NCBI RefSeq assembly: GCF_006345805.1
Contig: NC_043001.1
Span: 17,794,001-17,858,000, forward strand
DNA from: Octopus sinensis
Taxonomy: Eukaryota
DNA length: 64,000 nucleotides
Direction of reading: 5' to 3'
Shown here: piece after piece, positions 1 through 64,000 of the stretch
How positions within the stretch are numbered: position 1 is the stretch's first letter
Layout: each line of letters begins with the position of its first letter
Notes under the pieces: model-generated
Told to the model about the DNA's origin: nothing
The model's database searches: none
What the model saw: the letters and a program-made list of their open reading frames with translations, nothing else
Program-made: the position numbers and the translations under genes

Positions 1-313
1 CTTAAATTAACAATCCTTCAAAGCCGCACCCCAGCATGGCCGCAGTATAATGACCGAAACAAGTGAAAGAGTAGAAGAATAAAAAGTCCAGGTTAATGTA
101 TTTCTCGAAGGTATTCGTTCTTGCTCTTTACGTTCTGAGCTCAAAATCCCGCCAAAATCCTCTTTACCTTTCATCGCCCTGAGTTCAGTGAAAAAGTTAC
201 AAGTCCAGGTCATTATATTTCGAAAATTGTCTTTGAGTCATTTGTTCTTGCACCTTACAATCTTGTTTCAAAATCTAGATTAAATAGATTTGTCCAGATC
301 TATTTAACCATCC

Positions 314-859
314 ATCTTCTTCTTCTTCTTCTTCTTCTTCTTCTTCTTCTTCTTCTTCTTGTTCTTCTCTTCTTCTTCTTCTTCTTCTTCTTCTTCTTCT
401 TCTTCTTCTTCGTCTTCTTCTTCTTCTCCTTCTTCTCTTTCTTCTTTTCTTCTCCTTCTTCTTCTTCTTCTTCTTCGTCTTCTTCTCCTTCTCCTTCTTC
501 TCTTTCTTCTTTTCTTCTCCTTCTTCTTCTCCTTCTTCTCTTCTTCTTCTTCTTCGTCTTCTTCTTCGTCTTCTTCTCCTTCTCCTTCTTCTCTTTCTTC
601 TTTTCTTCTCCTTCTTCTTCTTCTTCTTCTTCGTCTTCTTCTTCGTCTTCTTCTCCTTCTCCTTCTTCTCTTTCTTCTTTTCTTCTCCTTCTTCTTCTTC
701 TTCTTCTTCTTCGTCTTCTTCTTCGTCTTCTTCTCCTTCTCCTTCTTCTCTTTCTTCTTTTCTTCTCCTTCTTCTTCTTCTTCGTCTTCTTCTTCGTCTT
801 CTTCTCCTTCTCCTTCTTCTCTTTCTTCTTTTCTTCTCCTTCTTCTTCTTCTTCTTCTT

Positions 860-888
<29 letters not shown>
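314..888. repeat. Compound (TTC)n/(GAA)n tract with internal higher-order repeat; tail of adjacent RTE LINE
   Basis: Pure pyrimidine tract on the plus strand; motif tctttcttcttttcttctcc recurs 6 times at about 65-91 bp spacing. Confidence 0.95.
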
Positions 889-890
<2 letters not shown>

Positions 891-1137
891 ATCCTTTTTG
901 CCCTTGTGGAGCATAGGGCCTCAACAGTTATTTTCCACTTTTTGCGGTCATTGGCGTGTTTCTTGGCTGCTTCCCATGTCAGGCCGGTGGTCCTGAGCTC
1001 GTCCAAAATACTCTGCTTCTATGTCTGCTTCGGGCGTCCTCGCTTCCTTTTCCCCTGCGGGTTCCATTCAAGTGCTTGTCGTGTCACATTTGAGGGTTCT
1101 TTCCGCAGTGTGTGTCCGATCCACATCCATCTTCTTG
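889..1137 (-). mobile_element. RTE-clade LINE 3' fragment (decayed)
   Basis: Minus-strand translation [38 protein letters not shown]...DELRTTGLTWEAAKKHANDRKKWKITVEALCS matches the RTE ORF C-terminus; followed directly by the (GAA)n tail. Confidence 0.85.
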
Positions 1138-1934
1138 GTGCTATAAAATTAAGAGCCTATTCCAGGTCAATGGATTGGTGGAATTGTTAAGGCGTCCGAC
1201 GAAATACTTTGCTGTGTTTACTACGGCATTGGTCGTCTTTGGTCCTCGTATTTGACTCACCCTTCGAAAATTTTGGTGGTGTGAAGAACAGAGACTTGCT
1301 ACATAGGCAACTGTATACCTTCCATAAAACATAGAATCCTTTGTTCAAAGAAATGGTCAGGAGAGAAGCTTTCAAATACAGTTACGTGGTCAATTTTGAC
1401 TGACAAAATTCTTATATTATTCACATCGTTACGGCTGAAAGCGGTATGTAAAACGACAAGAGAAATAGATATGACCAAGTATTTAAACAAATATTTTTAT
1501 GTTTCTGATACTCCAACGCGTCTCTTAATGAAGGCAATAATGATCACAATCAGAATAAAAATTATATTAAATTATGATTTACATATTTATTCTTAACACA
1601 TTCCAGCAATTTGAACACAAATATGCGAGTTATGTATGTATTCTACAGAACAATTTCTTCCTTTTACGGTGACAATGTGTTCATAACACACTCAGCCCAT
1701 TAGTGCAAGGAATTCTGGGACATCAGAATGACTAATGAGCAGAGTATTTTATGAACAAACTAGGGTCACCGCAGAGGGAAGAAATTATTCTTCTGTGACG
1801 TACACAACAGCGACTGGCATATCTGCGTTCGTTTCTGCTGAACGTATTAAGAATGAATATGCAAATCATCGTTTCAGATTTCATTGGTCACAGTGCAAAT
1901 ATTTTTTTAATGATATTAAAATATAAGCACACGG

Positions 1935-2710
1935 CAAGGCAACGAGCTGGCAGAAACGTTAGCACGCCGGGCGAAATGAGTAGCCGTATTTCGTCTGTCG
2001 TTACGTTCCAAATTCAAATTCCACCGAGGTCGACTTTGCCTTTCATCCTTTCGGGGTCGATAAATTAAGTACCAGTTACGCACTGGGGTCGATGTAACCG
2101 ACTTAATCCGTTTGTCTGTCCTTGTTTGTCCCCTCTGTGTTTAGCCCCTTGTGGGTAGTAAAGAAATAGGTATTTCGTCTGTTTTTGCATTCTGAGTTCA
2201 AATTCTGTCGAGGTCGACTTTGCCTTTCATCCTTTCGGGGTCGATAAATTAAGTACCAGTTACGCACTGGGGTCGATGTAATCGACTTAATCCCTTCGTC
2301 TGTCCTTGCTTGTCCCCTTTATGTTTAGTCCCTTGTGGGCAATAAAGAAATAAGAACCGTTAGCACGCCGGGCAAAATGCTTAGCGTTCTGAGTTCAAAT
2401 TCCGTCGAGGTCACCTTTACCTTTCATCCTTTCTGAGTCGATAAAAGAAAGTACTAGTTGCGCACTTGGGGTTATGTAATCTACTTTCCACCTCCGCCGA
2501 AATTTCAGTCCTTGTGCTAAATTTTGAAACCAATAGAAGGAGGCTAGCTGGCAGAGTCGTTACAGCGTCGGATAAAATACTTAGCGGTATTTCATCTGTC
2601 TTAATGCTCTGAGTTCAAATTCTGCCGAAGTCGACTTTGCTTTCATCCTTTCGGTGTCGATAAAATAAGATATCAATTAAGCACTGGGGTCGATATAATT
2701 GACTTACACT
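1935..2710 (+). mobile_element. Four head-to-tail copies of tRNA-derived SINE family B
   Basis: Head ggcgagctggcagaaacgttagcacg with B box gagttcaaattcc; core cgactttgcctttcatcctttcggggtcgataaattaagtaccag seen four times (resembles Deu/Nin-type SINE core, from recall). Confidence 0.85.
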
Positions 2711-2725
2711 CTTCTTATTATTATC

Positions 2726-3180
2726 ACAAAGGACACGATAAATCCACGAGATTAATTCACTGGAAACTATGTGGCAATTATGGATTGGGCAAAGCAAAGG
2801 CGTGCATTGGGCAAACTCCAGAATAATTAATGAAGAATGACAAGGTAAAGATACTGTGAAGCTACATGTAGTGATCCAATGTGACCATGAAATTAAACAT
2901 CGAAAGTGGGTATTCCCTGGTGATGGTAGAATATCAAGAGGAGAGAAGCAGATTAGATTATTGTTGGAACCTTGGGTACTAAATGTACGAAGCTCACAAA
3001 CTGGGTTGAAAAGATAGGAGTAACCGGGAAGAGAGAGCATCTAGAGAAAACAGTGTTGCCTGGAACTGCACGAAACCTCTGCAGAATTCTCGAAAAATTG
3101 TTACCTTAGTCCATTGGTTGTGGATAGCTGACGCCTTGTTACACTCTCCAGTCAAGTTGCTTTGTTAAAAAAACAACAGC
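2726..3180 (+). mobile_element. Dong/R4-like (restriction-like endonuclease) non-LTR retrotransposon 3' fragment
   Basis: Broken reading gives GHDKSTRLIHWKLCGNYGL..., NDKVKIL, IPGDGRI, IIVGTLG, HLEKTVLPGTARNLCRILE, typical of the R4-clade C-terminus; ends in (TAA)n. Confidence 0.65.
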
Positions 3181-3186
3181 AATAAC

Positions 3187-3238
<52 letters not shown>

Positions 3239-3755
3239 TACCCATCAAGACTACCCGTCTGATAAGGGTACACTAGGGACATGCATCAATCACAACCACA
3301 CGTACGCGACATGGTGATCTCATATCAAGATAAACAGCACATAACCTTGCAGGCGGGGCCCAGTTAGAATTTTCTTCAGGTCGAGTAACCAATCCCGCTC
3401 AAAAGGTCCCTGAATAAGGGTTGTTCAAGGATGTTGAACGAAACACCCATGTTTCCAGAGGTGAATTATTCAAAGCCCAAAGAATCCCTCTCAACACATG
3501 GCTATGATGCTGCCCCACTACTTCTGCTCGTGATCAGAGATGCACATATCATCAGCCTCTAAGGGATATGGTCAACTGGTTAAGGTCAAACAACTGACAA
3601 GCAACTCTGTAGTATTGAGCAGAATATTTGCTGTAGCCCATCTTTTATACCAAGACAAAACAATGTACATGATAACACTTTCCATCAGTTAAGATCAGAA
3701 GCCACGAGAACCACTGCCTGGTACTGCATCAGGGCATTTATTATTATTATTATTA

Positions 3756-3806
<51 letters not shown>

Positions 3807-5689
3807 TATTATTATTATCATTATTATTATTGAGTGAGATAGCAGTGCATGCCTATTAATTGCAGCAGCTACTGAACTGCAGTTGTCGCACTTGCTAACG
3901 CTATTAATGACAACACACATGCATTGCTCAAAAGTTCCAAAGAGCGTTCTGCATCATTACTTTAATAATTGAAGGTCAACATCTTGAATAAGCAATAACA
4001 ACAACTTTATTAATAATAATATCAATTACAATAACAAGAAACATTAACAAAAGCTAAAAACAATTTCCCCTGGAATTGCTGGCCTTGTACCAAAATTTGA
4101 ACTCAAAACGTAAAGCCGGAAGAAATGGTAGTCAGCATTTTGACCGACACGTTGTTTGTAACATAGGGAAGAGGTTATCCCCCAGTACCTGAGTCAATAC
4201 AAATAATTCATAAGGAATTTTACCGTGGCTGCTAAGGGGGGGGGGGGAGCCTAACTCGCCTTTCAGAGATACATTTTTTTAAGGGTCATTAGCGATGTAA
4301 AACAATAATAACAATAAATAGATAAAAAAAGTATATATATATATAAATAAAAATAAACGAAAATCGCTTCAAGCTGGAATCGAAATCGAATTATGCAATT
4401 AGGCTCGCTGGAAGCTTATCGCTTGTTGTAGGTCGAGTAGATTGGATGATAGTTGGGCGGGAATTGGACGCTAATAGAAAAACAATGAAGCGTAACGAAA
4501 ACTGAAAGAGCAGAATATGTAATGAAAAGCGTGGCATATTGAGAAGAAGAAGAAGAAAAACCAAAAAAATCCCTTAGGTTATGGGACAAAATGCAGTAGT
4601 AATGTGATGTGTCAAATGACCCCTTACCATGTATGTTTTATATGGTCAAAGGAATTTCTCATCTTAGAAAAAAGAGCCAATATTAATACGATTACTCTTT
4701 TTGTTTTTTTATTTCTTCGCCCATTTTCTGGGGTTTTTTTATTATTATTTTTGTACTATTTTCTTAATATTTAGTTGTCTTGTTTGTTTTTTTGTTGTTT
4801 GTTTTTTTGCTGTATTTGTTGTTGTTTTTGTTTGTTTTGTTTCTACAGTAATCCTTGCTTATTAACACAGACACGGTTCACTGCCTTTTCTCAAATAATA
4901 TTCACTGATCTCTGCGTAAACATGGTCACCATATGTTCCCATCGCTGTGACCACATTCACGCTTTCAATTTCTCCTACTCCCACCCTTCTTTCTCTCTCT
5001 CCCTTTCTCCCTCTCTCTCTCTTTCTCACTCACTTTCACACATGCTCTCTCTCCCTCTCCCTCTCTCTTACTCTCCTTCTGTTTTTTCTCCCCCTCATCC
5101 CCTCTGTCTTCTTTCTATCTAACTGCATCACTACAGCTTCCATTTCTCCTCTCCTCTTTTCTCCATCCTCTTCCATTTCTCTTCCTCTTCCAATTCCACA
5201 ATTCTCGAAACACAACATCTACTACTACTACTACTACTACTACTGTTGCTACAACTACTACAGCTGATGATACTCCTACAATTACTATAACTACTACTGC
5301 TGCTGCTACTACTACTTCTGCTGCTGCTGTTACAACTACTACTACTACAACTACTACTACTACTAAACTTTTACTACTGCTGTTGCAATTGCTGCTGCTG
5401 GTGATGATGATGATGCTGATGGTGGTGGTGGTGATGATAATGATGATGAGGATGATGATGATGAGGAGGAGGAGGAGGAGGCGGAGGAGGAGGAAGAGGA
5501 AGAGGAGGAGGATACTAGAACGGTGATGCTCTCTTCCCCACTTCTAGTCTGCAGTAACGTAATTTCCTCAGGTGCTATGAGAGCGCTGTAATATGTAATC
5601 CAGCGGCAAATTATTGAAGCCCTCCCCACCACCACTTCACGAAGCTGACAATGTCAAGGGGGAACAATTAACAACAGCTTTATGTTCTT

Positions 5690-5897
5690 TCACTCTCTTT
5701 TACTTGTTTCAATTATTTGACTGTGGCCATGCTGGAGCACCGCCTTTTAGTCGAGCAAATCGACCCCGGAACTTATTCTTTGTAAGCCTAATACTTATTC
5801 TATCGGTCACTTTTGCCGAACCGCTAAGTTACAGGGACGTAAACACACCAGCATCGGTTGTCAAGCGATGTTGGGGCGACAAACTCAGACACAGAAA

Positions 5898-5994
<97 letters not shown>

Positions 5995-6152
5995 CATATA
6001 TACGACGGGCTTCTTTCAGTTTCCGTCTACCAAATCCACTCACAAGGCTTTGGTTTGTCCGAGGCTATAGTAAAAGACACTTGTCCAAGGTGCCACACAG
6101 TGGGACTGAACCCTGAACCATGTGGTTGGTAAGCACGCTACTTACCACACAG
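5690..6152 (-). mobile_element. tRNA-derived SINE family A with internal (CA)n(TA)n
   Basis: Multi-copy in the window; head carries A/B-box-like tggctgtgtgg and ggttcagtccc; tail (agtaaaag)n. Confidence 0.85.
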
Positions 6153-6339
6153 ACATATCGCCTCGTTAAGTGGAAGGGCAGCATTCATAATCTTTTTTTG
6201 TTTTTTAGACCTCCGAGACTCATGAGAGAGAAAGAAGTTATCCTCAAACCGGAAGCTTGACCGAAATGCTAGTAACATTAGGCTCTGCTAAAAGCAATCA
6301 AGGAACAGGTGGTGATGTTACACCGAGTGACTGTTTATG

Positions 6340-6672
6340 TCTACCTCTCACATGGGTTGGGGTGAAAGTCCGAAACGTGGTCCCTTGCTATTCGTAAGAC
6401 CCGCAGAAAAGAAAGCAGGTCAACCCCCGACACGGAGAGCATCGACGGTCGGGGGTTGCGTAGGAAGTCGGGGACAACAAACAGGAAGAAAGAGTGAGAG
6501 AAAGTTGGGGCGAAAGAGTACAACAGGGTTCGCCACCACCCACTGCCGGAGCCTCGTGGAGCTTTAGGTGTTTTCGCTCAATAAACACACACAACGCCCG
6601 GTCTGGGAATCGAAACCACGACCCTCTGACCGCGAGTCCGCTGCCCTAACCATTGGGCCATTGCGCCTCCAC
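6340..6672 (-). mobile_element. tRNA-derived SINE family C
   Basis: Head gtggaggcgcaatggcccaatggttagggcagcggactcgcgg...ggtttcgattccc; homologous copies at 23890, 24365, 37872 and 50110. Confidence 0.8.
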
Positions 6673-6720
6673 TTCCTGCTGCTGCTGCTGTTGTCTTCTT
6701 CTTCCAATCAGGACTCACGC

Positions 6721-7207
6721 ATGGTTTAGTCCATAAAATAAGATTTGACTACACCTCCATTTAAAGCACAGTTTAAGCTATCTTTTCGTGGAAGAAGGTT
6801 TATGTTCCTATAACCTGCGTTATTTTGTAACCCTTTAAAATGGAAGATGAGAAAGTTCATTTTCGGCACTTGATGCTTTGGGAAACAGACAAAAATTGCT
6901 GCAGCTCGGCTGGGATGTGTTACCCCACCCTCCATATTCACCAGATATTGCGCCTTCGGATTTCCACTTATTCAGGTCTCTGCAGAACAGTCTTAATGGT
7001 AAAAATTTCAATTCCTTGGATGACATAAAAAGATACCTTGATGAATTGTTTGCCATGAAAACACCTCATTTCTGGGAAGAGGGTATTTTCAAGTTAAAGG
7101 AAAGATGGAGACGCATTGTGCAACAAAATGGTTCATATTTGGTTGATTAAAAATGTAATGGCAAGTATTTATTTATTGACCCTTTTCTTTCCTTTAAAAA
7201 TTGGCAC
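6721..7207 (+). mobile_element. Internally deleted mariner transposon remnant
   Basis: MEDEKVHFRHLML fused directly to QKLLQLGWDVLPHPPYSPDIAPSDFHLFRSLQNSL; same family as 19345-20582; TIRs lost or truncated. Confidence 0.9.
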
Positions 7208-7224
7208 TTCTTTTGTTATGTTAT

Positions 7225-8160
7225 TAGTGAAAGTGCCAAGCAGAATCGTAAGCGCGCCAGAAAAAATGCTTAGCGGCATTTTATCCGTCTTTACGTTTTG
7301 AGTTCAAATTCCACCGAGGTCGACTTTGTCTTTCATCCTTTCGAGCTCTATGTCGATATAATCGACTTGGCCCTTTTCCCCAAAATGTCAGGCCTTGTAT
7401 CTATAGAGTAGAAAGAATGATTATGTTAATAATTAGTCAACCAATTAACCATGTAACCAATTAATTAATCAGGTGTTTGGATTAATCATTCAGTCAATCA
7501 ATCGTTCGGTCAATCATTCGGTCAATCTTGACTGACAGACAGAACTGAATCACACGTGGAATAGAGAGGGTTTGTCATTGATGAGGTCGCCAGAAATGAC
7601 AAAGGGATTTTCTAGTCTAGCTGATTGATTAGATTATCAAACGATTAATCAAAAAATTGATTACTTAATTAGTTAAATGTTAACTGACTAATAATAATTA
7701 AAGAAGTGAAACAGAAGTAGTGCGTCTGTTTATTATTGGCATTATGATTTTTCCGTAAGGTGGCGCGCTGGCAGAATCACGCCGGACAAAATGCTTAGCG
7801 GTGTTTCGTCTGTCTTTACGTTGAGTTCAAATTCCGCCGAGGTCGACTTTGCCTTTTATTCTTTCGGGGTCGATAAATTAAGTACCAGTTGCGTACTGGG
7901 GTCGATCTAATAGACTGGCCCCCTCCCCCAAAATTTTGGGCCTTGTGCCAAGAGTAGGAACAAATTGTTAGCACGCCGGACAAAATGCTTAGCGGCATTT
8001 CGTCGGTCTTTACGTTCTGACTTCAAATGCCGCTGAGGTCGACTTTGATGCCTTTGATCCTTTCGCAATCGATAAAATAAGCTCCATTTGGGCATTGGGG
8101 TCGATCAATTGGCTAGCCCCTCCCACAAAATTTCAATCCTTGTGCCTGTACTAGAAAGGA
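7225..8160 (+). mobile_element. Three SINE family B copies (about 7225, 7760 and 7965)
   Basis: Same head and core motifs as 1935-2710. Confidence 0.75.
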
Positions 8161-8699
8161 TTATTATGACTTCCCTGAGATACAACAAAATGGCATATAT
8201 AAACTTAATGCTATCTATTTCCAAGCATGTGATGCGCAACGCATTGAGTACAACGACTTAACATAAACAGCGAATTTGCCGTCGACGACTGAAAGCCTCC
8301 ATTTTGAAAACGCCAAACTTGCTTTATGAATATCAACACTGTCCCGCTGAAGGCAGCTTTTACTAGAGATATGAATTATAGAGAGTGAAAGTTAAAAGAA
8401 TGGAAAACACATCGATCACAATTATTTCGTGGTATCATGAATCTGACCAAACTCACGAGGACTCTCATTACTTTTTTCTTGATTTTACTATATCATATCA
8501 TATTATATTATATTATATTATATTATATTATATTATATTATATTATATTATATTATGCTATGTTATGTTATATGATCATAATTATAAATATAAAATTTTA
8601 GTCAATATGTATGTCTATAGCATAAAGTCAGAAGGTGTGAGAGATGATAGTTTTATTTTTCCATATGTATATGTGCGTATATGTGCGAACATATTTATA

Positions 8700-8743
<44 letters not shown>

Positions 8744-9832
8744 TGTGTGTATATATTTATACACACACACACACACATATATTATATATATATATATATA
8801 TGTATGTATATACACACACGTATATACACATATATAACTAAAAATATACATGTGTACACACACACATATATATGTACTTACACTCATATATACTCACACA
8901 TATTATTAGTATACATATATACGTACATTTTTTATACATACATACACACGTATATACATATATGACTGGATATGAAGCTATTTCTGTCGTATACGGTAAA
9001 ACATTCATTGTTTTTCTTTTTTTCTCTCTTTCCTTTTTTTCTCACCTAATTTCGCTTTAACATACAAGTCATGAATGTGTCACATTTTCTGCCTCTGTCC
9101 TCCTTCTCACACACACCACATGCCCTTACTGCGACAGTGATATTTGGGTGATAAATGATATCAATAGAACAACACTATATTGCATTGCAAACTGGAAGAT
9201 CTTGCAATTTGTGCGTTGAAGCGGCAAAGTTTGAAAGATGATGGTGTGATTTTAATTCAAACATCAACGTGATAAACGCAAACTTCTCTAACAATCCCGT
9301 GTCTTTATATTTTTCTTATTTATTGAATGAAAACTTCGGTGGGCGATAAATTAAAAGAGTGACGAACTGGGTTTTATTGGAGACGTTTGCAGGTCGTCGA
9401 CATATGAAATAAAAAGAAGCGGGAAAGTGGGGGAGGAGGCGTGAGAGAGTCATAAAACAAGAAATCAGTCTAGTGGCCTGTGCGGACTGATGAGCGATGC
9501 TATAGTCTATGGAGGAGAAAGTGACGCCTCATCTCGCTTTGCTTCAATCTGTATTTTATGCGAAACCAGACGCTGTTCGAAATCATTTCTTCCGAGAGAC
9601 TTCACCAGGAAGAGGAAATATTTCATATACATTCGGACGAAGTTTTAAGCAACCATCCATGTCAGTCTTTTGCATAAACAGATATGTGACCATATCACGC
9701 GCACACACGCACGCACACGCACGCATGCGCACGCACACGCACGCACACGCACGCACACGCACGCACACGCACGCACACGCACGCACACGCACGCGCACAC
9801 AGACATGCGAAAAATATTAAACATATCATTCA

Positions 9833-10251
9833 ACTCTTTACTCTTTTACTCTTTTACTTGTTTCAGTCATTTGACTGCGGCCATGCTTCAGCACCGCCTT
9901 TAATCGAGCAACTCGACCCCGGGACTTATTCTTTTGTAAGCCCAGTACTTATTCTATCGGTCTCTTTTGCCGAACCGCTAAGTAACGGGGACATAAGCAC
10001 ACCAGCATCGGTTGTCAAGCAATGCTAGGGGGACAAACACAGACACACAAACACACACACGCACACACACATATATATACATATATACGACGGGCTTCTT
10101 TCAGTTTCCGTCTACCAAATCCACTCACAAGGCATTAGTCGACCCGGGGCCATAGCAGAAGACACTTGCCCAAGATGCCACGCAGTGGGACTGAACCCGG
10201 AACCATGTGGTTGGTAAACAAGCTACTTACCACACAGTCACTCCTGCGCCT
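9833..10251 (-). mobile_element. SINE family A
   Basis: Full-length match to other copies, ends ctcctgcgcct. Confidence 0.9.
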
Positions 10252-10435
10252 ATCATTCAACTAAGGTAGTAGTTGAATAATATTCTTAAGGCCGCAATTT
10301 CAGACATTGCCGCTAATTCAGTTCTTAACCAAACTGAACACTGTTCACATTTTGGGAGATGACCGATCCCTAGGTACATTTTGGCATTAAAAAATGAGTT
10401 GGTCCAGTAGAAAAAAGGTTACATCAAAATTTGTA

Positions 10436-10840
10436 GCAGGAGTGGCTGTGTGGTAAGTAGCTTGCTTACCAACAACATGGTTCCGGGTTCAGTCCCACTG
10501 CGTGACACCTTGGTTAAGTATCTTCTACTATAGCCTCGGGCCGACCAAAGCCTTGTGAGTGGATTTGGTAGACGGAAACTGAAAGAAGCCCGTCGTATAT
10601 ATGTATATATATATGTGTGTGTGTGTTTGTGTGTCTGTGTTTGTCCCCCCAACATCGCTTGATAGCCGATGCTGGTGTGTTTACGTCTCCCTAACTTAGC
10701 GGTGGGGCAAAATAGACTGACAGAATAAGTTCTAGGCTTACAAAGAATAATTCCTGGAGTCGATTTGCTCGACTAAAGTTGGTGCTCCAACATGGCCGCA
10801 GTCAAATGACTGAAACAAGTAAAAGAGAGTAAAAGAGAAC
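10436..10840 (+). mobile_element. SINE family A
   Basis: Starts gcaggagtggctgtgtggtaag, ends gtaaaagag. Confidence 0.9.
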
Positions 10841-11335
10841 GTTAAAGGAGAGTAAGTAATGCCACCAATCAAGTTTAGATCTAAATAACTTTTTTATTTT
10901 AAAAGCAAAATATATTTATCTTAGCTTCAATGATAGAAAAACATGAAGAATTTTATAGCTTTGGTCCCATGCAACAAAACTTTGTATCAAAAAAGTTGTG
11001 AGGTAAAATATCATAAAGAAATAAAAGGCAAACTATTGGATTTAAGTATAATTAACTTTTTTATTTTAAAAACAAACTGTATTTTAATTAAGTTTAAATG
11101 ATAGAGCTCAATTCGAGGAATTTCGTGGTATCAATCTCATGCAATGAAGTTTTAAAAGAAAAAAAGTTGAGTGTTTGTTTCTCAAATTTGAAGGTGATAA
11201 TATAGTTCTATACTTTTTTATAAGGAGACTTTTAATATATATCACCGGCATCATTGAGGTAAGGAAAAATTATCAACGACACCGCTAATTGACGCATTTG
11301 ACACATTATTAATTAGCATAAGACATGGAAAAAAA

Positions 11336-12487
11336 ATGGATTACATGGAAAAATGCGAGCAAGAGAAATAATATTCTTAAGATTATAAACCTGGAAAATT
11401 ATTACACTTGGAAAAGTTCAGGAAAACTTATTACATCTGGTAAAGTACAGAACAAGAATATTTTTACTTAAAATATTGCAACTAAGGATAAAATTTCAAA
11501 TAAAATATTTAGATTTAGAAAATATTAGCTTTTATTAAAACTAAAAATTTTATTACAAGTTATTGCTTCTATTTGTTATAACTTCATACTTCTATTAAAA
11601 CTGAAAAATTATTTAATTAAAGTATTTTTCGCAATTTAAAAATCTTTTTTTTAACTATTAATTAATAATTGAAAATTTGAAAAGTTATAAAGGACAAGTT
11701 ATTACACTTGGAAAAGTTTAGGACAAGTTATTACATCTTGTAAAGTACAGAACAAGGAAATTTGTACATAAAATATTGGAGCTATGGATAAAATTTGAAT
11801 ATTAAAAATTATTTGATTCTAATTTACACAGTAAATTAAAAAAGGTACCATCATTTTGTTAAAATATTGACACACTAGAATACTTAAAAATGAGAGCCAG
11901 AAGTACCAATATAGCTAAAGTTTTGTACAAAGTAGAATAGTATATATGGTAGGCTAATTCATTATGTAAAAAATAGGAATTTGGTCAAGACTAAAAATGT
12001 GAAAACTTGGCAATACCTCAAGCAAATTTTACTGTGAATTTATTGTTATAGGTATATTTTACTGTAATATATATCTAATTTTTGTATTATTTCATTTATT
12101 GTACTAATTATGTACTACTATTATTTTTATAACCTATTTTCAAATTTTTGATTATTAATTAATAATTTCGAAAATAATTTTTTTAAAGTGCGAAAAATAT
12201 TTTAATTGAATTATTTTTTTAGTTTTAATAGAAGTATCAAGTTATAACAAATAGAAGTAATAACTTGTAATAAAATTTTTAGTTTTAATAAAAGCTAATA
12301 TTTTCTAAATCTAAATATTTTATTTGAAATTTTATCCTTAGTTGCAATATTTTAAGTAAAAATGTTCTTGTTCTGTACTTTACCAGATGTAATAAGTTCT
12401 TCTGAACTTTTCCAAGTGTAATAATTTTCCAGTGTAATAATCATAAGAATATTATTTCTCTTGCTCGCATTTTTCCATGTAATCCAT
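11336..12487. mobile_element. Foldback/MITE-like element with ~350-bp terminal inverted repeats
   Basis: 11336-~11690 is the near-exact reverse complement of ~12130-12487 (atggattacatggaaaaatgcgagcaagag...); part of the left arm repeats directly at 11701. Confidence 0.75.
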
Positions 12488-12544
12488 GTAATATATGTAT
12501 GTAAATCTAGGTATCATCTATATCTCTTTTCATCTATCTTTCTT

Positions 12545-12600
<56 letters not shown>

Positions 12601-12803
12601 CTTATCTACCTATCTATCAATCTATCCATCTCTTTATTTTTCTATTTATCTAAAGACGTTGCAGTGAAGGATTTTAGCCGGATAAATTGACCCTAGTACT
12701 TATTTTCTAAAATCAGGAACTTATATCAGTCGGTTTTGTTGAACTGCTAAGTTATGGAGATGTAAATAAACCAACTCTAATTTTTAAGGCGGTGTGGAGA
12801 ACA

Positions 12804-12840
<37 letters not shown>

Positions 12841-13084
12841 ACACGCAACATTACATGTACATATATGTACGACCGGCTTCATCACAGTTTCTGTCTACTA
12901 AATTCACACAGAAGGCATTGATCGGTCCTGGGCTATAATATAATAGAATACACTTGCTCGAGATACCGCGTTGTGTACCTGAACCCGAATCTACGTGATC
13001 GCAAAGTGAGCTTCTTAACCACAGGCATTTTTTTACATTAGGTCTTTTCGTTTCTTTGATTTTTCCATCTAAACAAACCTTTAC

Positions 13085-13497
13085 ACTTTTTACTCTTTTA
13101 CTTGTTTCAGTCATTTGACTGCGGCCATGCTGGAGCACTGCATTTTAGTCGAGCAAATCGACCCCAGGGCTTATTCTTTGTAAGCCTAGTACTTATTCTA
13201 TCAGTATCCTTTGTCGAACCGCTAAGTTAAGGGGGCGTAAACACACCAGCATCGGTTGTCAAGCAATGCTTGGGGGACAAACACAGACACACAAACATGT
13301 ACACACACATACATATACATATAAACATATATACGACGGGTTTCTTTCAGTTTCCATCTACCAAATGCACTCACAAGGCTTCGGTCGGCCCGATTCTATA
13401 GTAGAAGACACTTGCCCAAGGTGCCACGCAGTGGGACTGAACCCGGAACCATGTGGTTGGTAAGTAAGCTACTTACCACACAGCCACTCCTGCGCCT
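13085..13497 (-). mobile_element. SINE family A
   Basis: Full-length match. Confidence 0.9.
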
Positions 13498-13539
13498 ATT
13501 GAAACAAAATACTATATTGGTTTCAAATTTTAAAGGCCA

Positions 13540-13870
13540 GCAATTTTGAGGGAGTGGTTAAGTCGATTACATCGGTCCCAATGCTCGACTGGTACTTATT
13601 TTATCGACCCCGAAAGGATGAAAGGCAAAGTCAACCTCAGCGGAATTTGAACTCAGAACGTAGCGGCAGACGAAATGCTTATTTCTTTACTACCCACAAG
13701 GGGCTAAACACAGAGAGGACAAACAAGGACAGACAAACGGATTAAGTCGATTATATCTACCCCAGTGCGTAACTGGTACTTATTTAATCGACCCCGAAAG
13801 TATGAAAGGCAATGTCAACCTCAGTGGAATTTGAACTCAGAACTTAGCGGTGGGCGAAATACCACTAAGC
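13540..13870 (-). mobile_element. SINE family B dimer
   Basis: Two core motifs joined at atttctttac. Confidence 0.75.
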
Positions 13871-14241
13871 GTTTTATTCGACGTGCTAACAATTCTTCTA
13901 GTTCTTTATTGACAATGAATGTCAGAGGAGACAGAAAAAAGATATTAACCTTCGTCTGTTGAGTCTGGTTGGCAAATGTAAAAATTCAAATAATGCGCAG
14001 AGTTTGCCATCAAACTGTTGTACCGGTATTCTATCCATGGTGATACATAATCATATCTGACAGAGTTTTTGGTTCAAGAGTTCGCAGCAGATTAACGACT
14101 ATCATCGTTTTCAAATGTTTTTTCCTCTTGAGACGTAAAAATGAATCAACCAATCGAAAAGTTACACGTAATTATTCCTGTTAGAATATAGCATTTCCTT
14201 TAAATTTATCCTTTAGCTACATAATGCGCGCGCATGTGTGT

Positions 14242-14319
<78 letters not shown>

Positions 14320-14906
14320 CCTGGTGTAATAACAATTTGGCAGGGTCTCAGCTATTTGTGAATTAGCATATCAGGGCTTGCCTTCCTATGCATGTGGGAA
14401 CTGGGTCCGTTAGACTCTGCGAAAGAAACCGTCATGGTTTAACAGAGATGGAGGTGGCTACAGCAATGCACTGTGGAATGTGGAGAGCATGATAGGTAAG
14501 TAGGACATCTTGGTCATCCGCGGCATCTATTTCCATTCACTGTCGTCTTGACCTGGTCTTACCACTGTATTGAAGACGATCATGATAGAAAGAAGGCGTA
14601 AGCCATCGCGAAAGTCATCAGTCATCCGCGGATGACTCGTCGCTCGACAGACCAATACAATCAGCGTGTGTATACATGCAGGTATGCATGTATGTATGCA
14701 GATATTTATATCGATGTTTTAGTCGTTGAACGGCAGCCATGCTGGCACACAGGCATGCATACACGCGCTCAAGGCGCGTGTCTCACAAAGAGTTCAACCT
14801 TTGTCTTTCCAATGAATCCACGACAGCACCCGCTTTTTATGACTTCCTATACACACAAGTGTAAACATAGATTACACAGGCGCACGCGCAGACACACACA
14901 TACACG

Positions 14907-14943
<37 letters not shown>

Positions 14944-15000
14944 ACACACACCACAAACACACGTAGATACACATTCATATATATCTATAAATATTACGTG

Positions 15001-15232
15001 AAAGCGGCGAGTTGGCAGAAACGTTAGCACGCCGGGCGAAATGCGTAGACGTACTTCGTCTGCCGTCACGTTGTGAGTTCAAATTCTGCCGAGGTCGACT
15101 TTGCCTTTCATCCTTTCGGGGTCGATAAATTAAGTACCAGTTACGCACCGGGGTCGATGTAATCGACTTAATTCGTTTGTCTGTCCTTATTTGTCCCCTC
15201 TGTGCTTAGCCCCTTGTGAGTAATAAAGAAAT
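15001..15232 (+). mobile_element. SINE family B monomer
   Basis: Complete head, core and aaagaaata tail. Confidence 0.85.
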
Positions 15233-15557
15233 AAATATTACATAACTCCCGGATTTTCAGAAGAACGATTATGTTAAACTCTACTCGACATTTTATCTTC
15301 TTCCTTGTCAAATACGCGGTGGAGAACTACTGAGTATTATTTAATTCTTTGAATCTCTATTCCTGTTGTGTTTGTGTGTGTGTATGTGTTTATGGTGTGT
15401 GCAAGTATGTACACACACACACACACACACACACATACATATATATATATAGATGTATTCATGTACATATATATATATATATAGTCACAATGAGAAGATT
15501 TAAACCTTTTATAGGGATATTTTATCCAAAACACACAGGTTTAATATATATTTTGAA

Positions 15558-16027
15558 GAGGCAGGAGTGGCTGTGATAGGCGCAGGAGTGGCTGTGATAG
15601 GCGCTGGAGTGGCTGGGTGGTAAGTAGCCTGTTTACCAACCACATGGTTCCGGGTTCAGTCCCCCTGCATGGCACCTTGGGCTAGTGTATTCTACTGTAG
15701 CCTCGGGCTGACCAAAGCCTTGTGAGTGGATTTGGTAGATGGAAACTGAAAGAAGCCCGTCGTATATATGTATATATATGTGTATGTGTGTGTATATGTT
15801 TGTGTGTCTGTGTTTGTCCCCCCCACACACACACACAACATCGCTTGACAACCAATGCTGGTGTGTTTATGTCCCCGTAACTGAGCGGTTCAGCAAAGAG
15901 ACCGATAGAATAAGTATTGGCTTACAAAGAATAAGTCCTGGGGGTCGATTTGCTCGACTAAAGGCGGTACTCCAGCATGGCCGCAGTCAAATGACTGAAA
16001 CAAGTAAAACAGTAAAAGAGTAAAGAG
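15558..16027 (+). mobile_element. SINE family A with triplicated 5' end
   Basis: ggcgcaggagtggctgtgata-like 21-mer three times, then a full body. Confidence 0.85.
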
Positions 16028-16055
16028 TATAAGATATCGCAAAATATCAAACATT

Positions 16056-16447
16056 ATTATCGAGTTAGAAAACAGATCTAATGGATATAAATTTATTTAT
16101 TAATTAATAAACATATTCACCAACAATTGTTTCATTTCACAAACAAAATTAAAATTACAAAACATACATAAATATATAATTTTGCATTTTAAATACCTTG
16201 TATGGAAAATCATAGACATTTGTATATATTCTGGGTATTCCAAACGTATCTTAATGTAATCATTGTATTGTCCTTTGTACACCTTGATGATTTTCCATAC
16301 AAGTTATTTAAAATGCAAAATCCTGTATTTATGTAGGTTCTGTAATTTTAATTTTGTTTGTGAAATAAAACAATTGTAGGTGAATATGTTAATAAATTAA
16401 TAAATTAATTTGTATCCATTAGACCCTCTGTTTCTTAACTCGATAAT
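16056..16447. mobile_element. MITE-like hairpin element, ~160-bp imperfect TIRs and 73-bp spacer
   Basis: 16056-16213 is the reverse complement of 16287-16447. Confidence 0.7.
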
Positions 16448-16536
16448 TATATTTATATATAAATATATTCACACACACATATGTGTGTGTATGTGTTTGT
16501 GTGTGCGTGCGTAGGCGCGTGTGTGCGTGCGTGCGT

Positions 16537-16790
16537 AGGCGCGTGGCTTAGTGGTTAGGGTGTCAGCATCACGATCATAAGATTGTGGTTTCGATTCCTG
16601 GACCGGGTCATGCGTTGTGTTCTTGAGCAAAACACTTCATTTCACGTTGCTCCAGTCCACTCAGCTGGCAAAAATGAGTAACGGTGCGATAGACTGGCGT
16701 CCTGTCCAGCTGGGGAACACATCCGCCATAGAAACCGGGAAACCGGGCCCATGAGCCTGGCTAGGTTTTAAAAAAGGGCGCATTTATTAT
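16537..16790 (+). mobile_element. tRNA-derived SINE family D (CORE-like domain)
   Basis: Head aggcgcgtggcttagtggttaggg...ggtttcgattcc; core gcgttgtgttcttgagcaaaacactt; copies at 27127 and 35497. Confidence 0.75.
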
Positions 16791-17419
16791 TATCATTATT
16801 ATTATTATTATTTATATATATATTATATATTATATATAATTATATATATATATATATATAATATATATATCTGTATGTATGTACCTGTTGATTCACCAGA
16901 ACCGATATATTACAGGACTAATACAAATGTAGAGTATTCATAAATACATTATAGTTAAAAGGCTCCGATTTCCAGTACTCAGTGGGTATTCAAAAGAAGA
17001 CCAGGCTCGGATTAGCGGCTGATGATTGGAAACAAGCAACTCTGAGTACTGGAAATCGGACCCTTCCTGTTATTATACACATGTAGGTATGGCTGTGTGG
17101 GAAGAAGCTTGATTTCCAACCGCTTCGTTCCGGGTTCAGTCCCACTACTTGGCACCTTGAGCCGACCAAAGCCTTCTGAGTGGATTTAGTAAACATACTT
17201 ATGCTTGTGTGTCTGTGTTTGTCGCGCGCCCAACATTGCTTGACAACCAATGTTGGTGTGCTCATGTCACCGTAACTTAGCGGTTCGGCAAAAGAGACCG
17301 ATAGAATAAGTACTAGGCTTACAAACTATGAGTCCTGGAGTCGATTTGTTCGAGTAAAAAGCATGTTCCAGCATGGCCACAGTCAAATGACTGAAACAAA
17401 TAGACATATATATATATAT

Positions 17420-17489
<70 letters not shown>

Positions 17490-17569
17490 CATATATATAT
17501 ATGCAGACGCCATGATAGATCGTTAGCCACTACACACATTTTTTTTCTCTCCTTGTTTTTTCTGTGTCC

Positions 17570-17605
17570 CTTTCTGTAGAAGAGCGTAGGCTCGAAACGT
17601 AAAAG
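17570..17605 (+). ncRNA. Minimal type I hammerhead-like motif (Penelope-type), A6U variant
   Basis: cttt-CTGTAGA-A-GAGC-gtag-GCTC-GAAA-CG-TA-aaag; stems I and II pair. Confidence 0.55.
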
Positions 17606-17748
17606 ACTTTTTCTATTCCTGAGCGTTATACTAATACATCTGTTTGCTTTGTACACCACCTGTCTTCGTCTTTTGTTTTTTTCGCAAACTCTCCCTATAT
17701 ATATACGCATATATATATTATATTATCTATCTAACTATCTAACTATAT

Positions 17749-17794
<46 letters not shown>

Positions 17795-18085
17795 TATATA
17801 TATATATATATATACACACACATATATATATATATACATACACATGTATGTGTGTGATTGCGGGGGGTGTATTCGCACAAGCAAAATTGCTGACAGAAAA
17901 ACCATTAGGTGCCAGTGGCAGGCCAGCAAACAGGCAGAGAGGAAAATGAAGGCATTCAAACATACAATCACTCATATGATGTTATATATAAGCAATAATA
18001 CTTACATAAAGAGTCAGACAGAGAGATCTGTAGGAGTGTATGTAGGTATGTACGAATATATGTGAAGAGATGCGTAAATCTGGCG

Positions 18086-18144
<59 letters not shown>

Positions 18145-18207
18145 GGGGGAGAGAGAGAGAGAGAGGTACGTAGGTAAACAAATATCTTGTCCAACAAATA
18201 GACAGAC

Positions 18208-18240
<33 letters not shown>

Positions 18241-18429
18241 TATATTATATATATATATATATGTTGGAGTGTGTGTAGATATGTACGAAGATAAACAAAT
18301 ATGGAGGTAGACTTGTTAGAGGAATAAATAAACAGACGGACAGACGGACGGACGGACAAGCAGACAGACAGACAGACTGACAGACATATAGCTTGATAGA
18401 TAGATACACAGACAGAAAGACAGACAGAC

Positions 18430-18492
<63 letters not shown>

Positions 18493-19344
18493 CAAACAGG
18501 CTGACAGACAGACTGACAGTCAGACAGATACGTTTTGACCCTGTTTTTCCACATCACTAAATGCAATATCTTGTATATTTTCGCGCAAAACCACTTAAAT
18601 CGATTTGAATCAATAAATGTTCACTTGAATGATTTACATCTTCCTGAGTAGACACTAATAATACAAGATATCATTATTGATTTCACACCTAGACACAAGG
18701 CATCAGACTTATTGTGGATAGATAAATGAGGTTCTGTGATGCTCATCCCATTCTCGAGTGTTTTAGTGACGCTAGCAGTTTTCCATTACTAGCCTCAGAT
18801 AAGCGCATTCATATCGCCGGTTCCGATCACTTAAGCCTTTCACGTCATCGCAAGGAGCTCACCACGAAGTCTCACGGTGTTAAGGCTTTCACGAACAATG
18901 GGAGTCACGAAAACGGCTCGAAGCAGCTTCAACAGAAAGCTGGACCTTACAAGCTTACAATTACATAACCCCGGGTTCAGTTCCACTGTGTGGCACCTTG
19001 AGTAAGCACCTTCAACTACCAAAGTATCTGAGTGGATTTGGTAGACGGAAGCCGAAAGACCCGTCGTATACATATCTATCAATCTGTCTGTATGTATGTC
19101 TGTCTCTATGTCTGTCTATCTATCTATCTATATTTCTATCTATCTACCTATCAATATGTCTGTCTGTCAGTCTGTCTGTCTATCTGCCTGTCCGTCCGTC
19201 CGTCCGTCCGCGCGTGAGTGTATGTATCTGTGTTTGTCCACCACAACCGCTTGACAACGGCTGCTGGTTTGTTTACGTCCTCGTGACTTAGAGATTCAGC
19301 AAAAGACACCGATAGACTAAGTACAAAGTTTTTAAAACAAATTA

Positions 19345-20582
19345 TTGGGTTGTCTGGAAAGTTCGTGCCGATTTTTAAAGGAAAGAAAAAGGTCAATAAA
19401 TACTTGCCATTACATTTTTAATCAACCAAATATGAACCATTTTGTTGCACGATGCGTCTCCATCTTTCCTTTAATTTGAAAATACCCTCTTCCCAGAATT
19501 CATGGCAAGGAATTCATCAACGTATCTTTTTACGTCATCCAAGGAATTGAAATTTTTACCATTAAGACTATTCTGCAGAGACCTGAATAAGTGGAAATCC
19601 GAAGGAGCAATATCTGGTGAATATAGAGTGTGAAGTAACACATCCCAGCCGAGCTGCAACAACTTTTGTCAGGTTCCCGAAGAAACATGCGGTCCTGCAT
19701 TATCATGTTGGAAAACAACACCCTTCCTGTTGGCCAATTCTGGACGTTTCTATTGAATTGCGGCTTTTAACTCGTCCAGTTGTGTGCAGTATTTCTCAGA
19801 ATTATTTGTCTGGTTACTTGGGAGAAGCTCATAGTACAGGATTCCTTTCCAATCCTACCAGACACAAAGCAAGACTTTTTTTTAGAGTGAAGACCCACTT
19901 TTGGTAGCTCATGTCGCTTACTCTAGGATCGCTTTCTCTGAACATTTCTCATCACCTGTCACAATTTGCTTTAAAACAGGTGCGTTTTCATTCCGTTTAT
20001 AAAGCGAATCACAGATGGAAATGCGATCTAAAAGGTTCTTCTCACTCAACTCATGTGGTACCCAAACATCGTAGCAATTTGTGTACCCAAGCTTTACCAG
20101 GTGCTCATGAACGATGGATTTTGATAGGTTGAGGCTTTCTGCCAAATCTTTGGTTGTGCAATGTGGGTTATTCTCAATTAATGACTTGATTTGGTCATCA
20201 TCTGTAGTGGATGGTCTGCCTGATCGCTCTTTATCAATAAGGCTACAATCCCCAGCTCGGAACCTTGCGAACCACTTTTGTATAGTTCTTTCGGATAAAG
20301 AAACATCACCGTAAACTGCGCATATTTCTTTGGTTGCTTGTGAGGCATTTTTCCCTTTACGGAAAAAGAAAAGCATCAAGTGCCAGAAATGAACTTTCTT
20401 ATCTTCCATTTTAAAGGGTTACAGAATTAACACATGTTATAGGAACATAAACTTTCTTCCACGAAAAGATAGCTTAAACTGTGCTCTAATTGGTGGTGTA
20501 GTCAAATTCTATTACATGAACTCAACCATTAAGTCGATAAGTAAGCTACTATAAATCGGTACGAACTTTCCGGAAAACCCAA
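19345..20582 (-). mobile_element. Mariner transposon (mellifera-subfamily-like), complete ends, disrupted transposase
   Basis: 30-bp TIRs TTGGGTTGTCTGGAAAGTTCGTGCCGATTT / TTGGGTTTTCCGGAAAGTTCGTACCGATTT, TA target duplication, 1238 bp. Confidence 0.95.
19440..20409 (-). pseudogene. Mariner transposase pseudogene
   Basis: HTH region, WVPHEL, IVTGDEK and YSPDIAPSDFHLF motifs spread over several frames (ORFs 19918-20409 and 19471-19662). Confidence 0.9.
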
Positions 20583-21069
20583 TAAATACTGGGGTCGATT
20601 AGTTCGACTAAAAGTTCCTCAAGGCGGTGCCCCAGCATGACCGCGGTTTAATGATTGGAACAAATGAATGAGTGAAACAATGGTAAGACTAAGGAGATTG
20701 TTTGGCAATCTGGAGAAGGTATGAGAGCCTTTACTAGCTGAGATTCTTTCAGGAAAATTTCTTTCCTGTTACAAAAAAATAATGCCACGTTGATTAGCAA
20801 CACATCAAATGTGTTTTAGATCGACAATCTGTGAGTGAGGAAGTTAAAAGAGGGACACTCTATTGGTTGCGACGACGAGGGTCCCAGCTGATACGATCAA
20901 CGGAACAGCCTGCTCGTGAAATTAACGTGCAAGTAGCTGAGCACTCTCATTTATGAGAGCAGTCGTGTTATTTCAGATATTCTGATTTTAAAAATCCTCT
21001 CCTTCTAATCGTTGCGAGGATGTTGGTGTTGCCTTGGCAGAGATTTGCGCTCTCTGAGTGATCTTGTTA

Positions 21070-21115
<46 letters not shown>

Positions 21116-21299
21116 CATCATCATCATCATTAATATGAGATCACGATTTTGTTCCTAAAATAAACTTTTAAAAACTTTAATTTCTTCCCCGCACCCAATG
21201 CTTTTGTTTTCTGCTTTCTCTTTTTCAGTGATTTAGCTGTTATTTCTAGCATGTAGATCGACCACAATGAGGAGGAGGGGAGGGGGAGGAGGCGGCGGC

Positions 21300-22070
21300 C
21301 TGAAATTTGTAGGGAGGTAGCTTATTCTATCGACCTCGAGAGGATGAAAAACAATGTCGATTTCAGTGGCATTTGAACTCAGAACGCACGGAGCTAGAAG
21401 TGCTGCTAAGCATTCTTTTCGGCGTGCTAACAGTTCTTATTTCTTTATTGCCCACAAGGAGCTAAACATAGAGGGGACAAACAGGGACAGACAAACGGAT
21501 TAAGTTGACTCCATCGACCCCAGTGCGTAACTGGTACTTATTTAATCGACCACGAAAGGATGTAAGGCAAAGTCGACCTCGGCGGAATTTGAACTCAGAA
21601 TGTAACGGTAGACGAAATACCTATTTCTTTACTACCCACAAGAGGCTAAACATAGAGGGGACAAACAATGACAGACAAACGTATTAAGTCGATTACATCG
21701 ACCCCAGTGCATAACTGGTACTTAATTTATCGACCTCGAAAGGATGAAAGGCAAAGTCGACCTCGGCGGAATTTGAACTCAGAACGTAACGGCAGACGAA
21801 ATACGGCTACGCATTTCGCCCGGCGTGCTAACGTTTCTTATTTCTTTACTACCCACAAGGGTCTAAACACAGAGGGGACAAACATGGACAGACACACGGA
21901 TTAAGTCGATTACATCGACCCCAGTGCGTAACTGGTACTTAATTTATCGACCTCGAAAGGATGAAAGGCAAAGTCGACCTCGGCGGAATTTGAACTCAGA
22001 ACGTAACGGCAGACGAAATACGGCTACGCATTTCGCCCGGTGTGCTAACGTTTCTGCCAGCTCGCCGCCT
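21300..22070 (-). mobile_element. Four head-to-tail SINE family B copies
   Basis: Core gaaaggatgaaaggcaaagtcgacc repeated at about 190-230 bp spacing; full head at 22068. Confidence 0.85.
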
Positions 22071-22499
22071 TAACTTAGCAAATAATAACCACAGTTAATC
22101 CTCTCTTGTAACGAGTAGAAATATGCAAATCACGTTAACTCTTTTTTTGTTTTTCTTTACACCTCGTTGTTTGTATGACTACTATACCAGTATATGGTTA
22201 AAATAGCGACATGAAAGTTATAGGCGCCTACAAATTATTACAAAAGTGAGAAGCTAAAGTTGATTGGTTCACATTTATTCATGCAGCCTTCATTGAACAA
22301 AATAACAATTAGTAATGAAGCCACTCACCGTACAATGACCACAACAACAACGATAAATCCAACGTCGATAATAACATGAATGCACAAAGTACAAAAATAA
22401 TAACGCGGGTAGCAACAACAACAACAAGAACAATTTTAAAAACAGAGCTTTTATTATTGTTTTCCTTATTATCTTTATCATTATTACTACTATAATTAA

Positions 22500-22538
22500 T
22501 AAAGTAATAATAATAATAATAATATAATAATAATAATA

Positions 22539-22575
<37 letters not shown>

Positions 22576-22826
22576 TATTATTATCATTATTATTATTACT
22601 ATCATCATCATTATCATTATTATCATTATTATCATTATCATTATTATCATTATCATTATTATCATTATTATTATTACTATTATTATTACTATTATTATTA
22701 TCATCATTATTACTATTATTATTATTATTATTATTATCATTATTATTATATCATTATTATTATTATTATCATCATCATCATCATATTATTATTATTATCA
22801 TTATTGTTATTATTATTACTATCATC

Positions 22827-22871
<45 letters not shown>

Positions 22872-23139
22872 TATTATTATTATTATTATCATTATTATTA
22901 TTATTATCATCATCATCATCATCATTATTATTATTATTATCATTATTATTATTATCATCATTATCATTATTATCATTATTATTATTACTATTATTATTAC
23001 TATTATTATTATCATCATTATTACTATTATTATTATTATTATTATTATTATCATTATTATCATTATCATTATTATTATTATTATCATCATCATCATTATT
23101 ATTATTATTATCATTATTGTTATTATTATTACTATCATC

Positions 23140-23183
<44 letters not shown>

Positions 23184-23196
23184 CATCATTATCATT

Positions 23197-23288
<92 letters not shown>

Positions 23289-23295
23289 CATTTTA
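22500..23295. repeat. ~800-bp (ATT)n/(ATC)n compound microsatellite
   Basis: Direct reading. Confidence 0.95.
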
Positions 23296-23495
23296 ACTAA
23301 TATTACCTTGCCATTCTTCCTATTATTTTTACAGAATATTTTGAAATTTATTAATTTTTTTTAATGATTCTGACAAGATGATTAAGTTATAAAACCGTTG
23401 ACATGTTTTTTTCATTTAATTAGTTTTAGAAAATAGTAAATCTTCGTTAACACATACGGGCGTGCATGTTTATGGTGTGTATATACATCATATAT

Positions 23496-23533
<38 letters not shown>

Positions 23534-23610
23534 CGTGTATGTGTGTGTGCGCGTGCGCGTGTGTATATATGCGTATATGTATACGTATGTATGTATATGT
23601 ATGCACACGC

Positions 23611-23713
<103 letters not shown>

Positions 23714-23889
23714 CTTAAACACACACAGGCATTCACCGTGTTACGGGTAGTTCAGGTAGGAGTATTTGCGCTAACGTAAATTTGGATGAATTTTAGGAAT
23801 TTAAAACTACTCGTCTAAAACGCCGAAATAGAATCAAAACGCTGCTTCTCGACTTTTAGCTAAGAGCAAAGTATAGTTAATAATACGAT

Positions 23890-24668
23890 AAACGTCGCCC
23901 TTTTCAAGCCTAGCCAGGCTCATGGGCCTGGTTTCCCGGTTTCTGTGGCGTATGTGTTCCTCCCTGCTGGACGGGACGCCAGTCCATCGCAGCGTTACTC
24001 AAGAAACAGGAAGAGAGAGTGAGAGAAAGTTGAGGCGAAAGAGTACAACGGGGGTCGCCACCACCCCCTGCCGGAGCCTCGTGGAGCTTTTAGGTGTTTT
24101 CGCTAAATAAACACACACAACGCCCGGTCTGGGAATCGAAACCGCGATCCTCCGACCGTGACTCCGCTGCACTAACCACTGGGCAATTGCGCCTCCACAT
24201 AGCTAATAATATGAAAACTAAAATCATGATATACACATGTGGATGCGTGCATGTTCGCTCTGTATGTGTGTGTGCATGTGTGTGCGTGTGTGTTTTGTCG
24301 GGTTATAATAAGTATTCATTTACCTATCTCTATTTCTATATATGTGTATGTGTGTGTGTGCATTTTGTTTGTTTCTTCTCAAGCCATGCCTGGCTCATAA
24401 GGGCCGGTTTGCCGGTTTCCTTGGCGTATAGATTCCCCACCTGGACGGGACGCCAGTCCATCGCAGGTGAGCTGCAAGACGCAGGAGGAAAGAGTGAGAA
24501 AGTTGTGGCGAAAGAGTCAGCAGAAGTTCGCCATTACCTTCTGCCGGAGTCGCGTGGAGCTTAGGTGTTTCGCTCATAAACACACACATCGCCCGGTCTG
24601 AGATTCGAACCCGCGATCCCTCGACCGCGATTCTGCTACTCTAACCACTAGGCCATGTGCCTCCACAT
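23890..24668 (-). mobile_element. Two SINE family C copies (about 23890-24199 and 24365-24668)
   Basis: tRNA-like heads ending gcgcctccac and gtgcctccac. Confidence 0.8.
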
Positions 24669-24872
24669 GTATGTTTGTGTGTGTGTGTGTGTGTATGTGT
24701 GTGTGTGTGTGTTTATGCGTGTACGTATTAATAAATAAATTAATGAACGAAAAACAGGAATTACATAATCACCTTCATTATCTTACGGCTTTTACGATAA
24801 GACTCAGTGGACTCAGAGCTGAGTACTTGTGCAACATCGTTTAGTTTCCCCAGAGACATCAAAAAGCACTAC

Positions 24873-24932
<60 letters not shown>

Positions 24933-25499
24933 ATAGTAAATATGAGGATAATAAATTGAAATAATTTATTACCGGAGGTTAGCATGCATAATAAAAGTCA
25001 TAAGACATAGCATATTTTTAAATATAAGAGTTATACACGGAAAGGAGACCCATGACGAGACTCCTTACATGCTAAAAAGAGCAGTTAAAGCCCAAACCAC
25101 GAAAAGAAAATAAGAATTTCTAAAAGCATGCTGTTAATGACACTAGAGTGAACAAAAGATGAATTAGTTAATCCTGTACTCGAGTTTCACTATTAATAGA
25201 CAAATGAATTAATTTGGTATCCGTCGATCTTCGGCAGGATCGCTAATGAATGCATAATTATGTAGTTGTAATACGTACCGAAAACACGTGCGTAAGACAG
25301 CTAGATCTTTATCCATTATGGTTTCGAACTTACTGCACGAGCGTAAACAGCAGCAAATAAATAAATTTAAACTGTGTACCATATAGCTTCAGAATTATAG
25401 ATATTTTTATAGTAAATATGAGGGTAATAAATTAAAATCATTTATTACCAGTGGTTAGCATGCGTAATAAAAGTCATGAGACATATTTTTAAATAAAAG

Positions 25500-25793
25500 A
25501 GTGTATAAAGATTTATACACAGAGAGGAGACTCTTGATGGGATCTCCTTACATGCTAAAAAGGGCAGTTAAAGCCCAAAACATGAAAAAATTGATCTACA
25601 AATACCAAATTAATTTATTTGGCTATTAATAGTGAAACTCGAGTACAGGATTAACTAATTAATTCTTACTCTAGTGTCATTAACAGCGTGCCTTATGAAT
25701 TCTTTTTTTTTGTGTGTGATTTGCGCCTTAACTGCCCTTTTTAGCATGTAAGGAGTCAAGGGTTTCCTCTCTGTGTATAAATATTTATACACT
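25500..25793. mobile_element. MITE with ~80-bp TIRs
   Basis: agtgtataaagatttatacacagagagg...gcagttaa is mirrored by ttaactgc...cctctctgtgtataaatatttatacact; related pieces at 25030-25230 and 31929-31973. Confidence 0.7.
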
Positions 25794-26237
25794 GTTATAT
25801 GTGTGTGTGCGTGTGGATGTGTGGGTGAGCGTGTGTCACTTTAAAAATAATAGTCATTACATATTTCTCCTTTATTGGAGCAAATTTGGCTTACAGTTGT
25901 TTCCAATAATTATTATAGGTACATTACTGATAGGTTTATTCAATTGGTCTATTGATCAACTGACAAAAATTGAATGACCTAAGAAAATTAATACTACTTT
26001 CATCAGAGCCATTTCAGGTTATAGCAAGCAGAACACTGAAGGAGTGCCTATTGCATGGAGGAGGGGCGTAGAAGACGATGGAAAGATCCAAGTAGAATAG
26101 AGAACAGAGAAAGACAGCTTACAAAGGGGTGGAGAAGAGTCACTTAATAGATCAGGGGCTCGTATTGCCAAAATTTGGAAGAGAGACAGTCATAAAACAT
26201 TAGTGTATGTAGTCAGATGTATATATATGTGTGTGTG

Positions 26238-26320
<83 letters not shown>

Positions 26321-26326
26321 AGAGAG

Positions 26327-26925
26327 AAGTGGTTGATGATTTCATCTTCCTTGGCTCCAAAATAAATCGAGATGGTGACTGCACTCCAGAAATAAGACGG
26401 GCGGATAGTACTAGGCAGAGAGGCAATGGTCAGCATGAGCAAGGTCTGGAAGAGTAGAGACATCAGACTCGCTACCAAATGCAGATTGGTGAATGCAATT
26501 GTCTTCCCAATAGCAACATGTGGATGCGAGACCTGGACACTAAAGAAAGCTGACCAGAAGAGAATTAATGCATTCGAGCTTTGGTGTTGGAGAAGACTTT
26601 TACGGATACCATGGACAGCGAGGCTCACCAATGGAGAAGTTCTTAACCAGATCAAGCCGAAACTGTCGCTAGAAGCTAGGATCACCAAGCATAGATGACA
26701 TATTTTGGTCATATTATGAGGAGAAAATCCCTGGAGAAGGACATCATGCTCGGAATGGTCAGTGGCAAGAGAGGAAGAGGCCGACCAAGAACCCGCTGGC
26801 TTGACACCATCAAGAGTGATACCGGAATGGACATAGCCAGTCTGAAAGAAGCGGCCAAGGACAGAACTGACTGGTGGATACTGATCCATGGAGTAACCGA
26901 GAGTCGACTTCGACTGAGCAGATAG
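26327..26925 (+). mobile_element. RTE/BovB-like LINE 3' fragment
   Basis: FIFLGSKINRDGDCTPEIRRRI...FELWCWRRLLRIPWTAR...TYFGHIMRR...GKRGRGRPRTRWLD; one in-frame stop; (GATA)n tail. Confidence 0.9.
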
Positions 26926-26945
26926 ATAGATATAGATAGATAGAT

Positions 26946-26976
<31 letters not shown>

Positions 26977-27054
26977 TAATATTATGTATGTATGTATATA
27001 TATATATATATTATATATATATATATACATACATACATAGTATATACATACATA

Positions 27055-27099
<45 letters not shown>

Positions 27100-27126
27100 C
27101 ATATAGAAAGTGCTCCTTTCTATGTG

Positions 27127-27310
27127 AAGGCGTGTGGCTTGGTGGTTAGGGCATTCGACTCACGATCGTAAGGTCGTGTGTTCAATTCCCGGCGATGCGT
27201 TGTGTCCTTGAGCAAGACACTTTATCTCACGTTGCTCCAGTCCACTCAGCTGGCAAAAATGAGTTGTACCTGTATTTCAAAGGGCCGGCCTTGTCACACT
27301 CTGTGTCACG
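27127..27310 (+). mobile_element. SINE family D
   Basis: tRNA-like head plus gcgttgtgtccttgagcaagacactt. Confidence 0.75.
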
Positions 27311-28613
27311 CTGGCGGATGCCCCCAGGCGAGAAGTGTGCTGGCCCACTACTAATAAACAGTGGACTGACGCAACCAGTAGGGTCGGTCGGCGAAGGTAG
27401 GCCGTTCGGACCAGTCGCGTAGAGGCCACGAAATCCGTCATCATCATGGGACATATCAGTAGCGACGAGGGTCCGGACAATATCGCCAATGGGACATATT
27501 TATATATTTCTTAACTGCCCAGAATGGGCTAAACATAGAGGGGACAAACAAGGACAGACGAAGGGATTGAGTCGATTATATCGCCCCCAGTGCGAAACTG
27601 GTACTTTATTTATCGACCCCGAAAGGATAAAAGGCAAAGTTGACCTCGGCGGAATTTGAACTCAATGGGACATATCTATATGGAGCTTGTGTGTGTGTAC
27701 ATTTATACATTTGTGTATGAGTTTGTGTCTGCAGGTATGTGTCGTGTGTGTGATAGTGGTTGAGATGGTAGTGATGGTTTTGCTAACGGTGGTGACGGTG
27801 TTAAAAGAAATATATAACTCCTGGCTTAAAACGAAGCCTTCATTAATATTTCTTTCTTATTCCAATCTTAATATGGTTCAACATTTACGAAACAACATTT
27901 ATATTTTCATTTCATTTCATGGTTCATAATTTTTCTAATTGTTCTGTTCCGTTAAGAATTCATTATCTTTTTCACCGCCATTCTTGCACTGTTTAGTCTC
28001 ACAATAATCGAGCTATAATATCTGTAAGAAGATTCCATCGCTTACAATGTAAAACGGCGCGTCAGGTTAAGTCGAGCAACTTAAACTATTCCGAAATAAT
28101 AGAATAGGAAAGATTTATTGTTAATTAAGTATTAATTATAGTGGTTTGGTATCTGTATGAAACATAGTCTTGATAAAACGTTTAGTGGTTAGATTAATGT
28201 GTTTTCACTGACCTCCGTGAACCACTGGGTCGGGAAATGGCGAAATATTTGTCCTTTGCTAAAAGTGTGACTCGATTCGTGAGAAATCGCAGCTAAATCG
28301 TATCTTGTTAAATTTCTTCCAGCCACTTGAATTTTTTCAAATTTTCACCAAATTATTTTTAAAATATGTAATTTTGATGTAGTTTTGCATGCTAATTGAC
28401 GAGAATTGAATTAATTTTTTTTTCTAGAAATTAATAACAAAGTTACAAGCACTTAAAGTTATGTAATTTTAACCAATCAAAAGTCTCAATTGCCTATATA
28501 TCGTGTATGCTTATCTGCATTGCCATGGAGATGAATACACTCGAAATCTTTACGCGTTTCTCTCGACCTGCTAGAAATAGCAGGCAAGTTATTACTAAAT
28601 TACACCTCCCCGA

Positions 28614-28816
28614 GTTACGACTGAGTTCCGTTACGACTGAGTTCCGTTACGACTGAGTTCCGTTACGACTGAGTTCCGTTATGACTGAGTTCCGTTACGA
28701 CTGACTTCCGTTACGACTGAGTTCCGTTATGACTGAGTTCCGTTACGACTGAGTTCCGTTACGACTGAGTTCCGTTACGACTGAGTTCCGTTACGACTGA
28801 GTTCCTTTCTGACTGA
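28614..28816. repeat. 16-bp minisatellite (GTTACGACTGAGTTCC), about 12.7 copies
   Basis: Near-perfect tandem units without spacers. Confidence 0.95.
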
Positions 28817-29264
28817 CAAGTTGTAAATCGATTTGGTCGTATGTCGGATTAATATTTTTGAATACTATTTTCATTCAAACGCCACTGATACTAAGCGACT
28901 GAGCTAGTGACACTGGCAGGCAATGGATGCCTGGGTCTGAGGGAGGCCTGCGTTGCCAGCTGTTGCCATAGTTATCTTACGCGCAGCTGCCCAACTTCCA
29001 AAAATCGATTATTTATTTATGGATGGTCGGAAGTCGCATAGACGAACAAATTTAGCCTCTCCTAATATAGAAATACAGTGCAAGCTGGTTAGAATTTCGT
29101 TATTGACGACCTAAGCATCCTGTATAACTTGCTTAACGTGTATTTACTATATCGACGTGAACGCAAACCAGACGCTCCAAAATATATCTCTGGTAAACTT
29201 CACTAAAAAGATGGTCTTTTAAGAAATATGTTTTATACATAATGAAAGAGTGGCTCATTGGCGT

Positions 29265-29337
29265 GGGGAATTAGCTCAGGTGGTAGAGCGCTCGCTTAGC
29301 ATGCGAGAGGTACCGGGATCGATGCCCGGATTCTCCA
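29265..29337 (+). tRNA. tRNA-Ala-AGC: tRNA-Ala(AGC)
   Basis: 73-nt cloverleaf, G3:U70, anticodon AGC at 29298, A54-type T-loop ATCGATG, downstream T-run. Confidence 0.95.
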
Positions 29338-30115
29338 ATACATTTTGTTAGCTTTTTATTTCTTATAATTTCGAAGATTTGTTGGCATTCTCATTGTTAT
29401 TTAGAATAACTCTTTTACATGTTTCAGTCATTTGACTGTGGCCATGCTTGAGCACCGCCTTTAGTCGAGCAAATCGACCACAGGACTTATTCTTTGTAAG
29501 TCTAGTACTTATTCCATCGGTCTCTCTAGCCGAATCACTAAGTTACGGGGGCGTAAATACACCAGCATCGGCTGTCAAGCGATGTTGGGGGGGGGGGGCA
29601 AACACAGACACACAAACATATACGCACACATACATATATATATTTGAAAACTCCACTAGAATGGACGAAAGCGCTAATATATGATATATGATATAAGTTA
29701 TATGATGTATAAAAACATGTAATATACAAATAAATATCTGCAAATATAAAACCATCCGCATTTCTGAGTACCTCATTTCTTCTAATATATAATACCTGTA
29801 CATCATCTCCAAACCTTCTAATATATTACATTCGAGGCTTTCTTCCAAGGAATCTAATGCGCTTGGCTTAGATTTTCCTTTGGGGCTGGCCAGATCGGAG
29901 CAATCTCAAGATTAATCAGCCGAAATTCCGAAGATGATCCGGTTCTTGACTGAAGATTGAAGGCTTCGAATGTCCCGTCCGTGCTTTTAGTATCGTCTCC
30001 TAAATGTTTTACGTTCTTGTCCCAGTTTGTATTTTTTTAAATTTACATATATCGTGAAGACCACTTGCATTTTTTTCCCTCTGTCCTCCCACCTCGGGAT
30101 CTTTCTTTCTCGTAT

Positions 30116-30150
30116 GTTTCCGACGAAGAGCTCCGCTCGAAACGTCATAC
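30116..30150 (+). ncRNA. Minimal type I hammerhead-like motif (Penelope-type), U4C variant
   Basis: gttt-CCGACGA-A-GAGC-tcc-GCTC-GAAA-CG-TC-atac; GUC cleavage triplet. Confidence 0.55.
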
Positions 30151-30242
30151 CCTCCTTCTTCCCTTCTTTCCTGAGCGTCCAATAATACTTTATTTGTTCC
30201 ACATCCTCGCGTTGTTGCCTTTTTGTTTTATTGCTTGGATTA

Positions 30243-30308
<66 letters not shown>

Positions 30309-30694
30309 TATATACGACGGGCTTCTTTCAGTTTCCGTCTACCAAATCCACTCATAAGACTTTAGTCAGCCCGAGGCTATAGTAGAAGACACTTGCCCAA
30401 GGTGCCACGCAGTTGGACTGAACCCGGAACCATGTGGTTCGTAAGCAAGCTACTTATCACACAGCCACTCCTATGCCTGAGAGAGTTATTTTTTATATTT
30501 ATGTGTTTGTTGTACAGTTTAAAGAAAATTGTTTTCATTTTTGATTACTGATGTGACTCAGTTATTTTCCCCTCAATGCTATACATCCGTTATACATCAA
30601 CACTTTCTGTTTATACACGTAATTGTTGAGTTTCGTATATACACGTGCGTGTAATGTGTGTGAGTGTGTGTGTGTGTGTGTGTTTGTTTGTGTT

Positions 30695-30747
<53 letters not shown>

Positions 30748-31057
30748 GTGTATTCACTGAGTGAAAACTCAGCTGCCAATGAAACGAAAGAACAAACACT
30801 CACTTACTCAAACTTTTTGCCAAACCCTAGGTAATGAGGACGTAAATAAACCAACACCGATCGACAAGTGGTGGTGGAGGACAAGCACACACGCGTGTAC
30901 GCACAAATACACACACACACTCTCATGTGACTAAAAATATAGGAAAAACACATCCAAGAACAGCGCCAAAAAACACATCCAAGAACAGCGCCAAAAAACG
31001 TGCCGGGATATCACTTCACGCTTATATATTCAAATACTAAATGCTTGTGTAATATCA

Positions 31058-31130
31058 GGGGAATTAGCTCAGATGGTAGAGCGCTCGCTTAGCATGTGAG
31101 AGGTACCGGGATCGATGCCCGGATTCTCCA
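31058..31130 (+). tRNA. tRNA-Ala-AGC: tRNA-Ala(AGC), C40T variant (G:U in anticodon stem)
   Basis: Complete cloverleaf, G3:U70. Confidence 0.9.
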
Positions 31131-31674
31131 GTCGTTGTCATTTTCGTCTTTATTGCTCATTTTTGCTTCAGTTCTAGAAAATTTGTTTTTATGTATTATA
31201 TTTGGTGATTTATCATTTATGTTGATATTTCAACCTGCAAATTCATAAACGGCGAAGGACATCAAATACAGGAAGTTTTTAGCTAACTTCGTGAAGATCA
31301 AACTGACATAAAGGTGCATTTAGTGTTGAGATAGGGAAAAAGAGCGAGCATTGAATAAATTAATACGCACACACACACATACACAAATACACACAAACAC
31401 ACATGAGAGTGTGTGTGTGTATTTGTGTATGTGTGTGCGTATTAATTTATTCAATGCTCGCTCTTTTTCCCTATCTCAACACTAAATGCACCTTTATGTC
31501 AGTTTGATCTTCACGAAGTTAGCTAAAAACTTCCTGTATTTGATGTCCTTCGCCGTTTATGAATTTGCAGGTTGAAATATCAACATAAATGATAAATCAC
31601 CAAATATAATACATAAAAACAAATTTTCTAGAACTGAAGCAAAAATGAGCAATAAAGACGAAAATGACAACGAC

Positions 31675-31747
31675 TGGAGAATCCGGGCATCGATCCCGGT
31701 ACCTCTCACATGCTAAGCGAGCGCTCTACCATCTGAGCTAATTCCCC
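31675..31747 (-). tRNA. tRNA-Ala-AGC: tRNA-Ala(AGC), inverted twin of 31058
   Basis: Identical to 31058-31130 including the C40T variant. Confidence 0.85.
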
Positions 31748-32213
31748 TGATATTACACAAGCATTTAGTATTTGAATATATAAGCGTGAAGTGATATCCC
31801 GGCACGTTTTTTGGCGCTGTTCTTGGATGTGTTTTTCCTATATTTTTAGTCACTAGGCTGCGGCCATGCTGGAGCAACACCTTAAAGGATTTGCCCGAGC
31901 AAATCAACCCCAGTACTTACTTTTATGCTTATACACAGAGAGGAGACTCTTGAGGGGGGGGATCTCCTTACATCGTTTTTTTTTTGCCGAAGCGCTTAGT
32001 TGCGGGGACGTAAAATAGGAGCCTCCAGCGATTATCAAGTAGTGGTAAACAAACACAAATACACAGATACGAAGAGACAAGCTTTCTTCACAACCATATA
32101 GTTCCGGTTTCAGTCGCACTATGGCACCTTGGGCAAGTGTCTTCTACTATAACTACGGGCCGTCCGAAGACTTGTGAGTGGATATGGTAAACGGAAACTA
32201 AAACTAATTTGTC

Positions 32214-32261
<48 letters not shown>

Positions 32262-32409
32262 TGAAATAGAAAGATGAATAATCTTGTTGCAGATTAATCA
32301 AAAGTTTAACCGATACCTTGGTAGCAAAAATCACAGCAGAAGACAGCACGGTTGGAGGTACAACCATATGGTGTTGCAACCGTGCGTTGGTGCGGATAAT
32401 TGAATTTTA

Positions 32410-32859
32410 ATATTATTAGTGAATTGAAGAAATGGAGTTGAACGAAGATTGAACAGAAATCGTTTTATTGCATTCTACACGTGTTTCGAAAGGCACAATT
32501 TACCAAATTCCAAATGAATAATGAGACCATATTGTGTCTTTCTCTTCAGGAAGAAATAGGAAATCCGTTGGAATAAACAAAAACAGAACAGAGGCGGAGC
32601 AAAACAAATCGAACGAGGCTCCGTGCCCTCACCCACGTGAGGGCACGGAGCCTCGTTCGATTTGTTTTGCTCCGCCTCTGTTCTGTTTTTGTTTATTCCA
32701 ACGGATTTCCTATTTCTTCCTGAAGAGAAAGACACAATATGGTCTCATTATTCATTCGGAATTTGGTAAATTGTGCCTTTCGAAACACGTGTAGAATGCA
32801 ATAAAACGATTTCTGTTCAATCTTCGTTCAACTCCATTTCTTCAATTCACTAATAATAT
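32410..32859. repeat. Near-perfect palindrome, 223-bp arms, 4-nt loop
   Basis: Loop ccac at 32633-32636; one mismatch noticed between arms. Confidence 0.9.
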
Positions 32860-32879
32860 ATATATATATATATATAAAC

Positions 32880-33775
32880 TTAGATATGTTTCTACCAAAG
32901 ATTGGTCCAGGCCATGTCTAACTTAATAGCACCACCTGATAGGATTATTTGAATCCTGTTTAAGTCAAGTTTTGTTTATGGTCCATTCAAGTAGTGAATT
33001 TTTGTTGGGTGAGTTGTATCGAATTATGGGTGGCTTATCTGGTATTCCTTGAAGGAATCTATCCAGACTCCGTTTAAAGTTGATGGGATCCTGTTCCTCT
33101 TTGATCTCTTTCGGGACAATGTTAAATAGGGCAGGGCCTGTTGAGGAAAAGAAATTATGTTGCAGTGTACACGTATGCTGTGATCTTGAATTGGGCAGGG
33201 GACGTATGGCCCGTGGTCCCAGTCTTGGATGAACCTTGAAGCTAATGTTCAGGTCGTTTGGGCAAAGTTGACGGTATATTCTCCACATCGTACAAATGAT
33301 GTACCGCTCACGGCGACGCTAGAGAAAGTAGAGTTTCAAAGCTTTAAGGCGATCCCAATAATCGAGAGCAGCCATGCCTTCAATTCGTTTAGTGAGTGCC
33401 CTCTGGGGTGATTCAATCCTCGAGATGTTTTGTTTTGTATGGGGAGACCACAGTGAGCAGCAGTATTCGAGGTGTGGCCGTACAAAGGAGGAGAAAAGTG
33501 GTATGATGACACCTTGTTCTCTGGACCGGAAAGTTCTTAAGATCCAGGAACTCATCCTACGAGCTATATCGACCTTCTTGCTGATGTGCGCACTCCAACT
33601 GAGATCGTCATCAGCAATTACACCCAGGTCTCTGATATTGTTAGAGGCTGTGAGCGGTTCCCCTGAAGGAAGAGAGTATGGCCGTTTTAGTGAGGAACTT
33701 CTTCCAAAATGCATCAGCTCAAATTTTCCCTCGTTCAGTTGCATTTTGTTTCTGTCTGCCCATTGACTCACAGCA
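32880..33775 (-). mobile_element. CR1-clade LINE 3' fragment
   Basis: QWADRNKMQLNEGKF...IRDLGV...LFSSFVRPHLEYCCSLWSPH...FKRSLDRFLQGIPD motifs of the RT C-terminal region; frameshifted. Confidence 0.9.
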
Positions 33776-33939
33776 TATAGATCAGACTGGAGTAATATAT
33801 ATATATATTATAATTAGGGTTAGGCAAAATAATTTGCTTCACCACACACCGAACTTTAGAAATAGCAGCACTTGGTGGAATTATTAATTATTAATTAATT
33901 TTACCCTTTATTATTATTACTATTATTATTATTATATAT

Positions 33940-33975
<36 letters not shown>

Positions 33976-33999
33976 CATGCATATATATATATACACACA

Positions 34000-34037
<38 letters not shown>

Positions 34038-34369
34038 ACACACGTGTGTGTCTGTTTGTCCCACACTAGCACTTGACAATCGGTGTTGGTCTGTTTACGT
34101 TCCCGAAACGTGGCCGTTAAGCAATAGAGGCCGATTGAATAAGTACCAGGTTTCAATAAAAATATTGGGGTCGATTAATTCGACTAAAAACTCTTCAAGG
34201 CGGTGCTGTAGCATGGCCACTGTCCAATTACTGAAGCAAGTAAAAGATAAACGATACCAATATATAACTGAATATATTCGGTAAAGAATTGAATTGAACT
34301 CGAGGAGAATATTGTTATTGTAAGAACTGAAGAAATATGAAAAAAAGAAACAATTTTAGGGCCACCACT

Positions 34370-34442
34370 TGGAGAATCCGGGCATCGATCCCGGTACCTC
34401 TCGCATGCTAAGCGAGCGCTCTACCATCTGAGCTAATTCCCC
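34370..34442 (-). tRNA. tRNA-Ala-AGC: tRNA-Ala(AGC)
   Basis: Complete cloverleaf. Confidence 0.95.
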
Positions 34443-34544
34443 AGCTGACAGATTTGTTAGTATTTGCATATTTAAGCGTCGTCTGATTATGCCGTTTGTT
34501 TTTATACTTAACTGGATACGTTTCTACTAAGTAAAATACTCTCT

Positions 34545-34951
34545 CTACTCTTTTACTCTTTTACTTGTTTCAGTCATTTGACTGTGGCCATGCTAGAGCA
34601 CCGCCTTTAGTCGAGCAAATCGACCCCAGGACTTATTCTTTGTAAGCCCAGTACTTATTCTATCGGTCTCTTTTGCCGAACCGCTAAGTAACAGGGACAC
34701 AAACACACCAGCACCGGTTGTCAAGCAATGCTAGGGGGACAAACACAGACACACAAACACACACACACATATATATATACATATATACGACGGGCTTCTT
34801 TCAGTTTCCGTCTACCAAATCCACTCACAAGGCTTTGGTCGGCCCGAGGCTATAGTAGAAGACACTTGCCCAAGGTGCCACGCAGTGAGACTGAACCCGG
34901 AACCATGTGGTTGGTAAACAAGCTACTTACCACACAGCCACTCCTGCGCCT
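34545..34951 (-). mobile_element. SINE family A
   Basis: Full-length match. Confidence 0.9.
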
Positions 34952-35496
34952 ATGTTAACTATTTTTAGCAAACGTGTCAACCGCGAGAGATGATTATATA
35001 TTATAAATGTCTATATGTTAATCTACACGTATATAAATACATCTCACACACACACACATACACACATACATGTATAAGGAGAAAGACAGAGAGAGAGAGA
35101 GTGAGAAACTGAGAGAGAAAGAGAGGGAGACAGACAGACAGATAACCGATTAAATTCTCTTTAATCACTTTAGGAAGTGACTAACCCTATTAATGCCTTA
35201 ATTTAATAACTTTTTTGTGGTTGTAAAATCTTGGTGAATTAACGGAGACTCTTGCCTCTCAAAATATGGAAACATTTCTCATGGTTCCGGCAGACAAAAT
35301 GGAAAGGGCGTTGCCCCGGAGGATGGCGAAGAAGATGAGCTGGAACAGCCACTCTGGCCCACGGGACTCTTACTTACGGACAACCATCTCCGCCCCGATA
35401 GCGGTGAGCAGGGATAGAATCTTTGTGGTTTTCGTCACTGTTTTCAATAATCTTTTTAAAAAATAAAATTTTAATGTATCATATAAAAAATAAAAT

Positions 35497-35748
35497 AAAT
35501 GTTCCTTCTCGAGCCATGCCAGGCTCATAAGGGCCAGTTTCCCGGTTTCAGTGGTGTAGAAATTCCCCACCTGGACGGGACGCCAGTCCGTCGCAGGATT
35601 AATCATTTTTGCCAGCTGAGTGGATTGGAGCAACGTAAAATGAACTGTTTTGCTCAAGAACACAACGCATCATCCGGTCCAGGAATCGAAACCACAACCT
35701 TACGATCACGAGTTCAACACCCTAACCACTGAGCCACGCGCCTCCACA
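35497..35748 (-). mobile_element. SINE family D
   Basis: Head ends gagccacgcgcctccac; homologous to 16537. Confidence 0.75.
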
Positions 35749-36471
35749 ATGTATCATATAGATGTAATTTTTGATGCTGAATCCGAATTTGTTATTCATT
35801 TATTCTAGAAAAATTTTGCAAAAATATTACAGGTATAATGGGAGGCAAGGTTCACGATATCGGATGAATATGGCCTCCTCCCATTAAAATTGTTCTTTGT
35901 GTTGTTTCAGGTTCCCGCAGGCGAGGAAAGAAGTCTCAAGTGGATATGCAAATTCTCAACCAGTTTTATTTACATAGTTACACAGAATAAATGATGTGTG
36001 TCGCTCTCAGTAGACCATCTCAAGCTGTGTACGTCTCGTTGTATCTCCGTTAACGGGGGCCCATTACTTCTGGAGATACGACGTGCAGACAGGACTAGCC
36101 TGGAGACCCAGCCAGCGAACGTGTGTTCAGCAAGCGCTTGCGGTGAAAAAGAAAATCTGTTTATTGGACCCTTATATTCAGTTTGCCATCGCGAGCCTCG
36201 TTGTGATCTCGCGCATGGCAAATGGATGCAGGTGAGATCTCGCTCCAGTCTCGGAGATGGCAATGGCTGCCGGCGAGATCTCATCCAATATGACGCTTAC
36301 TGCTTTAAATACACAGGTATTCAAAGTTTGATAATTTTCAGAATTTTCAGCCAATCAGAAAACAGCACGGTCACTGCCTCTTCCATCATCGGTGGGGAGG
36401 ATGGCATCGGCATGTCAAAACATTAAACAAGTAAAAGAGTTATTCTAAATAACAATGAATGTAACGATAAT

Positions 36472-36544
36472 TGGAGAATCCGGGCATCGATCCCGGTACC
36501 TCTCGCATGCTAAGCGAGCGCTCTACCACTTGAGCTAATTCCCC
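36472..36544 (-). tRNA. tRNA-Ala-AGC: tRNA-Ala(AGC)
   Basis: Complete cloverleaf, D-loop variant AAGTGG; flanks homologous to the 29265 gene. Confidence 0.95.
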
Positions 36545-36821
36545 ACGTCAATGCCTCATTGTTTCATTATGTATATATCATATTTCTTAAAAGACCATCT
36601 TTGAAGTTTACCAGTCAAATGACTGAAACAAGTAAAAGAGTAAAAGAGATCTTACTGAATCTGATAACATTTTTACAACAAATCATACCATGCCTAGTGA
36701 GAAGGCCAAACGTCAACGATGTGTTGAAGTATTGAATCAAGAAGATCTAACTCTTTTAATCCAATCTCTTGTCGCAACAATTTTTAAATGGGGAGATAAC
36801 CCAATTATTTAATGGCAATTT

Positions 36822-37235
36822 GGATCTTTTCGGTTTGAACGGCAGTTTTTAAAAATAATTTCCACGTAACTAAACACTTTTAAACTTCGTATACTGGTAG
36901 AATGTGTTTATAAAACATCTTTTTCTCTTGGCTTTATTGAGAAAATTCTATAGTTTGTAAGATATTTGTTGTTGTTCTTCTTCAATTTCTGCAATTTCAA
37001 CCAATCAATGACGTCTATTGGGTGAAAACATTCTGTGCCGTTTGAATATGTCCCTCGTTTAAGAAACAGATTGGGTTTATTTACATTTCTGAAGAAAAAA
37101 GATACCCTTCCCTCACCCCTAACCCTAACCTTAAAACAGATTGAAATGCAATAGATCGATACTAGGGTCATAATTATGGGTGACAATTTCATATGACACC
37201 GCTAGAAAAATCTGCCGTTCAAACCGAAAAGATCC
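36822..37235. mobile_element. ~415-bp MITE (GG-terminal TIR, Merlin-like by inference)
   Basis: TIR GGATCTTTTCGGTTTGAACGGCAG and its reverse complement; internal ccctaa repeats. Confidence 0.85.
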
Positions 37236-37871
37236 GTAATATTTTTTAATGGGGATGAGATAACCAAAAAATACCCATATTTCTCGCTCGGAGATTTTAA
37301 ACTAGTTGCTTTTCTCTTTATTTTTACTGTTTTATCGTAAATAAATTTTGATGTGTATTGTTTTATATGAGTACAGAGGGGAAAATGAGTGAATGCAACC
37401 GAGAGGGTATGAGAAGTGTCGAGGATGGATAGAGATGGAAAGATGAGAGTTTAAGAAGCGATTGTCATATTTACGATCACAGGTCCCTTCGCTGCGAGGT
37501 GACAACAAAGATAATAACAACAAAAACATCAACAGCAACAACAAAGCTCCACGAAGCTCCGGCAGGGAGTAGTGGCGACCCCTGTTGTACTCTTTCGCCA
37601 CAACTTTCTCTCACTCTTTCTTCCTGTTTCTTGTCCCCGACTTCCTACGCAACCGCTGAGCCTGGATGCGCATTCATCCATCCGTCAATGCTCTCGGTGT
37701 CGGGGGTCGACCTGCTTTCTCTTATGCGGCTCGTACGAATAGCAAAGGACCACGTTTCGGACTTCTCCCATCTTGCGAGCCCTGGGACGAAGACCGTTCG
37801 CTCAACAGCACAGCACAGCAGCACAGCAACAACAGTAGCAATTATTTGAACAACAGATTAAAATGTAAAGT

Positions 37872-38110
37872 GGGGGCACATGGCCCAGTGGTTAGAGCAG
37901 CGGACTCGCGGACCAGGGCTCGCGGGTTCGAATCTCAGATCGGGCGATGTGTGTTTGTTTATGAGCGAAGCACCTAAGCTCCACGCGGCTCTCGCAGAAG
38001 GTAATGGCGAACTTCTGCTGACTCTTTCGCCGCAACTTTCTCTCACTCTTTCCTCCTGCATCTTGCAGCTCACCTTTGATAGACCGGCGTCCCGTTCAGG
38101 TGGGGAACCT
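37872..38110 (+). mobile_element. SINE family C
   Basis: Head gggggcacatggcccagtggttagagcagcggactc...gggttcgaatctc. Confidence 0.8.
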
Positions 38111-38373
38111 ATACGGTATTGTAATCGGGAAACAGCGTTTTGTGAAATTTTCGTATTCATAACAAAAGCGTTTGATCCCTAACCGGGGAATTAACTCAGG
38201 TAGACTGCTCGCTTTGCATGCAAGATGTCCTGGGATCGATTCCCAGATTCTCCAATATCGCTACTTTTGTTTTTAATATCTTGTTTGTCACTTGATTTCC
38301 TTTTCAATTACTTCTGCAATTCCGGTTCTTCTCAAATTTTCGCATACATGACAAAAGGTTGCGTCCACTGAGC

Positions 38374-38446
38374 GGGGAATTGGCTCAGATAGTAGAATGC
38401 TCTCTTTGACTGCGAGAGGTACCGGAATCGATGCCTGAATTGTCCA
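38374..38446 (+). pseudogene. tRNA-Ala pseudogene with TGA in the anticodon position (subfamily representative)
   Basis: Loop TTTGACT instead of TTTGCAT; D-stem, anticodon stem and acceptor stem mismatches. Confidence 0.8.
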
Positions 38447-38567
38447 TTGAAACTACCTTTGGTTTTGAAATCCTGTTTATTACTTGCCTCCCTTTTCATT
38501 TACATTTCAAATTCAGCGATTTTTTAAAAATTATTATATACACAACGAACACTCTAGCATATCAACT

Positions 38568-38640
38568 GGGGAATTAGCTCAGATGGTAGAGCGCTCGCTT
38601 TGCATGCGAGAGGTACCGGGATCGATACCCGGATTCTCCA
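38568..38640 (+). tRNA. tRNA-Ala-TGC: tRNA-Ala(TGC)
   Basis: Complete cloverleaf, T-loop ATCGATA, TATATA about 30 bp upstream, T-run downstream. Confidence 0.95.
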
Positions 38641-39917
38641 ATAATCTAACTTTTTGGTTTTGGTATCTCGCCTATTACTTTGCATTTGAAATTACGTGTT
38701 TTGTGAAATTTTCATATTCATAAAATCAACGTTTGACCCCTCGCCGGGAATTTACTCAGATAGAATGCTCACTTTGCATGCAAGCATTTGAAACTCCATG
38801 GTTTTTTTCAAACATTTTCATATACATAACAGAAATCTACGTTTACGCACTAAGGAATTAGATCATAATGTAGATTACTCGCTTTGCATACGGGAGGTAC
38901 CGGGATCGATGCCCGGATTCACCAAATAAGCTACTTTATTTTTAATAACTAGTCTATTATGTATTTTCATATACATAATAAAAGAAACCTATGGTGACTA
39001 ACTGGGGAATTAACTCAGGCGGGAGAGTGCCCGATTTTATTTGCAATTCCGGCTTCGTAAAATTTTCAAATACACAACAAAAAACTATTGCTCCCTCTCT
39101 CTCGGGGATGTACTCAGATGGAAGAACGCTCGCTTTGCATGCCTGAGATGCCGGATCGATACCTGGATTCACCAGATGCTGGAATCGATACCCAGATTCT
39201 CCAGTGAAGACGTTTATTTTTTGGGTTTTTTTTATAAATTGTCTAAAACTTCATTTCATTTTCATTTCCTTTTGAAATTCCAATTGTTTCAAATTTTCAA
39301 ATACATAAAAACAACAAAAAAACGCTGGTCACTCACCATGGAATTGGCTCAGAGGGTACAGGCTTCGCTTTGCATGCGAGATGTGCCAGGAATCGATACC
39401 CGAGTTCTCCAATAATGCCAATTATGTTTTTGATAGCACGTCTATTACTTGATCTCATTTGAAATTCCGAATTTTTAGAAAATTTTCAGATACAGAACAA
39501 AAACATTTGATCCCTAACTGGAATATCAACTCATATAGTAGAACGTTCGTTTTGCATTCGAGAGGTACTGGGATCGATCCTCGGATTCTCCACTAAAACT
39601 ACTTTTGTTTTTGATATCTTGTCTATCACTTGATTTCCTTTTCATTTACTTTTGCAATTCCGTTTTCTTTTTTTTTTCTTCGAATTTTCGTATACATGAC
39701 AAAAGGTTGCGTTCACTGAGCGGGGAATAGGCTCAGATGGTAGATTGCTCGCTTTCACTGTGAGAGGTACCGGAATCCATGCTTGGATTCTCCAATGAAA
39801 CTACTTTTGGTTTTGATATCTTCTTTATTACTTGACTTCATTTTTATTTAGATTTCAAATTCAGCGATTTTAAAAACAAAAATATCATATACACAACAAA
39901 CACTTTCTGAATTAACG

Positions 39918-39990
39918 GGGGAATTAGCTCAGTTGGTAGAGCGCTCGCTTTGCATGCGAGAGGTACCGGGATCGATACCCGGATTCTCCA
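39918..39990 (+). tRNA. tRNA-Ala-TGC: tRNA-Ala(TGC)
   Basis: Complete cloverleaf. Confidence 0.95.
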
Positions 39991-42310
39991 ATATCGAAAA
40001 TTTTGTTTTTGATATCTCGTCTATTCATATCATTTGCATTTGAAATTACGTGTTTTGTGAAATTTTCGTATTCATAACAAAAGCGTTTGATCCCTAACCG
40101 GGCAATTAACTCAAATAGAATGCTCGCTTTTCATGAAAGATGTCCTGCGATCGATTCCCAGATTCTCCAATAAAGCTACTTCTGTTTGTAATATCTTGTC
40201 TCTCACTTTCATTTACTTTTGCAATTCCGGTTTTATACTCTATTTTCATACACATGACAAATGGTTGCGGGCACTGGACCTAAATGACTCACATGGTAGA
40301 TGCTCGCTTTGACTGGAACAGGTACCGCAATCAATGATCGGATTCTCTAATGAAACTACTTTTCGTTTTGATATCTTGTGTATTGCGTGATTTCATTTTC
40401 ATTTATTATTGGAATTCCGATTTTTTTTTGTTTTTTTTTTTACATATACATAAGAAAAGCCATAGCTCAATTGGTAGGAGGACCCTTTTGTATTCATTTA
40501 TGTTTGAATTTTAGGGTTTTTAAATTTTCATATGCATATCAAAAGAAACATATGCTTACTCCCGGGGAATTTGCTCAGGCGGGAGAGTGTTCGATTTCAG
40601 TTTCATTTGAACCAAGGTTTGTTAAATGTTCACATGCATAACAAAAAACGTTTAATCCCTGTCCAGGCAATTAACACAGCATGCAAAGCTACTGGGATCG
40701 ATTCCCGGATTCTTCAATAAAGCTACTTTTATTTACGACATTTTACTATTGAAACTCCGGTTTTTTTTTGTTTTGTTTCTTTTTTGTTTTTTTTCAATTT
40801 ACATATGCATAAGAAAAGCCTTAGCTCAATTGGTACGAGGCACTGTTCGTATGTGAAATGTACCAGAAAGGACGTCTGGGTTTACCACTGCACCTAATTT
40901 TGTTTTTAATAACTTGTCTGTTGCTTGAATTCATTTTCATTTACTTTTGAAACTCCGCGATATTTTTAAAATGATCATATACAATAACAAACACGAATCG
41001 CCGCTGTCAGGGTAATTAACGAATAAGTTAAAGCGCTCACTTTGCATGCGAGGGGTCCCGGGCTCGATGCCCGGATTCTTTAATGAAGCTGCTTTCCTTC
41101 GAATAAGTTATGTAATACTTAATTTTATTTTCCTTTACCTCTGAAATTCAAGGATTTTTTTCTTAAATTTTTACATGAAAGTTCGCTAACTAGGGAATTA
41201 ACTCAGATGTTCGGTTCTCGCTTTGCATACGGGAGGTACCGGGATCGATGCCCGGATTCTCCAATAATGCTACTTTATTTTTAATATCTAGTATATTACT
41301 TGATTTCAAATTCATTTAAGTTTGAAATTCGAGGATTTTTAAATTTTCATATACATAATAAAAGAAACCTATGGTCACTAACTGGGGAATTAGCTCAGGT
41401 GGGAGAGTGCCCGATTTTATTTGCAATTCCTGCTTTGTAAAATTTTCAAATACACAACAAAAAACTATTGCTCCCTCTCCCGGAGAATTTACTCAGATGG
41501 TAGAACGCTCGCTTTGCATGCCTGAGATGCTGGATCAATACCCGGATTCACCAGATGCCAGAATCGATACCCAGATTCTCCAGTGAAGACGTTTTTTTTA
41601 AATTTTTTTTTTATAAATTGTCTAAAACTTCATTTCATTTTCATTTCCTTTTGAAATTCCAATTGTTTCAAATTTTCAAATACATAAAAACAACAAAAAA
41701 ACGCTGGTCACTCACCATGGAATTGGCTCAGAGGGTACAGGCCTCGCTTTGCATGCGAGATGTGCCAGGAATCGATGCCCGAATTCTCCAATAATGCTAA
41801 TTATGTTTTTGATAGATCGTCTATTACTTCATCTCATTTGAAATTCCGGATTTTTAGAAAATTTTCAGATACAGAACAAAAAGGTTTGATCCCTAACTGG
41901 AATATCAACTCATATAGTAGAACGTTCGTTTTGCATTCGAGGGATACTGGGATCGATCCCCGGATTCTCCAATAAAACTACTTTTGTTTTTGATATCTTG
42001 TCTTGATATCTTGATATCTTGATATCTTGATTTCCTTTTCATTTACTTTTGCAATTCTGTTTTTTTTTTTTTTTTCAAATTTTCGAATACATGAGAAAAG
42101 GTTGCGTCCACTGAGCAGGGAATTGGCTCAGATGATAGATTGCTCGCTTTGACTGCGTGAGGTACCGGGGTCGATGTCTGGATTTTCCAATGAAACAACT
42201 TTTGGTTTTGATATCTTTATTACTTGACTTCATTTTTATTTACATTTTAAATTCAGCAAATGTTTTAGAAAAATTATTATATACACAACGAACACTCTAG
42301 CACAGAAACT

Positions 42311-42383
42311 GGGGAATTAGCTCAGTTGGTAGAGCGCTCGCTTTGCATGCGAGAGGTATCGGGATCGATACCCGAATTCTCCA
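42311..42383 (+). tRNA. tRNA-Ala-TGC: tRNA-Ala(TGC) with compensatory T49:A65
   Basis: All stems paired; T-stem TCGGG/CCCGA. Confidence 0.9.
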
Positions 42384-43505
42384 ATAAAGTAGTTTTTTGT
42401 TTTTGATATCTCGTCTATTACTTGATATCATTTGCATTTGAAATTACGTGTTTTGTGAAATTTTCATGTTTATAACAAAACGTTTGATCCCTAACCGGGC
42501 AATTAACTCAGATAGACTACTCGCCTTGCATGCAAGATATCCTTGGATCGATTCCCAGATTCTCCAATAAAGCTACTTCTGGTTTTAATATCTTGCCTAT
42601 CACTTTCATTTCTGCAATTCGAGATTTTTTTTCTATATTTTGAATACACGACAAATGGTAGCGTGCACTGTTTTGTGAAATTTTCGTATTCATAAAAACA
42701 ACGTTTTATCCCTAACCGGGCAATTAACTCAGATAGAATGCTCGCTTTGCATGCAAGATGTCCTGGGGTCGATTCACAGATTCTCCAATAAAGCTACTTC
42801 TGTTTGTAATATCTTGTCTATCACTTTCATTTACTTTAGCAATTCCGGTTTTATTCTATATTTTCATACACATGACAAATGGTTGCGGGCTCAGATGGTA
42901 GATTGCTCGCTTTGACTGCGACAAGTACCGCAATCAATGCCCGGATTCTCTAATGAAACTACTTTTCGTTTTGATATCTTGTGTATTACGTGGTTTCATT
43001 TTTATTTACTATTGGAAATCCGGGTTTTTTTTTAATATACATATACGTAAGAAAAGCCTATCGTTACTAACCGGTGAATTAGCTCAGATGGTGGAATGCT
43101 CTTTTTATATGTGAAATGTTCCAGAAAGGACGTCTGGATTAACCAGTGAAGCTAATTTTGCTTTTAATAACTTGTCTGTTGCTTGAATTCATTTTCATTT
43201 ACTTTTGAAATTAGGCGAGTTTTTTTTTAAGTTTTCTTGTGGAGCCACTCCCTTTTTTAATATCTAGTCTATTGCTTAATTTCATTTACATTTGAAACAC
43301 CTGAGAGTTTTTTTTTTTCACATTTCATATACATAACAGAAACTTATGTTTATGCACTAGAGAATTAGGTCATAACATAGACTATTTGATTTGCATTCGA
43401 GAGGTACCGGGATCGATGCCTGGATTCTCCAATAGTGTTACTTTGTTTTTAATAACTAGTCTATTACTTGATTTCAAATTCATTTACGTTTGAAATTCAG
43501 GGATT

Positions 43506-43556
<51 letters not shown>

Positions 43557-44597
43557 GTATACACATAATAAAAGAAACCTATGGTCACTAACCGGGGAAT
43601 TTGCTCAGGTGGGAAAATGTTCGATTTCATTTTCATTTGAAAATCAGGGTTTGTAAAATGTTCACATACATAACAAAAAACGTTTAATCCCTGTCCCGGG
43701 AATTAACTCAGCATGCGAAAGGTACTGGGATCGATTCTCGGAATCTCCAATAAAGCTACTTTTGTTTTTAATATCTTGCCTATCACTTTATTTCTTTTTC
43801 ATTTACTTTGCAATTCCGATTTTTTCTTAATTTTTTAATTTTAAGCACTAGACGGAGTTTTGGCTCAGGTAGTAGAATGCTTGCTTTGACTGCGAAAGGT
43901 ACCAGAATCGGTGTCTGGATTCTCTAGTGGATCTTTTTTTTTTTTTTTTGAGTAAGTTGTCTAAAACTTCATTTCATTTTCTTTTTCTTTTGAAATTCCG
44001 GGATTTTTCAAATTTCCAAATACATAAAAACAACTAAAAAACGCTGGTCACTAACCGCGGAATTGGCTCAGAGGGTAAAGCGCTCGCTTTGCATGCGAGG
44101 TTTGACAGGAATCTATGCCTGAATTCTCCAATAATGCCAATTATGTTTTTGATAGATCGTCTATTACTTCATCTCATTTGAAATTCCGGATTTCTAGAAA
44201 ATTTTCATATACATAACAAGAATAGAACGCGCGTTTTGCATTCGAGAAGTGCTGGGATCGATCTCCGGATTCTCCAATAAAACTACTTTTGTCTTTGATA
44301 TCTTGTCTATCACTTGATTTCCTTTCCATTTACTTTCGCGATTCCGGATTTCTTTCCTTTTTGTTTTTTTCAATTTTTCGTATGAATGAAGAAAGTGTCC
44401 ACTTAATGGGGAATCAGATGGTAGATTGCTCGCTTTAACTGCGAGAAGTACCGGAATGTATGCTTGGATTCTCCAATGAAACAACTTTTGGTTTTGATAT
44501 CTTCTTTATTACTTGACTTCATTTTCATTTAGATTTCAAATTAAGCGATTTTAAAAAAAAGTATTATATACACAACAAACATTGTTGAAAGATTACT

Positions 44598-44670
44598 GGG
44601 GAATTAGCTCAGTTGGTAGAGCGCTCGCTTTGCATGCGAGAGGTACCGGGATCGATACCCGGATTCTCCA
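44598..44670 (+). tRNA. tRNA-Ala-TGC: tRNA-Ala(TGC)
   Basis: Complete cloverleaf. Confidence 0.95.
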
Positions 44671-45376
44671 ATGATGTAAATTTTTGCTTTTGATATCTCG
44701 CCTATTACGTGATATCAATTGCATTTGAAATTACGTGTTTTGTGAAATTTTCATGTTCATAACAAAAACGTTTGATCCCTAACCGTGGAATTTTCGCTTT
44801 GCATGCAAGATGTCCTTGGATCGATTCTCAGATTCTCCAATAAAACTACTTTTTTATTTACTTTTGAAATTCGAGTTTTTGCTTTTTACCATATTTTGAA
44901 TATTTTGAATACACGACAAATGCTAGACAATCGCTTTGCATGCGAAAGCTACTGGGATCGATTCCCTGATTCTCCAATAAAGCTACTTTTGTATTCGATA
45001 TCTTGCCTATTACTTGATCTCATTTACATTTCAAATTCCGCGATTGTTTTTATTATATTATTATATACACAACAAATAGACAAATATATTGTCTTTGATA
45101 TCTTGTCTATCACTTGATTTCCTTTACTTTTGCAATTCCGATTTTTTTTCATATATATGACAAAAAGTTGCGTCCACTGAACAGGGAATTGGCTCAGATG
45201 GTAGATTGCCCGCTTTGACTGCGAGAGGCACCGGAATCGATTCCTGGATTCTCCCGTGAAATTAGTTTTGGTTTTGATATCCTGTTTATTATTCGACTTC
45301 ATTTTCATTTACATTTGAAACTAAGTGATTTTTTTAAAATTATTATATACACAACAAACTCTTCTCCTACTTAATT

Positions 45377-45449
45377 GGGGAATTAGCTCAGATGGTAGAG
45401 CGCTCGCTTTGCATGCGAGAGGTACCGGGATCGATACCCGGATTCTCCA
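45377..45449 (+). tRNA. tRNA-Ala-TGC: tRNA-Ala(TGC)
   Basis: Complete cloverleaf. Confidence 0.95.
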
Positions 45450-46170
45450 ATAATCTAAATTTTGTTTTTGAGATCTCGCCTATTACTTGATATCATTTGC
45501 ATTTGAAATTACGTGTTTTGTGAAATTTTCATGTTCATAACAAAAATCTTTGATCCCTAAGCGGGGAACTGATTCAGATAGAATTTTCGCTTTGCATGCA
45601 AGATGTACTGGGATCGATTCCCAGGACAAATATAAGATATATATATATATATAAAGATATATATAAAGATTTTAATATCTTATATATTTTCGCTTTGCAT
45701 TCAAAGATATATAAGATATCAAAAAATATATAAGATATTAAAAACTTGATTTCATTTTCATTTACATTTCAAATTTCACGATTTTTAAAAAATTATTATA
45801 TATATAACAAACACTTTTCTGGACTAACCGAGGAATTAATTCAGTTGGTATCGCGCACGATTTGCATACGTGTGGTATTGTGATCAATACCGAATTCTCC
45901 AATTGATCCGCTTTTTATTTTTAATAAGTTACCTGTTACTTAATTTCCTTTACTTTTGAAATTCCGGGTTTTGTTTTAAATTTTCATATACATGACAAAT
46001 GCCGATGGAAATATCTCAGGTGGTAGAACACTCTCTTGGAAAGCGAAAGGTGCCAGAAAGGATGTCCGGATTGTCCAATGAAGCTAATTTTGATTTTAAT
46101 AAATAGTCTTGGCTTCATTTGCATTTACTTTTGAAATTCCGCATTTTTAAAAAAAAATTTTCATATACAT

Positions 46171-46380
46171 AGGCGCAGGAGTGGCTGTGTGGTAAGTAGC
46201 CTGCTTACCAAATACACATGGTTTCGGGTTCAGTCCCAATGCGTAGCACCTTGGCCAAATGTCTTTTACTATAGCTTCGGGCCGACCAAAGCCTTGTGAA
46301 TGCATTTGGTGGGCGGAAACTGAAAGAAGCCTGTCGTATATATGTATGTATGCATGTATATTTATATTTATATATAAATG

Positions 46381-46442
<62 letters not shown>

Positions 46443-46451
46443 TATATATAT

Positions 46452-46512
<61 letters not shown>

Positions 46513-46544
46513 ATATATAAATACACACACACATATATATATAT

Positions 46545-46590
<46 letters not shown>

Positions 46591-46806
46591 TGTATGTTTG
46601 TGTGTCTCTGTTTGTCCCCCCAACATTACTTGACAACCGATGCTTGTGTGTTTACGTCCCCATAACTTAGCGGTTCGGCAAAAGAGACCAATAGAATAAG
46701 TATTAGGCTTACAAAGAATAAGTCCTGAGGTCGATTTGCTCGACTAAGGGCGGTGCTCCAGCATGGCCGCAGTCAAATGACTGAAACAAGTAAAAGAGTA
46801 AAAGAG
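46171..46806 (+). mobile_element. SINE family A with expanded internal (TA)n, inserted in the array
   Basis: Full head and tail. Confidence 0.9.
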
Positions 46807-46807
46807 A

Positions 46808-47510
46808 AATACCGCATACTCAACGACGCTGACCGTCATATGGAAAAGTTCACCAATCCAAGACCGGAAACGAAAGTGCCTGTTATGATCCCTTTCACTC
46901 TCGTCTTCCACACTACCTCCTTCAGTGTAGCTATTACGCAAAGGAAACTAGCCTGCTCTTTCCTATTGAAAGAAGACGGTGAAACAATCTTAATTATAGA
47001 CTCGGTTGACAGTTGTACTCTTCTCAGATGTGACAACAGTTGTTCGACATAAGTTCCGATGTCTTCGGACATTTCACAATTGCGTGCAGGAGAGTTCCAT
47101 TGTCCTCACCGCATCTTGGATAAGTTGGCGTGGCTGAAACATTACGCCTACAGAGTTTGTCCCGAACAGGTAAGGCACCTCTGTAACATTGCCATGCCAG
47201 GGGCTTTTGGAAATTGTCCAAAGGCCCTCGCCAGAATGTTCTTCGGTACAGGCTGGCGAGTTGACTATCATCAAAGCCCAGGGTTTCTCCCAGGGCGCCG
47301 TCACATTTAAACTCTACTAACCCTCTACAAAAGGTCGAAGTGGAACCCTTGTCGCCGGCGTTGCCCGCTTCGGAGAGAAGCACGAGTGCCTGACGATACT
47401 CTGCGTGCCAAGTTCCCAACTTCTGTCTACACTTAATCTATGGGCCCAGTTCAGTAAACGAGTTGAACCGTGGAAAGAATTGTCTGAAGAACGGAGACCA
47501 CACTTGCATA
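46808..47510 (-). mobile_element. L1/Tx1-like LINE ORF2 C-terminal fragment
   Basis: LAWQCYRGALPVRDKL...PRCG...TLLHAIVKCP resembles the zf-RVT/CCHC region, followed by LCVIATLKEVVWKTR. Confidence 0.75.
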
Positions 47511-49560
47511 CCGTCTATTACATGACATGATTTTTATTTGTTTCAAATTCAACGATTTCTTTTTTTAATTTTATACACTTCAGAAACACCTATGGACACA
47601 AAACTTGGGATCATCTCAAGTGGTAGAGGGCTCGCTTTGCATTCGAGAGATACCGGGATCGTTCACGGCTTCTCCAATTCAGCTGCATTTGTTTATAATA
47701 TCTTGTCTGTTACTTCATTTCATTTTCCTTTACATTCGGAATACCAGGATTTTTTTTAAATTTTCACATATATAACAGCAACAAACAGAGCGCTCGCTTT
47801 GCATGTGAGAGGTAACGGGTTCGATACCCGGATTCTCCAAGGAGGCTACTTTTGTTTTTAATAACTTTTCTATTACTTCATTGCTTTTACTTTTGAAATA
47901 CCTGGCTTTTCTTTTTTTAATTTTCATATACAGAGTAAAAAACCATGGTCACTAACTGGGAATTAGCTCAGGTGGTAGAACGCTCGTCTTATATTCAGGA
48001 GGTACCGGGTTCGAAACACTGAATCTCCAGTGAGGATACTTTATTTTTAATAACATGCCCATTGCTTCATTCCATTTTCATTTACTTTTGAAACTTTGGA
48101 GTTTTTTTTTAAAATTTTCATGTACATATCAAAAACCTATGACCGCTAACCAGCAATTATCCCAGGTAGTAGGGTGCTAGGATTCTGTAATGAATATACT
48201 TTTCCTTTTTAATAACTTGCTAATTAGTTCATTTCACTTACATTTACATTTGAAAACACCGGGATTTTTTAAAATTTTCAAGTACACAACAAAATCCTCA
48301 CTTTGCTCAGCTTAGAATTAGCTCAAAATATAGGGCGCTCGCTTTGCATGTGATACGTACCGGGATCAGTCAACGGATTCTCCAGACATCTTATCTCTTG
48401 TTTCATTTTATTTTTATTTACTTTTGAAATTCCCGGAATTTTATTTTCATTTTCATATACATAACAATAAGCTGGGGGCGCCAAGCGAGGAATTAGTTCA
48501 GATGGTAAAGCGAACGCTTTGCATGTGAGAGGTGTCGGTATCAATGCCATGATTTTCCAATTGAGATGCTTTGCTTTTAATAACTTGTCTATTACTTGAT
48601 ATCTTTCTCAATTTCTTTTGAATTTCCGGTTTTTTTATAAAATATTCATATATATAGTAAAACCTTTGCCTACTCATAGAATTAGCTCAGAATATAAGGC
48701 GCTCGCTTTGTTTGCCTATGAAAAGATGAAAACAAACCCAGAATATCAAAAGTAAATGAAATCAAGCAATAGGAAAGCCATTAAAAACAAAAGAAACTTC
48801 ACTGGAGAATCTGGGAATCGATCTCTACACCTCTCGCGTGCAAAGTGAGCGCTCTACAATCTGAGCTAAATACCCGGCTGCAGACCAAAAACTTTTGTTT
48901 TGTGTATATACATTTAAAAAAAAACAACCTTGAAAAGAAATGTAAATGAAATGAATGGACAAGGATATTAAAAGTAGATTTAATTGAATAAGCTAGGTAT
49001 CGATCTAGCTATCTTTCACAAGCAAAGCGAGCGATCTACCGTCTGAACTAATTCTCTGATTAGTGTCTGAATGCCTATCATCTGCTTTTGTTCTGTATAT
49101 GAAAATTCAAAATAATCCCGGCATTTTGAATCTAAATGAAAATGACATCAAGTAATAGAGAAATTATAAAAAACGAAAGAAGCTTCTTTGGTGGATCCGG
49201 GTATCGATCCCGGTACCTCGCACACGCAAAGCAAGTGCTCTGCAATCGGAGATAATTTCCCAGTCCGCGCCTACAAATGTTTTTTGTGCATATGAAAAGT
49301 TGAAAACACCCGGAATATGAAAACTAAATGAAACAAATAGACAAGTTATCAAAAACGAAAGAAAATTCGTTTGAGAGTCTGAGCATCCAGGTACCCCTCA
49401 CACTCAAGACAAGATCTCTGCCATTTTGGACAATTCCCCAGTTAGCAACCATAGGTTTTTGTTATATATATATGAAAATTTAATAAACTTCCAGGAATTT
49501 CAGAACTAAGTGTAAATGTGTGTAATAGACAAATTATTAAAAGGTAAAAAGTAGATTTAT

Positions 49561-49633
49561 TGGAGAATCCGGGTATCGATCCCGGTACCTCTCGCATGCT
49601 AAGCGAGCGCTCTACCATCTGAGCTAATTCCCC
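49561..49633 (-). tRNA. tRNA-Ala-AGC: tRNA-Ala(AGC), T-loop ATCGATA
   Basis: Complete cloverleaf. Confidence 0.93.
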
Positions 49634-50875
49634 GCACTCCTGCTGTCGGCGTTTGTTGTGCATATGAAATATTGAAAACAAAGTCAGGACGTCAAAACTA
49701 AATGAAATCAAGTGATAGATAAGTTATTAAAAGCAAATGTAGTATTACTGGAGAATACGGACATCGATCCCGGTAGCTCCCGCATGCAAAACGAGCGCAC
49801 CACCTCTTGAGCTAAAATCTTTGTTAGCGACCATGGATGTTTGTTATGCATATGAAAACAAAAAAAAATCGCAGAATTTAAAACGCATATGAAAAGGAAC
49901 TCAAGAGACAACGAAATTAAAGAACGAAATTAGTTTTACTGGAGAATCTGGATATCGATCCTGGTATCTCTCGCATGTAAAGCGAGCGCTCTACCAACAG
50001 AGAACATTTGGCGGTTAGTAAATACAGCTTTTGTTTGTTTTGTTTTTGTTTTTGTTTTTCCAGTTTCAGCTCTTGAGCTGTGGCCATGCTGGGGCACCGC
50101 CATTGTGGTGAAAGAGTACAGCAGGGATCACCACCCCCTGCCGGAGCCTCGTAGAGCTTTTAGGTGTTTTCGCTCAATAAACACACACAACGCCCGGTCT
50201 GAGAATCGAAACCGCGATCCTGCGACCGCGAGTCCGCTGCCCTAACCAGTAGGCCATTGCGCCTCTACAATGTTTTTTTTAAAAACTCGGAATTTCAAAA
50301 GTAAATGAAATCAAATAAAAGTAATGTTATGAAAATGAAACGCAGCTTTCCTGAAGAATCCGTAAATTGATACCGGTTCCTCTCGCATGGAAAGCGAACG
50401 CTCTACGTCTTCAAGTATTTCCTCGCTTAACGGACGTAGGTTTTTTTTTATGTATATGAAATTTTTTATTAAAAAATCAGGGCATTTCAAAAGAAAATGA
50501 AATGAAACGAGACAAGATATCAAAACAAAAGTAGTATTACTGAAGAATCAGTGAACTGATCCGGGTACATATTGCATGCAGAGTGAGCGCCCTATATTCT
50601 GAGCTAATTCTACGCTTAGTAAACACAGATTTTGCTACGTACATGAATATTCTTTAAAAGCCCCGGAAATTCAAAAGAAATTGAAAAGGATATCAAGTAA
50701 TAGACAAGTTTTAAAAAGAAAGTGGCTCGTTGCATTGATACCATTACGTCTCGCGTTGTAAGGTGAGCCTTTACTGGCTTTGGTCATGCATGTGAAATGT
50801 TTTTTAAATTCCTGAATTTCGAAATTCAATGAAAAATATCAATTGATAAATTATTAAAAATGAAAGAAGTCTCCT

Positions 50876-50948
50876 TGGAGAATCCGGGTATCGATCCCGG
50901 TACCTCTCGCATGCAAAGCGAGCGCTCTACCATCTGAGCTAATTCCCC
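50876..50948 (-). tRNA. tRNA-Ala-TGC: tRNA-Ala(TGC)
   Basis: Complete cloverleaf. Confidence 0.95.
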
Positions 50949-52190
50949 AGCTAGCCTCTCTCTACGTTTGTTATTCATATGAAAAGTTTAAAGCAAACCC
51001 AGCATATCAAAACTAAATCAAACAAAAGAATCTTCAGTGGAAAATCCGGGTATCGATCTCGCATGCAAAGCGAGCGCACTACAATCTGAGTTAATTCCCC
51101 GGGTACAGACCAGAGATTTTTCTTATGTATATTTTTTTAAACCTAGAATTTCAAATGTAAATGAAAATAAAAAGAAGTAATAGACAAGTTATGGGTCTTT
51201 TCCCTTTGAATAACAGTGACAAACGAAATATACACTGCCGATAGTTGTTGTTGACAAACAACGGCAGTAATATTATTCAGCTGAATACACGTTATTGATT
51301 GGTTGAAATTACCGAAATTCTGGTTTTATTTAAATTTTCGTATACAAAACAAAAGCACATGATACGGATTCAGTCACTGACCGGGGAATTAACTCCGACT
51401 GTAGATCGCCCGCTTTGATTGTGAAAGGTGTCGGTATCAATGCCATGATTCTCCAATTGAGATGCTTTGTTTTTAATAACTTGTCTATTACTTGATATCT
51501 TTCTCAATTTCTTTTGATATTTCCGGTAAACCTATGTTTACTCAGATTATGGAGCAATTGCTTTGTATTCGATATGTACGGATTCTCCAGTAATACTATT
51601 TTTGTTTTGATATCTTATCTCTTGTTTCATTTCATTTCCATTTACTTTTCAAATTCCCGAATTTAAAAAAAATTTTTCGTATAATTAAAAAAAAACGTGT
51701 GAAATAGTTAAGAGGGTAGAACGCTCATTTTGCGTGCGAGAGGTACTGGGATCGATTCCCGAATTCTTCTAGAAATCTACGTTTCATTTTAATAACTTTT
51801 GTTTTATTTCATTTCATTTACTTTTAAAACTTCTGGGTTTGTTTTTTTTCATTTTCATATACATAACAAAAGCTTTGGTGACTTACCTGAGAATTGGCTC
51901 TGTTGGTAGATCGCTTTGCATGTATGAGATACTTTGGATCGATGTCCGGATTCTTCTGTGAAACCAATTTCGCTGATTTCATTTTCATATGCTTTTTAAA
52001 TTCTACGGTTTTTTTTCCATATGCGTAACAAACATCCACGGTCCCTAAGAGGGAGTTTTGCATGCGGGAACCACCGGAATCGTTGTCCGCATTCTCCAAT
52101 TATGTTTTGTTTGTTTTTAATAACTTCTCTATTACTTGATTTCATTTAGTTTTGATATTTTTGCAAAACAAACGTCAAAAGTAGTTATCC

Positions 52191-52263
52191 GGGGAATTAG
52201 CTCAGATGGTAGAGCGCTCGCTTAGCATGCGAGAGGTACCGGGATCGATACCCGGATTCTCCA
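52191..52263 (+). tRNA. tRNA-Ala-AGC: tRNA-Ala(AGC), T-loop ATCGATA
   Basis: Complete cloverleaf. Confidence 0.93.
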
Positions 52264-52320
52264 ACAAAGTTTCTTATCGTTTTAATAATTTATCCGTTAC
52301 ATGATATCATTTGCACTTGG

Positions 52321-52740
52321 GGATCTTTTCGGTTTGAACGGCAGTTTTTACCAATTTCTAAGTAACTAAAAAATGTTGAACTTCGTATACTGGTAGAATG
52401 TGTTTATAAAACATCTTTTTCTCTTGGCTTTATTGAGAAAATTCTATAGTTTGTAAGATATTTATGGTTCTTCTTCAATTTCTGCAATTTCAACCAATCA
52501 ATGACGTCTATTGAGGTGAAAACATTCTGTGCGTATGAATATGTCCCTCCTTTAGGAAACAGATTGGGTTTATTTACATTTCTGAAGAAAAAAAGATACC
52601 CTTCCCCCCACCCCTAACCCTAACTAACCGTAACCCTAAAACAGATTGAAATGCAATAGATCGATACTAGGGTCAGAATTATGGGTGACAATTTCATATG
52701 ACACCGCTAGAAAAAACTGCCGTTCAAACCGAAAGGATCC
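52321..52740. mobile_element. MITE (same family as 36822)
   Basis: Both TIRs present. Confidence 0.88.
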
Positions 52741-53301
52741 AATATATCAAAAAACCGATTGTTGCGTATTGAGGAATTAGCCCAGATGGTAATGAGCTAA
52801 CTCGGATTCTCCATTGAAGTTTCTTTTGTTTTTAATAACTTGTCTATTACATGATTTCATTTAGTTTTGATAGTCCGGCTTTGTTTTCAACTTCCCATAT
52901 GTATAACAAATGCCTGTAACCGCTGACATAACAATTACCGGGGTCGCCAACCGAAGAATAAGCTCAGATGATAGATCGCACGCTTTGCATGTGAGAGGTG
53001 TCGATATCAATTCCATGATTCTCCAATGGAGCTGCTTCGCTTTTACTACTTGACTATTACTTGGTATCTTTTTCAATTTCTTTTGAATTTCCGGGTCCGG
53101 GAAACCTATCTTTATTCAGCGTAGAATTAGCTCAGAATATAGGGCGCTCGCTTTGTATGCGGTATATTCCGGGATCAGCTCACGGACTCTCCAGTAATGC
53201 TACTTTTGTTTTCGAATCTTATCCCTTGTTTCATTTTATTTTTATTTACTTTTGAAATTCCCGAATTTATTTCAAAATTTTCATATACACAGAAAAGCCT
53301 G

Positions 53302-53718
53302 GTATCTCTTCAGTTTGAACGGCAGTTTTTTCTAGCAGTGTCATATGAAATTGTCACCCATAATTATGACCCTAGTATCGATCTATTGCATTTCAATCTG
53401 TTTTAGGGTTTGGGTTAGGGGTGGGGGAAGGGTATCTTTTTTACTTCACAAATGTAAATAAACCCAATCTGTTTCTTAAACGAGGGACATATTCATAAGG
53501 CACAGAATGTTGTTTACCTGAATAGACGTCAGTGATTGGCTGAAATTGCAGAAATTGAAGAAAAAAAACAACAAATATCTTACAAACTATAGAATTTTCT
53601 CAAAAAAGCCAAGAGAAAAAGATGTTTTATAAACACATTCTACCAGTATAGGAAGTTTAAAATTTTTTAGTTACCTACAAATTATGTTAAAAAACTGCCG
53701 TTCAAATCGAAAAGATCC
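53302..53718. mobile_element. MITE, opposite orientation; right end at an inversion breakpoint
   Basis: Both TIRs present (left one degenerate). Confidence 0.85.
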
Positions 53719-54025
53719 AGCGAGCGCCCTATATTCTGAGCTAATTCTACGCTGAGTAAACAGGTTTTGCTATGTATATGATTATTCTTTAAAAGCCCCG
53801 GAAATTCAAAAGAAATTGACAAAAATAACAAGTAATGGACAAGTATTAAATAGAAGGTGGCTCATTGCATTTATACCATTACGTCTCACATTGTAAAGTG
53901 AGCACTCGTCTGGTGACCGTTCACTGGTTTTTGTTATGCATATGAAAATTTTTTTAAATTTCCGAATTTCGAAATTCAATGAAAGATAGCAATTGACAAA
54001 TTATTAAAAACGAAAGCAGTTTCCT

Positions 54026-54098
54026 TGGAGAATCCGGGTATCGATCCCAGTACCTCTCGCATGCAAAGCGAGCGTTCTACCATCTGAGCTAATTCCTC
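54026..54098 (-). pseudogene. tRNA-Ala(TGC) probable pseudogene
   Basis: A2:C71 mismatch and broken D-stem (GAAC); paralog of intact 50876. Confidence 0.75.
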
Positions 54099-54531
54099 AG
54101 CTTGCTTCTGTAGACGTTTGTTATGCATATGAAAAGTTTAAAGCAAACCCAGAATATCGAAACTAAATCAAACAAAAGAATCTTCAGTGGAGAATCCAGG
54201 TATCGATCTCGCTACCATCTCGCATGCAAAGCGAGCGCTCTACCATCTGAGCTAACTCACCGGGGACACAGCTGAGATTTTTGTTATGTATATAATTTTT
54301 ATTTTTTAAATCTTACAATTTCAAATGTAAATGAAAATATAATGAATAGACAAGTTATGGGTCTTTTCCTGTGTACTACTAGCGAAGAGTGATCCCGATG
54401 CGCGCAAGCGCGTACTCGCGCAACCGTGCTAGCAAGTCATGACTAGTTTGTTTTTAATAACTCGTCTATTACTTCATTTCATTTAGTTTTCAACATTACA
54501 TATACAAAACAAACATCCAAACCAGTTGTCC

Positions 54532-54604
54532 GGGGAATTAGCTCAGATGGTAGAGCTCTCGCTTTGCATGCGAGCGGTACCGGGATCGATACCCGGATTC
54601 TCCA
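54532..54604 (+). tRNA. tRNA-Ala-TGC: tRNA-Ala(TGC) variant, G26T and A44C
   Basis: All four stems intact; changes only at the 26/44 hinge. Confidence 0.7.
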
Positions 54605-54686
54605 ACAAATCTTCTTATCGTTTTATTAATTTGTCTCTTACATGATATCATTTGCAATTTAATAAAATTCCGGGAATGTTATTAAA

Positions 54687-55009
54687 TTTTCTCTTGGCTT
54701 TCTTAAAAAACATCTATAGTTTGTAAGATATTTGGGTTTTTTTTCTGCAATTTCAACCAACCACTGACGTCTATTGAGGTAAAAAAAAAACATTCTGTGC
54801 CGTATGAATATGTCCCTCGTTTAAGAAACAGATTGAGTTTAATTACATTTGTGAAGAAAAAAAATATACCCTTCCCCCCACCCTAACCCTAACTAACCCT
54901 AACCCTAAAACAGATTGAAATGCAATAGATCGATACTAGGGTCAGAATTATGGGTGACAATTTCATATGACACCGCTAGAAAAAACTGCCGTTCAAACCG
55001 AAAGGATCC
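54687..55009. mobile_element. MITE, left end deleted
   Basis: Internal sequence plus right TIR. Confidence 0.8.
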
Positions 55010-55198
55010 AATATATTAAAAAAACCGATTGTTGCGTATTGAGGAATTAGCCCAGATGGTAATGAGCTTGCCCGGATTCTCCATTGAAGTTTCATTTGTT
55101 TTTAATAACTTGTCTCTTACATGATTTCATTTAGTTTTGATATTCCAGCTTTGTTTCCAACTTCTCATATGTATAACAAATGTCTGTAACCGCTGACC

Positions 55199-55271
55199 GG
55201 GGAATTAGCTCAGATGGTAGAGCGCTCGCTTCGCATGCGAGAGGTACCGGGATCGATACCCGGATTCTCCA
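55199..55271 (+). tRNA. tRNA-Ala-CGC: tRNA-Ala(CGC)
   Basis: Complete cloverleaf, loop TTCGCAT. Confidence 0.95.
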
Positions 55272-55550
55272 ACAAGTCTTCTCAACGTTTTGATAATTTT
55301 TCTGTTACATGATATTATTTGCACTTAGTTTTGAATTTCAGGGAATTTCACTAAATTTTCGTATATATCAAAAAACTAGTGGTTACGTAATTGGGAGTTA
55401 GCCCAGATGGCCAGAGAGCTTGCCTGGATTCTCCAATAATGCTACTTTTGTTTTTAATAACTTGTCTATTATTCGATTTCATTTAGTTTTGATATTCCTA
55501 CTTTGTTTTCAACTTTTCATATGCATAACAAATGCTCGTAACTGTTGGCT

Positions 55551-55623
55551 GGGGAATTAGCTCAGGTGGTAGAGCGCTCGCTTAGCATGCGAGATGTACC
55601 GGGATCGATGCCCGGATTCTCCA
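55551..55623 (+). tRNA. tRNA-Ala-AGC: tRNA-Ala(AGC), variable loop ATGTA
   Basis: Stems intact; T-loop ATCGATG. Confidence 0.88.
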
Positions 55624-56093
55624 ATGAAGCTACTTCTTACTTTTAAAAGTTTGTCTATTGCTTGATTTCGTTATCACTTAGTTTTGAAATTCTTGGATTT
55701 TTTTTTAATTGTCATATACATAACAATAACCGGGGTCGCCAACCGAGGAATTAGCTCAGATGATAGAACGCACGTTTTGCATGTGAGAGGTGTCGATATC
55801 AATTCCATGATTCTCCAATGGAGCTGCTTCGCTTTTACTACTTGACTATTACTAGGTATCTTTATCAATCTCTTTTGAATTTCCGGGTCCGGGAAACCTA
55901 TGTTTATTCAGCGTAGAATTCGCTCAGAATATAGGGCGCTCGCTTTGTATGCGGTATATTCCGGGATCAGTCCACGGATTCTCCAGTAATGCTATTTTTG
56001 TTTTCGTATCTTATCCCTTGTTTCATTTTATTTTTATTTACTTTTGAATTTCCCGAATTTATTTTAAAATTTTCATATACATAAAAAAACCTG

Positions 56094-56517
56094 GGATCTT
56101 TTCGGTTTGCACGGCAGTTTTTTCTAGCAGTGTCATATGAAATTGTCACCCATAATTATAACCCTAGTATCCATCTATTGCATTTCAATCTGTTTTAGGG
56201 TTAGGGTTAGGGTTAGGGGTGTCGGAAGGGTATCTTTTTTACTTCACAAATGTAAATAAACACAATCTGTTTCTTAAACGAGGGACATATTCATACGGCA
56301 CAGAATGTTGTTTACCTGAATAGACGTCAGTGATTGGTCGAAATTGCAGAAATTGAAGAAAAAAAAACAACAAATATCTTACAAACCACAGAATTTTCTC
56401 AATAAAGTCAAGAGAAAAAGATGTTTTATAAACACATTCTACCAGTATACGAAGTTTTAAAGTGTTTAGTTACGTGGAAATTATTTCAAAAAACTGCCGT
56501 TCAAACCGAAAAGATCC
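56094..56517. mobile_element. MITE with 8-bp target-site duplication AAAACCTG
   Basis: TSD at 56086-56093 and 56518-56525; empty-site paralog near 57700. Confidence 0.92.
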
Positions 56518-56931
56518 AAAACCTGTGTGAGAAATAGTTGAGAGGGTAGAGCGCTCATTTTGCGTGCGAGAGGTACCGGGATCGATTCCCGGATTTTTCT
56601 GGAAAGCTATTTTAATAACCTTTGTTTTATTTCATTTCATTTACTTTTGAAACTTCTGGGGTTTTTTTCATTTTCATATACATAACAAAAGCTGTGGTTA
56701 CTAACCTGGGAACTGGCTCTGTTGGTAGATCGCAAGTTTTCTTATCGTTTTATTTATTTGTCTCTTACATGATATCATTTGCAATTTAATAAAATTCCGG
56801 GAATTTTATTAAATTTTCGTAAATATATAAAAAAAACCGATGGTTACGTAATGGGGAATTAGCCCAGATGGCAGAGGGCATGCTCGGTTCCAACTTCTCA
56901 TATGTATAACAAATGCCTGTAATCGTCGACC

Positions 56932-57004
56932 GGGGAATTAGCTCAGGTGGTAGAGCGCTCGCTTCGCATGCGAGAGGTACCGGGATCGATACCCGGATTC
57001 TCCA
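56932..57004 (+). tRNA. tRNA-Ala-CGC: tRNA-Ala(CGC)
   Basis: Complete cloverleaf. Confidence 0.95.
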
Positions 57005-58218
57005 ACAAGTCTTCTTATCGTTTTGATAATTTTTCTGTTACATGATATTATTTGCACTTAGTTTTGAATTTCAGGGAATTTCACTAAATTCTCGTATATA
57101 TCAAAAAACTAGTGGTTACGTGATTGGGAGTTAGCCCAGATTGCAGAGAGCTTGCCCGGGTTCTCCAATAATACTACCTTTGTTTTTAATAACTTGTCTA
57201 TTATTTGATTTCATTTAGTTTTGATATTCCTACTTTGTTTTCAACTTTTCATATGCATAACAAATGCCCGTTATTGATGGCTGGGGAATTCACTTGGTTT
57301 TGAAATTCTGGGATTTTTTTTTTTAATTGTCATATACATAACAATAACCGGGGTCGCCAACCGAAGAATTAGCTCAGATGATAGATCGCACGCTTTGCAT
57401 GTGAGAGGTGTCGATATCAATTCCATGATTCTCCAATGGAGCTGCTTCGCTTTTACTACTTGTCTTTTACATGGTATCTTTTTCAATCTCTTTTGAATTC
57501 CCGGGTCCGGGAAACCCATGTTTATTCAGCGTAGAATTAGCTCAGAATATAGGGCGCTCGCTTTGTATGCGGTATATTCCGGATCAGCCCACGGGTTCTC
57601 CAGTAATGCTACTTTTGTTTTGATATCTTGTCTCTTTTTTCACTTCATTTTCATTTACTTTTGAAATTCTCGAATTTATTTTAAAATTTTCATATACATA
57701 AAAAAAAAACTTGTGTGAGAAATAGTTGAGAGGGTAGACCGCTCGTTTTGCGTGCGAGAGGTACTGGGATCGATTCCCGAATTCTTCTGGAAAGCTACGT
57801 TTCATTTTAATAACTTTTGTTTTATTTCATTTCATTTACTTTTAAAACTTCCGGGGTTTTTTTTTTTCATTTTCATATACATAACAAAAGCTCTGGGGAC
57901 TAACCTGGGAACTGGCTCTCTTGCTAGATAGCTTTGCAAGTGTGAGATACTTTGGATCGATTTCCGGATTCTTCTGTGAAACTAATTTCGCTGATTTCAT
58001 TTTCATATGCTTTTTAAATTCTACGATTTCCTTCCATATGCATAACAAACATCCACGGTCCCTAAGAGGGAGTTTTGCATGCGAGAGCCACCGGGATCGA
58101 TGTCCGCATTCTCCAATTATGTTTTGTTTGTTTTTAGTAACTTCTCTATTACTTGATTTCATTTAGTTTTGATAGTCCGGCTTTACATATACAAAACAAA
58201 CGTCCGAAGTAATTGTCC

Positions 58219-58291
58219 GGGGAATTAGCTCAGATGGTAGAGCGCTCGCTTTGCATGCGAGAGGTACCGGGATCGATACCCGGATTCTCCA
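58219..58291 (+). tRNA. tRNA-Ala-TGC: tRNA-Ala(TGC)
   Basis: Complete cloverleaf. Confidence 0.95.
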
Positions 58292-58340
58292 CAACTTTTC
58301 TTATCGTTTTAATAATTTATCCGTTATCATTTGCACTTGG

Positions 58341-58759
58341 GGCTCTTTTCGATTTGATCGGCAGTTTTTAACAATTTCTAAGTAACTAAAAAATGTTAAA
58401 CTTCGTATACTGGTAGAATGTGTTTATAAAACATCTTTTTCTCTTGGCTTTATTGAGAAAATTCTATAGTTTGTAAGATATTTGTTGTTCTTCAATTTCT
58501 GCAATTTCAACCAATCAATGACCTCTATTGAGGTGAAAACATTCTGTGCCGTATGAATATGTCCATCGTTTAGGAAACAGATTGGGTTTATTTACATTTG
58601 TGAAGAAAAAAAAGATACCCTTCCCCCCACCCCTAACCCTAACTAACCCTAACCCTAAAACAAATTGAAATGCAATAGATCGATACTAGGGTCATAATTA
58701 TGGGGGACAATTTCATATGACACCGCTAGAAAAAACTGCCGTTCAAACCGAAAAGATCC
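58341..58759. mobile_element. MITE, same insertion junctions as 52321
   Basis: Both TIRs; flanks cacttgg and aatatatc. Confidence 0.88.
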
Positions 58760-58947
58760 AATATATCAAAAACCCGATGGCCACGTGATGAGGAATTAGC
58801 CCAGATGGTAATGAGCTTGCTCGGATTCTCCATTGAAGTTTCTTTTGTTTCTAATAACTTGTCTCTTACATGATTTCATTTAGTTTTGATATTCCAGCTT
58901 TGTTTTCAACTTCTCATATGTATAACAAATGACGGTAACTGCTGACC

Positions 58948-59020
58948 GGGGAATTAGCTCAGGTGGTAGAGCGCTCGCTTTGCATGCGAGAGGTACCGGG
59001 ATCGATACCCGGATTCTCCA
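58948..59020 (+). tRNA. tRNA-Ala-TGC: tRNA-Ala(TGC)
   Basis: Complete cloverleaf. Confidence 0.95.
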
Positions 59021-59860
59021 ACAAATCTTATAGTTTTGATAATTTGTCTGTTAACGATATCATTTGCACTTAGTTTTGAAATTCTGGGATTTTTTGTTTA
59101 ATTGTCATATACATAACAATAACCGGGGTCGCCAACCGAGGAATTAGCTCAGATGATAGATCGCACGTTTTGCATGTGAGAGGTGTCGATATCAATTCCA
59201 TGATTCTCCAATGGAACTGCTTCGCTTTTAATACTTGTCTGTTACCTGGTATCCTTTTCAATTTCTTTCGAACTTCCAGGGCATTTAAAAAAATATTCAT
59301 ATACATAGCAAAACCTATGTTTATTCAGCATGGAATTAGCTCAGGATATAGTGCACTCGCTTTACATGCGATATGTACTGGGATCAATCCACAGATTCTC
59401 CAGTAATACTACTTTTGTTTCCATATCTTGTCTCTTGTTTCATTTCATTTTCATTTACTTTCGAAATTCCCGAATTTAAAAAAAAATTTCGTATACATAA
59501 AACACACCAATGTTTGTTAACCGGGGAAATAGCGGAAAGGGTAGAATGCTCGCTTTACATATGGGAGGTAGCCGTAGCGATTCCTGGATTCTTCACGCGG
59601 TGTTTCATTTTAATAACCTGTCTTTTATTTCATCGCATTTAATTTTGAAATTCCGGTTGTTTGTTTCTTTTCTAAATTTTCATTTACATAACAAAAATGC
59701 GGTCACTAACTGTGTAGTTGGCTCTGGTACACCAAAAGTATTTGCATGTGAGACGCACCGAGAACGGTGTCCGGATTCTCCCGTGAAACTAATTTCGTTT
59801 TCAATAAATTGTCTATTATGTGAGTTCATTTTCATTTGCTTTTAAATACCACGATTTTTC

Positions 59861-60290
59861 GGGAGGGGCGGTGGACCGGAGCGTAGGGAGGACCTCACGG
59901 ACTTCCACGTCGGTTCTCCGCGACTCTCGGGGCGGAAGCGGAATGCTGTGAAGGGCCGATCACAGCCATTGACGTGGAGGAGGCATTGTCGGACAACGGC
60001 GAGGACAAGTCGCCGGGACAAGATGGTCTTCCATACAAACTGTATTATAGCATGCTAGACTTGTTTGGACACCTACTTGCATGCGTCTATAACAACTGGC
60101 AGTAGAAGTGGGGTATTCCCAAGTCTGTGAGCCGGTGACGCTGCTACGAAAGGCCCCAAACAAGGGGGACGTAATTGATAATTTTAGGCCCATCACTCTG
60201 CGTAACACAGAAGATTTTGGCCAAGGTATTAACAAAAAGGTTGGCGCAGGTCATGGATAGTCTTGTTGGGGAGGCCCAAACATACATCAT
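59861..60290 (+). mobile_element. L1/Tx1-like LINE internal fragment (RT N-terminal region)
   Basis: GPITAIDVEEAL...DKSPGQDGLPY...NFRPITLRNT...ILAKVLTKRLAQVMDSLVGEAQT with a stop and frameshifts. Confidence 0.85.
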
Positions 60291-60924
60291 GATTCTATTT
60301 TCCACGATTTTCTAAAAAATTATTATATATATATAACAAATATTTCTGGGGTCTTACCGTGGAATTAGCGTAGTGGGTAGAGCGCTCGCCTGACATGCTA
60401 AAAGTATCGGGAATCGATGTCTTTATTCTCCAACACGCTAATTTTGTTTTCGATATCTCGTCAGTTTTTTTTTTTTATTTTGGCTTTTAAAATTCTGGGT
60501 TTTGTAAAATTTTCGTACGCAAAATAAAAACTATGATCCATAATCGGGGAATTAACTCAGATAGTAGAACGCTCGCTTTGCATATGAGAGGTACTAGGAT
60601 CAATTCCCAGAATCTCCAATAAAACTACTTTCGTATTTGATATCTTGTCTATCACTTGATTTCCTTTTCATTTAATTTTGCAATTTTTTTTTTTTAATTT
60701 CCATATACATGACAAAAGGTTGCGTCCACTGAACGAGGAATAGGCTCAGATGGTTGACTGCTCACTTTGACTGCGAGAGGTACCGGAATCGATACCTGGA
60801 TTCTCCATTGAAACTACTTTTAGTTTTGATATCTTCTTTATTACTTCATTTCATTTACATTTCAAATTCAGCGAATTTTTTAAAAAATTATTATATACCC
60901 AACAAACATGATTCCTAGTTAACG

Positions 60925-60997
60925 GGGGAATTAGCTCAGTCGGTAGAGTGCTCGCTTTGCATGCGAGAGGTACCGGGATCGATACCCGGATTCTCCA
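60925..60997 (+). tRNA. tRNA-Ala-TGC: tRNA-Ala(TGC), G10:U25 wobble
   Basis: Complete cloverleaf with C25T. Confidence 0.85.
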
Positions 60998-62322
60998 ATA
61001 ATGTAAACTCTTGTTTTTGATATCCCGCCTATTACTTGATATCATTTGCATTTGAAATTACGTGTTTTGTGAAATTTTCATATTCATAACAAAAACGTTT
61101 GATCCATAACCTGGAAATTAACACGCTTTGCATGCAAGATGTCCTGGGATCGATTCCCAGATTCCCAAATAAAGCTACTTCTGTTTTTAATATCATGCCT
61201 ATCACTTTCATTTACTTTCGCAATTCCGGTTTTCTTTTTCTATATCTTGATATACATGACAAATAGTTGCGTGCACTAGACCTAGATGACTCATATGGTA
61301 GATTGCTCGCTCTGACTGCGACAGGTACTGGAAATAATGCCCGGATTCTCTAATGAAACTACTTTTCGTTTTGATATTTTGTGTATTACGTGATTTCATT
61401 TTCATTTACTATTGGAATTCCGGGGTTTTTTAAAATTTACATATACGTAAGAAAAAACCAATCATCTCTAACCGGGGAATTATCTCAGCTGGTAGAGCGC
61501 TCTCTTTGTATGTGAAAGATACCAGAAAGGACCTATGGATTCACCAGTGATACTAATTTTACTTTTAATAATTTGTCTATTGCTTGAATTCATTTTCATT
61601 TACTTTTGAAATTCCGCCATTTTTTAAATATATAATGACAAACACGCATCGATGCTGACCAGGTAATTAGCGCATAGGGTAAAGCACTCACTTTGCATGC
61701 GAGTGGCCCGGGAATCGATATCCGGATTTTCCAATGAAGCTGCCTTTATTTCGAATAAGTTATGTAATACTTAATTTTATTTTTCTTTACTTCTGAAATT
61801 CCAGGATTTTTTCTTAATTTTTTTTCCTAAATGTTCGCTTTTTTTTTCTAATAAGTTGTCTAAAACTTTTTTACATTTTTCTTTTCTTTTGAAATTCTGG
61901 GTCTTTTCAAATTTTCAAATACATAAAAACAACAACACAACGCTAGTCCCTCACCGCGGAATTGGATCAGAGCGTAGAGCATTCGCTTTGCGTGCAAGAT
62001 GTGCCAGGAATCGATACCAGAATTCTCCAAAACTACTAATTATGTTTTTGATAGATCGTCTATTGCTTAATCTCATTTGAAATTCCGGGCTTTGGAAAAT
62101 TTTCATATACATAACAGAAACGCTTGATCTCTAACTGGGAAATTAACTCAAATAGTAGAACGCTCGCTTTGCATGCGAGAGCTACTGGGATCGATTCCCG
62201 GGTTCTCCAATAAAGCTATTTTCGTTTTTGATATCTTGTCTATTACTTGATTTCATCTTCATTTACATTTCAAATTCCGCAATTTTTTATAAATTATCAT
62301 ATACACAACAAACATGTTAAGT

Positions 62323-62395
62323 GGGGAATTAGCTCAGATGGTAGAGCGCTCGCTTTGCATGCGAGAGGTACCGGGATCGATACCCGGATTCTCCA
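62323..62395 (+). tRNA. tRNA-Ala-TGC: tRNA-Ala(TGC)
   Basis: Complete cloverleaf. Confidence 0.95.
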
Positions 62396-63299
62396 TTGAA
62401 GAGATTTTTGCTTTTATAAGTTGTCTATTACATTTTCCTTTACTTTTGAAATTCCGGGTTTTTGTTGTTTTTTTTCATTTTCATATACATAAAAAAATGC
62501 TGCAGTCTCTTACCGCGGAATTAGGTCAGAGAGTAGAGCGCTCGCTTTGCATGTGTGGAGTCCTACCAATCGATTCCAGGATTCTCTAATAATGTCAATT
62601 TTGTTTTTGATAACTCGTCTATTACTTGATATCATTTGCATTTGAAATTTCTGATTTCGTAAAATTTTCAAATACTTAACAAAAAACGGGGAATTAAATC
62701 AGATAGTAGAACGCTCGCTTTGCATGCGAGAGATACTGTGATCGATTCCCGGAATCTCCAATAAAGCTACTTTTGTTTTTAATATCTTGTCTATCACTTG
62801 ATTTCATTTTCATTTACTTTTCAAATTCAGATTTTTTTAATTTAATTTTCATATACATGACTAAATTTTGTGTGCACCAAAAGGGGTAGATCGATCGCTT
62901 TGATATCAACAGGTACCAGGATTGATGCCCCGTTTCTTCAATACAGCTAATTTTCATTTTAATATCTTGTCTATTAATAAGATTTCATTTTCATTTACAG
63001 TTGAAATTCCGAGGTTTTTTTTTTAAATTTCTACATACATAACAAAAACAAATATTCACTCACAGGGGAATTACATCAGAGGGTAGAGCGATCGATGCAT
63101 GGATTCTGGGATCGATGCATGGTCCTGGGATCGATGCATGGATTCTCCGATGAAGCTAATTTTTTTTCTGATCTCATTTATTACTTAATTTCATTTTCAT
63201 TTACTTTTGAAATTCCGCGTTGTCTGAAATTTTTCATATACATAACGAAAACTTATGGTCATTAACCGGGGAATTAGCCCAGGTGATAGAACGCTCGCC

Positions 63300-64000
63300 T
63301 TAACTTAAAATCAGAATTTTAGGCTAAATATCAGTAGAAAAAATACCCAAAAAGGCTAAAAAATTCTAAACATGACAAAAAAATGCTGAAGACTAATTAT
63401 ATCAAAATGCCTAATTTTTATTTACATTTTTATTTACTTTTTTTAATTGTATTCAGCATTGAGAAATACCTTCTTGAATTTCACTGATTTGATCACTTTC
63501 AGCTGCAGGTCTTGACTTCTGTATACATTCAAGGTCCCAATCTTGTTAGTTATGTGTTTTGGAATATCGAAGATTTTGCAACATTTGCCATATCTTTACA
63601 GGCCATATTTTATTGACAGTATTGATCTAAGCATAGGAAAATGCATTTTGTTTTTCAATTTTGATTTGACTACACCCATACTACTGAACAACCGTTCAAC
63701 TTCTGCATTTGCGTTTGGCAATGTCAATAGATTAATGGTAAAATTTGCAACATCTCTAAAAGGATTTCCCCCAGTAGCATCTTTATATCTTTATATTCCA
63801 AGACTTCCAGTCAGAATGCCTCAGTATTAGACGTATTTGTCCATTTAACTAAATGAATGCTATTAAACTGAATTTCAGTTGAAGCATTTTGTTCTTCATT
63901 TAAATGCATTGCTTCTAAGACAGGTAAAATTGGTTCTTTGAAATGCTGCAAAATATTCTTTACTGAAAAACATTTGATATTCTTCAGTATATTAATATTT
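63300..64000 (-). mobile_element. hAT transposon fragment (transposase C-terminal dimerisation region), continues beyond the window
   Basis: Minus-strand NPFRDVANFTINLLTLPNANAEVERLFSSMGVVKSKLKNKMHFPMLRSILSIKYGL; stops and a frameshift. Confidence 0.8.

What the first reader, a model, noticed from the sequence alone, without database searches (positions are those of the whole stretch)
38185..63300. A 25-kb satellite whose monomer is a tRNA-Ala gene plus spacer
The whole ~180-bp unit (tRNA and a conserved AT-rich spacer) is tandemly amplified roughly 100 or more times (estimated). Sixteen copies look intact and the rest are decayed. This is gene duplication rather than SINE retroposition: flanks are co-duplicated and there are no tails or TSDs. 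It captures birth-and-death evolution of a single isotype at unusual density. Whether this is described for the species I cannot determine.
Basis: partly seen in the sequence, partly recalled or inferred. Interest (0 to 1): 0.8.

Follow-up and report, generated by a model that had tools for sequence, protein, structure and literature searches.

The report
Decaying tandem array of tRNA-Ala genes
A 25-kb stretch of an animal genome is built from about 120 head-to-tail copies of a 187-bp tRNA-alanine gene unit, of which 16 are still kept intact by selection and the rest are dead; it is a clean example of a known kind of tRNA gene cluster, not a new kind of element.

Summary
Window 38134-63301 contains 124 matches to a ~187-bp unit made of a 73-nt tRNA-Ala and a 114-nt AT-rich spacer. 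Of these, 78 are near full length, 108 lie on the + strand and 16 on the - strand. Exactly 16 copies are intact (Rfam 54-64 bits; the next best scores 43.6).

The units abut directly, with no tails or target-site duplications, so this is DNA-level tandem duplication and not retroposition.

It is not a homogenised satellite:
- Neighbouring units are only ~67% identical.
- Later growth came from multi-unit block duplications (offsets of 1.7, 2.4, 3.2, 6.0 and 18-21 kb; 86-96% identity) and inversions.
- About 28% of the span is not matched by the unit; most of that is transposon insertions.

In the intact copies, all 336 stem pairs are canonical. Between closest paralogues the bodies differ by 2.0% and the flanks by 17.8% (p=9e-31). 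Dead copies diverge equally in body and flank. This is birth-and-death evolution under purifying selection.

Flanks of intact copies diverge faster than flanks of dead neighbours in the same duplicated block (19% against 13%). That matches the known signature of transcription-associated mutagenesis and suggests the intact copies are transcribed.

The founder carried anticodon TGC. The AGC (3) and CGC (2) genes arose inside the array by wobble-base changes.

Verdict: new member of a known kind, of moderate interest.

The parts
38134..63301 (.). Whole tRNA-Ala tandem array: 124 matches to the 187-bp unit (73-nt tRNA body plus ~114-nt AT-rich spacer), covering 72% of the span
   Evidence: nhmmer profile search; period statistics
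38134..46170 (+). Sub-array A. All units are on +. It has a higher-order repeat of ~2.3-2.4 kb (13-15 units) with one intact TGC gene per repeat, plus two extra intact genes
   Evidence: Each unit's best match lies 15, 13 or 28 units away at 88-96% identity; BLAST 38849-40276 against 41189-42670 gives 86%
46171..47545 (.). Transposon insertion that splits the array. It consists of a SINE-like element with an internal TA/TATG microsatellite (about 46171-46810), followed by a LINE fragment with a zf-RVT domain (47024-47419, - strand)
   Evidence: Sequence; Pfam PF13966 E=4e-6; gap in unit coverage
47546..59837 (.). Sub-array B. It has a different spacer subtype, contains block duplications, two inverted blocks and MITE insertions, and holds all the AGC and CGC genes
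48746..51134 (-). Inverted block of 12 units, including intact genes 49561 (AGC) and 50876 (TGC)
   Evidence: nhmmer strand
53719..54309 (-). Inverted block of 4 units, a paralogue of 50489-51134 (offset ~3150 bp, 82-92% identity). It holds two lightly damaged tRNA copies
59838..60308 (+). GC-rich insert. It looks like a frameshifted LINE reverse-transcriptase fragment
   Evidence: Translations show RT-like stretches in two frames; the assignment rests on my inference from known LINE RT motifs
60309..63301 (+). Sub-array A', a paralogue of sub-array A (81-91% identity at offsets of 18-21 kb). The last unit is cut off at 63301
38568..38640 (+). Intact tRNA-Ala(TGC)
   Evidence: Rfam 62.2 bits; sequence
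39918..39990 (+). Intact tRNA-Ala(TGC)
   Evidence: Rfam 64 bits
42311..42383 (+). Intact tRNA-Ala(TGC) with a compensatory T-stem change (49:65, C-G to U-A)
   Evidence: Rfam 63.2 bits
44598..44670 (+). Intact tRNA-Ala(TGC)
   Evidence: Rfam 64 bits
45377..45449 (+). Intact tRNA-Ala(TGC)
   Evidence: Rfam 62.2 bits
49561..49633 (-). Intact tRNA-Ala(AGC)
   Evidence: Rfam 59.4 bits
50876..50948 (-). Intact tRNA-Ala(TGC)
   Evidence: Rfam 62.2 bits
52191..52263 (+). Intact tRNA-Ala(AGC). Its block paralogue 58219 carries TGC
   Evidence: Rfam 59.4 bits
54532..54604 (+). Intact tRNA-Ala(TGC), variant with T26 and C44
   Evidence: Rfam 58.2 bits
55199..55271 (+). Intact tRNA-Ala(CGC)
   Evidence: Rfam 60.6 bits
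55551..55623 (+). Intact tRNA-Ala(AGC), variant with G16, T45 and G60
   Evidence: Rfam 54.3 bits
56932..57004 (+). Intact tRNA-Ala(CGC)
   Evidence: Rfam 58.9 bits
58219..58291 (+). Intact tRNA-Ala(TGC)
   Evidence: Rfam 62.2 bits
58948..59020 (+). Intact tRNA-Ala(TGC). Its closest paralogue 56932 carries CGC
   Evidence: Rfam 60.4 bits
60925..60997 (+). Intact tRNA-Ala(TGC), with a G:U pair in the D stem
   Evidence: Rfam 61.6 bits
62323..62395 (+). Intact tRNA-Ala(TGC)
   Evidence: Rfam 62.2 bits
38185..38254 (+). Lightly damaged copy (3-nt D-arm deletion plus substitutions), probably a pseudogene
   Evidence: Rfam 43.6 bits; sequence
54026..54098 (-). Recently damaged copy (G2A breaks the acceptor stem). 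It is the paralogue of intact gene 50876
   Evidence: Rfam 43.2 bits
52319..52741 (+). MITE-like insert with ~30-bp terminal inverted repeats and internal (CCCTAA)n. Co-duplicated copies lie at 58339-58760 and 54660-55009 (5' truncated)
   Evidence: Alignment A1; block BLAST
56096..56521 (-). The same MITE in the opposite orientation, flanked by an 8-bp direct repeat AAAACCTG. It is inserted 11 nt upstream of a tRNA body. A co-duplicated copy lies at 53248-53718
50043..50296 (-). Genuine tRNA-derived SINE inserted in the array, with a B-box-like head and an (AAAAC)n tail
   Evidence: Sequence; gap in unit coverage
29265..36544 (.). Five dispersed intact tRNA-Ala(AGC) genes next to the array: 29265-29337 +, 31058-31130 +, 31675-31747 -, 34370-34442 -, 36472-36544 -. 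They share only the TATA-like box and T-run with the array unit

Best explanation
This is a cluster of RNA polymerase III tRNA-Ala genes that arose by tandem DNA duplication, through unequal crossing-over or replication slippage. The duplicated unit is 187 bp and self-contained: an upstream TATA-like box, a 73-nt tRNA-Ala(UGC) gene with internal A and B boxes, and a T-run terminator.

The first amplification is old. Neighbouring units are now only ~67% identical. After it, most copies lost function and have drifted neutrally.

Later, multi-unit blocks were duplicated and in two places inverted. Transposons (a MITE, two SINEs and LINE fragments) inserted into the array.

Sixteen copies have been kept as working genes by purifying selection on the tRNA body. 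They are probably transcribed. Single wobble-base (position 34) changes in some of them produced AGC and CGC isoacceptor genes from the TGC founder.

Shown by the tests: the array structure, the constraint on the 16 bodies, neutral decay of the rest, the block duplications, and the different anticodons in close paralogues.

Inferred, not shown: transcription of the intact copies, and unequal crossing-over as the mechanism.
For: Structure:
- 124 unit matches with a median period of 187 bp.
- The flanks are co-conserved.

Two classes of copy:
- Rfam scores are bimodal: 16 copies at 54-64 bits, then 43.6 and below.

Constraint on intact copies:
- All 336 stem pairs are canonical. Variation is confined to loop positions, wobble base 34, one G:U pair and one compensatory double change.
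- Pairwise identity among intact copies is 97% in the body and 65% in the flanks.
- Closest-paralogue pairs of intact copies differ by 2.0% in the body and 17.8% in the flanks (odds ratio 0.09, p=9e-31). Pairs of decayed copies differ by 13.9% and 12.3%.

Decayed copies:
- 75.6% of stem pairs are canonical, with a median of 5 broken pairs per copy.
- 41 of 124 units lack much of the tRNA body.
- Both A and B boxes are intact in 4 of 108 decayed copies, against 16 of 16 intact copies.

Gene signals:
- Every intact copy has a run of at least 4 T within ~25 nt downstream, and most have a TATA-like box about 20-35 nt upstream (13 of 16 by a strict pattern).

Block duplications:
- A unit's best match is not its neighbour but a unit at a constant offset of 15, 13, 29, 10 or ~85-100 units.

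Sign of transcription:
- Within the same duplicated blocks, flanks of intact copies diverged 19.2% against 12.7% for flanks of decayed neighbours (Fisher p=1e-11; paired Wilcoxon p=7e-5).
- The excess is strongest at -17 to -1.
- This is the pattern described for transcription-associated mutagenesis at active tRNA genes (PMC6130373, PMC6961574).

Anticodon changes:
- Every decayed copy has T at position 34 except two (one C, one G); the commonest anticodon is TGC (42 copies), and none is AGC or CGC.
- Close paralogues differ only at position 34: 52191 AGC against 58219 TGC, and 56932 CGC against 58948 TGC.
Against: - No expression data exist, so transcription is inferred from flank divergence alone. 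The pairs pooled are not independent of one another.
- 'Intact' was defined by similarity to a tRNA model, so high body identity among intact copies is partly built in. The bimodal score distribution and the flank comparison are what carry the argument.
- Gene conversion from tRNA-Ala genes elsewhere could help keep the bodies alike and could also explain the AGC copies.
- Copy 55551 shares G16 and G60 with the dispersed AGC gene at 29265.
- The organism and the rest of its tRNA-Ala gene set are unknown, so I cannot say how much this array contributes to the tRNA pool.
- Two near-perfect palindromes lie just upstream. They show that this region of the assembly may contain artefacts.
Confidence: 0.8

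Rival explanations
1. The intact bodies stay alike through gene conversion from tRNA-Ala genes elsewhere in the genome, not through selection on each array copy. On this view the array copies need not be functional.
For: tRNA families are known to evolve partly in concert. Copy 55551 (AGC) shares G16 and G60 with the dispersed AGC gene at 29265. AGC appears in three separate places on the flank-only tree.
Against: Body variants track the flank phylogeny. U16 is shared by the syntenic higher-order-repeat copies 39918, 42311 and 44598, and A16 by 38568 and 45377. Conversion would have to hit 16 units and miss about 108 interleaved ones that are equally similar. A compensatory stem change (42311) and zero broken pairs out of 336 point to selection on the fold. 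The faster divergence of their flanks suggests these copies are active.
Confidence: 0.1
2. It is a structural satellite, for example pericentromeric, that happens to derive from a tRNA gene. The tRNA-like parts have no translational role.
For: Head-to-tail units of 187 bp, a common satellite unit size. Most units are dead. The array's extent beyond the window is unknown.
Against: There is no homogenisation: neighbouring units are ~67% identical. Sixteen bodies are under strong constraint. The region holds five further intact tRNA-Ala genes with unrelated spacers, as expected of a gene cluster.
Confidence: 0.06
3. The units are tandem arrays of a small LTR retrotransposon that carries a tRNA-like sequence in its LTR (Helenus-type TRIM), as reported to inflate tRNA gene counts in rust fungi and to occur in some animals, including oyster and zebrafish.
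For: Helenus elements carry tRNA-like (including tRNA-Ala-like) sequences and can form tandem arrays (PMC10886601).
Against: The unit is only 187 bp, with one tRNA per unit and no separate internal region. The only candidate primer-binding stretch (consensus columns 36-52) is the least conserved part of the unit, at 0.29-0.80. The only matches to the unit elsewhere in the window are the five AGC genes, which share just the promoter box and T-run.
Confidence: 0.02
4. The copies are SINEs or retroposed tRNA pseudogenes that accumulated at one locus.
For: Cephalopod and other large invertebrate genome papers attribute very high tRNA counts to SINEs (PMC6962438).
Against: The period is regular and both flanks are co-duplicated. 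There are no tails and no target-site duplications. Real SINEs inside the array look quite different.
Confidence: 0.01
5. The array, or its copy number, is an assembly artefact.
For: Two near-perfect palindromes at 30969-31836 and 32410-32859 look like foldback artefacts. Tandem repeats are prone to misassembly.
Against: Units are so diverged (neighbours ~67%, the most similar blocks 86-96% over 1-1.8 kb) that collapse or false expansion is unlikely. Unique transposon insertions anchor the order.
Confidence: 0.03

Closest known systems
Silk-gland-specific tRNA-Ala gene cluster of Bombyx mori (Underwood et al. 1988, as cited in PMC12308677)
   Same: Both are tandem clusters of genes for one isotype, alanine, in an invertebrate. 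The genes are Pol III genes. From my own knowledge (not checked here), silkworm tRNA-Ala genes depend on AT-rich or TATA-like upstream elements, as the conserved box here suggests for this array.
   Different: The original paper could not be read, so unit size and pseudogene content cannot be compared. Tissue-specific use is shown there and is unknown here. Here about 87% of units are dead and three anticodons occur.
Arabidopsis thaliana tandem tRNA clusters (Ser-Tyr-Tyr 'SYY' cluster on chromosome 1; tRNA-Cys and tRNA-Pro clusters) (PMC12308677, PMC10701932)
   Same: Both are tandemly repeated tRNA gene units that arose by local duplication, contain some tRNA-like pseudogenes, and have TATA-like and poly-T signals.
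   Different: The plant units are larger (about 0.4 kb for the tRNA-Cys repeats) or hold three genes each. Most plant copies are intact. The plant clusters are known to be silenced by methylation and reactivated in root tips.
Entamoeba tRNA gene arrays (PMC2652664)
   Same: tRNA genes are organised as long head-to-tail arrays.
   Different: The Entamoeba units hold up to five different tRNAs plus short tandem repeats, make up more than 10% of the genome, and account for almost all its tRNA genes. They are not one isotype with mostly dead copies.
Homogeneous tDNA clusters surveyed across eukaryotes (Bermudez-Santana et al. 2010, PMC2888827)
   Same: The array meets that survey's definition: adjacent tDNAs of the same amino acid less than 1 kb apart, mostly in parallel orientation. 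The survey concludes that such clusters arise independently many times.
   Different: The unit here is unusually short (one gene per 187 bp) and the run unusually long (~120 units).
5S rDNA tandem arrays (from my own knowledge)
   Same: The architecture is the same: a short Pol III gene plus a non-transcribed spacer repeated head to tail, with pseudogene units and mixed birth-and-death and concerted evolution.
   Different: The gene is different. 5S arrays are usually far more homogeneous and much larger.
tRNA-derived SINEs
   Same: Both carry a tRNA-like Pol III promoter and reach high copy number.
   Different: SINEs spread through RNA, are dispersed, and have tails and target-site duplications. 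None of this holds for the array units.

Membership tests
Homogeneous tandem tRNA gene cluster | Adjacent tRNA genes or pseudogenes of the same amino acid less than 1 kb apart (definition in PMC2888827) | tested here: met
   124 tRNA-Ala-derived units at a median spacing of 187 bp. Every tRNA called in the window is Ala.
Homogeneous tandem tRNA gene cluster | At least some members are bona fide tRNA genes: cloverleaf, identity element, internal promoter, terminator | tested here: met
   16 copies score 54-64 bits. All 336 stem pairs are canonical, including G3:U70. A and B boxes are intact in 16 of 16. All have downstream T-runs.
Homogeneous tandem tRNA gene cluster | Origin by local DNA duplication, so flanks are shared between units | tested here: met
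   The spacer is co-conserved. Block paralogy occurs at constant offsets.
Homogeneous tandem tRNA gene cluster | Members are transcribed by Pol III | not testable with these tools
   The only evidence is indirect: faster flank divergence at intact copies.
Satellite DNA | Long head-to-tail array of a short unit | tested here: met
   25 kb with a 187-bp period, though 13% of units are inverted and 28% of the span is not matched by the unit, mostly transposon inserts.
Satellite DNA | Units homogenised by concerted evolution (high identity between units) | tested here: not met
   Mean pairwise identity is ~67%. Tandem Repeats Finder detects only 5 copies, at 68% matches.
Satellite DNA | High genomic abundance, typically in heterochromatin or at centromeres | not testable with these tools
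   Only one window is available. A protein-level search for spurious ORFs from homologous arrays found nothing.
tRNA-derived SINE | A-rich or simple-repeat 3' tail and target-site duplications around each copy; dispersed insertion | tested here: not met
   Units abut with a conserved spacer and have no tails. Compare the true SINE at 50043-50296.
Helenus-type TRIM (LTR retrotransposon with a tRNA-like LTR) | Paired LTRs flanking an internal region with a primer-binding site and polypurine tract | tested here: not met
   There is one tRNA per 187-bp unit and no distinct internal region. The candidate primer-binding columns are the least conserved.

The most novel reading that the evidence does not exclude
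The array acts as a nursery and main source of tRNA-Ala isoacceptors. A single UGC founder has repeatedly produced working AGC and CGC genes by wobble-base mutation. The 16 surviving genes are regulated together as a block, for example switched on in a tissue or stage with high alanine demand, as described for the silkworm and Arabidopsis clusters.
Probability: 0.15. Interest if true: 0.55.

Novelty: new member of a known kind. Interest (0 to 1): 0.35.

Why it matters
The array is a compact natural experiment. More than 100 paralogues of one tRNA gene sit side by side with the same starting sequence and the same chromosomal setting, so live and dead copies can be compared directly.

It shows four things in one locus:
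- how strongly the tRNA body is constrained (2% against 18% divergence);
- that flanks of live genes mutate faster than flanks of dead ones;
- that isoacceptor genes can be re-derived by a single wobble-base change;
- that such arrays grow by block duplication after the first amplification.

It also carries a practical warning for genome annotation. tRNA counts in large invertebrate genomes are inflated by tandem pseudogene arrays as well as by SINEs.

It does not reveal a new mechanism.

Tried and rejected
- **Tandem Repeats Finder** on the window found the unit only at 62132-63047 (5 copies, 68% matches), so I used a profile search instead.
- **Organism identification failed.**
  - Exact look-ups of two transposon ORFs found nothing.
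  - A reverse-transcriptase fragment search gave its best hits (72-79% identity) in short contigs of assembly GCA_024449705.1, whose species I could not establish.
  - From memory, the SINE starting GGCGCAGGAGTGGCTGTGTGG and the very dense microsatellites recall octopus genomes. This is unverified.
- **Protein-level search for homologous arrays** used a spurious 124-aa ORF that runs through three units; nothing was found.
- **Metagenome scan** with the 39-nt 3' half of the tRNA returned 20 contigs that appear to be eukaryotic. They carry single tRNA-Ala(AGC) genes or Ala-His repeats, and none has the 187-bp array. The tRNA body is therefore widespread, but the array was not seen there.
- **CpG decay as a sign of methylation silencing.** The excess of transitions at CpG is only mild (21% against 14% at other C/G sites), and CpG observed/expected in the array is about 1.1, so this is not informative.
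- **Even spacing of intact genes.** No two intact genes are adjacent, but this is expected by chance with p=0.11.
- **Promoter box conservation.** The upstream TATA-like box is not better conserved in intact copies than in dead ones (0.80 against 0.87).
- **Underwood et al. 1988** is not held in the library.

Full report
**What is there**

The window is eukaryotic: it has very dense microsatellites, 33-43% G+C, and mariner, LINE, SINE and MITE fragments. ARAGORN tRNA genes, all tRNA-Ala, 19 of them between 38185 and 62396. Rfam gives 26 tRNA matches at or above the gathering score.

Reading 38000-42000 shows a tRNA-like segment every ~185 bp, with a recurring spacer. I built a profile from nine intact copies with their flanks, refined it once, and searched with nhmmer. 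It finds 124 matches in 38134-63301. Outside that span it matches only five dispersed tRNA-Ala(AGC) genes at 29-36.5 kb.

The median distance between adjacent units on the same strand is 187 bp. There are 78 near-full-length and 46 partial units, 108 on + and 16 on -. The consensus unit reads: spacer ...AAAATTTTCATATACATAACAAAA..., then about 17 variable bases, then the 73-nt tRNA, then a trailer with a TTTTGTTTTT run, then an AT-rich distal spacer.

**Two classes of copy**

With a permissive threshold, the Rfam scores are bimodal. Sixteen copies score 54-64 bits. The next best score 43.6, 43.2, 35.8, 30.1 and 29.0, and the rest score lower or are not detected.

The 16 intact copies comprise 11 with anticodon TGC, 3 with AGC (49561, 52191, 55551) and 2 with CGC (55199, 56932). 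In these copies:
- All 336 stem pairs are canonical, including G3:U70. G3:U70 is the alanine identity element (established knowledge).
- Variation is confined to loop positions 16, 17, 26, 44, 45 and 60, wobble base 34, one G:U pair in the D stem, and one compensatory double change in the T stem of 42311 (49:65, C-G to U-A).
- All have intact A and B boxes.
- All have a run of at least four T within ~25 nt downstream, and most have a TATA-like box about 20-35 nt upstream (13 of 16 by a strict pattern).

The other ~108 units are dead:
- 41 of the 124 units lack much of the tRNA body.
- Those that retain it have 75.6% canonical pairs and a median of five broken pairs.
- Only 4 of 108 keep both promoter boxes.

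**Selection**

Among intact copies, pairwise identity is 97% in the body but only 65% in the flanks. That is no higher than among the flanks of dead copies, at 67%. The intact copies are therefore not young duplicates.

Taking each unit with its closest paralogue:
- Dead-dead pairs differ by 13.9% in the body and 12.3% in the flanks, which is neutral.
- Intact-intact pairs differ by 2.0% in the body and 17.8% in the flanks (odds ratio 0.09, p=9e-31).

Body variants follow the flank phylogeny. For example, U16 is shared by the syntenic copies 39918, 42311 and 44598. This argues for purifying selection on separate lineages and against array-wide conversion. 'Intact' was defined by model score, so part of the body identity is built in. 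The bimodality and the flank comparison carry the argument.

**How the array grew**

A unit's best match is almost never its neighbour. It is a unit at a constant offset:
- 15 units (2377 bp);
- 13 units (~2290-2340 bp within sub-array A, and ~3150 bp between the two inverted blocks);
- 29 units (6018 bp);
- 10 units (1733 bp);
- 84-100 units (18-21 kb).

These matches are 86-96% identical. BLAST of the region against itself shows the same blocks, for example 51314-53026 against 57302-59021 at 85.7%, and 38849-40276 against 41189-42670 at 86%.

So an old amplification of the 187-bp unit was followed by duplication of multi-unit blocks and by two inversions (48746-51134 and 53719-54309).

Most of the 28% of the span not matched by the unit consists of insertions:
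- A ~420-bp MITE with ~30-bp terminal inverted repeats, present five times in two orientations. The copies were co-duplicated with their blocks, so the MITE inserted after the first amplification and before the block duplications.
- A SINE plus a LINE fragment at 46171-47545.
- A tRNA-derived SINE with an (AAAAC)n tail at 50043-50296.
- A LINE-like fragment at 59838-60308.

The real SINEs have tails and the array units do not. This settles the question of duplication against retroposition.

A rough dating depends on the organism being an octopus, which is unverified, and on the rates quoted in PMC13282606 (Jukes-Cantor 0.09 is about 25 My and 0.2 about 56 My). On that basis the first amplification would be some tens of millions of years old, and the block duplications roughly 10-20 My old.

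**Sign of transcription**

Within the same duplicated blocks, and therefore at the same age, flanks of intact pairs have diverged 19.2% and flanks of neighbouring dead pairs 12.7% (Fisher p=1e-11; paired Wilcoxon p=7e-5). In the clearest case, 39918 against 42311, the figures are 19.3% and 5.5%.

The excess is strongest in the 17 bases just upstream of the gene, where identity to the consensus is 0.43 for intact copies and 0.64 for dead ones. This matches the published finding that active tRNA genes mutate fast in and next to the gene through transcription-associated mutagenesis, and that flank divergence predicts activity (PMC6130373, PMC6961574). I take this as indirect evidence that the intact copies are transcribed. 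The pooled pairs overlap, so the p-values are optimistic.

**Anticodon changes**

Every dead copy has T at position 34 except two (one C, one G). The commonest anticodon among them is TGC (42 copies), the rest mostly differ from TGC by one base, and none is AGC or CGC. The founder was therefore tRNA-Ala(UGC).

Close paralogues differ only at position 34: 52191 (AGC) against 58219 (TGC), and 56932 (CGC) against 58948 (TGC). On a tree built from flanks only, AGC appears at three places and CGC at one, all in sub-array B.

Shifts between isoacceptors by first-anticodon-base substitution are known. They made up 39 of 44 isoacceptor shifts in PMC3923123. Conversion from the nearby dispersed AGC genes remains possible for copy 55551.

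**Comparison with what is known**

Tandem and homogeneous tRNA gene clusters have arisen many times in eukaryotes (PMC2888827). Examples include the Entamoeba arrays (PMC2652664), the Arabidopsis SYY cluster, and the silkworm silk-gland tRNA-Ala cluster (PMC12308677).

Cephalopod genome papers report very high tRNA counts but attribute them to SINEs (PMC6962438). I found no description of this array. I could not identify the species.

A scan of metagenome contigs found the same tRNA body only as single genes or Ala-His repeats. A protein-level search for homologous arrays found nothing.

**Verdict**

The array is a new member of a known kind. Its noteworthy features are the short unit, the high fraction of dead copies, the clear selection and mutagenesis signatures, and the isoacceptor switching within the array. 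Interest is moderate.

Noticed in passing
window 30969-31836 and 32410-32859: Two near-perfect palindromes: arms of 427 nt at 99% with a 14-nt spacer, and arms of 223 nt at 100% with a 4-nt spacer. The first holds two identical tRNA-Ala(AGC) genes (31058 + and 31675 -). Such foldbacks may be long-read assembly artefacts, in which case one of the two genes is not real.
   Followed up: partly
window 52319-52741, 58339-58760, 54660-55009 (one orientation); 53248-53718, 56096-56521 (the other): A ~420-bp MITE-like element with terminal inverted repeats GGATCTTTTCGGTTTGAACGGCAGTTTTT and an internal telomere-like (CCCTAA)n stretch. The copy at 56096-56521 is flanked by an 8-bp direct repeat AAAACCTG, which is typical of hAT elements, and sits 11 nt upstream of a tRNA body.
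   Followed up: partly
window 46171 to about 46810: A SINE-like element starting GGCGCAGGAGTGGCTGTGTGGTAAG, with a long TA/TATG microsatellite inside it. A related 21-bp motif is repeated at 15561-15615. From memory it resembles an abundant octopus repeat; this is not verified.
   Followed up: no
window 50043-50296 (-): A tRNA-derived SINE with a B-box-like head and an (AAAAC)n tail, inserted between array units.
   Followed up: partly
window 39146-39204 and 63090-63146: Small internal tandem duplications of the T-arm segment (29-nt and 19-nt units, 2-3 copies) inside dead units. This looks like replication slippage within the tRNA body.
   Followed up: no
window 315-889 and 22451-23292: Very long trinucleotide microsatellites: (TCT) about 194 copies and (TTA) about 282 copies.
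   Followed up: no
window 1986-2352 (+) and 21438-22055 (-): The same ~184-217-bp SINE-like sequence is locally duplicated in tandem at two sites 19 kb apart, in opposite orientations.
   Followed up: no
window 19918-20409 (-): A mariner/Mos1-type transposase N-terminal fragment (Pfam HTH_48, E=3e-22).
   Followed up: partly
window 28614-28816: A 16-bp minisatellite (GTTACGACTGAGTTCC), about 12.7 copies at 95% matches, just upstream of the first dispersed tRNA-Ala gene.
   Followed up: no
L010 (contig JAAUYG010131676.1) 405-2417: A contig from a metagenome collection, apparently eukaryotic, with alternating tRNA-Ala(AGC) and tRNA-His(GTG) genes at a period of ~900-1050 bp. This is a different, heterogeneous kind of tRNA tandem repeat that uses the same Ala body.
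   Followed up: no

What the first reader, a model, noticed from the sequence alone, without database searches (positions are those of the whole stretch)
52191..59020. Anticodon switching caught between positional paralogs: AGC/TGC and CGC/TGC
52191 (AGC) and 58219 (TGC) follow the same three pseudogenes and precede the same MITE junction, and differ only at position 34. 56932 (CGC) and 58948 (TGC) share flanks and also differ only at position 34; 55199 (CGC) is a third member. All three eukaryotic Ala isoacceptors thus interconvert within one array, while GGC, which eukaryotes generally avoid alongside A34/I34, is absent. AlaRS indifference to the anticodon makes such switches viable. The array may act as a generator of isoacceptors.
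Basis: partly seen in the sequence, partly recalled or inferred. Interest (0 to 1): 0.8.

Follow-up and report, generated by a model that had tools for sequence, protein, structure and literature searches.

The report
tRNA-Ala array with wobble-base anticodon switches
A 25-kb tandem array of alanine tRNA genes and decayed copies holds recently duplicated genes that differ only at the first anticodon base, a clear but expected example of a known way that tRNA gene families change.

Summary
The window carries 24 tRNA-Ala genes. 52191 (AGC) and 58219 (TGC) differ only at position 34, and so do 56932 (CGC) and 58948 (TGC). 55199 (CGC) is the sister copy of 56932.

The genes lie in a roughly 25-kb array (38137-63305) of about 100 units of ~187 bp. 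Each unit derives from a tRNA-Ala gene. 82 units are pseudogenes and 16 are clearly intact.

A flank-only tree does not group genes by anticodon: (52191 AGC, 58219 TGC) has 100% bootstrap. T34 is ancestral: 77 of 82 pseudogenes carry it, and it is the parsimony root. AGC and CGC therefore arose from TGC 3-4 times. One ancestral slot now reads TGC (58948), CGC (55199, 56932) and AGC (55551).

Gene bodies are conserved against diverged flanks, and the boundaries of conservation are sharp. Position 34 changes about as often as a neutral site (4 changes seen, 2.4 expected).

The best reading is tandem duplication, purifying selection on the tRNA body, and a free wobble base, because AlaRS reads G3:U70 rather than the anticodon. 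Gene conversion is not excluded. The "generator" idea is not needed, and the absence of GGC is uninformative. Isoacceptor shifts are already documented in Drosophila, primates and nematodes.

The parts
38137..63305 (+). Tandem array of about 100 tRNA-Ala(TGC)-derived units of ~187 bp. 82 are pseudogenes, 16 are clearly intact genes and 3 are decaying. It is organised in higher-order repeats, with inverted blocks at about 48.7-51.2 kb and 53.7-54.4 kb. It is interrupted at 46.1-47.6 kb and cut off in mid-unit at 63305.
   Evidence: blastn of the consensus tRNA gives 106 hits. TRF finds period 186 at 62132-63047. Self-blast; unit table; sequence at the array edges.
51314..53026 (+). Higher-order repeat copy A: pseudogene units, slot-X gene 52191 (AGC), the inverted-repeat element, and an internally deleted pseudogene. 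The slot-Y gene has been lost through a ~404-bp deletion.
57302..59021 (+). Higher-order repeat copy C: the same pseudogene units, slot-X gene 58219 (TGC), the inverted-repeat element, the deleted pseudogene, and slot-Y gene 58948 (TGC).
   Evidence: 85.7% to copy A; core substitution divergence 6.1%.
54446..56520 (+). Higher-order repeat copy B: slot-X gene 54532 (TGC), a 5'-truncated inverted-repeat element, then a tandemly duplicated slot Y (55199 CGC and 55551 AGC), two pseudogenes and a reversed inverted-repeat element.
   Evidence: (52109-52318 ~ 54446-54659 at 87.9%; 55363-56086 ~ 58761-59502 at 82%).
56888..57706 (+). Partial copy B', a young duplicate of 55155-56089. It carries 56932 (CGC) and lacks about 115 bp (55559-55673) that hold the 55551 AGC gene.
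   Evidence: 55155-55558 ~ 56888-57290 at 95.05%; 55674-56089 ~ 57290-57706 at 93.1%.
52191..52263 (+). tRNA-Ala(AGC), slot X. A34 at window 52224. The body is identical to 58219 except at position 34.
   Evidence: (59.4 bits).
58219..58291 (+). tRNA-Ala(TGC), slot X. T34 at window 58252.
   Evidence: (62.2 bits).
54532..54604 (+). tRNA-Ala(TGC), third slot-X member, with two private body changes (G26T, A44C).
   Evidence: (100% bootstrap with 52191 and 58219).
55199..55271 (+). tRNA-Ala(CGC), slot Y, first copy of the tandem pair. C34 at window 55232.
   Evidence: 60.6 bits; upstream 95% to 58948, downstream 97% to 56932.
55551..55623 (+). tRNA-Ala(AGC), slot Y, second copy of the tandem pair. 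A34 at window 55584. It also has G16, T45 and G60, so its body matches the dispersed AGC gene 29265 except at position 45.
   Evidence: (54.3 bits).
56932..57004 (+). tRNA-Ala(CGC), a young duplicate of 55199. C34 at window 56965.
   Evidence: 58.9 bits; 89% bootstrap with 55199.
58948..59020 (+). tRNA-Ala(TGC), slot Y in copy C. T34 at window 58981.
   Evidence: (60.4 bits).
49561..49633 (-). tRNA-Ala(AGC) in an inverted block. The body is identical to 52191. Position 34 is at window 49600.
52321..52745 (+). Non-autonomous element of ~424 bp with 29-nt terminal inverted repeats (GGATCTTTTCGGTTTGAACGGCAGTTTTT) and internal TTAGGG-like repeats. Other copies: 36819-37242 (+), 53304-53719 (-), 54687-55017 (+, truncated), 56094-56520 (-, with an 8-bp CAGGTTTT target duplication) and 58341-58764 (+). 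The copies are 91-96% identical.
29265..36544 (.). Five dispersed tRNA-Ala(AGC) genes lying outside the ~187-bp array: 29265+, 31058+, 31675-, 34370- and 36472-. All have G60. 31058 and 31675 form an inverted duplicate.

Best explanation
This is a tandemly amplified tRNA-Ala gene family evolving by birth and death.

A founder unit, a tRNA-Ala(UGC) gene plus about 115 bp of spacer, was amplified into a ~187-bp array. Most units decayed into pseudogenes. Blocks holding one or two surviving genes were then re-duplicated as higher-order repeats by unequal crossing-over.

In the surviving genes, purifying selection holds the 73-nt mature tRNA almost constant. The exceptions are the sites that do not matter: D-loop position 16, T-loop position 60 and wobble position 34. 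Position 34 is free because alanyl-tRNA synthetase recognises the G3:U70 pair and not the anticodon (established knowledge). Single substitutions at position 34 therefore turned TGC copies into AGC (52191, 49561, 55551) and CGC (the ancestor of 55199 and 56932) without disabling them. Recently separated paralogs now decode with different wobble bases.

Shown here: the duplications, the paralogy of the flanks, the ancestral T34, the constraint on the gene body, and intact Pol III signals.

Inferred: that the genes are expressed, that each change was a point mutation rather than a conversion, and that the changes are near-neutral.
For: - Array structure and the split between pseudogenes and intact genes.
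- Paralogy from flanks alone: the NJ tree on +/-110 bp gives (52191 AGC, 58219 TGC) 100%, that pair plus 54532 TGC 100%, and (55199, 56932) 89%. A mixed clade {49561 AGC, 55199 and 56932 CGC, 55551 AGC, 58948 TGC} has 72%.
- Ancestral state T34: 77 of 82 pseudogene units, and Fitch root {T} with 4 steps.
- Constraint on the body: body differences number 0-3 in 73, against flank divergence of 8-31%, with P from 0.05 down to 1e-10. The mean column majority is 0.98 inside the gene, against 0.3-0.6 at -1 to -18 and from +5 onward. Conservation therefore starts at G1 and ends at A73.
- A compensatory T-stem change (C49T with G65A) in 42311.
- G3:U70 is present in every gene checked.
- All 16 intact array genes have a T4-6 run at +5 to +18 and a TATA-like CATATRYAYAACAAA motif at about -32 to -17.
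- Position 34 behaves like a neutral site: 4 changes against 2.4 expected on a flank tree of length 2.4 substitutions per site. Position 16 shows 5 changes.
- The literature documents the same process. Of 44 isoacceptor shifts, 39 were at the first anticodon base, with U<->C the commonest (PMC3923123). Anticodon shift after tandem duplication has been proposed as the origin of mixed-anticodon clusters (PMC2997554). Thr AGT->CGT and AGT->TGT remoldings recur in primates (PMC4981973).
Against: - No expression data, read data or population data are available.
- For the youngest pair (52191/58219) the body is not significantly more conserved than its 6%-diverged surroundings.
- 52191 and 49561 have identical bodies. 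55551 combines A34 with G60, exactly as the dispersed AGC genes do. At least some 'switches' could therefore be conversion tracts rather than new mutations.
- If the low mutability of T sites is taken into account, 3-4 changes at position 34 is somewhat more than expected. Pseudogene mismatch is 6% at position 34 against a mean of 22%. This gives Poisson P = 0.005-0.13, which hints that the changes may not be purely neutral.
Confidence: 0.65

Rival explanations
1. The anticodon differences were moved by ectopic gene conversion, not made by independent point mutations. The alanine tRNA bodies are at least 95% identical. Short conversion tracts from an AGC (or CGC) donor could therefore overwrite position 34 of a TGC copy and leave the flanks untouched.
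For: - 55551 sits in array-type flanks (82-83% to those of 58948). Its body carries G16, A34 and G60, the haplotype of the dispersed AGC gene 29265. G60 occurs in no other intact array gene.
- 52191 and 49561 have identical bodies although they lie in different flank clades.
- All six combinations of position 16 (A or G) with position 34 (A, T or C) occur.
- Intergenic conversion among tRNA genes is established in S. pombe (cited in PMC4981973).
Against: - Conservation stops exactly at the gene ends in every copy. That fits selection on the mature tRNA better than conversion tracts with random end points.
- Position 60 is hypervariable in the pseudogenes (T 29, G 27, A 17, C 8), so G60 could have arisen independently.
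- No CGC donor exists in the window outside the 55199/56932 pair.
- A tract covering only position 34 cannot be told apart from a point mutation.
Confidence: 0.2
2. The array copies are dead relics of a tRNA-derived satellite. The 'intact' copies are simply the least decayed, and the position-34 differences are ordinary neutral mutations with no consequence for decoding.
For: - 82 of about 100 units are clearly pseudogenes, and there is a continuum of decay (54026, 54188, 38185).
- There are no expression data.
- Published work finds that many recent remoldings occur in pseudogenes (PMC4981973).
Against: - Bodies stay 97-100% identical while flanks and neighbouring pseudogene units of the same repeat copies have diverged by 12-30%.
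- 42311 carries a compensatory stem change.
- Terminator runs and an upstream TATA-like motif are kept at every intact gene.
- Infernal scores of 54-64 bits compare with 29-44 bits for the decaying copies.
Confidence: 0.08
3. The array is a selected 'generator'. Wobble-base diversification among duplicated copies is favoured so as to tune the supply of the three alanine isoacceptors.
For: - Position 34 is the most variable site among intact genes (10 of 23 carry the minority base) but one of the least variable among pseudogenes (6% against a mean of 22%).
- Non-T at position 34 occurs in 5 of 16 intact array genes against 5 of 82 pseudogenes (Fisher P = 0.0096).
Against: - Counted as events, the contrast weakens: 3 of 14 against 5 of 82, P = 0.09.
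- Against an average neutral site, 4 changes on a tree of length 2.4 is unremarkable (P = 0.22-0.43).
- Five AGC genes already lie 2-9 kb away from the array.
- No codon-usage or expression data are available.
Confidence: 0.05
4. The position-34 differences are assembly or consensus errors in a repeat-rich region.
For: The region is highly repetitive, and no reads were available to check it.
Against: - C34 is present in two paralogs whose flanks differ by 5% (55199, 56932).
- A34 is present in three array genes with distinct flanks.
- The paralogs differ by 6-30% in their flanks, so collapse of copies or cross-polishing is unlikely.
Confidence: 0.02

Closest known systems
Isoacceptor anticodon shifts, also called tRNA remolding, in nuclear genomes (Rogers et al. 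2010, PMC2997554; Rogers & Griffiths-Jones 2014, PMC3923123; Velandia-Huerto et al. 2016, PMC4981973)
   Same: - Homologous tRNA genes are recognised by their flanks.
- They differ by a single substitution at the first anticodon base.
- The body is otherwise unchanged and the amino-acid identity is kept.
- U->C is among the changes.
- The process has been proposed to explain clusters with mixed anticodons after tandem duplication.
   Different: - Here the shifts are seen between paralogs inside one genome and one array, not between orthologs of different species.
- Three or four shifts occur within about 10 kb.
- A single ancestral slot has yielded all three alanine anticodons.
- Direction is given by about 80 fossil pseudogene units rather than by an outgroup species.
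Large homogeneous tRNA gene clusters and tandem tRNA arrays in eukaryotes (survey in Bermudez-Santana et al. 2010, PMC2888827; Entamoeba arrays, zebrafish and Nematostella expansions; from my own knowledge, the Arabidopsis chromosome 1 Pro and Tyr/Ser arrays)
   Same: Head-to-tail, mostly parallel tRNA genes for one amino acid, mixed with pseudogenes and turning over rapidly.
   Different: - The period is very short (~187 bp).
- About 80% of the units are decayed.
- Higher-order repeats each keep one or two conserved genes.
- The organism is unidentified.
Concerted evolution of tRNA genes by intergenic conversion (S. pombe serine tRNA genes, Amstutz et al. 1985, cited in PMC4981973)
   Same: Near-identical tRNA bodies sit in unrelated flanks. 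This mechanism could move an anticodon base between copies.
   Different: No conversion tract could be demonstrated. The conserved region coincides exactly with the mature tRNA, which selection alone explains.

Membership tests
Isoacceptor anticodon shift (tRNA remolding) | Homology of the compared genes is established from flanking sequence, not from the tRNA body | tested here: met
   The flank-only NJ tree gives 100% for (52191, 58219) and 89% for (55199, 56932). There is a 1.7-kb colinear alignment that includes the shared inverted-repeat element.
Isoacceptor anticodon shift (tRNA remolding) | The anticodons differ but specify the same amino acid, through a single base change | tested here: met
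   AGC, TGC and CGC differ only at position 34.
Isoacceptor anticodon shift (tRNA remolding) | Both partners keep an intact tRNA structure and identity elements | tested here: met
   Rfam tRNA scores are 54-62 bits. G3:U70 is present in all. T-run terminators lie at +5 to +18.
Isoacceptor anticodon shift (tRNA remolding) | The direction of change is inferable | tested here: met
   T34 occurs in 77 of 82 pseudogene units. The Fitch root is {T}, with 4 steps.
Isoacceptor anticodon shift (tRNA remolding) | The shifted gene is expressed and used in translation | not testable with these tools
   No RNA or ChIP data are available.
Tandem tRNA gene array under birth-and-death evolution | Regular head-to-tail repeat units, each derived from a tRNA gene | tested here: met
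   There are 106 consensus hits at a spacing of about 187 bp. TRF finds period 186.
Tandem tRNA gene array under birth-and-death evolution | Conserved genes coexist with decayed copies in the same duplicated blocks | tested here: met
   In copies A and C the pseudogene units differ by 4-8 substitutions and the gene by 1. Across the array the pseudogenes match the consensus at 65-88% and the genes at 95-100%.
Concerted evolution by gene conversion | Homogenised tracts whose ends do not coincide with functional boundaries, or mosaic donor haplotypes | tested here: inconclusive
   Conservation stops exactly at positions 1 and 73, which argues against conversion. The A34 + G60 haplotype of 55551 in array-type flanks is compatible with it.

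The most novel reading that the evidence does not exclude
Wobble-position changes in this array may be favoured rather than merely tolerated. Position 34 is among the most stable sites in the 82 neutral pseudogene units, yet it is the most variable site in the conserved genes. In addition, the exact gene body is carried almost only by the AGC isoacceptor in unrelated eukaryotic contigs (14 of 15 exact matches). The whole ~100-unit TGC array may therefore descend from an earlier AGC->TGC switch. On this reading, repeated anticodon switching on one frozen body would be how this lineage sets its supply of alanine isoacceptors.
Probability: 0.1. Interest if true: 0.6.

Novelty: new member of a known kind. 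Interest (0 to 1): 0.35.

Why it matters
This is a compact example, contained within one genome, of how tRNA gene families change their decoding capacity. The duplication history is readable from the flanks. The fossil pseudogenes give the ancestral state. One slot has diversified into all three alanine anticodons. The locus could serve as a teaching case, or as a test locus for measuring how free the wobble base really is in a tRNA whose synthetase ignores the anticodon. It does not change current understanding.

Tried and rejected
- CpG-deamination hot spot (C34-G35 is a CpG, so CGC->TGC). Rejected: CpG observed/expected is about 1.0 across the window and 1.09 in the array, and parsimony points to T->C rather than C->T.
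- 'A60 marks a TGC-type body and G60 an AGC-type body'. Rejected as a diagnostic: position 60 is hypervariable in the pseudogenes, and unrelated organisms carry AGC with A60.
- Recombination breakpoint inside the tRNA gene, to explain the mosaic flanks of 55199. Not needed: the left edge of the 55155-56089 -> 56888-57706 duplication lies 44 bp upstream of the gene.
- Identifying the organism. All attempts failed:
  - Exact-protein look-ups of window ORFs found nothing.
  - Reverse-transcriptase homologs lead only to unnamed assemblies (GCA_024449705.1, ERZ25073829).
  - Literature searches by accession and by sequence string found nothing.
  - A mollusc or cephalopod origin is only my recollection-based guess, from the TTAGGG-like repeats, the richness in microsatellites and the look of the SINE-like elements.
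- Orthologous or related arrays. The metagenome scan found the same tRNA body in 12 contigs from 6 sources, but none shares flanks with the window.
- Excess-of-change tests at position 34 gave P values from 0.005 to 0.43 depending on the neutral rate assumed. This is not decisive.

Full report
**Observation**

ARAGORN finds 24 tRNA-Ala genes between 29.2 and 62.4 kb. Rfam's tRNA model confirms them at 30-64 bits. Extracting the sequences gives the following:
- 52191-52263 (AGC) and 58219-58291 (TGC) are identical except at position 34 (window 52224 = A, 58252 = T).
- 56932-57004 (CGC) and 58948-59020 (TGC) are identical except at position 34 (56965 = C, 58981 = T).
- 55199-55271 (CGC) differs from 56932 only at D-loop position 16.
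- All of these genes keep G3:U70.

**What the region is**

A consensus tRNA finds 106 tRNA-Ala-like stretches. From 38137 to 63305 they follow one another about every 187 bp, and TRF reports period 186. I aligned every unit to the consensus. In the array, 82 units are pseudogenes (65-88% identity). Sixteen are clearly intact (95-100%) and three are decaying (38185, 54026, 54188).

The array is organised in higher-order repeats. One example is 38849-40276 against 41189-42670 at 86%. Inverted blocks lie at about 48.7-51.2 kb and 53.7-54.4 kb. The array breaks off in the middle of a unit at 63305. Five further AGC genes (29265-36544) lie dispersed in transposon-rich DNA just to its left.

**Duplication history around the finding**

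Copy A (51314-53026) aligns with copy C (57302-59021) at 85.7%. The core shows 6.1% substitutions. Both copies carry three homologous pseudogene units, then the slot-X gene (52191 AGC or 58219 TGC). Then, at the same junction, both carry a ~424-bp element with 29-nt terminal inverted repeats, followed by an internally deleted pseudogene.

Copy B (54446-56520) carries the third slot-X gene, 54532 (TGC).

Slot Y follows:
- Copy C has one gene, 58948 (TGC).
- Copy B has a tandem duplication of the block [deleted pseudogene + gene]. This gives 55199 (CGC) and 55551 (AGC). The upstream 120 bp of 55199 is 95% identical to that of 58948. The flanks of 55551 are 82-83% identical to those of 58948.
- Segment 56888-57706 is a young copy (93-95%) of 55155-56089. 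It carries 56932 (CGC) and has lost about 115 bp that hold the AGC gene.
- Copy A has lost the slot-Y gene through a deletion of about 404 bp.

One ancestral slot therefore now reads TGC, CGC and AGC.

**Flank tree**

I built a neighbour-joining tree on +/-110 bp of flank with the tRNA body removed.
- (52191 AGC, 58219 TGC) has 100% bootstrap.
- That pair plus 54532 TGC has 100%.
- (55199, 56932) has 89%.
- A clade mixing all three anticodons {49561 AGC, 55199, 56932, 55551 AGC, 58948 TGC} has 72%.

That outcome did not occur, so the claim stands.

**Direction of change**

Position 34 is T in 77 of 82 pseudogene units, A in 3, G in 2 and C in none. Fitch parsimony on the flank tree gives root state T and 4 changes. 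AGC and CGC are therefore derived from TGC inside the array, with T->A two or three times and T->C once. This is one-way change, not free interconversion.

**Constraint and function**

Bodies differ at 0-3 of 73 sites, while their +/-100-200 bp flanks differ by 8-31%. The binomial P ranges from 0.05 down to 1e-10. For the youngest pair (52191/58219) the contrast is weak, because 8.9% of 73-column windows in the A/C alignment have one substitution or fewer.

Conservation begins at G1 and ends at A73. The column majority is 0.98 inside the gene and 0.3-0.6 immediately outside. This fits selection on the mature tRNA.

Other signs of function:
- 42311 carries a compensatory T-stem change, C49T with G65A.
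- Every intact array gene has a run of 4-6 T at +5 to +18.
- Every intact array gene has a TATA-like CATATRYAYAACAAA motif at about -32 to -17.

Among intact genes, the sites that vary in more than two genes are 16, 34 and 60. Positions 16 and 60 are classic non-conserved loop positions.

**Is position 34 neutral or favoured?**

The flank tree of the 16 intact array genes has a total length of 2.4 substitutions per site. A neutral site would therefore change about 2.4 times. Position 34 changed 4 times and position 16 five times. Against that yardstick there is no excess (P = 0.22-0.43).

T sites mutate less in this AT-rich DNA. If their lower rate is used, the expectation falls to 1.26 or 0.66 changes and P falls to 0.13-0.005. 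A raw comparison gives Fisher P = 0.0096 (5 of 16 intact genes non-T against 5 of 82 pseudogenes). Counted as events, it gives P = 0.09. The hint of an excess is not decisive.

CpG observed/expected is about 1, so a methyl-CpG hot spot at C34-G35 is not supported.

**Point mutation or conversion?**

52191 and 49561 have identical bodies. 55551 combines G16, A34 and G60, exactly as the dispersed AGC gene 29265 does, yet it lies in array-type flanks. Short conversion tracts could therefore have moved A34. However, position 60 is hypervariable in the pseudogenes, and no tract boundaries are visible. This remains open.

**Wider context**

An exact-pattern scan of metagenome contigs, with N allowed at positions 16, 17, 34 and 60, found this body in 12 contigs from six sources with unrelated flanks. 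Of 15 exact matches, 14 are AGC and one is TGC. In contig L009, neighbouring TGC and CGC genes share a body of their own. That body differs from the AGC body at four sites, and the two genes differ from each other only at positions 15, 16 and 34. This is an independent U/C pair on one body. In other eukaryotes this body is thus mainly the AGC body. The founder of the array may itself have been a switched AGC gene. That is an inference I could not test.

**Comparison with the literature**

- Rogers & Griffiths-Jones (PMC3923123) report 44 isoacceptor shifts, 39 at the first anticodon base, with U<->C the commonest.
- Rogers et al. (PMC2997554) propose anticodon shift after tandem duplication as the origin of mixed-anticodon clusters.
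- Velandia-Huerto et al. (PMC4981973) report recurrent Thr AGT->CGT and AGT->TGT remoldings. They also note that many recent remoldings lie in pseudogenes, and that tRNA genes undergo intergenic conversion.
- Bermudez-Santana et al. (PMC2888827) document large, fast-changing tRNA clusters in many eukaryotes.

The present locus is a new and unusually legible instance of this known process.

**Verdict**

The mechanism is tandem duplication plus purifying selection on the body plus a free wobble base, with confidence of about 0.65. Conversion is the main rival. The 'generator' idea and the argument from the absence of GGC add nothing that the data require. Interest is about 0.35.

Noticed in passing
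window 37868-38133; also 6475-6672, 24000-24198, 24407-24666, 50103-50269: SINE-like repeat with a tRNA-like head (GGGGCACATGGCCCAGTGGTTAGAGCAGCGGACTCGCGG...GGTTCGAATC). The copies are 81-92% identical. One copy lies inside the tRNA-Ala array, and one abuts its left edge.
   Followed up: no
window 5695-6155, 9823-10255, 10436-10837, 13079-13499, 15597-16027, 34541-34953, 46169-46809 (partial copies at 29409-29643 and 30272-30478): A dispersed repeat family of about 420 bp, found in both orientations at 85-93% identity. Several copies flank or contain microsatellites. It was not classified.
   Followed up: no
window 1986-2352, 21438-22055, 13558-13908, 15008-15239, 27505-27664: A 184/217-bp repeat found both in tandem and dispersed (...CCTTTCGGGGTCGATAAATTAAGTACCAGTT...), at 84-95% identity. 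It is probably a SINE-like family.
   Followed up: no
window 19918-20409 (-) and 33319-33771 (-): Transposon remnants. One is a mariner-like transposase N-terminal ORF of 163 aa. The other is a C-terminal fragment of a non-LTR reverse transcriptase, 150 aa, 72% identical to a protein from assembly GCA_024449705.1.
   Followed up: partly
window 31058-31130 (+) and 31675-31747 (-): Two AGC genes form an inverted duplication. The bodies are identical, 120 bp of downstream flank is 100% identical and the upstream flank 87%. The arms are about 545 bp apart, so the structure is a palindrome.
   Followed up: partly
window 42311-42383: This TGC gene carries a compensatory T-stem double change (C49T with G65A, so C:G becomes T:A). 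This is direct evidence that the stem is under selection.
   Followed up: yes
window 52768-52815, 58787-58834, about 55040 and about 55400: Pseudogene units with the same internal deletion (GAGGAATTAGCCCAGATGGTAATGAGCT..CTCGGATTCTCCA) lie just upstream of each slot-Y gene. They serve as a marker that identifies the slot.
   Followed up: partly
window 56094-56520 (-): This copy of the inverted-repeat element is flanked by an 8-bp direct repeat (CAGGTTTT), which suggests a hAT-like origin. The element contains TTAGGG-like repeats (CCCTAACCCTAAC...).
   Followed up: partly
window 315-889, 22451-23292, 28614-28816: Long simple repeats: (TCT)n of about 575 bp, (TTA)n of about 840 bp, and a 16-bp minisatellite (GTTACGACTGAGTTCC, 12.7 copies). 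TA, TG and AC microsatellites are frequent throughout the window.
   Followed up: no
L009 999-1394 (metagenome contig Ga0115011_10218675): An unrelated eukaryotic contig carries Ala-TGC, Ala-AGC and Ala-CGC in tandem within 400 bp. The TGC and CGC genes share one body, differing only at positions 15, 16 and 34, and that body is distinct from the AGC body. This is an independent U34/C34 pair on one body.
   Followed up: partly
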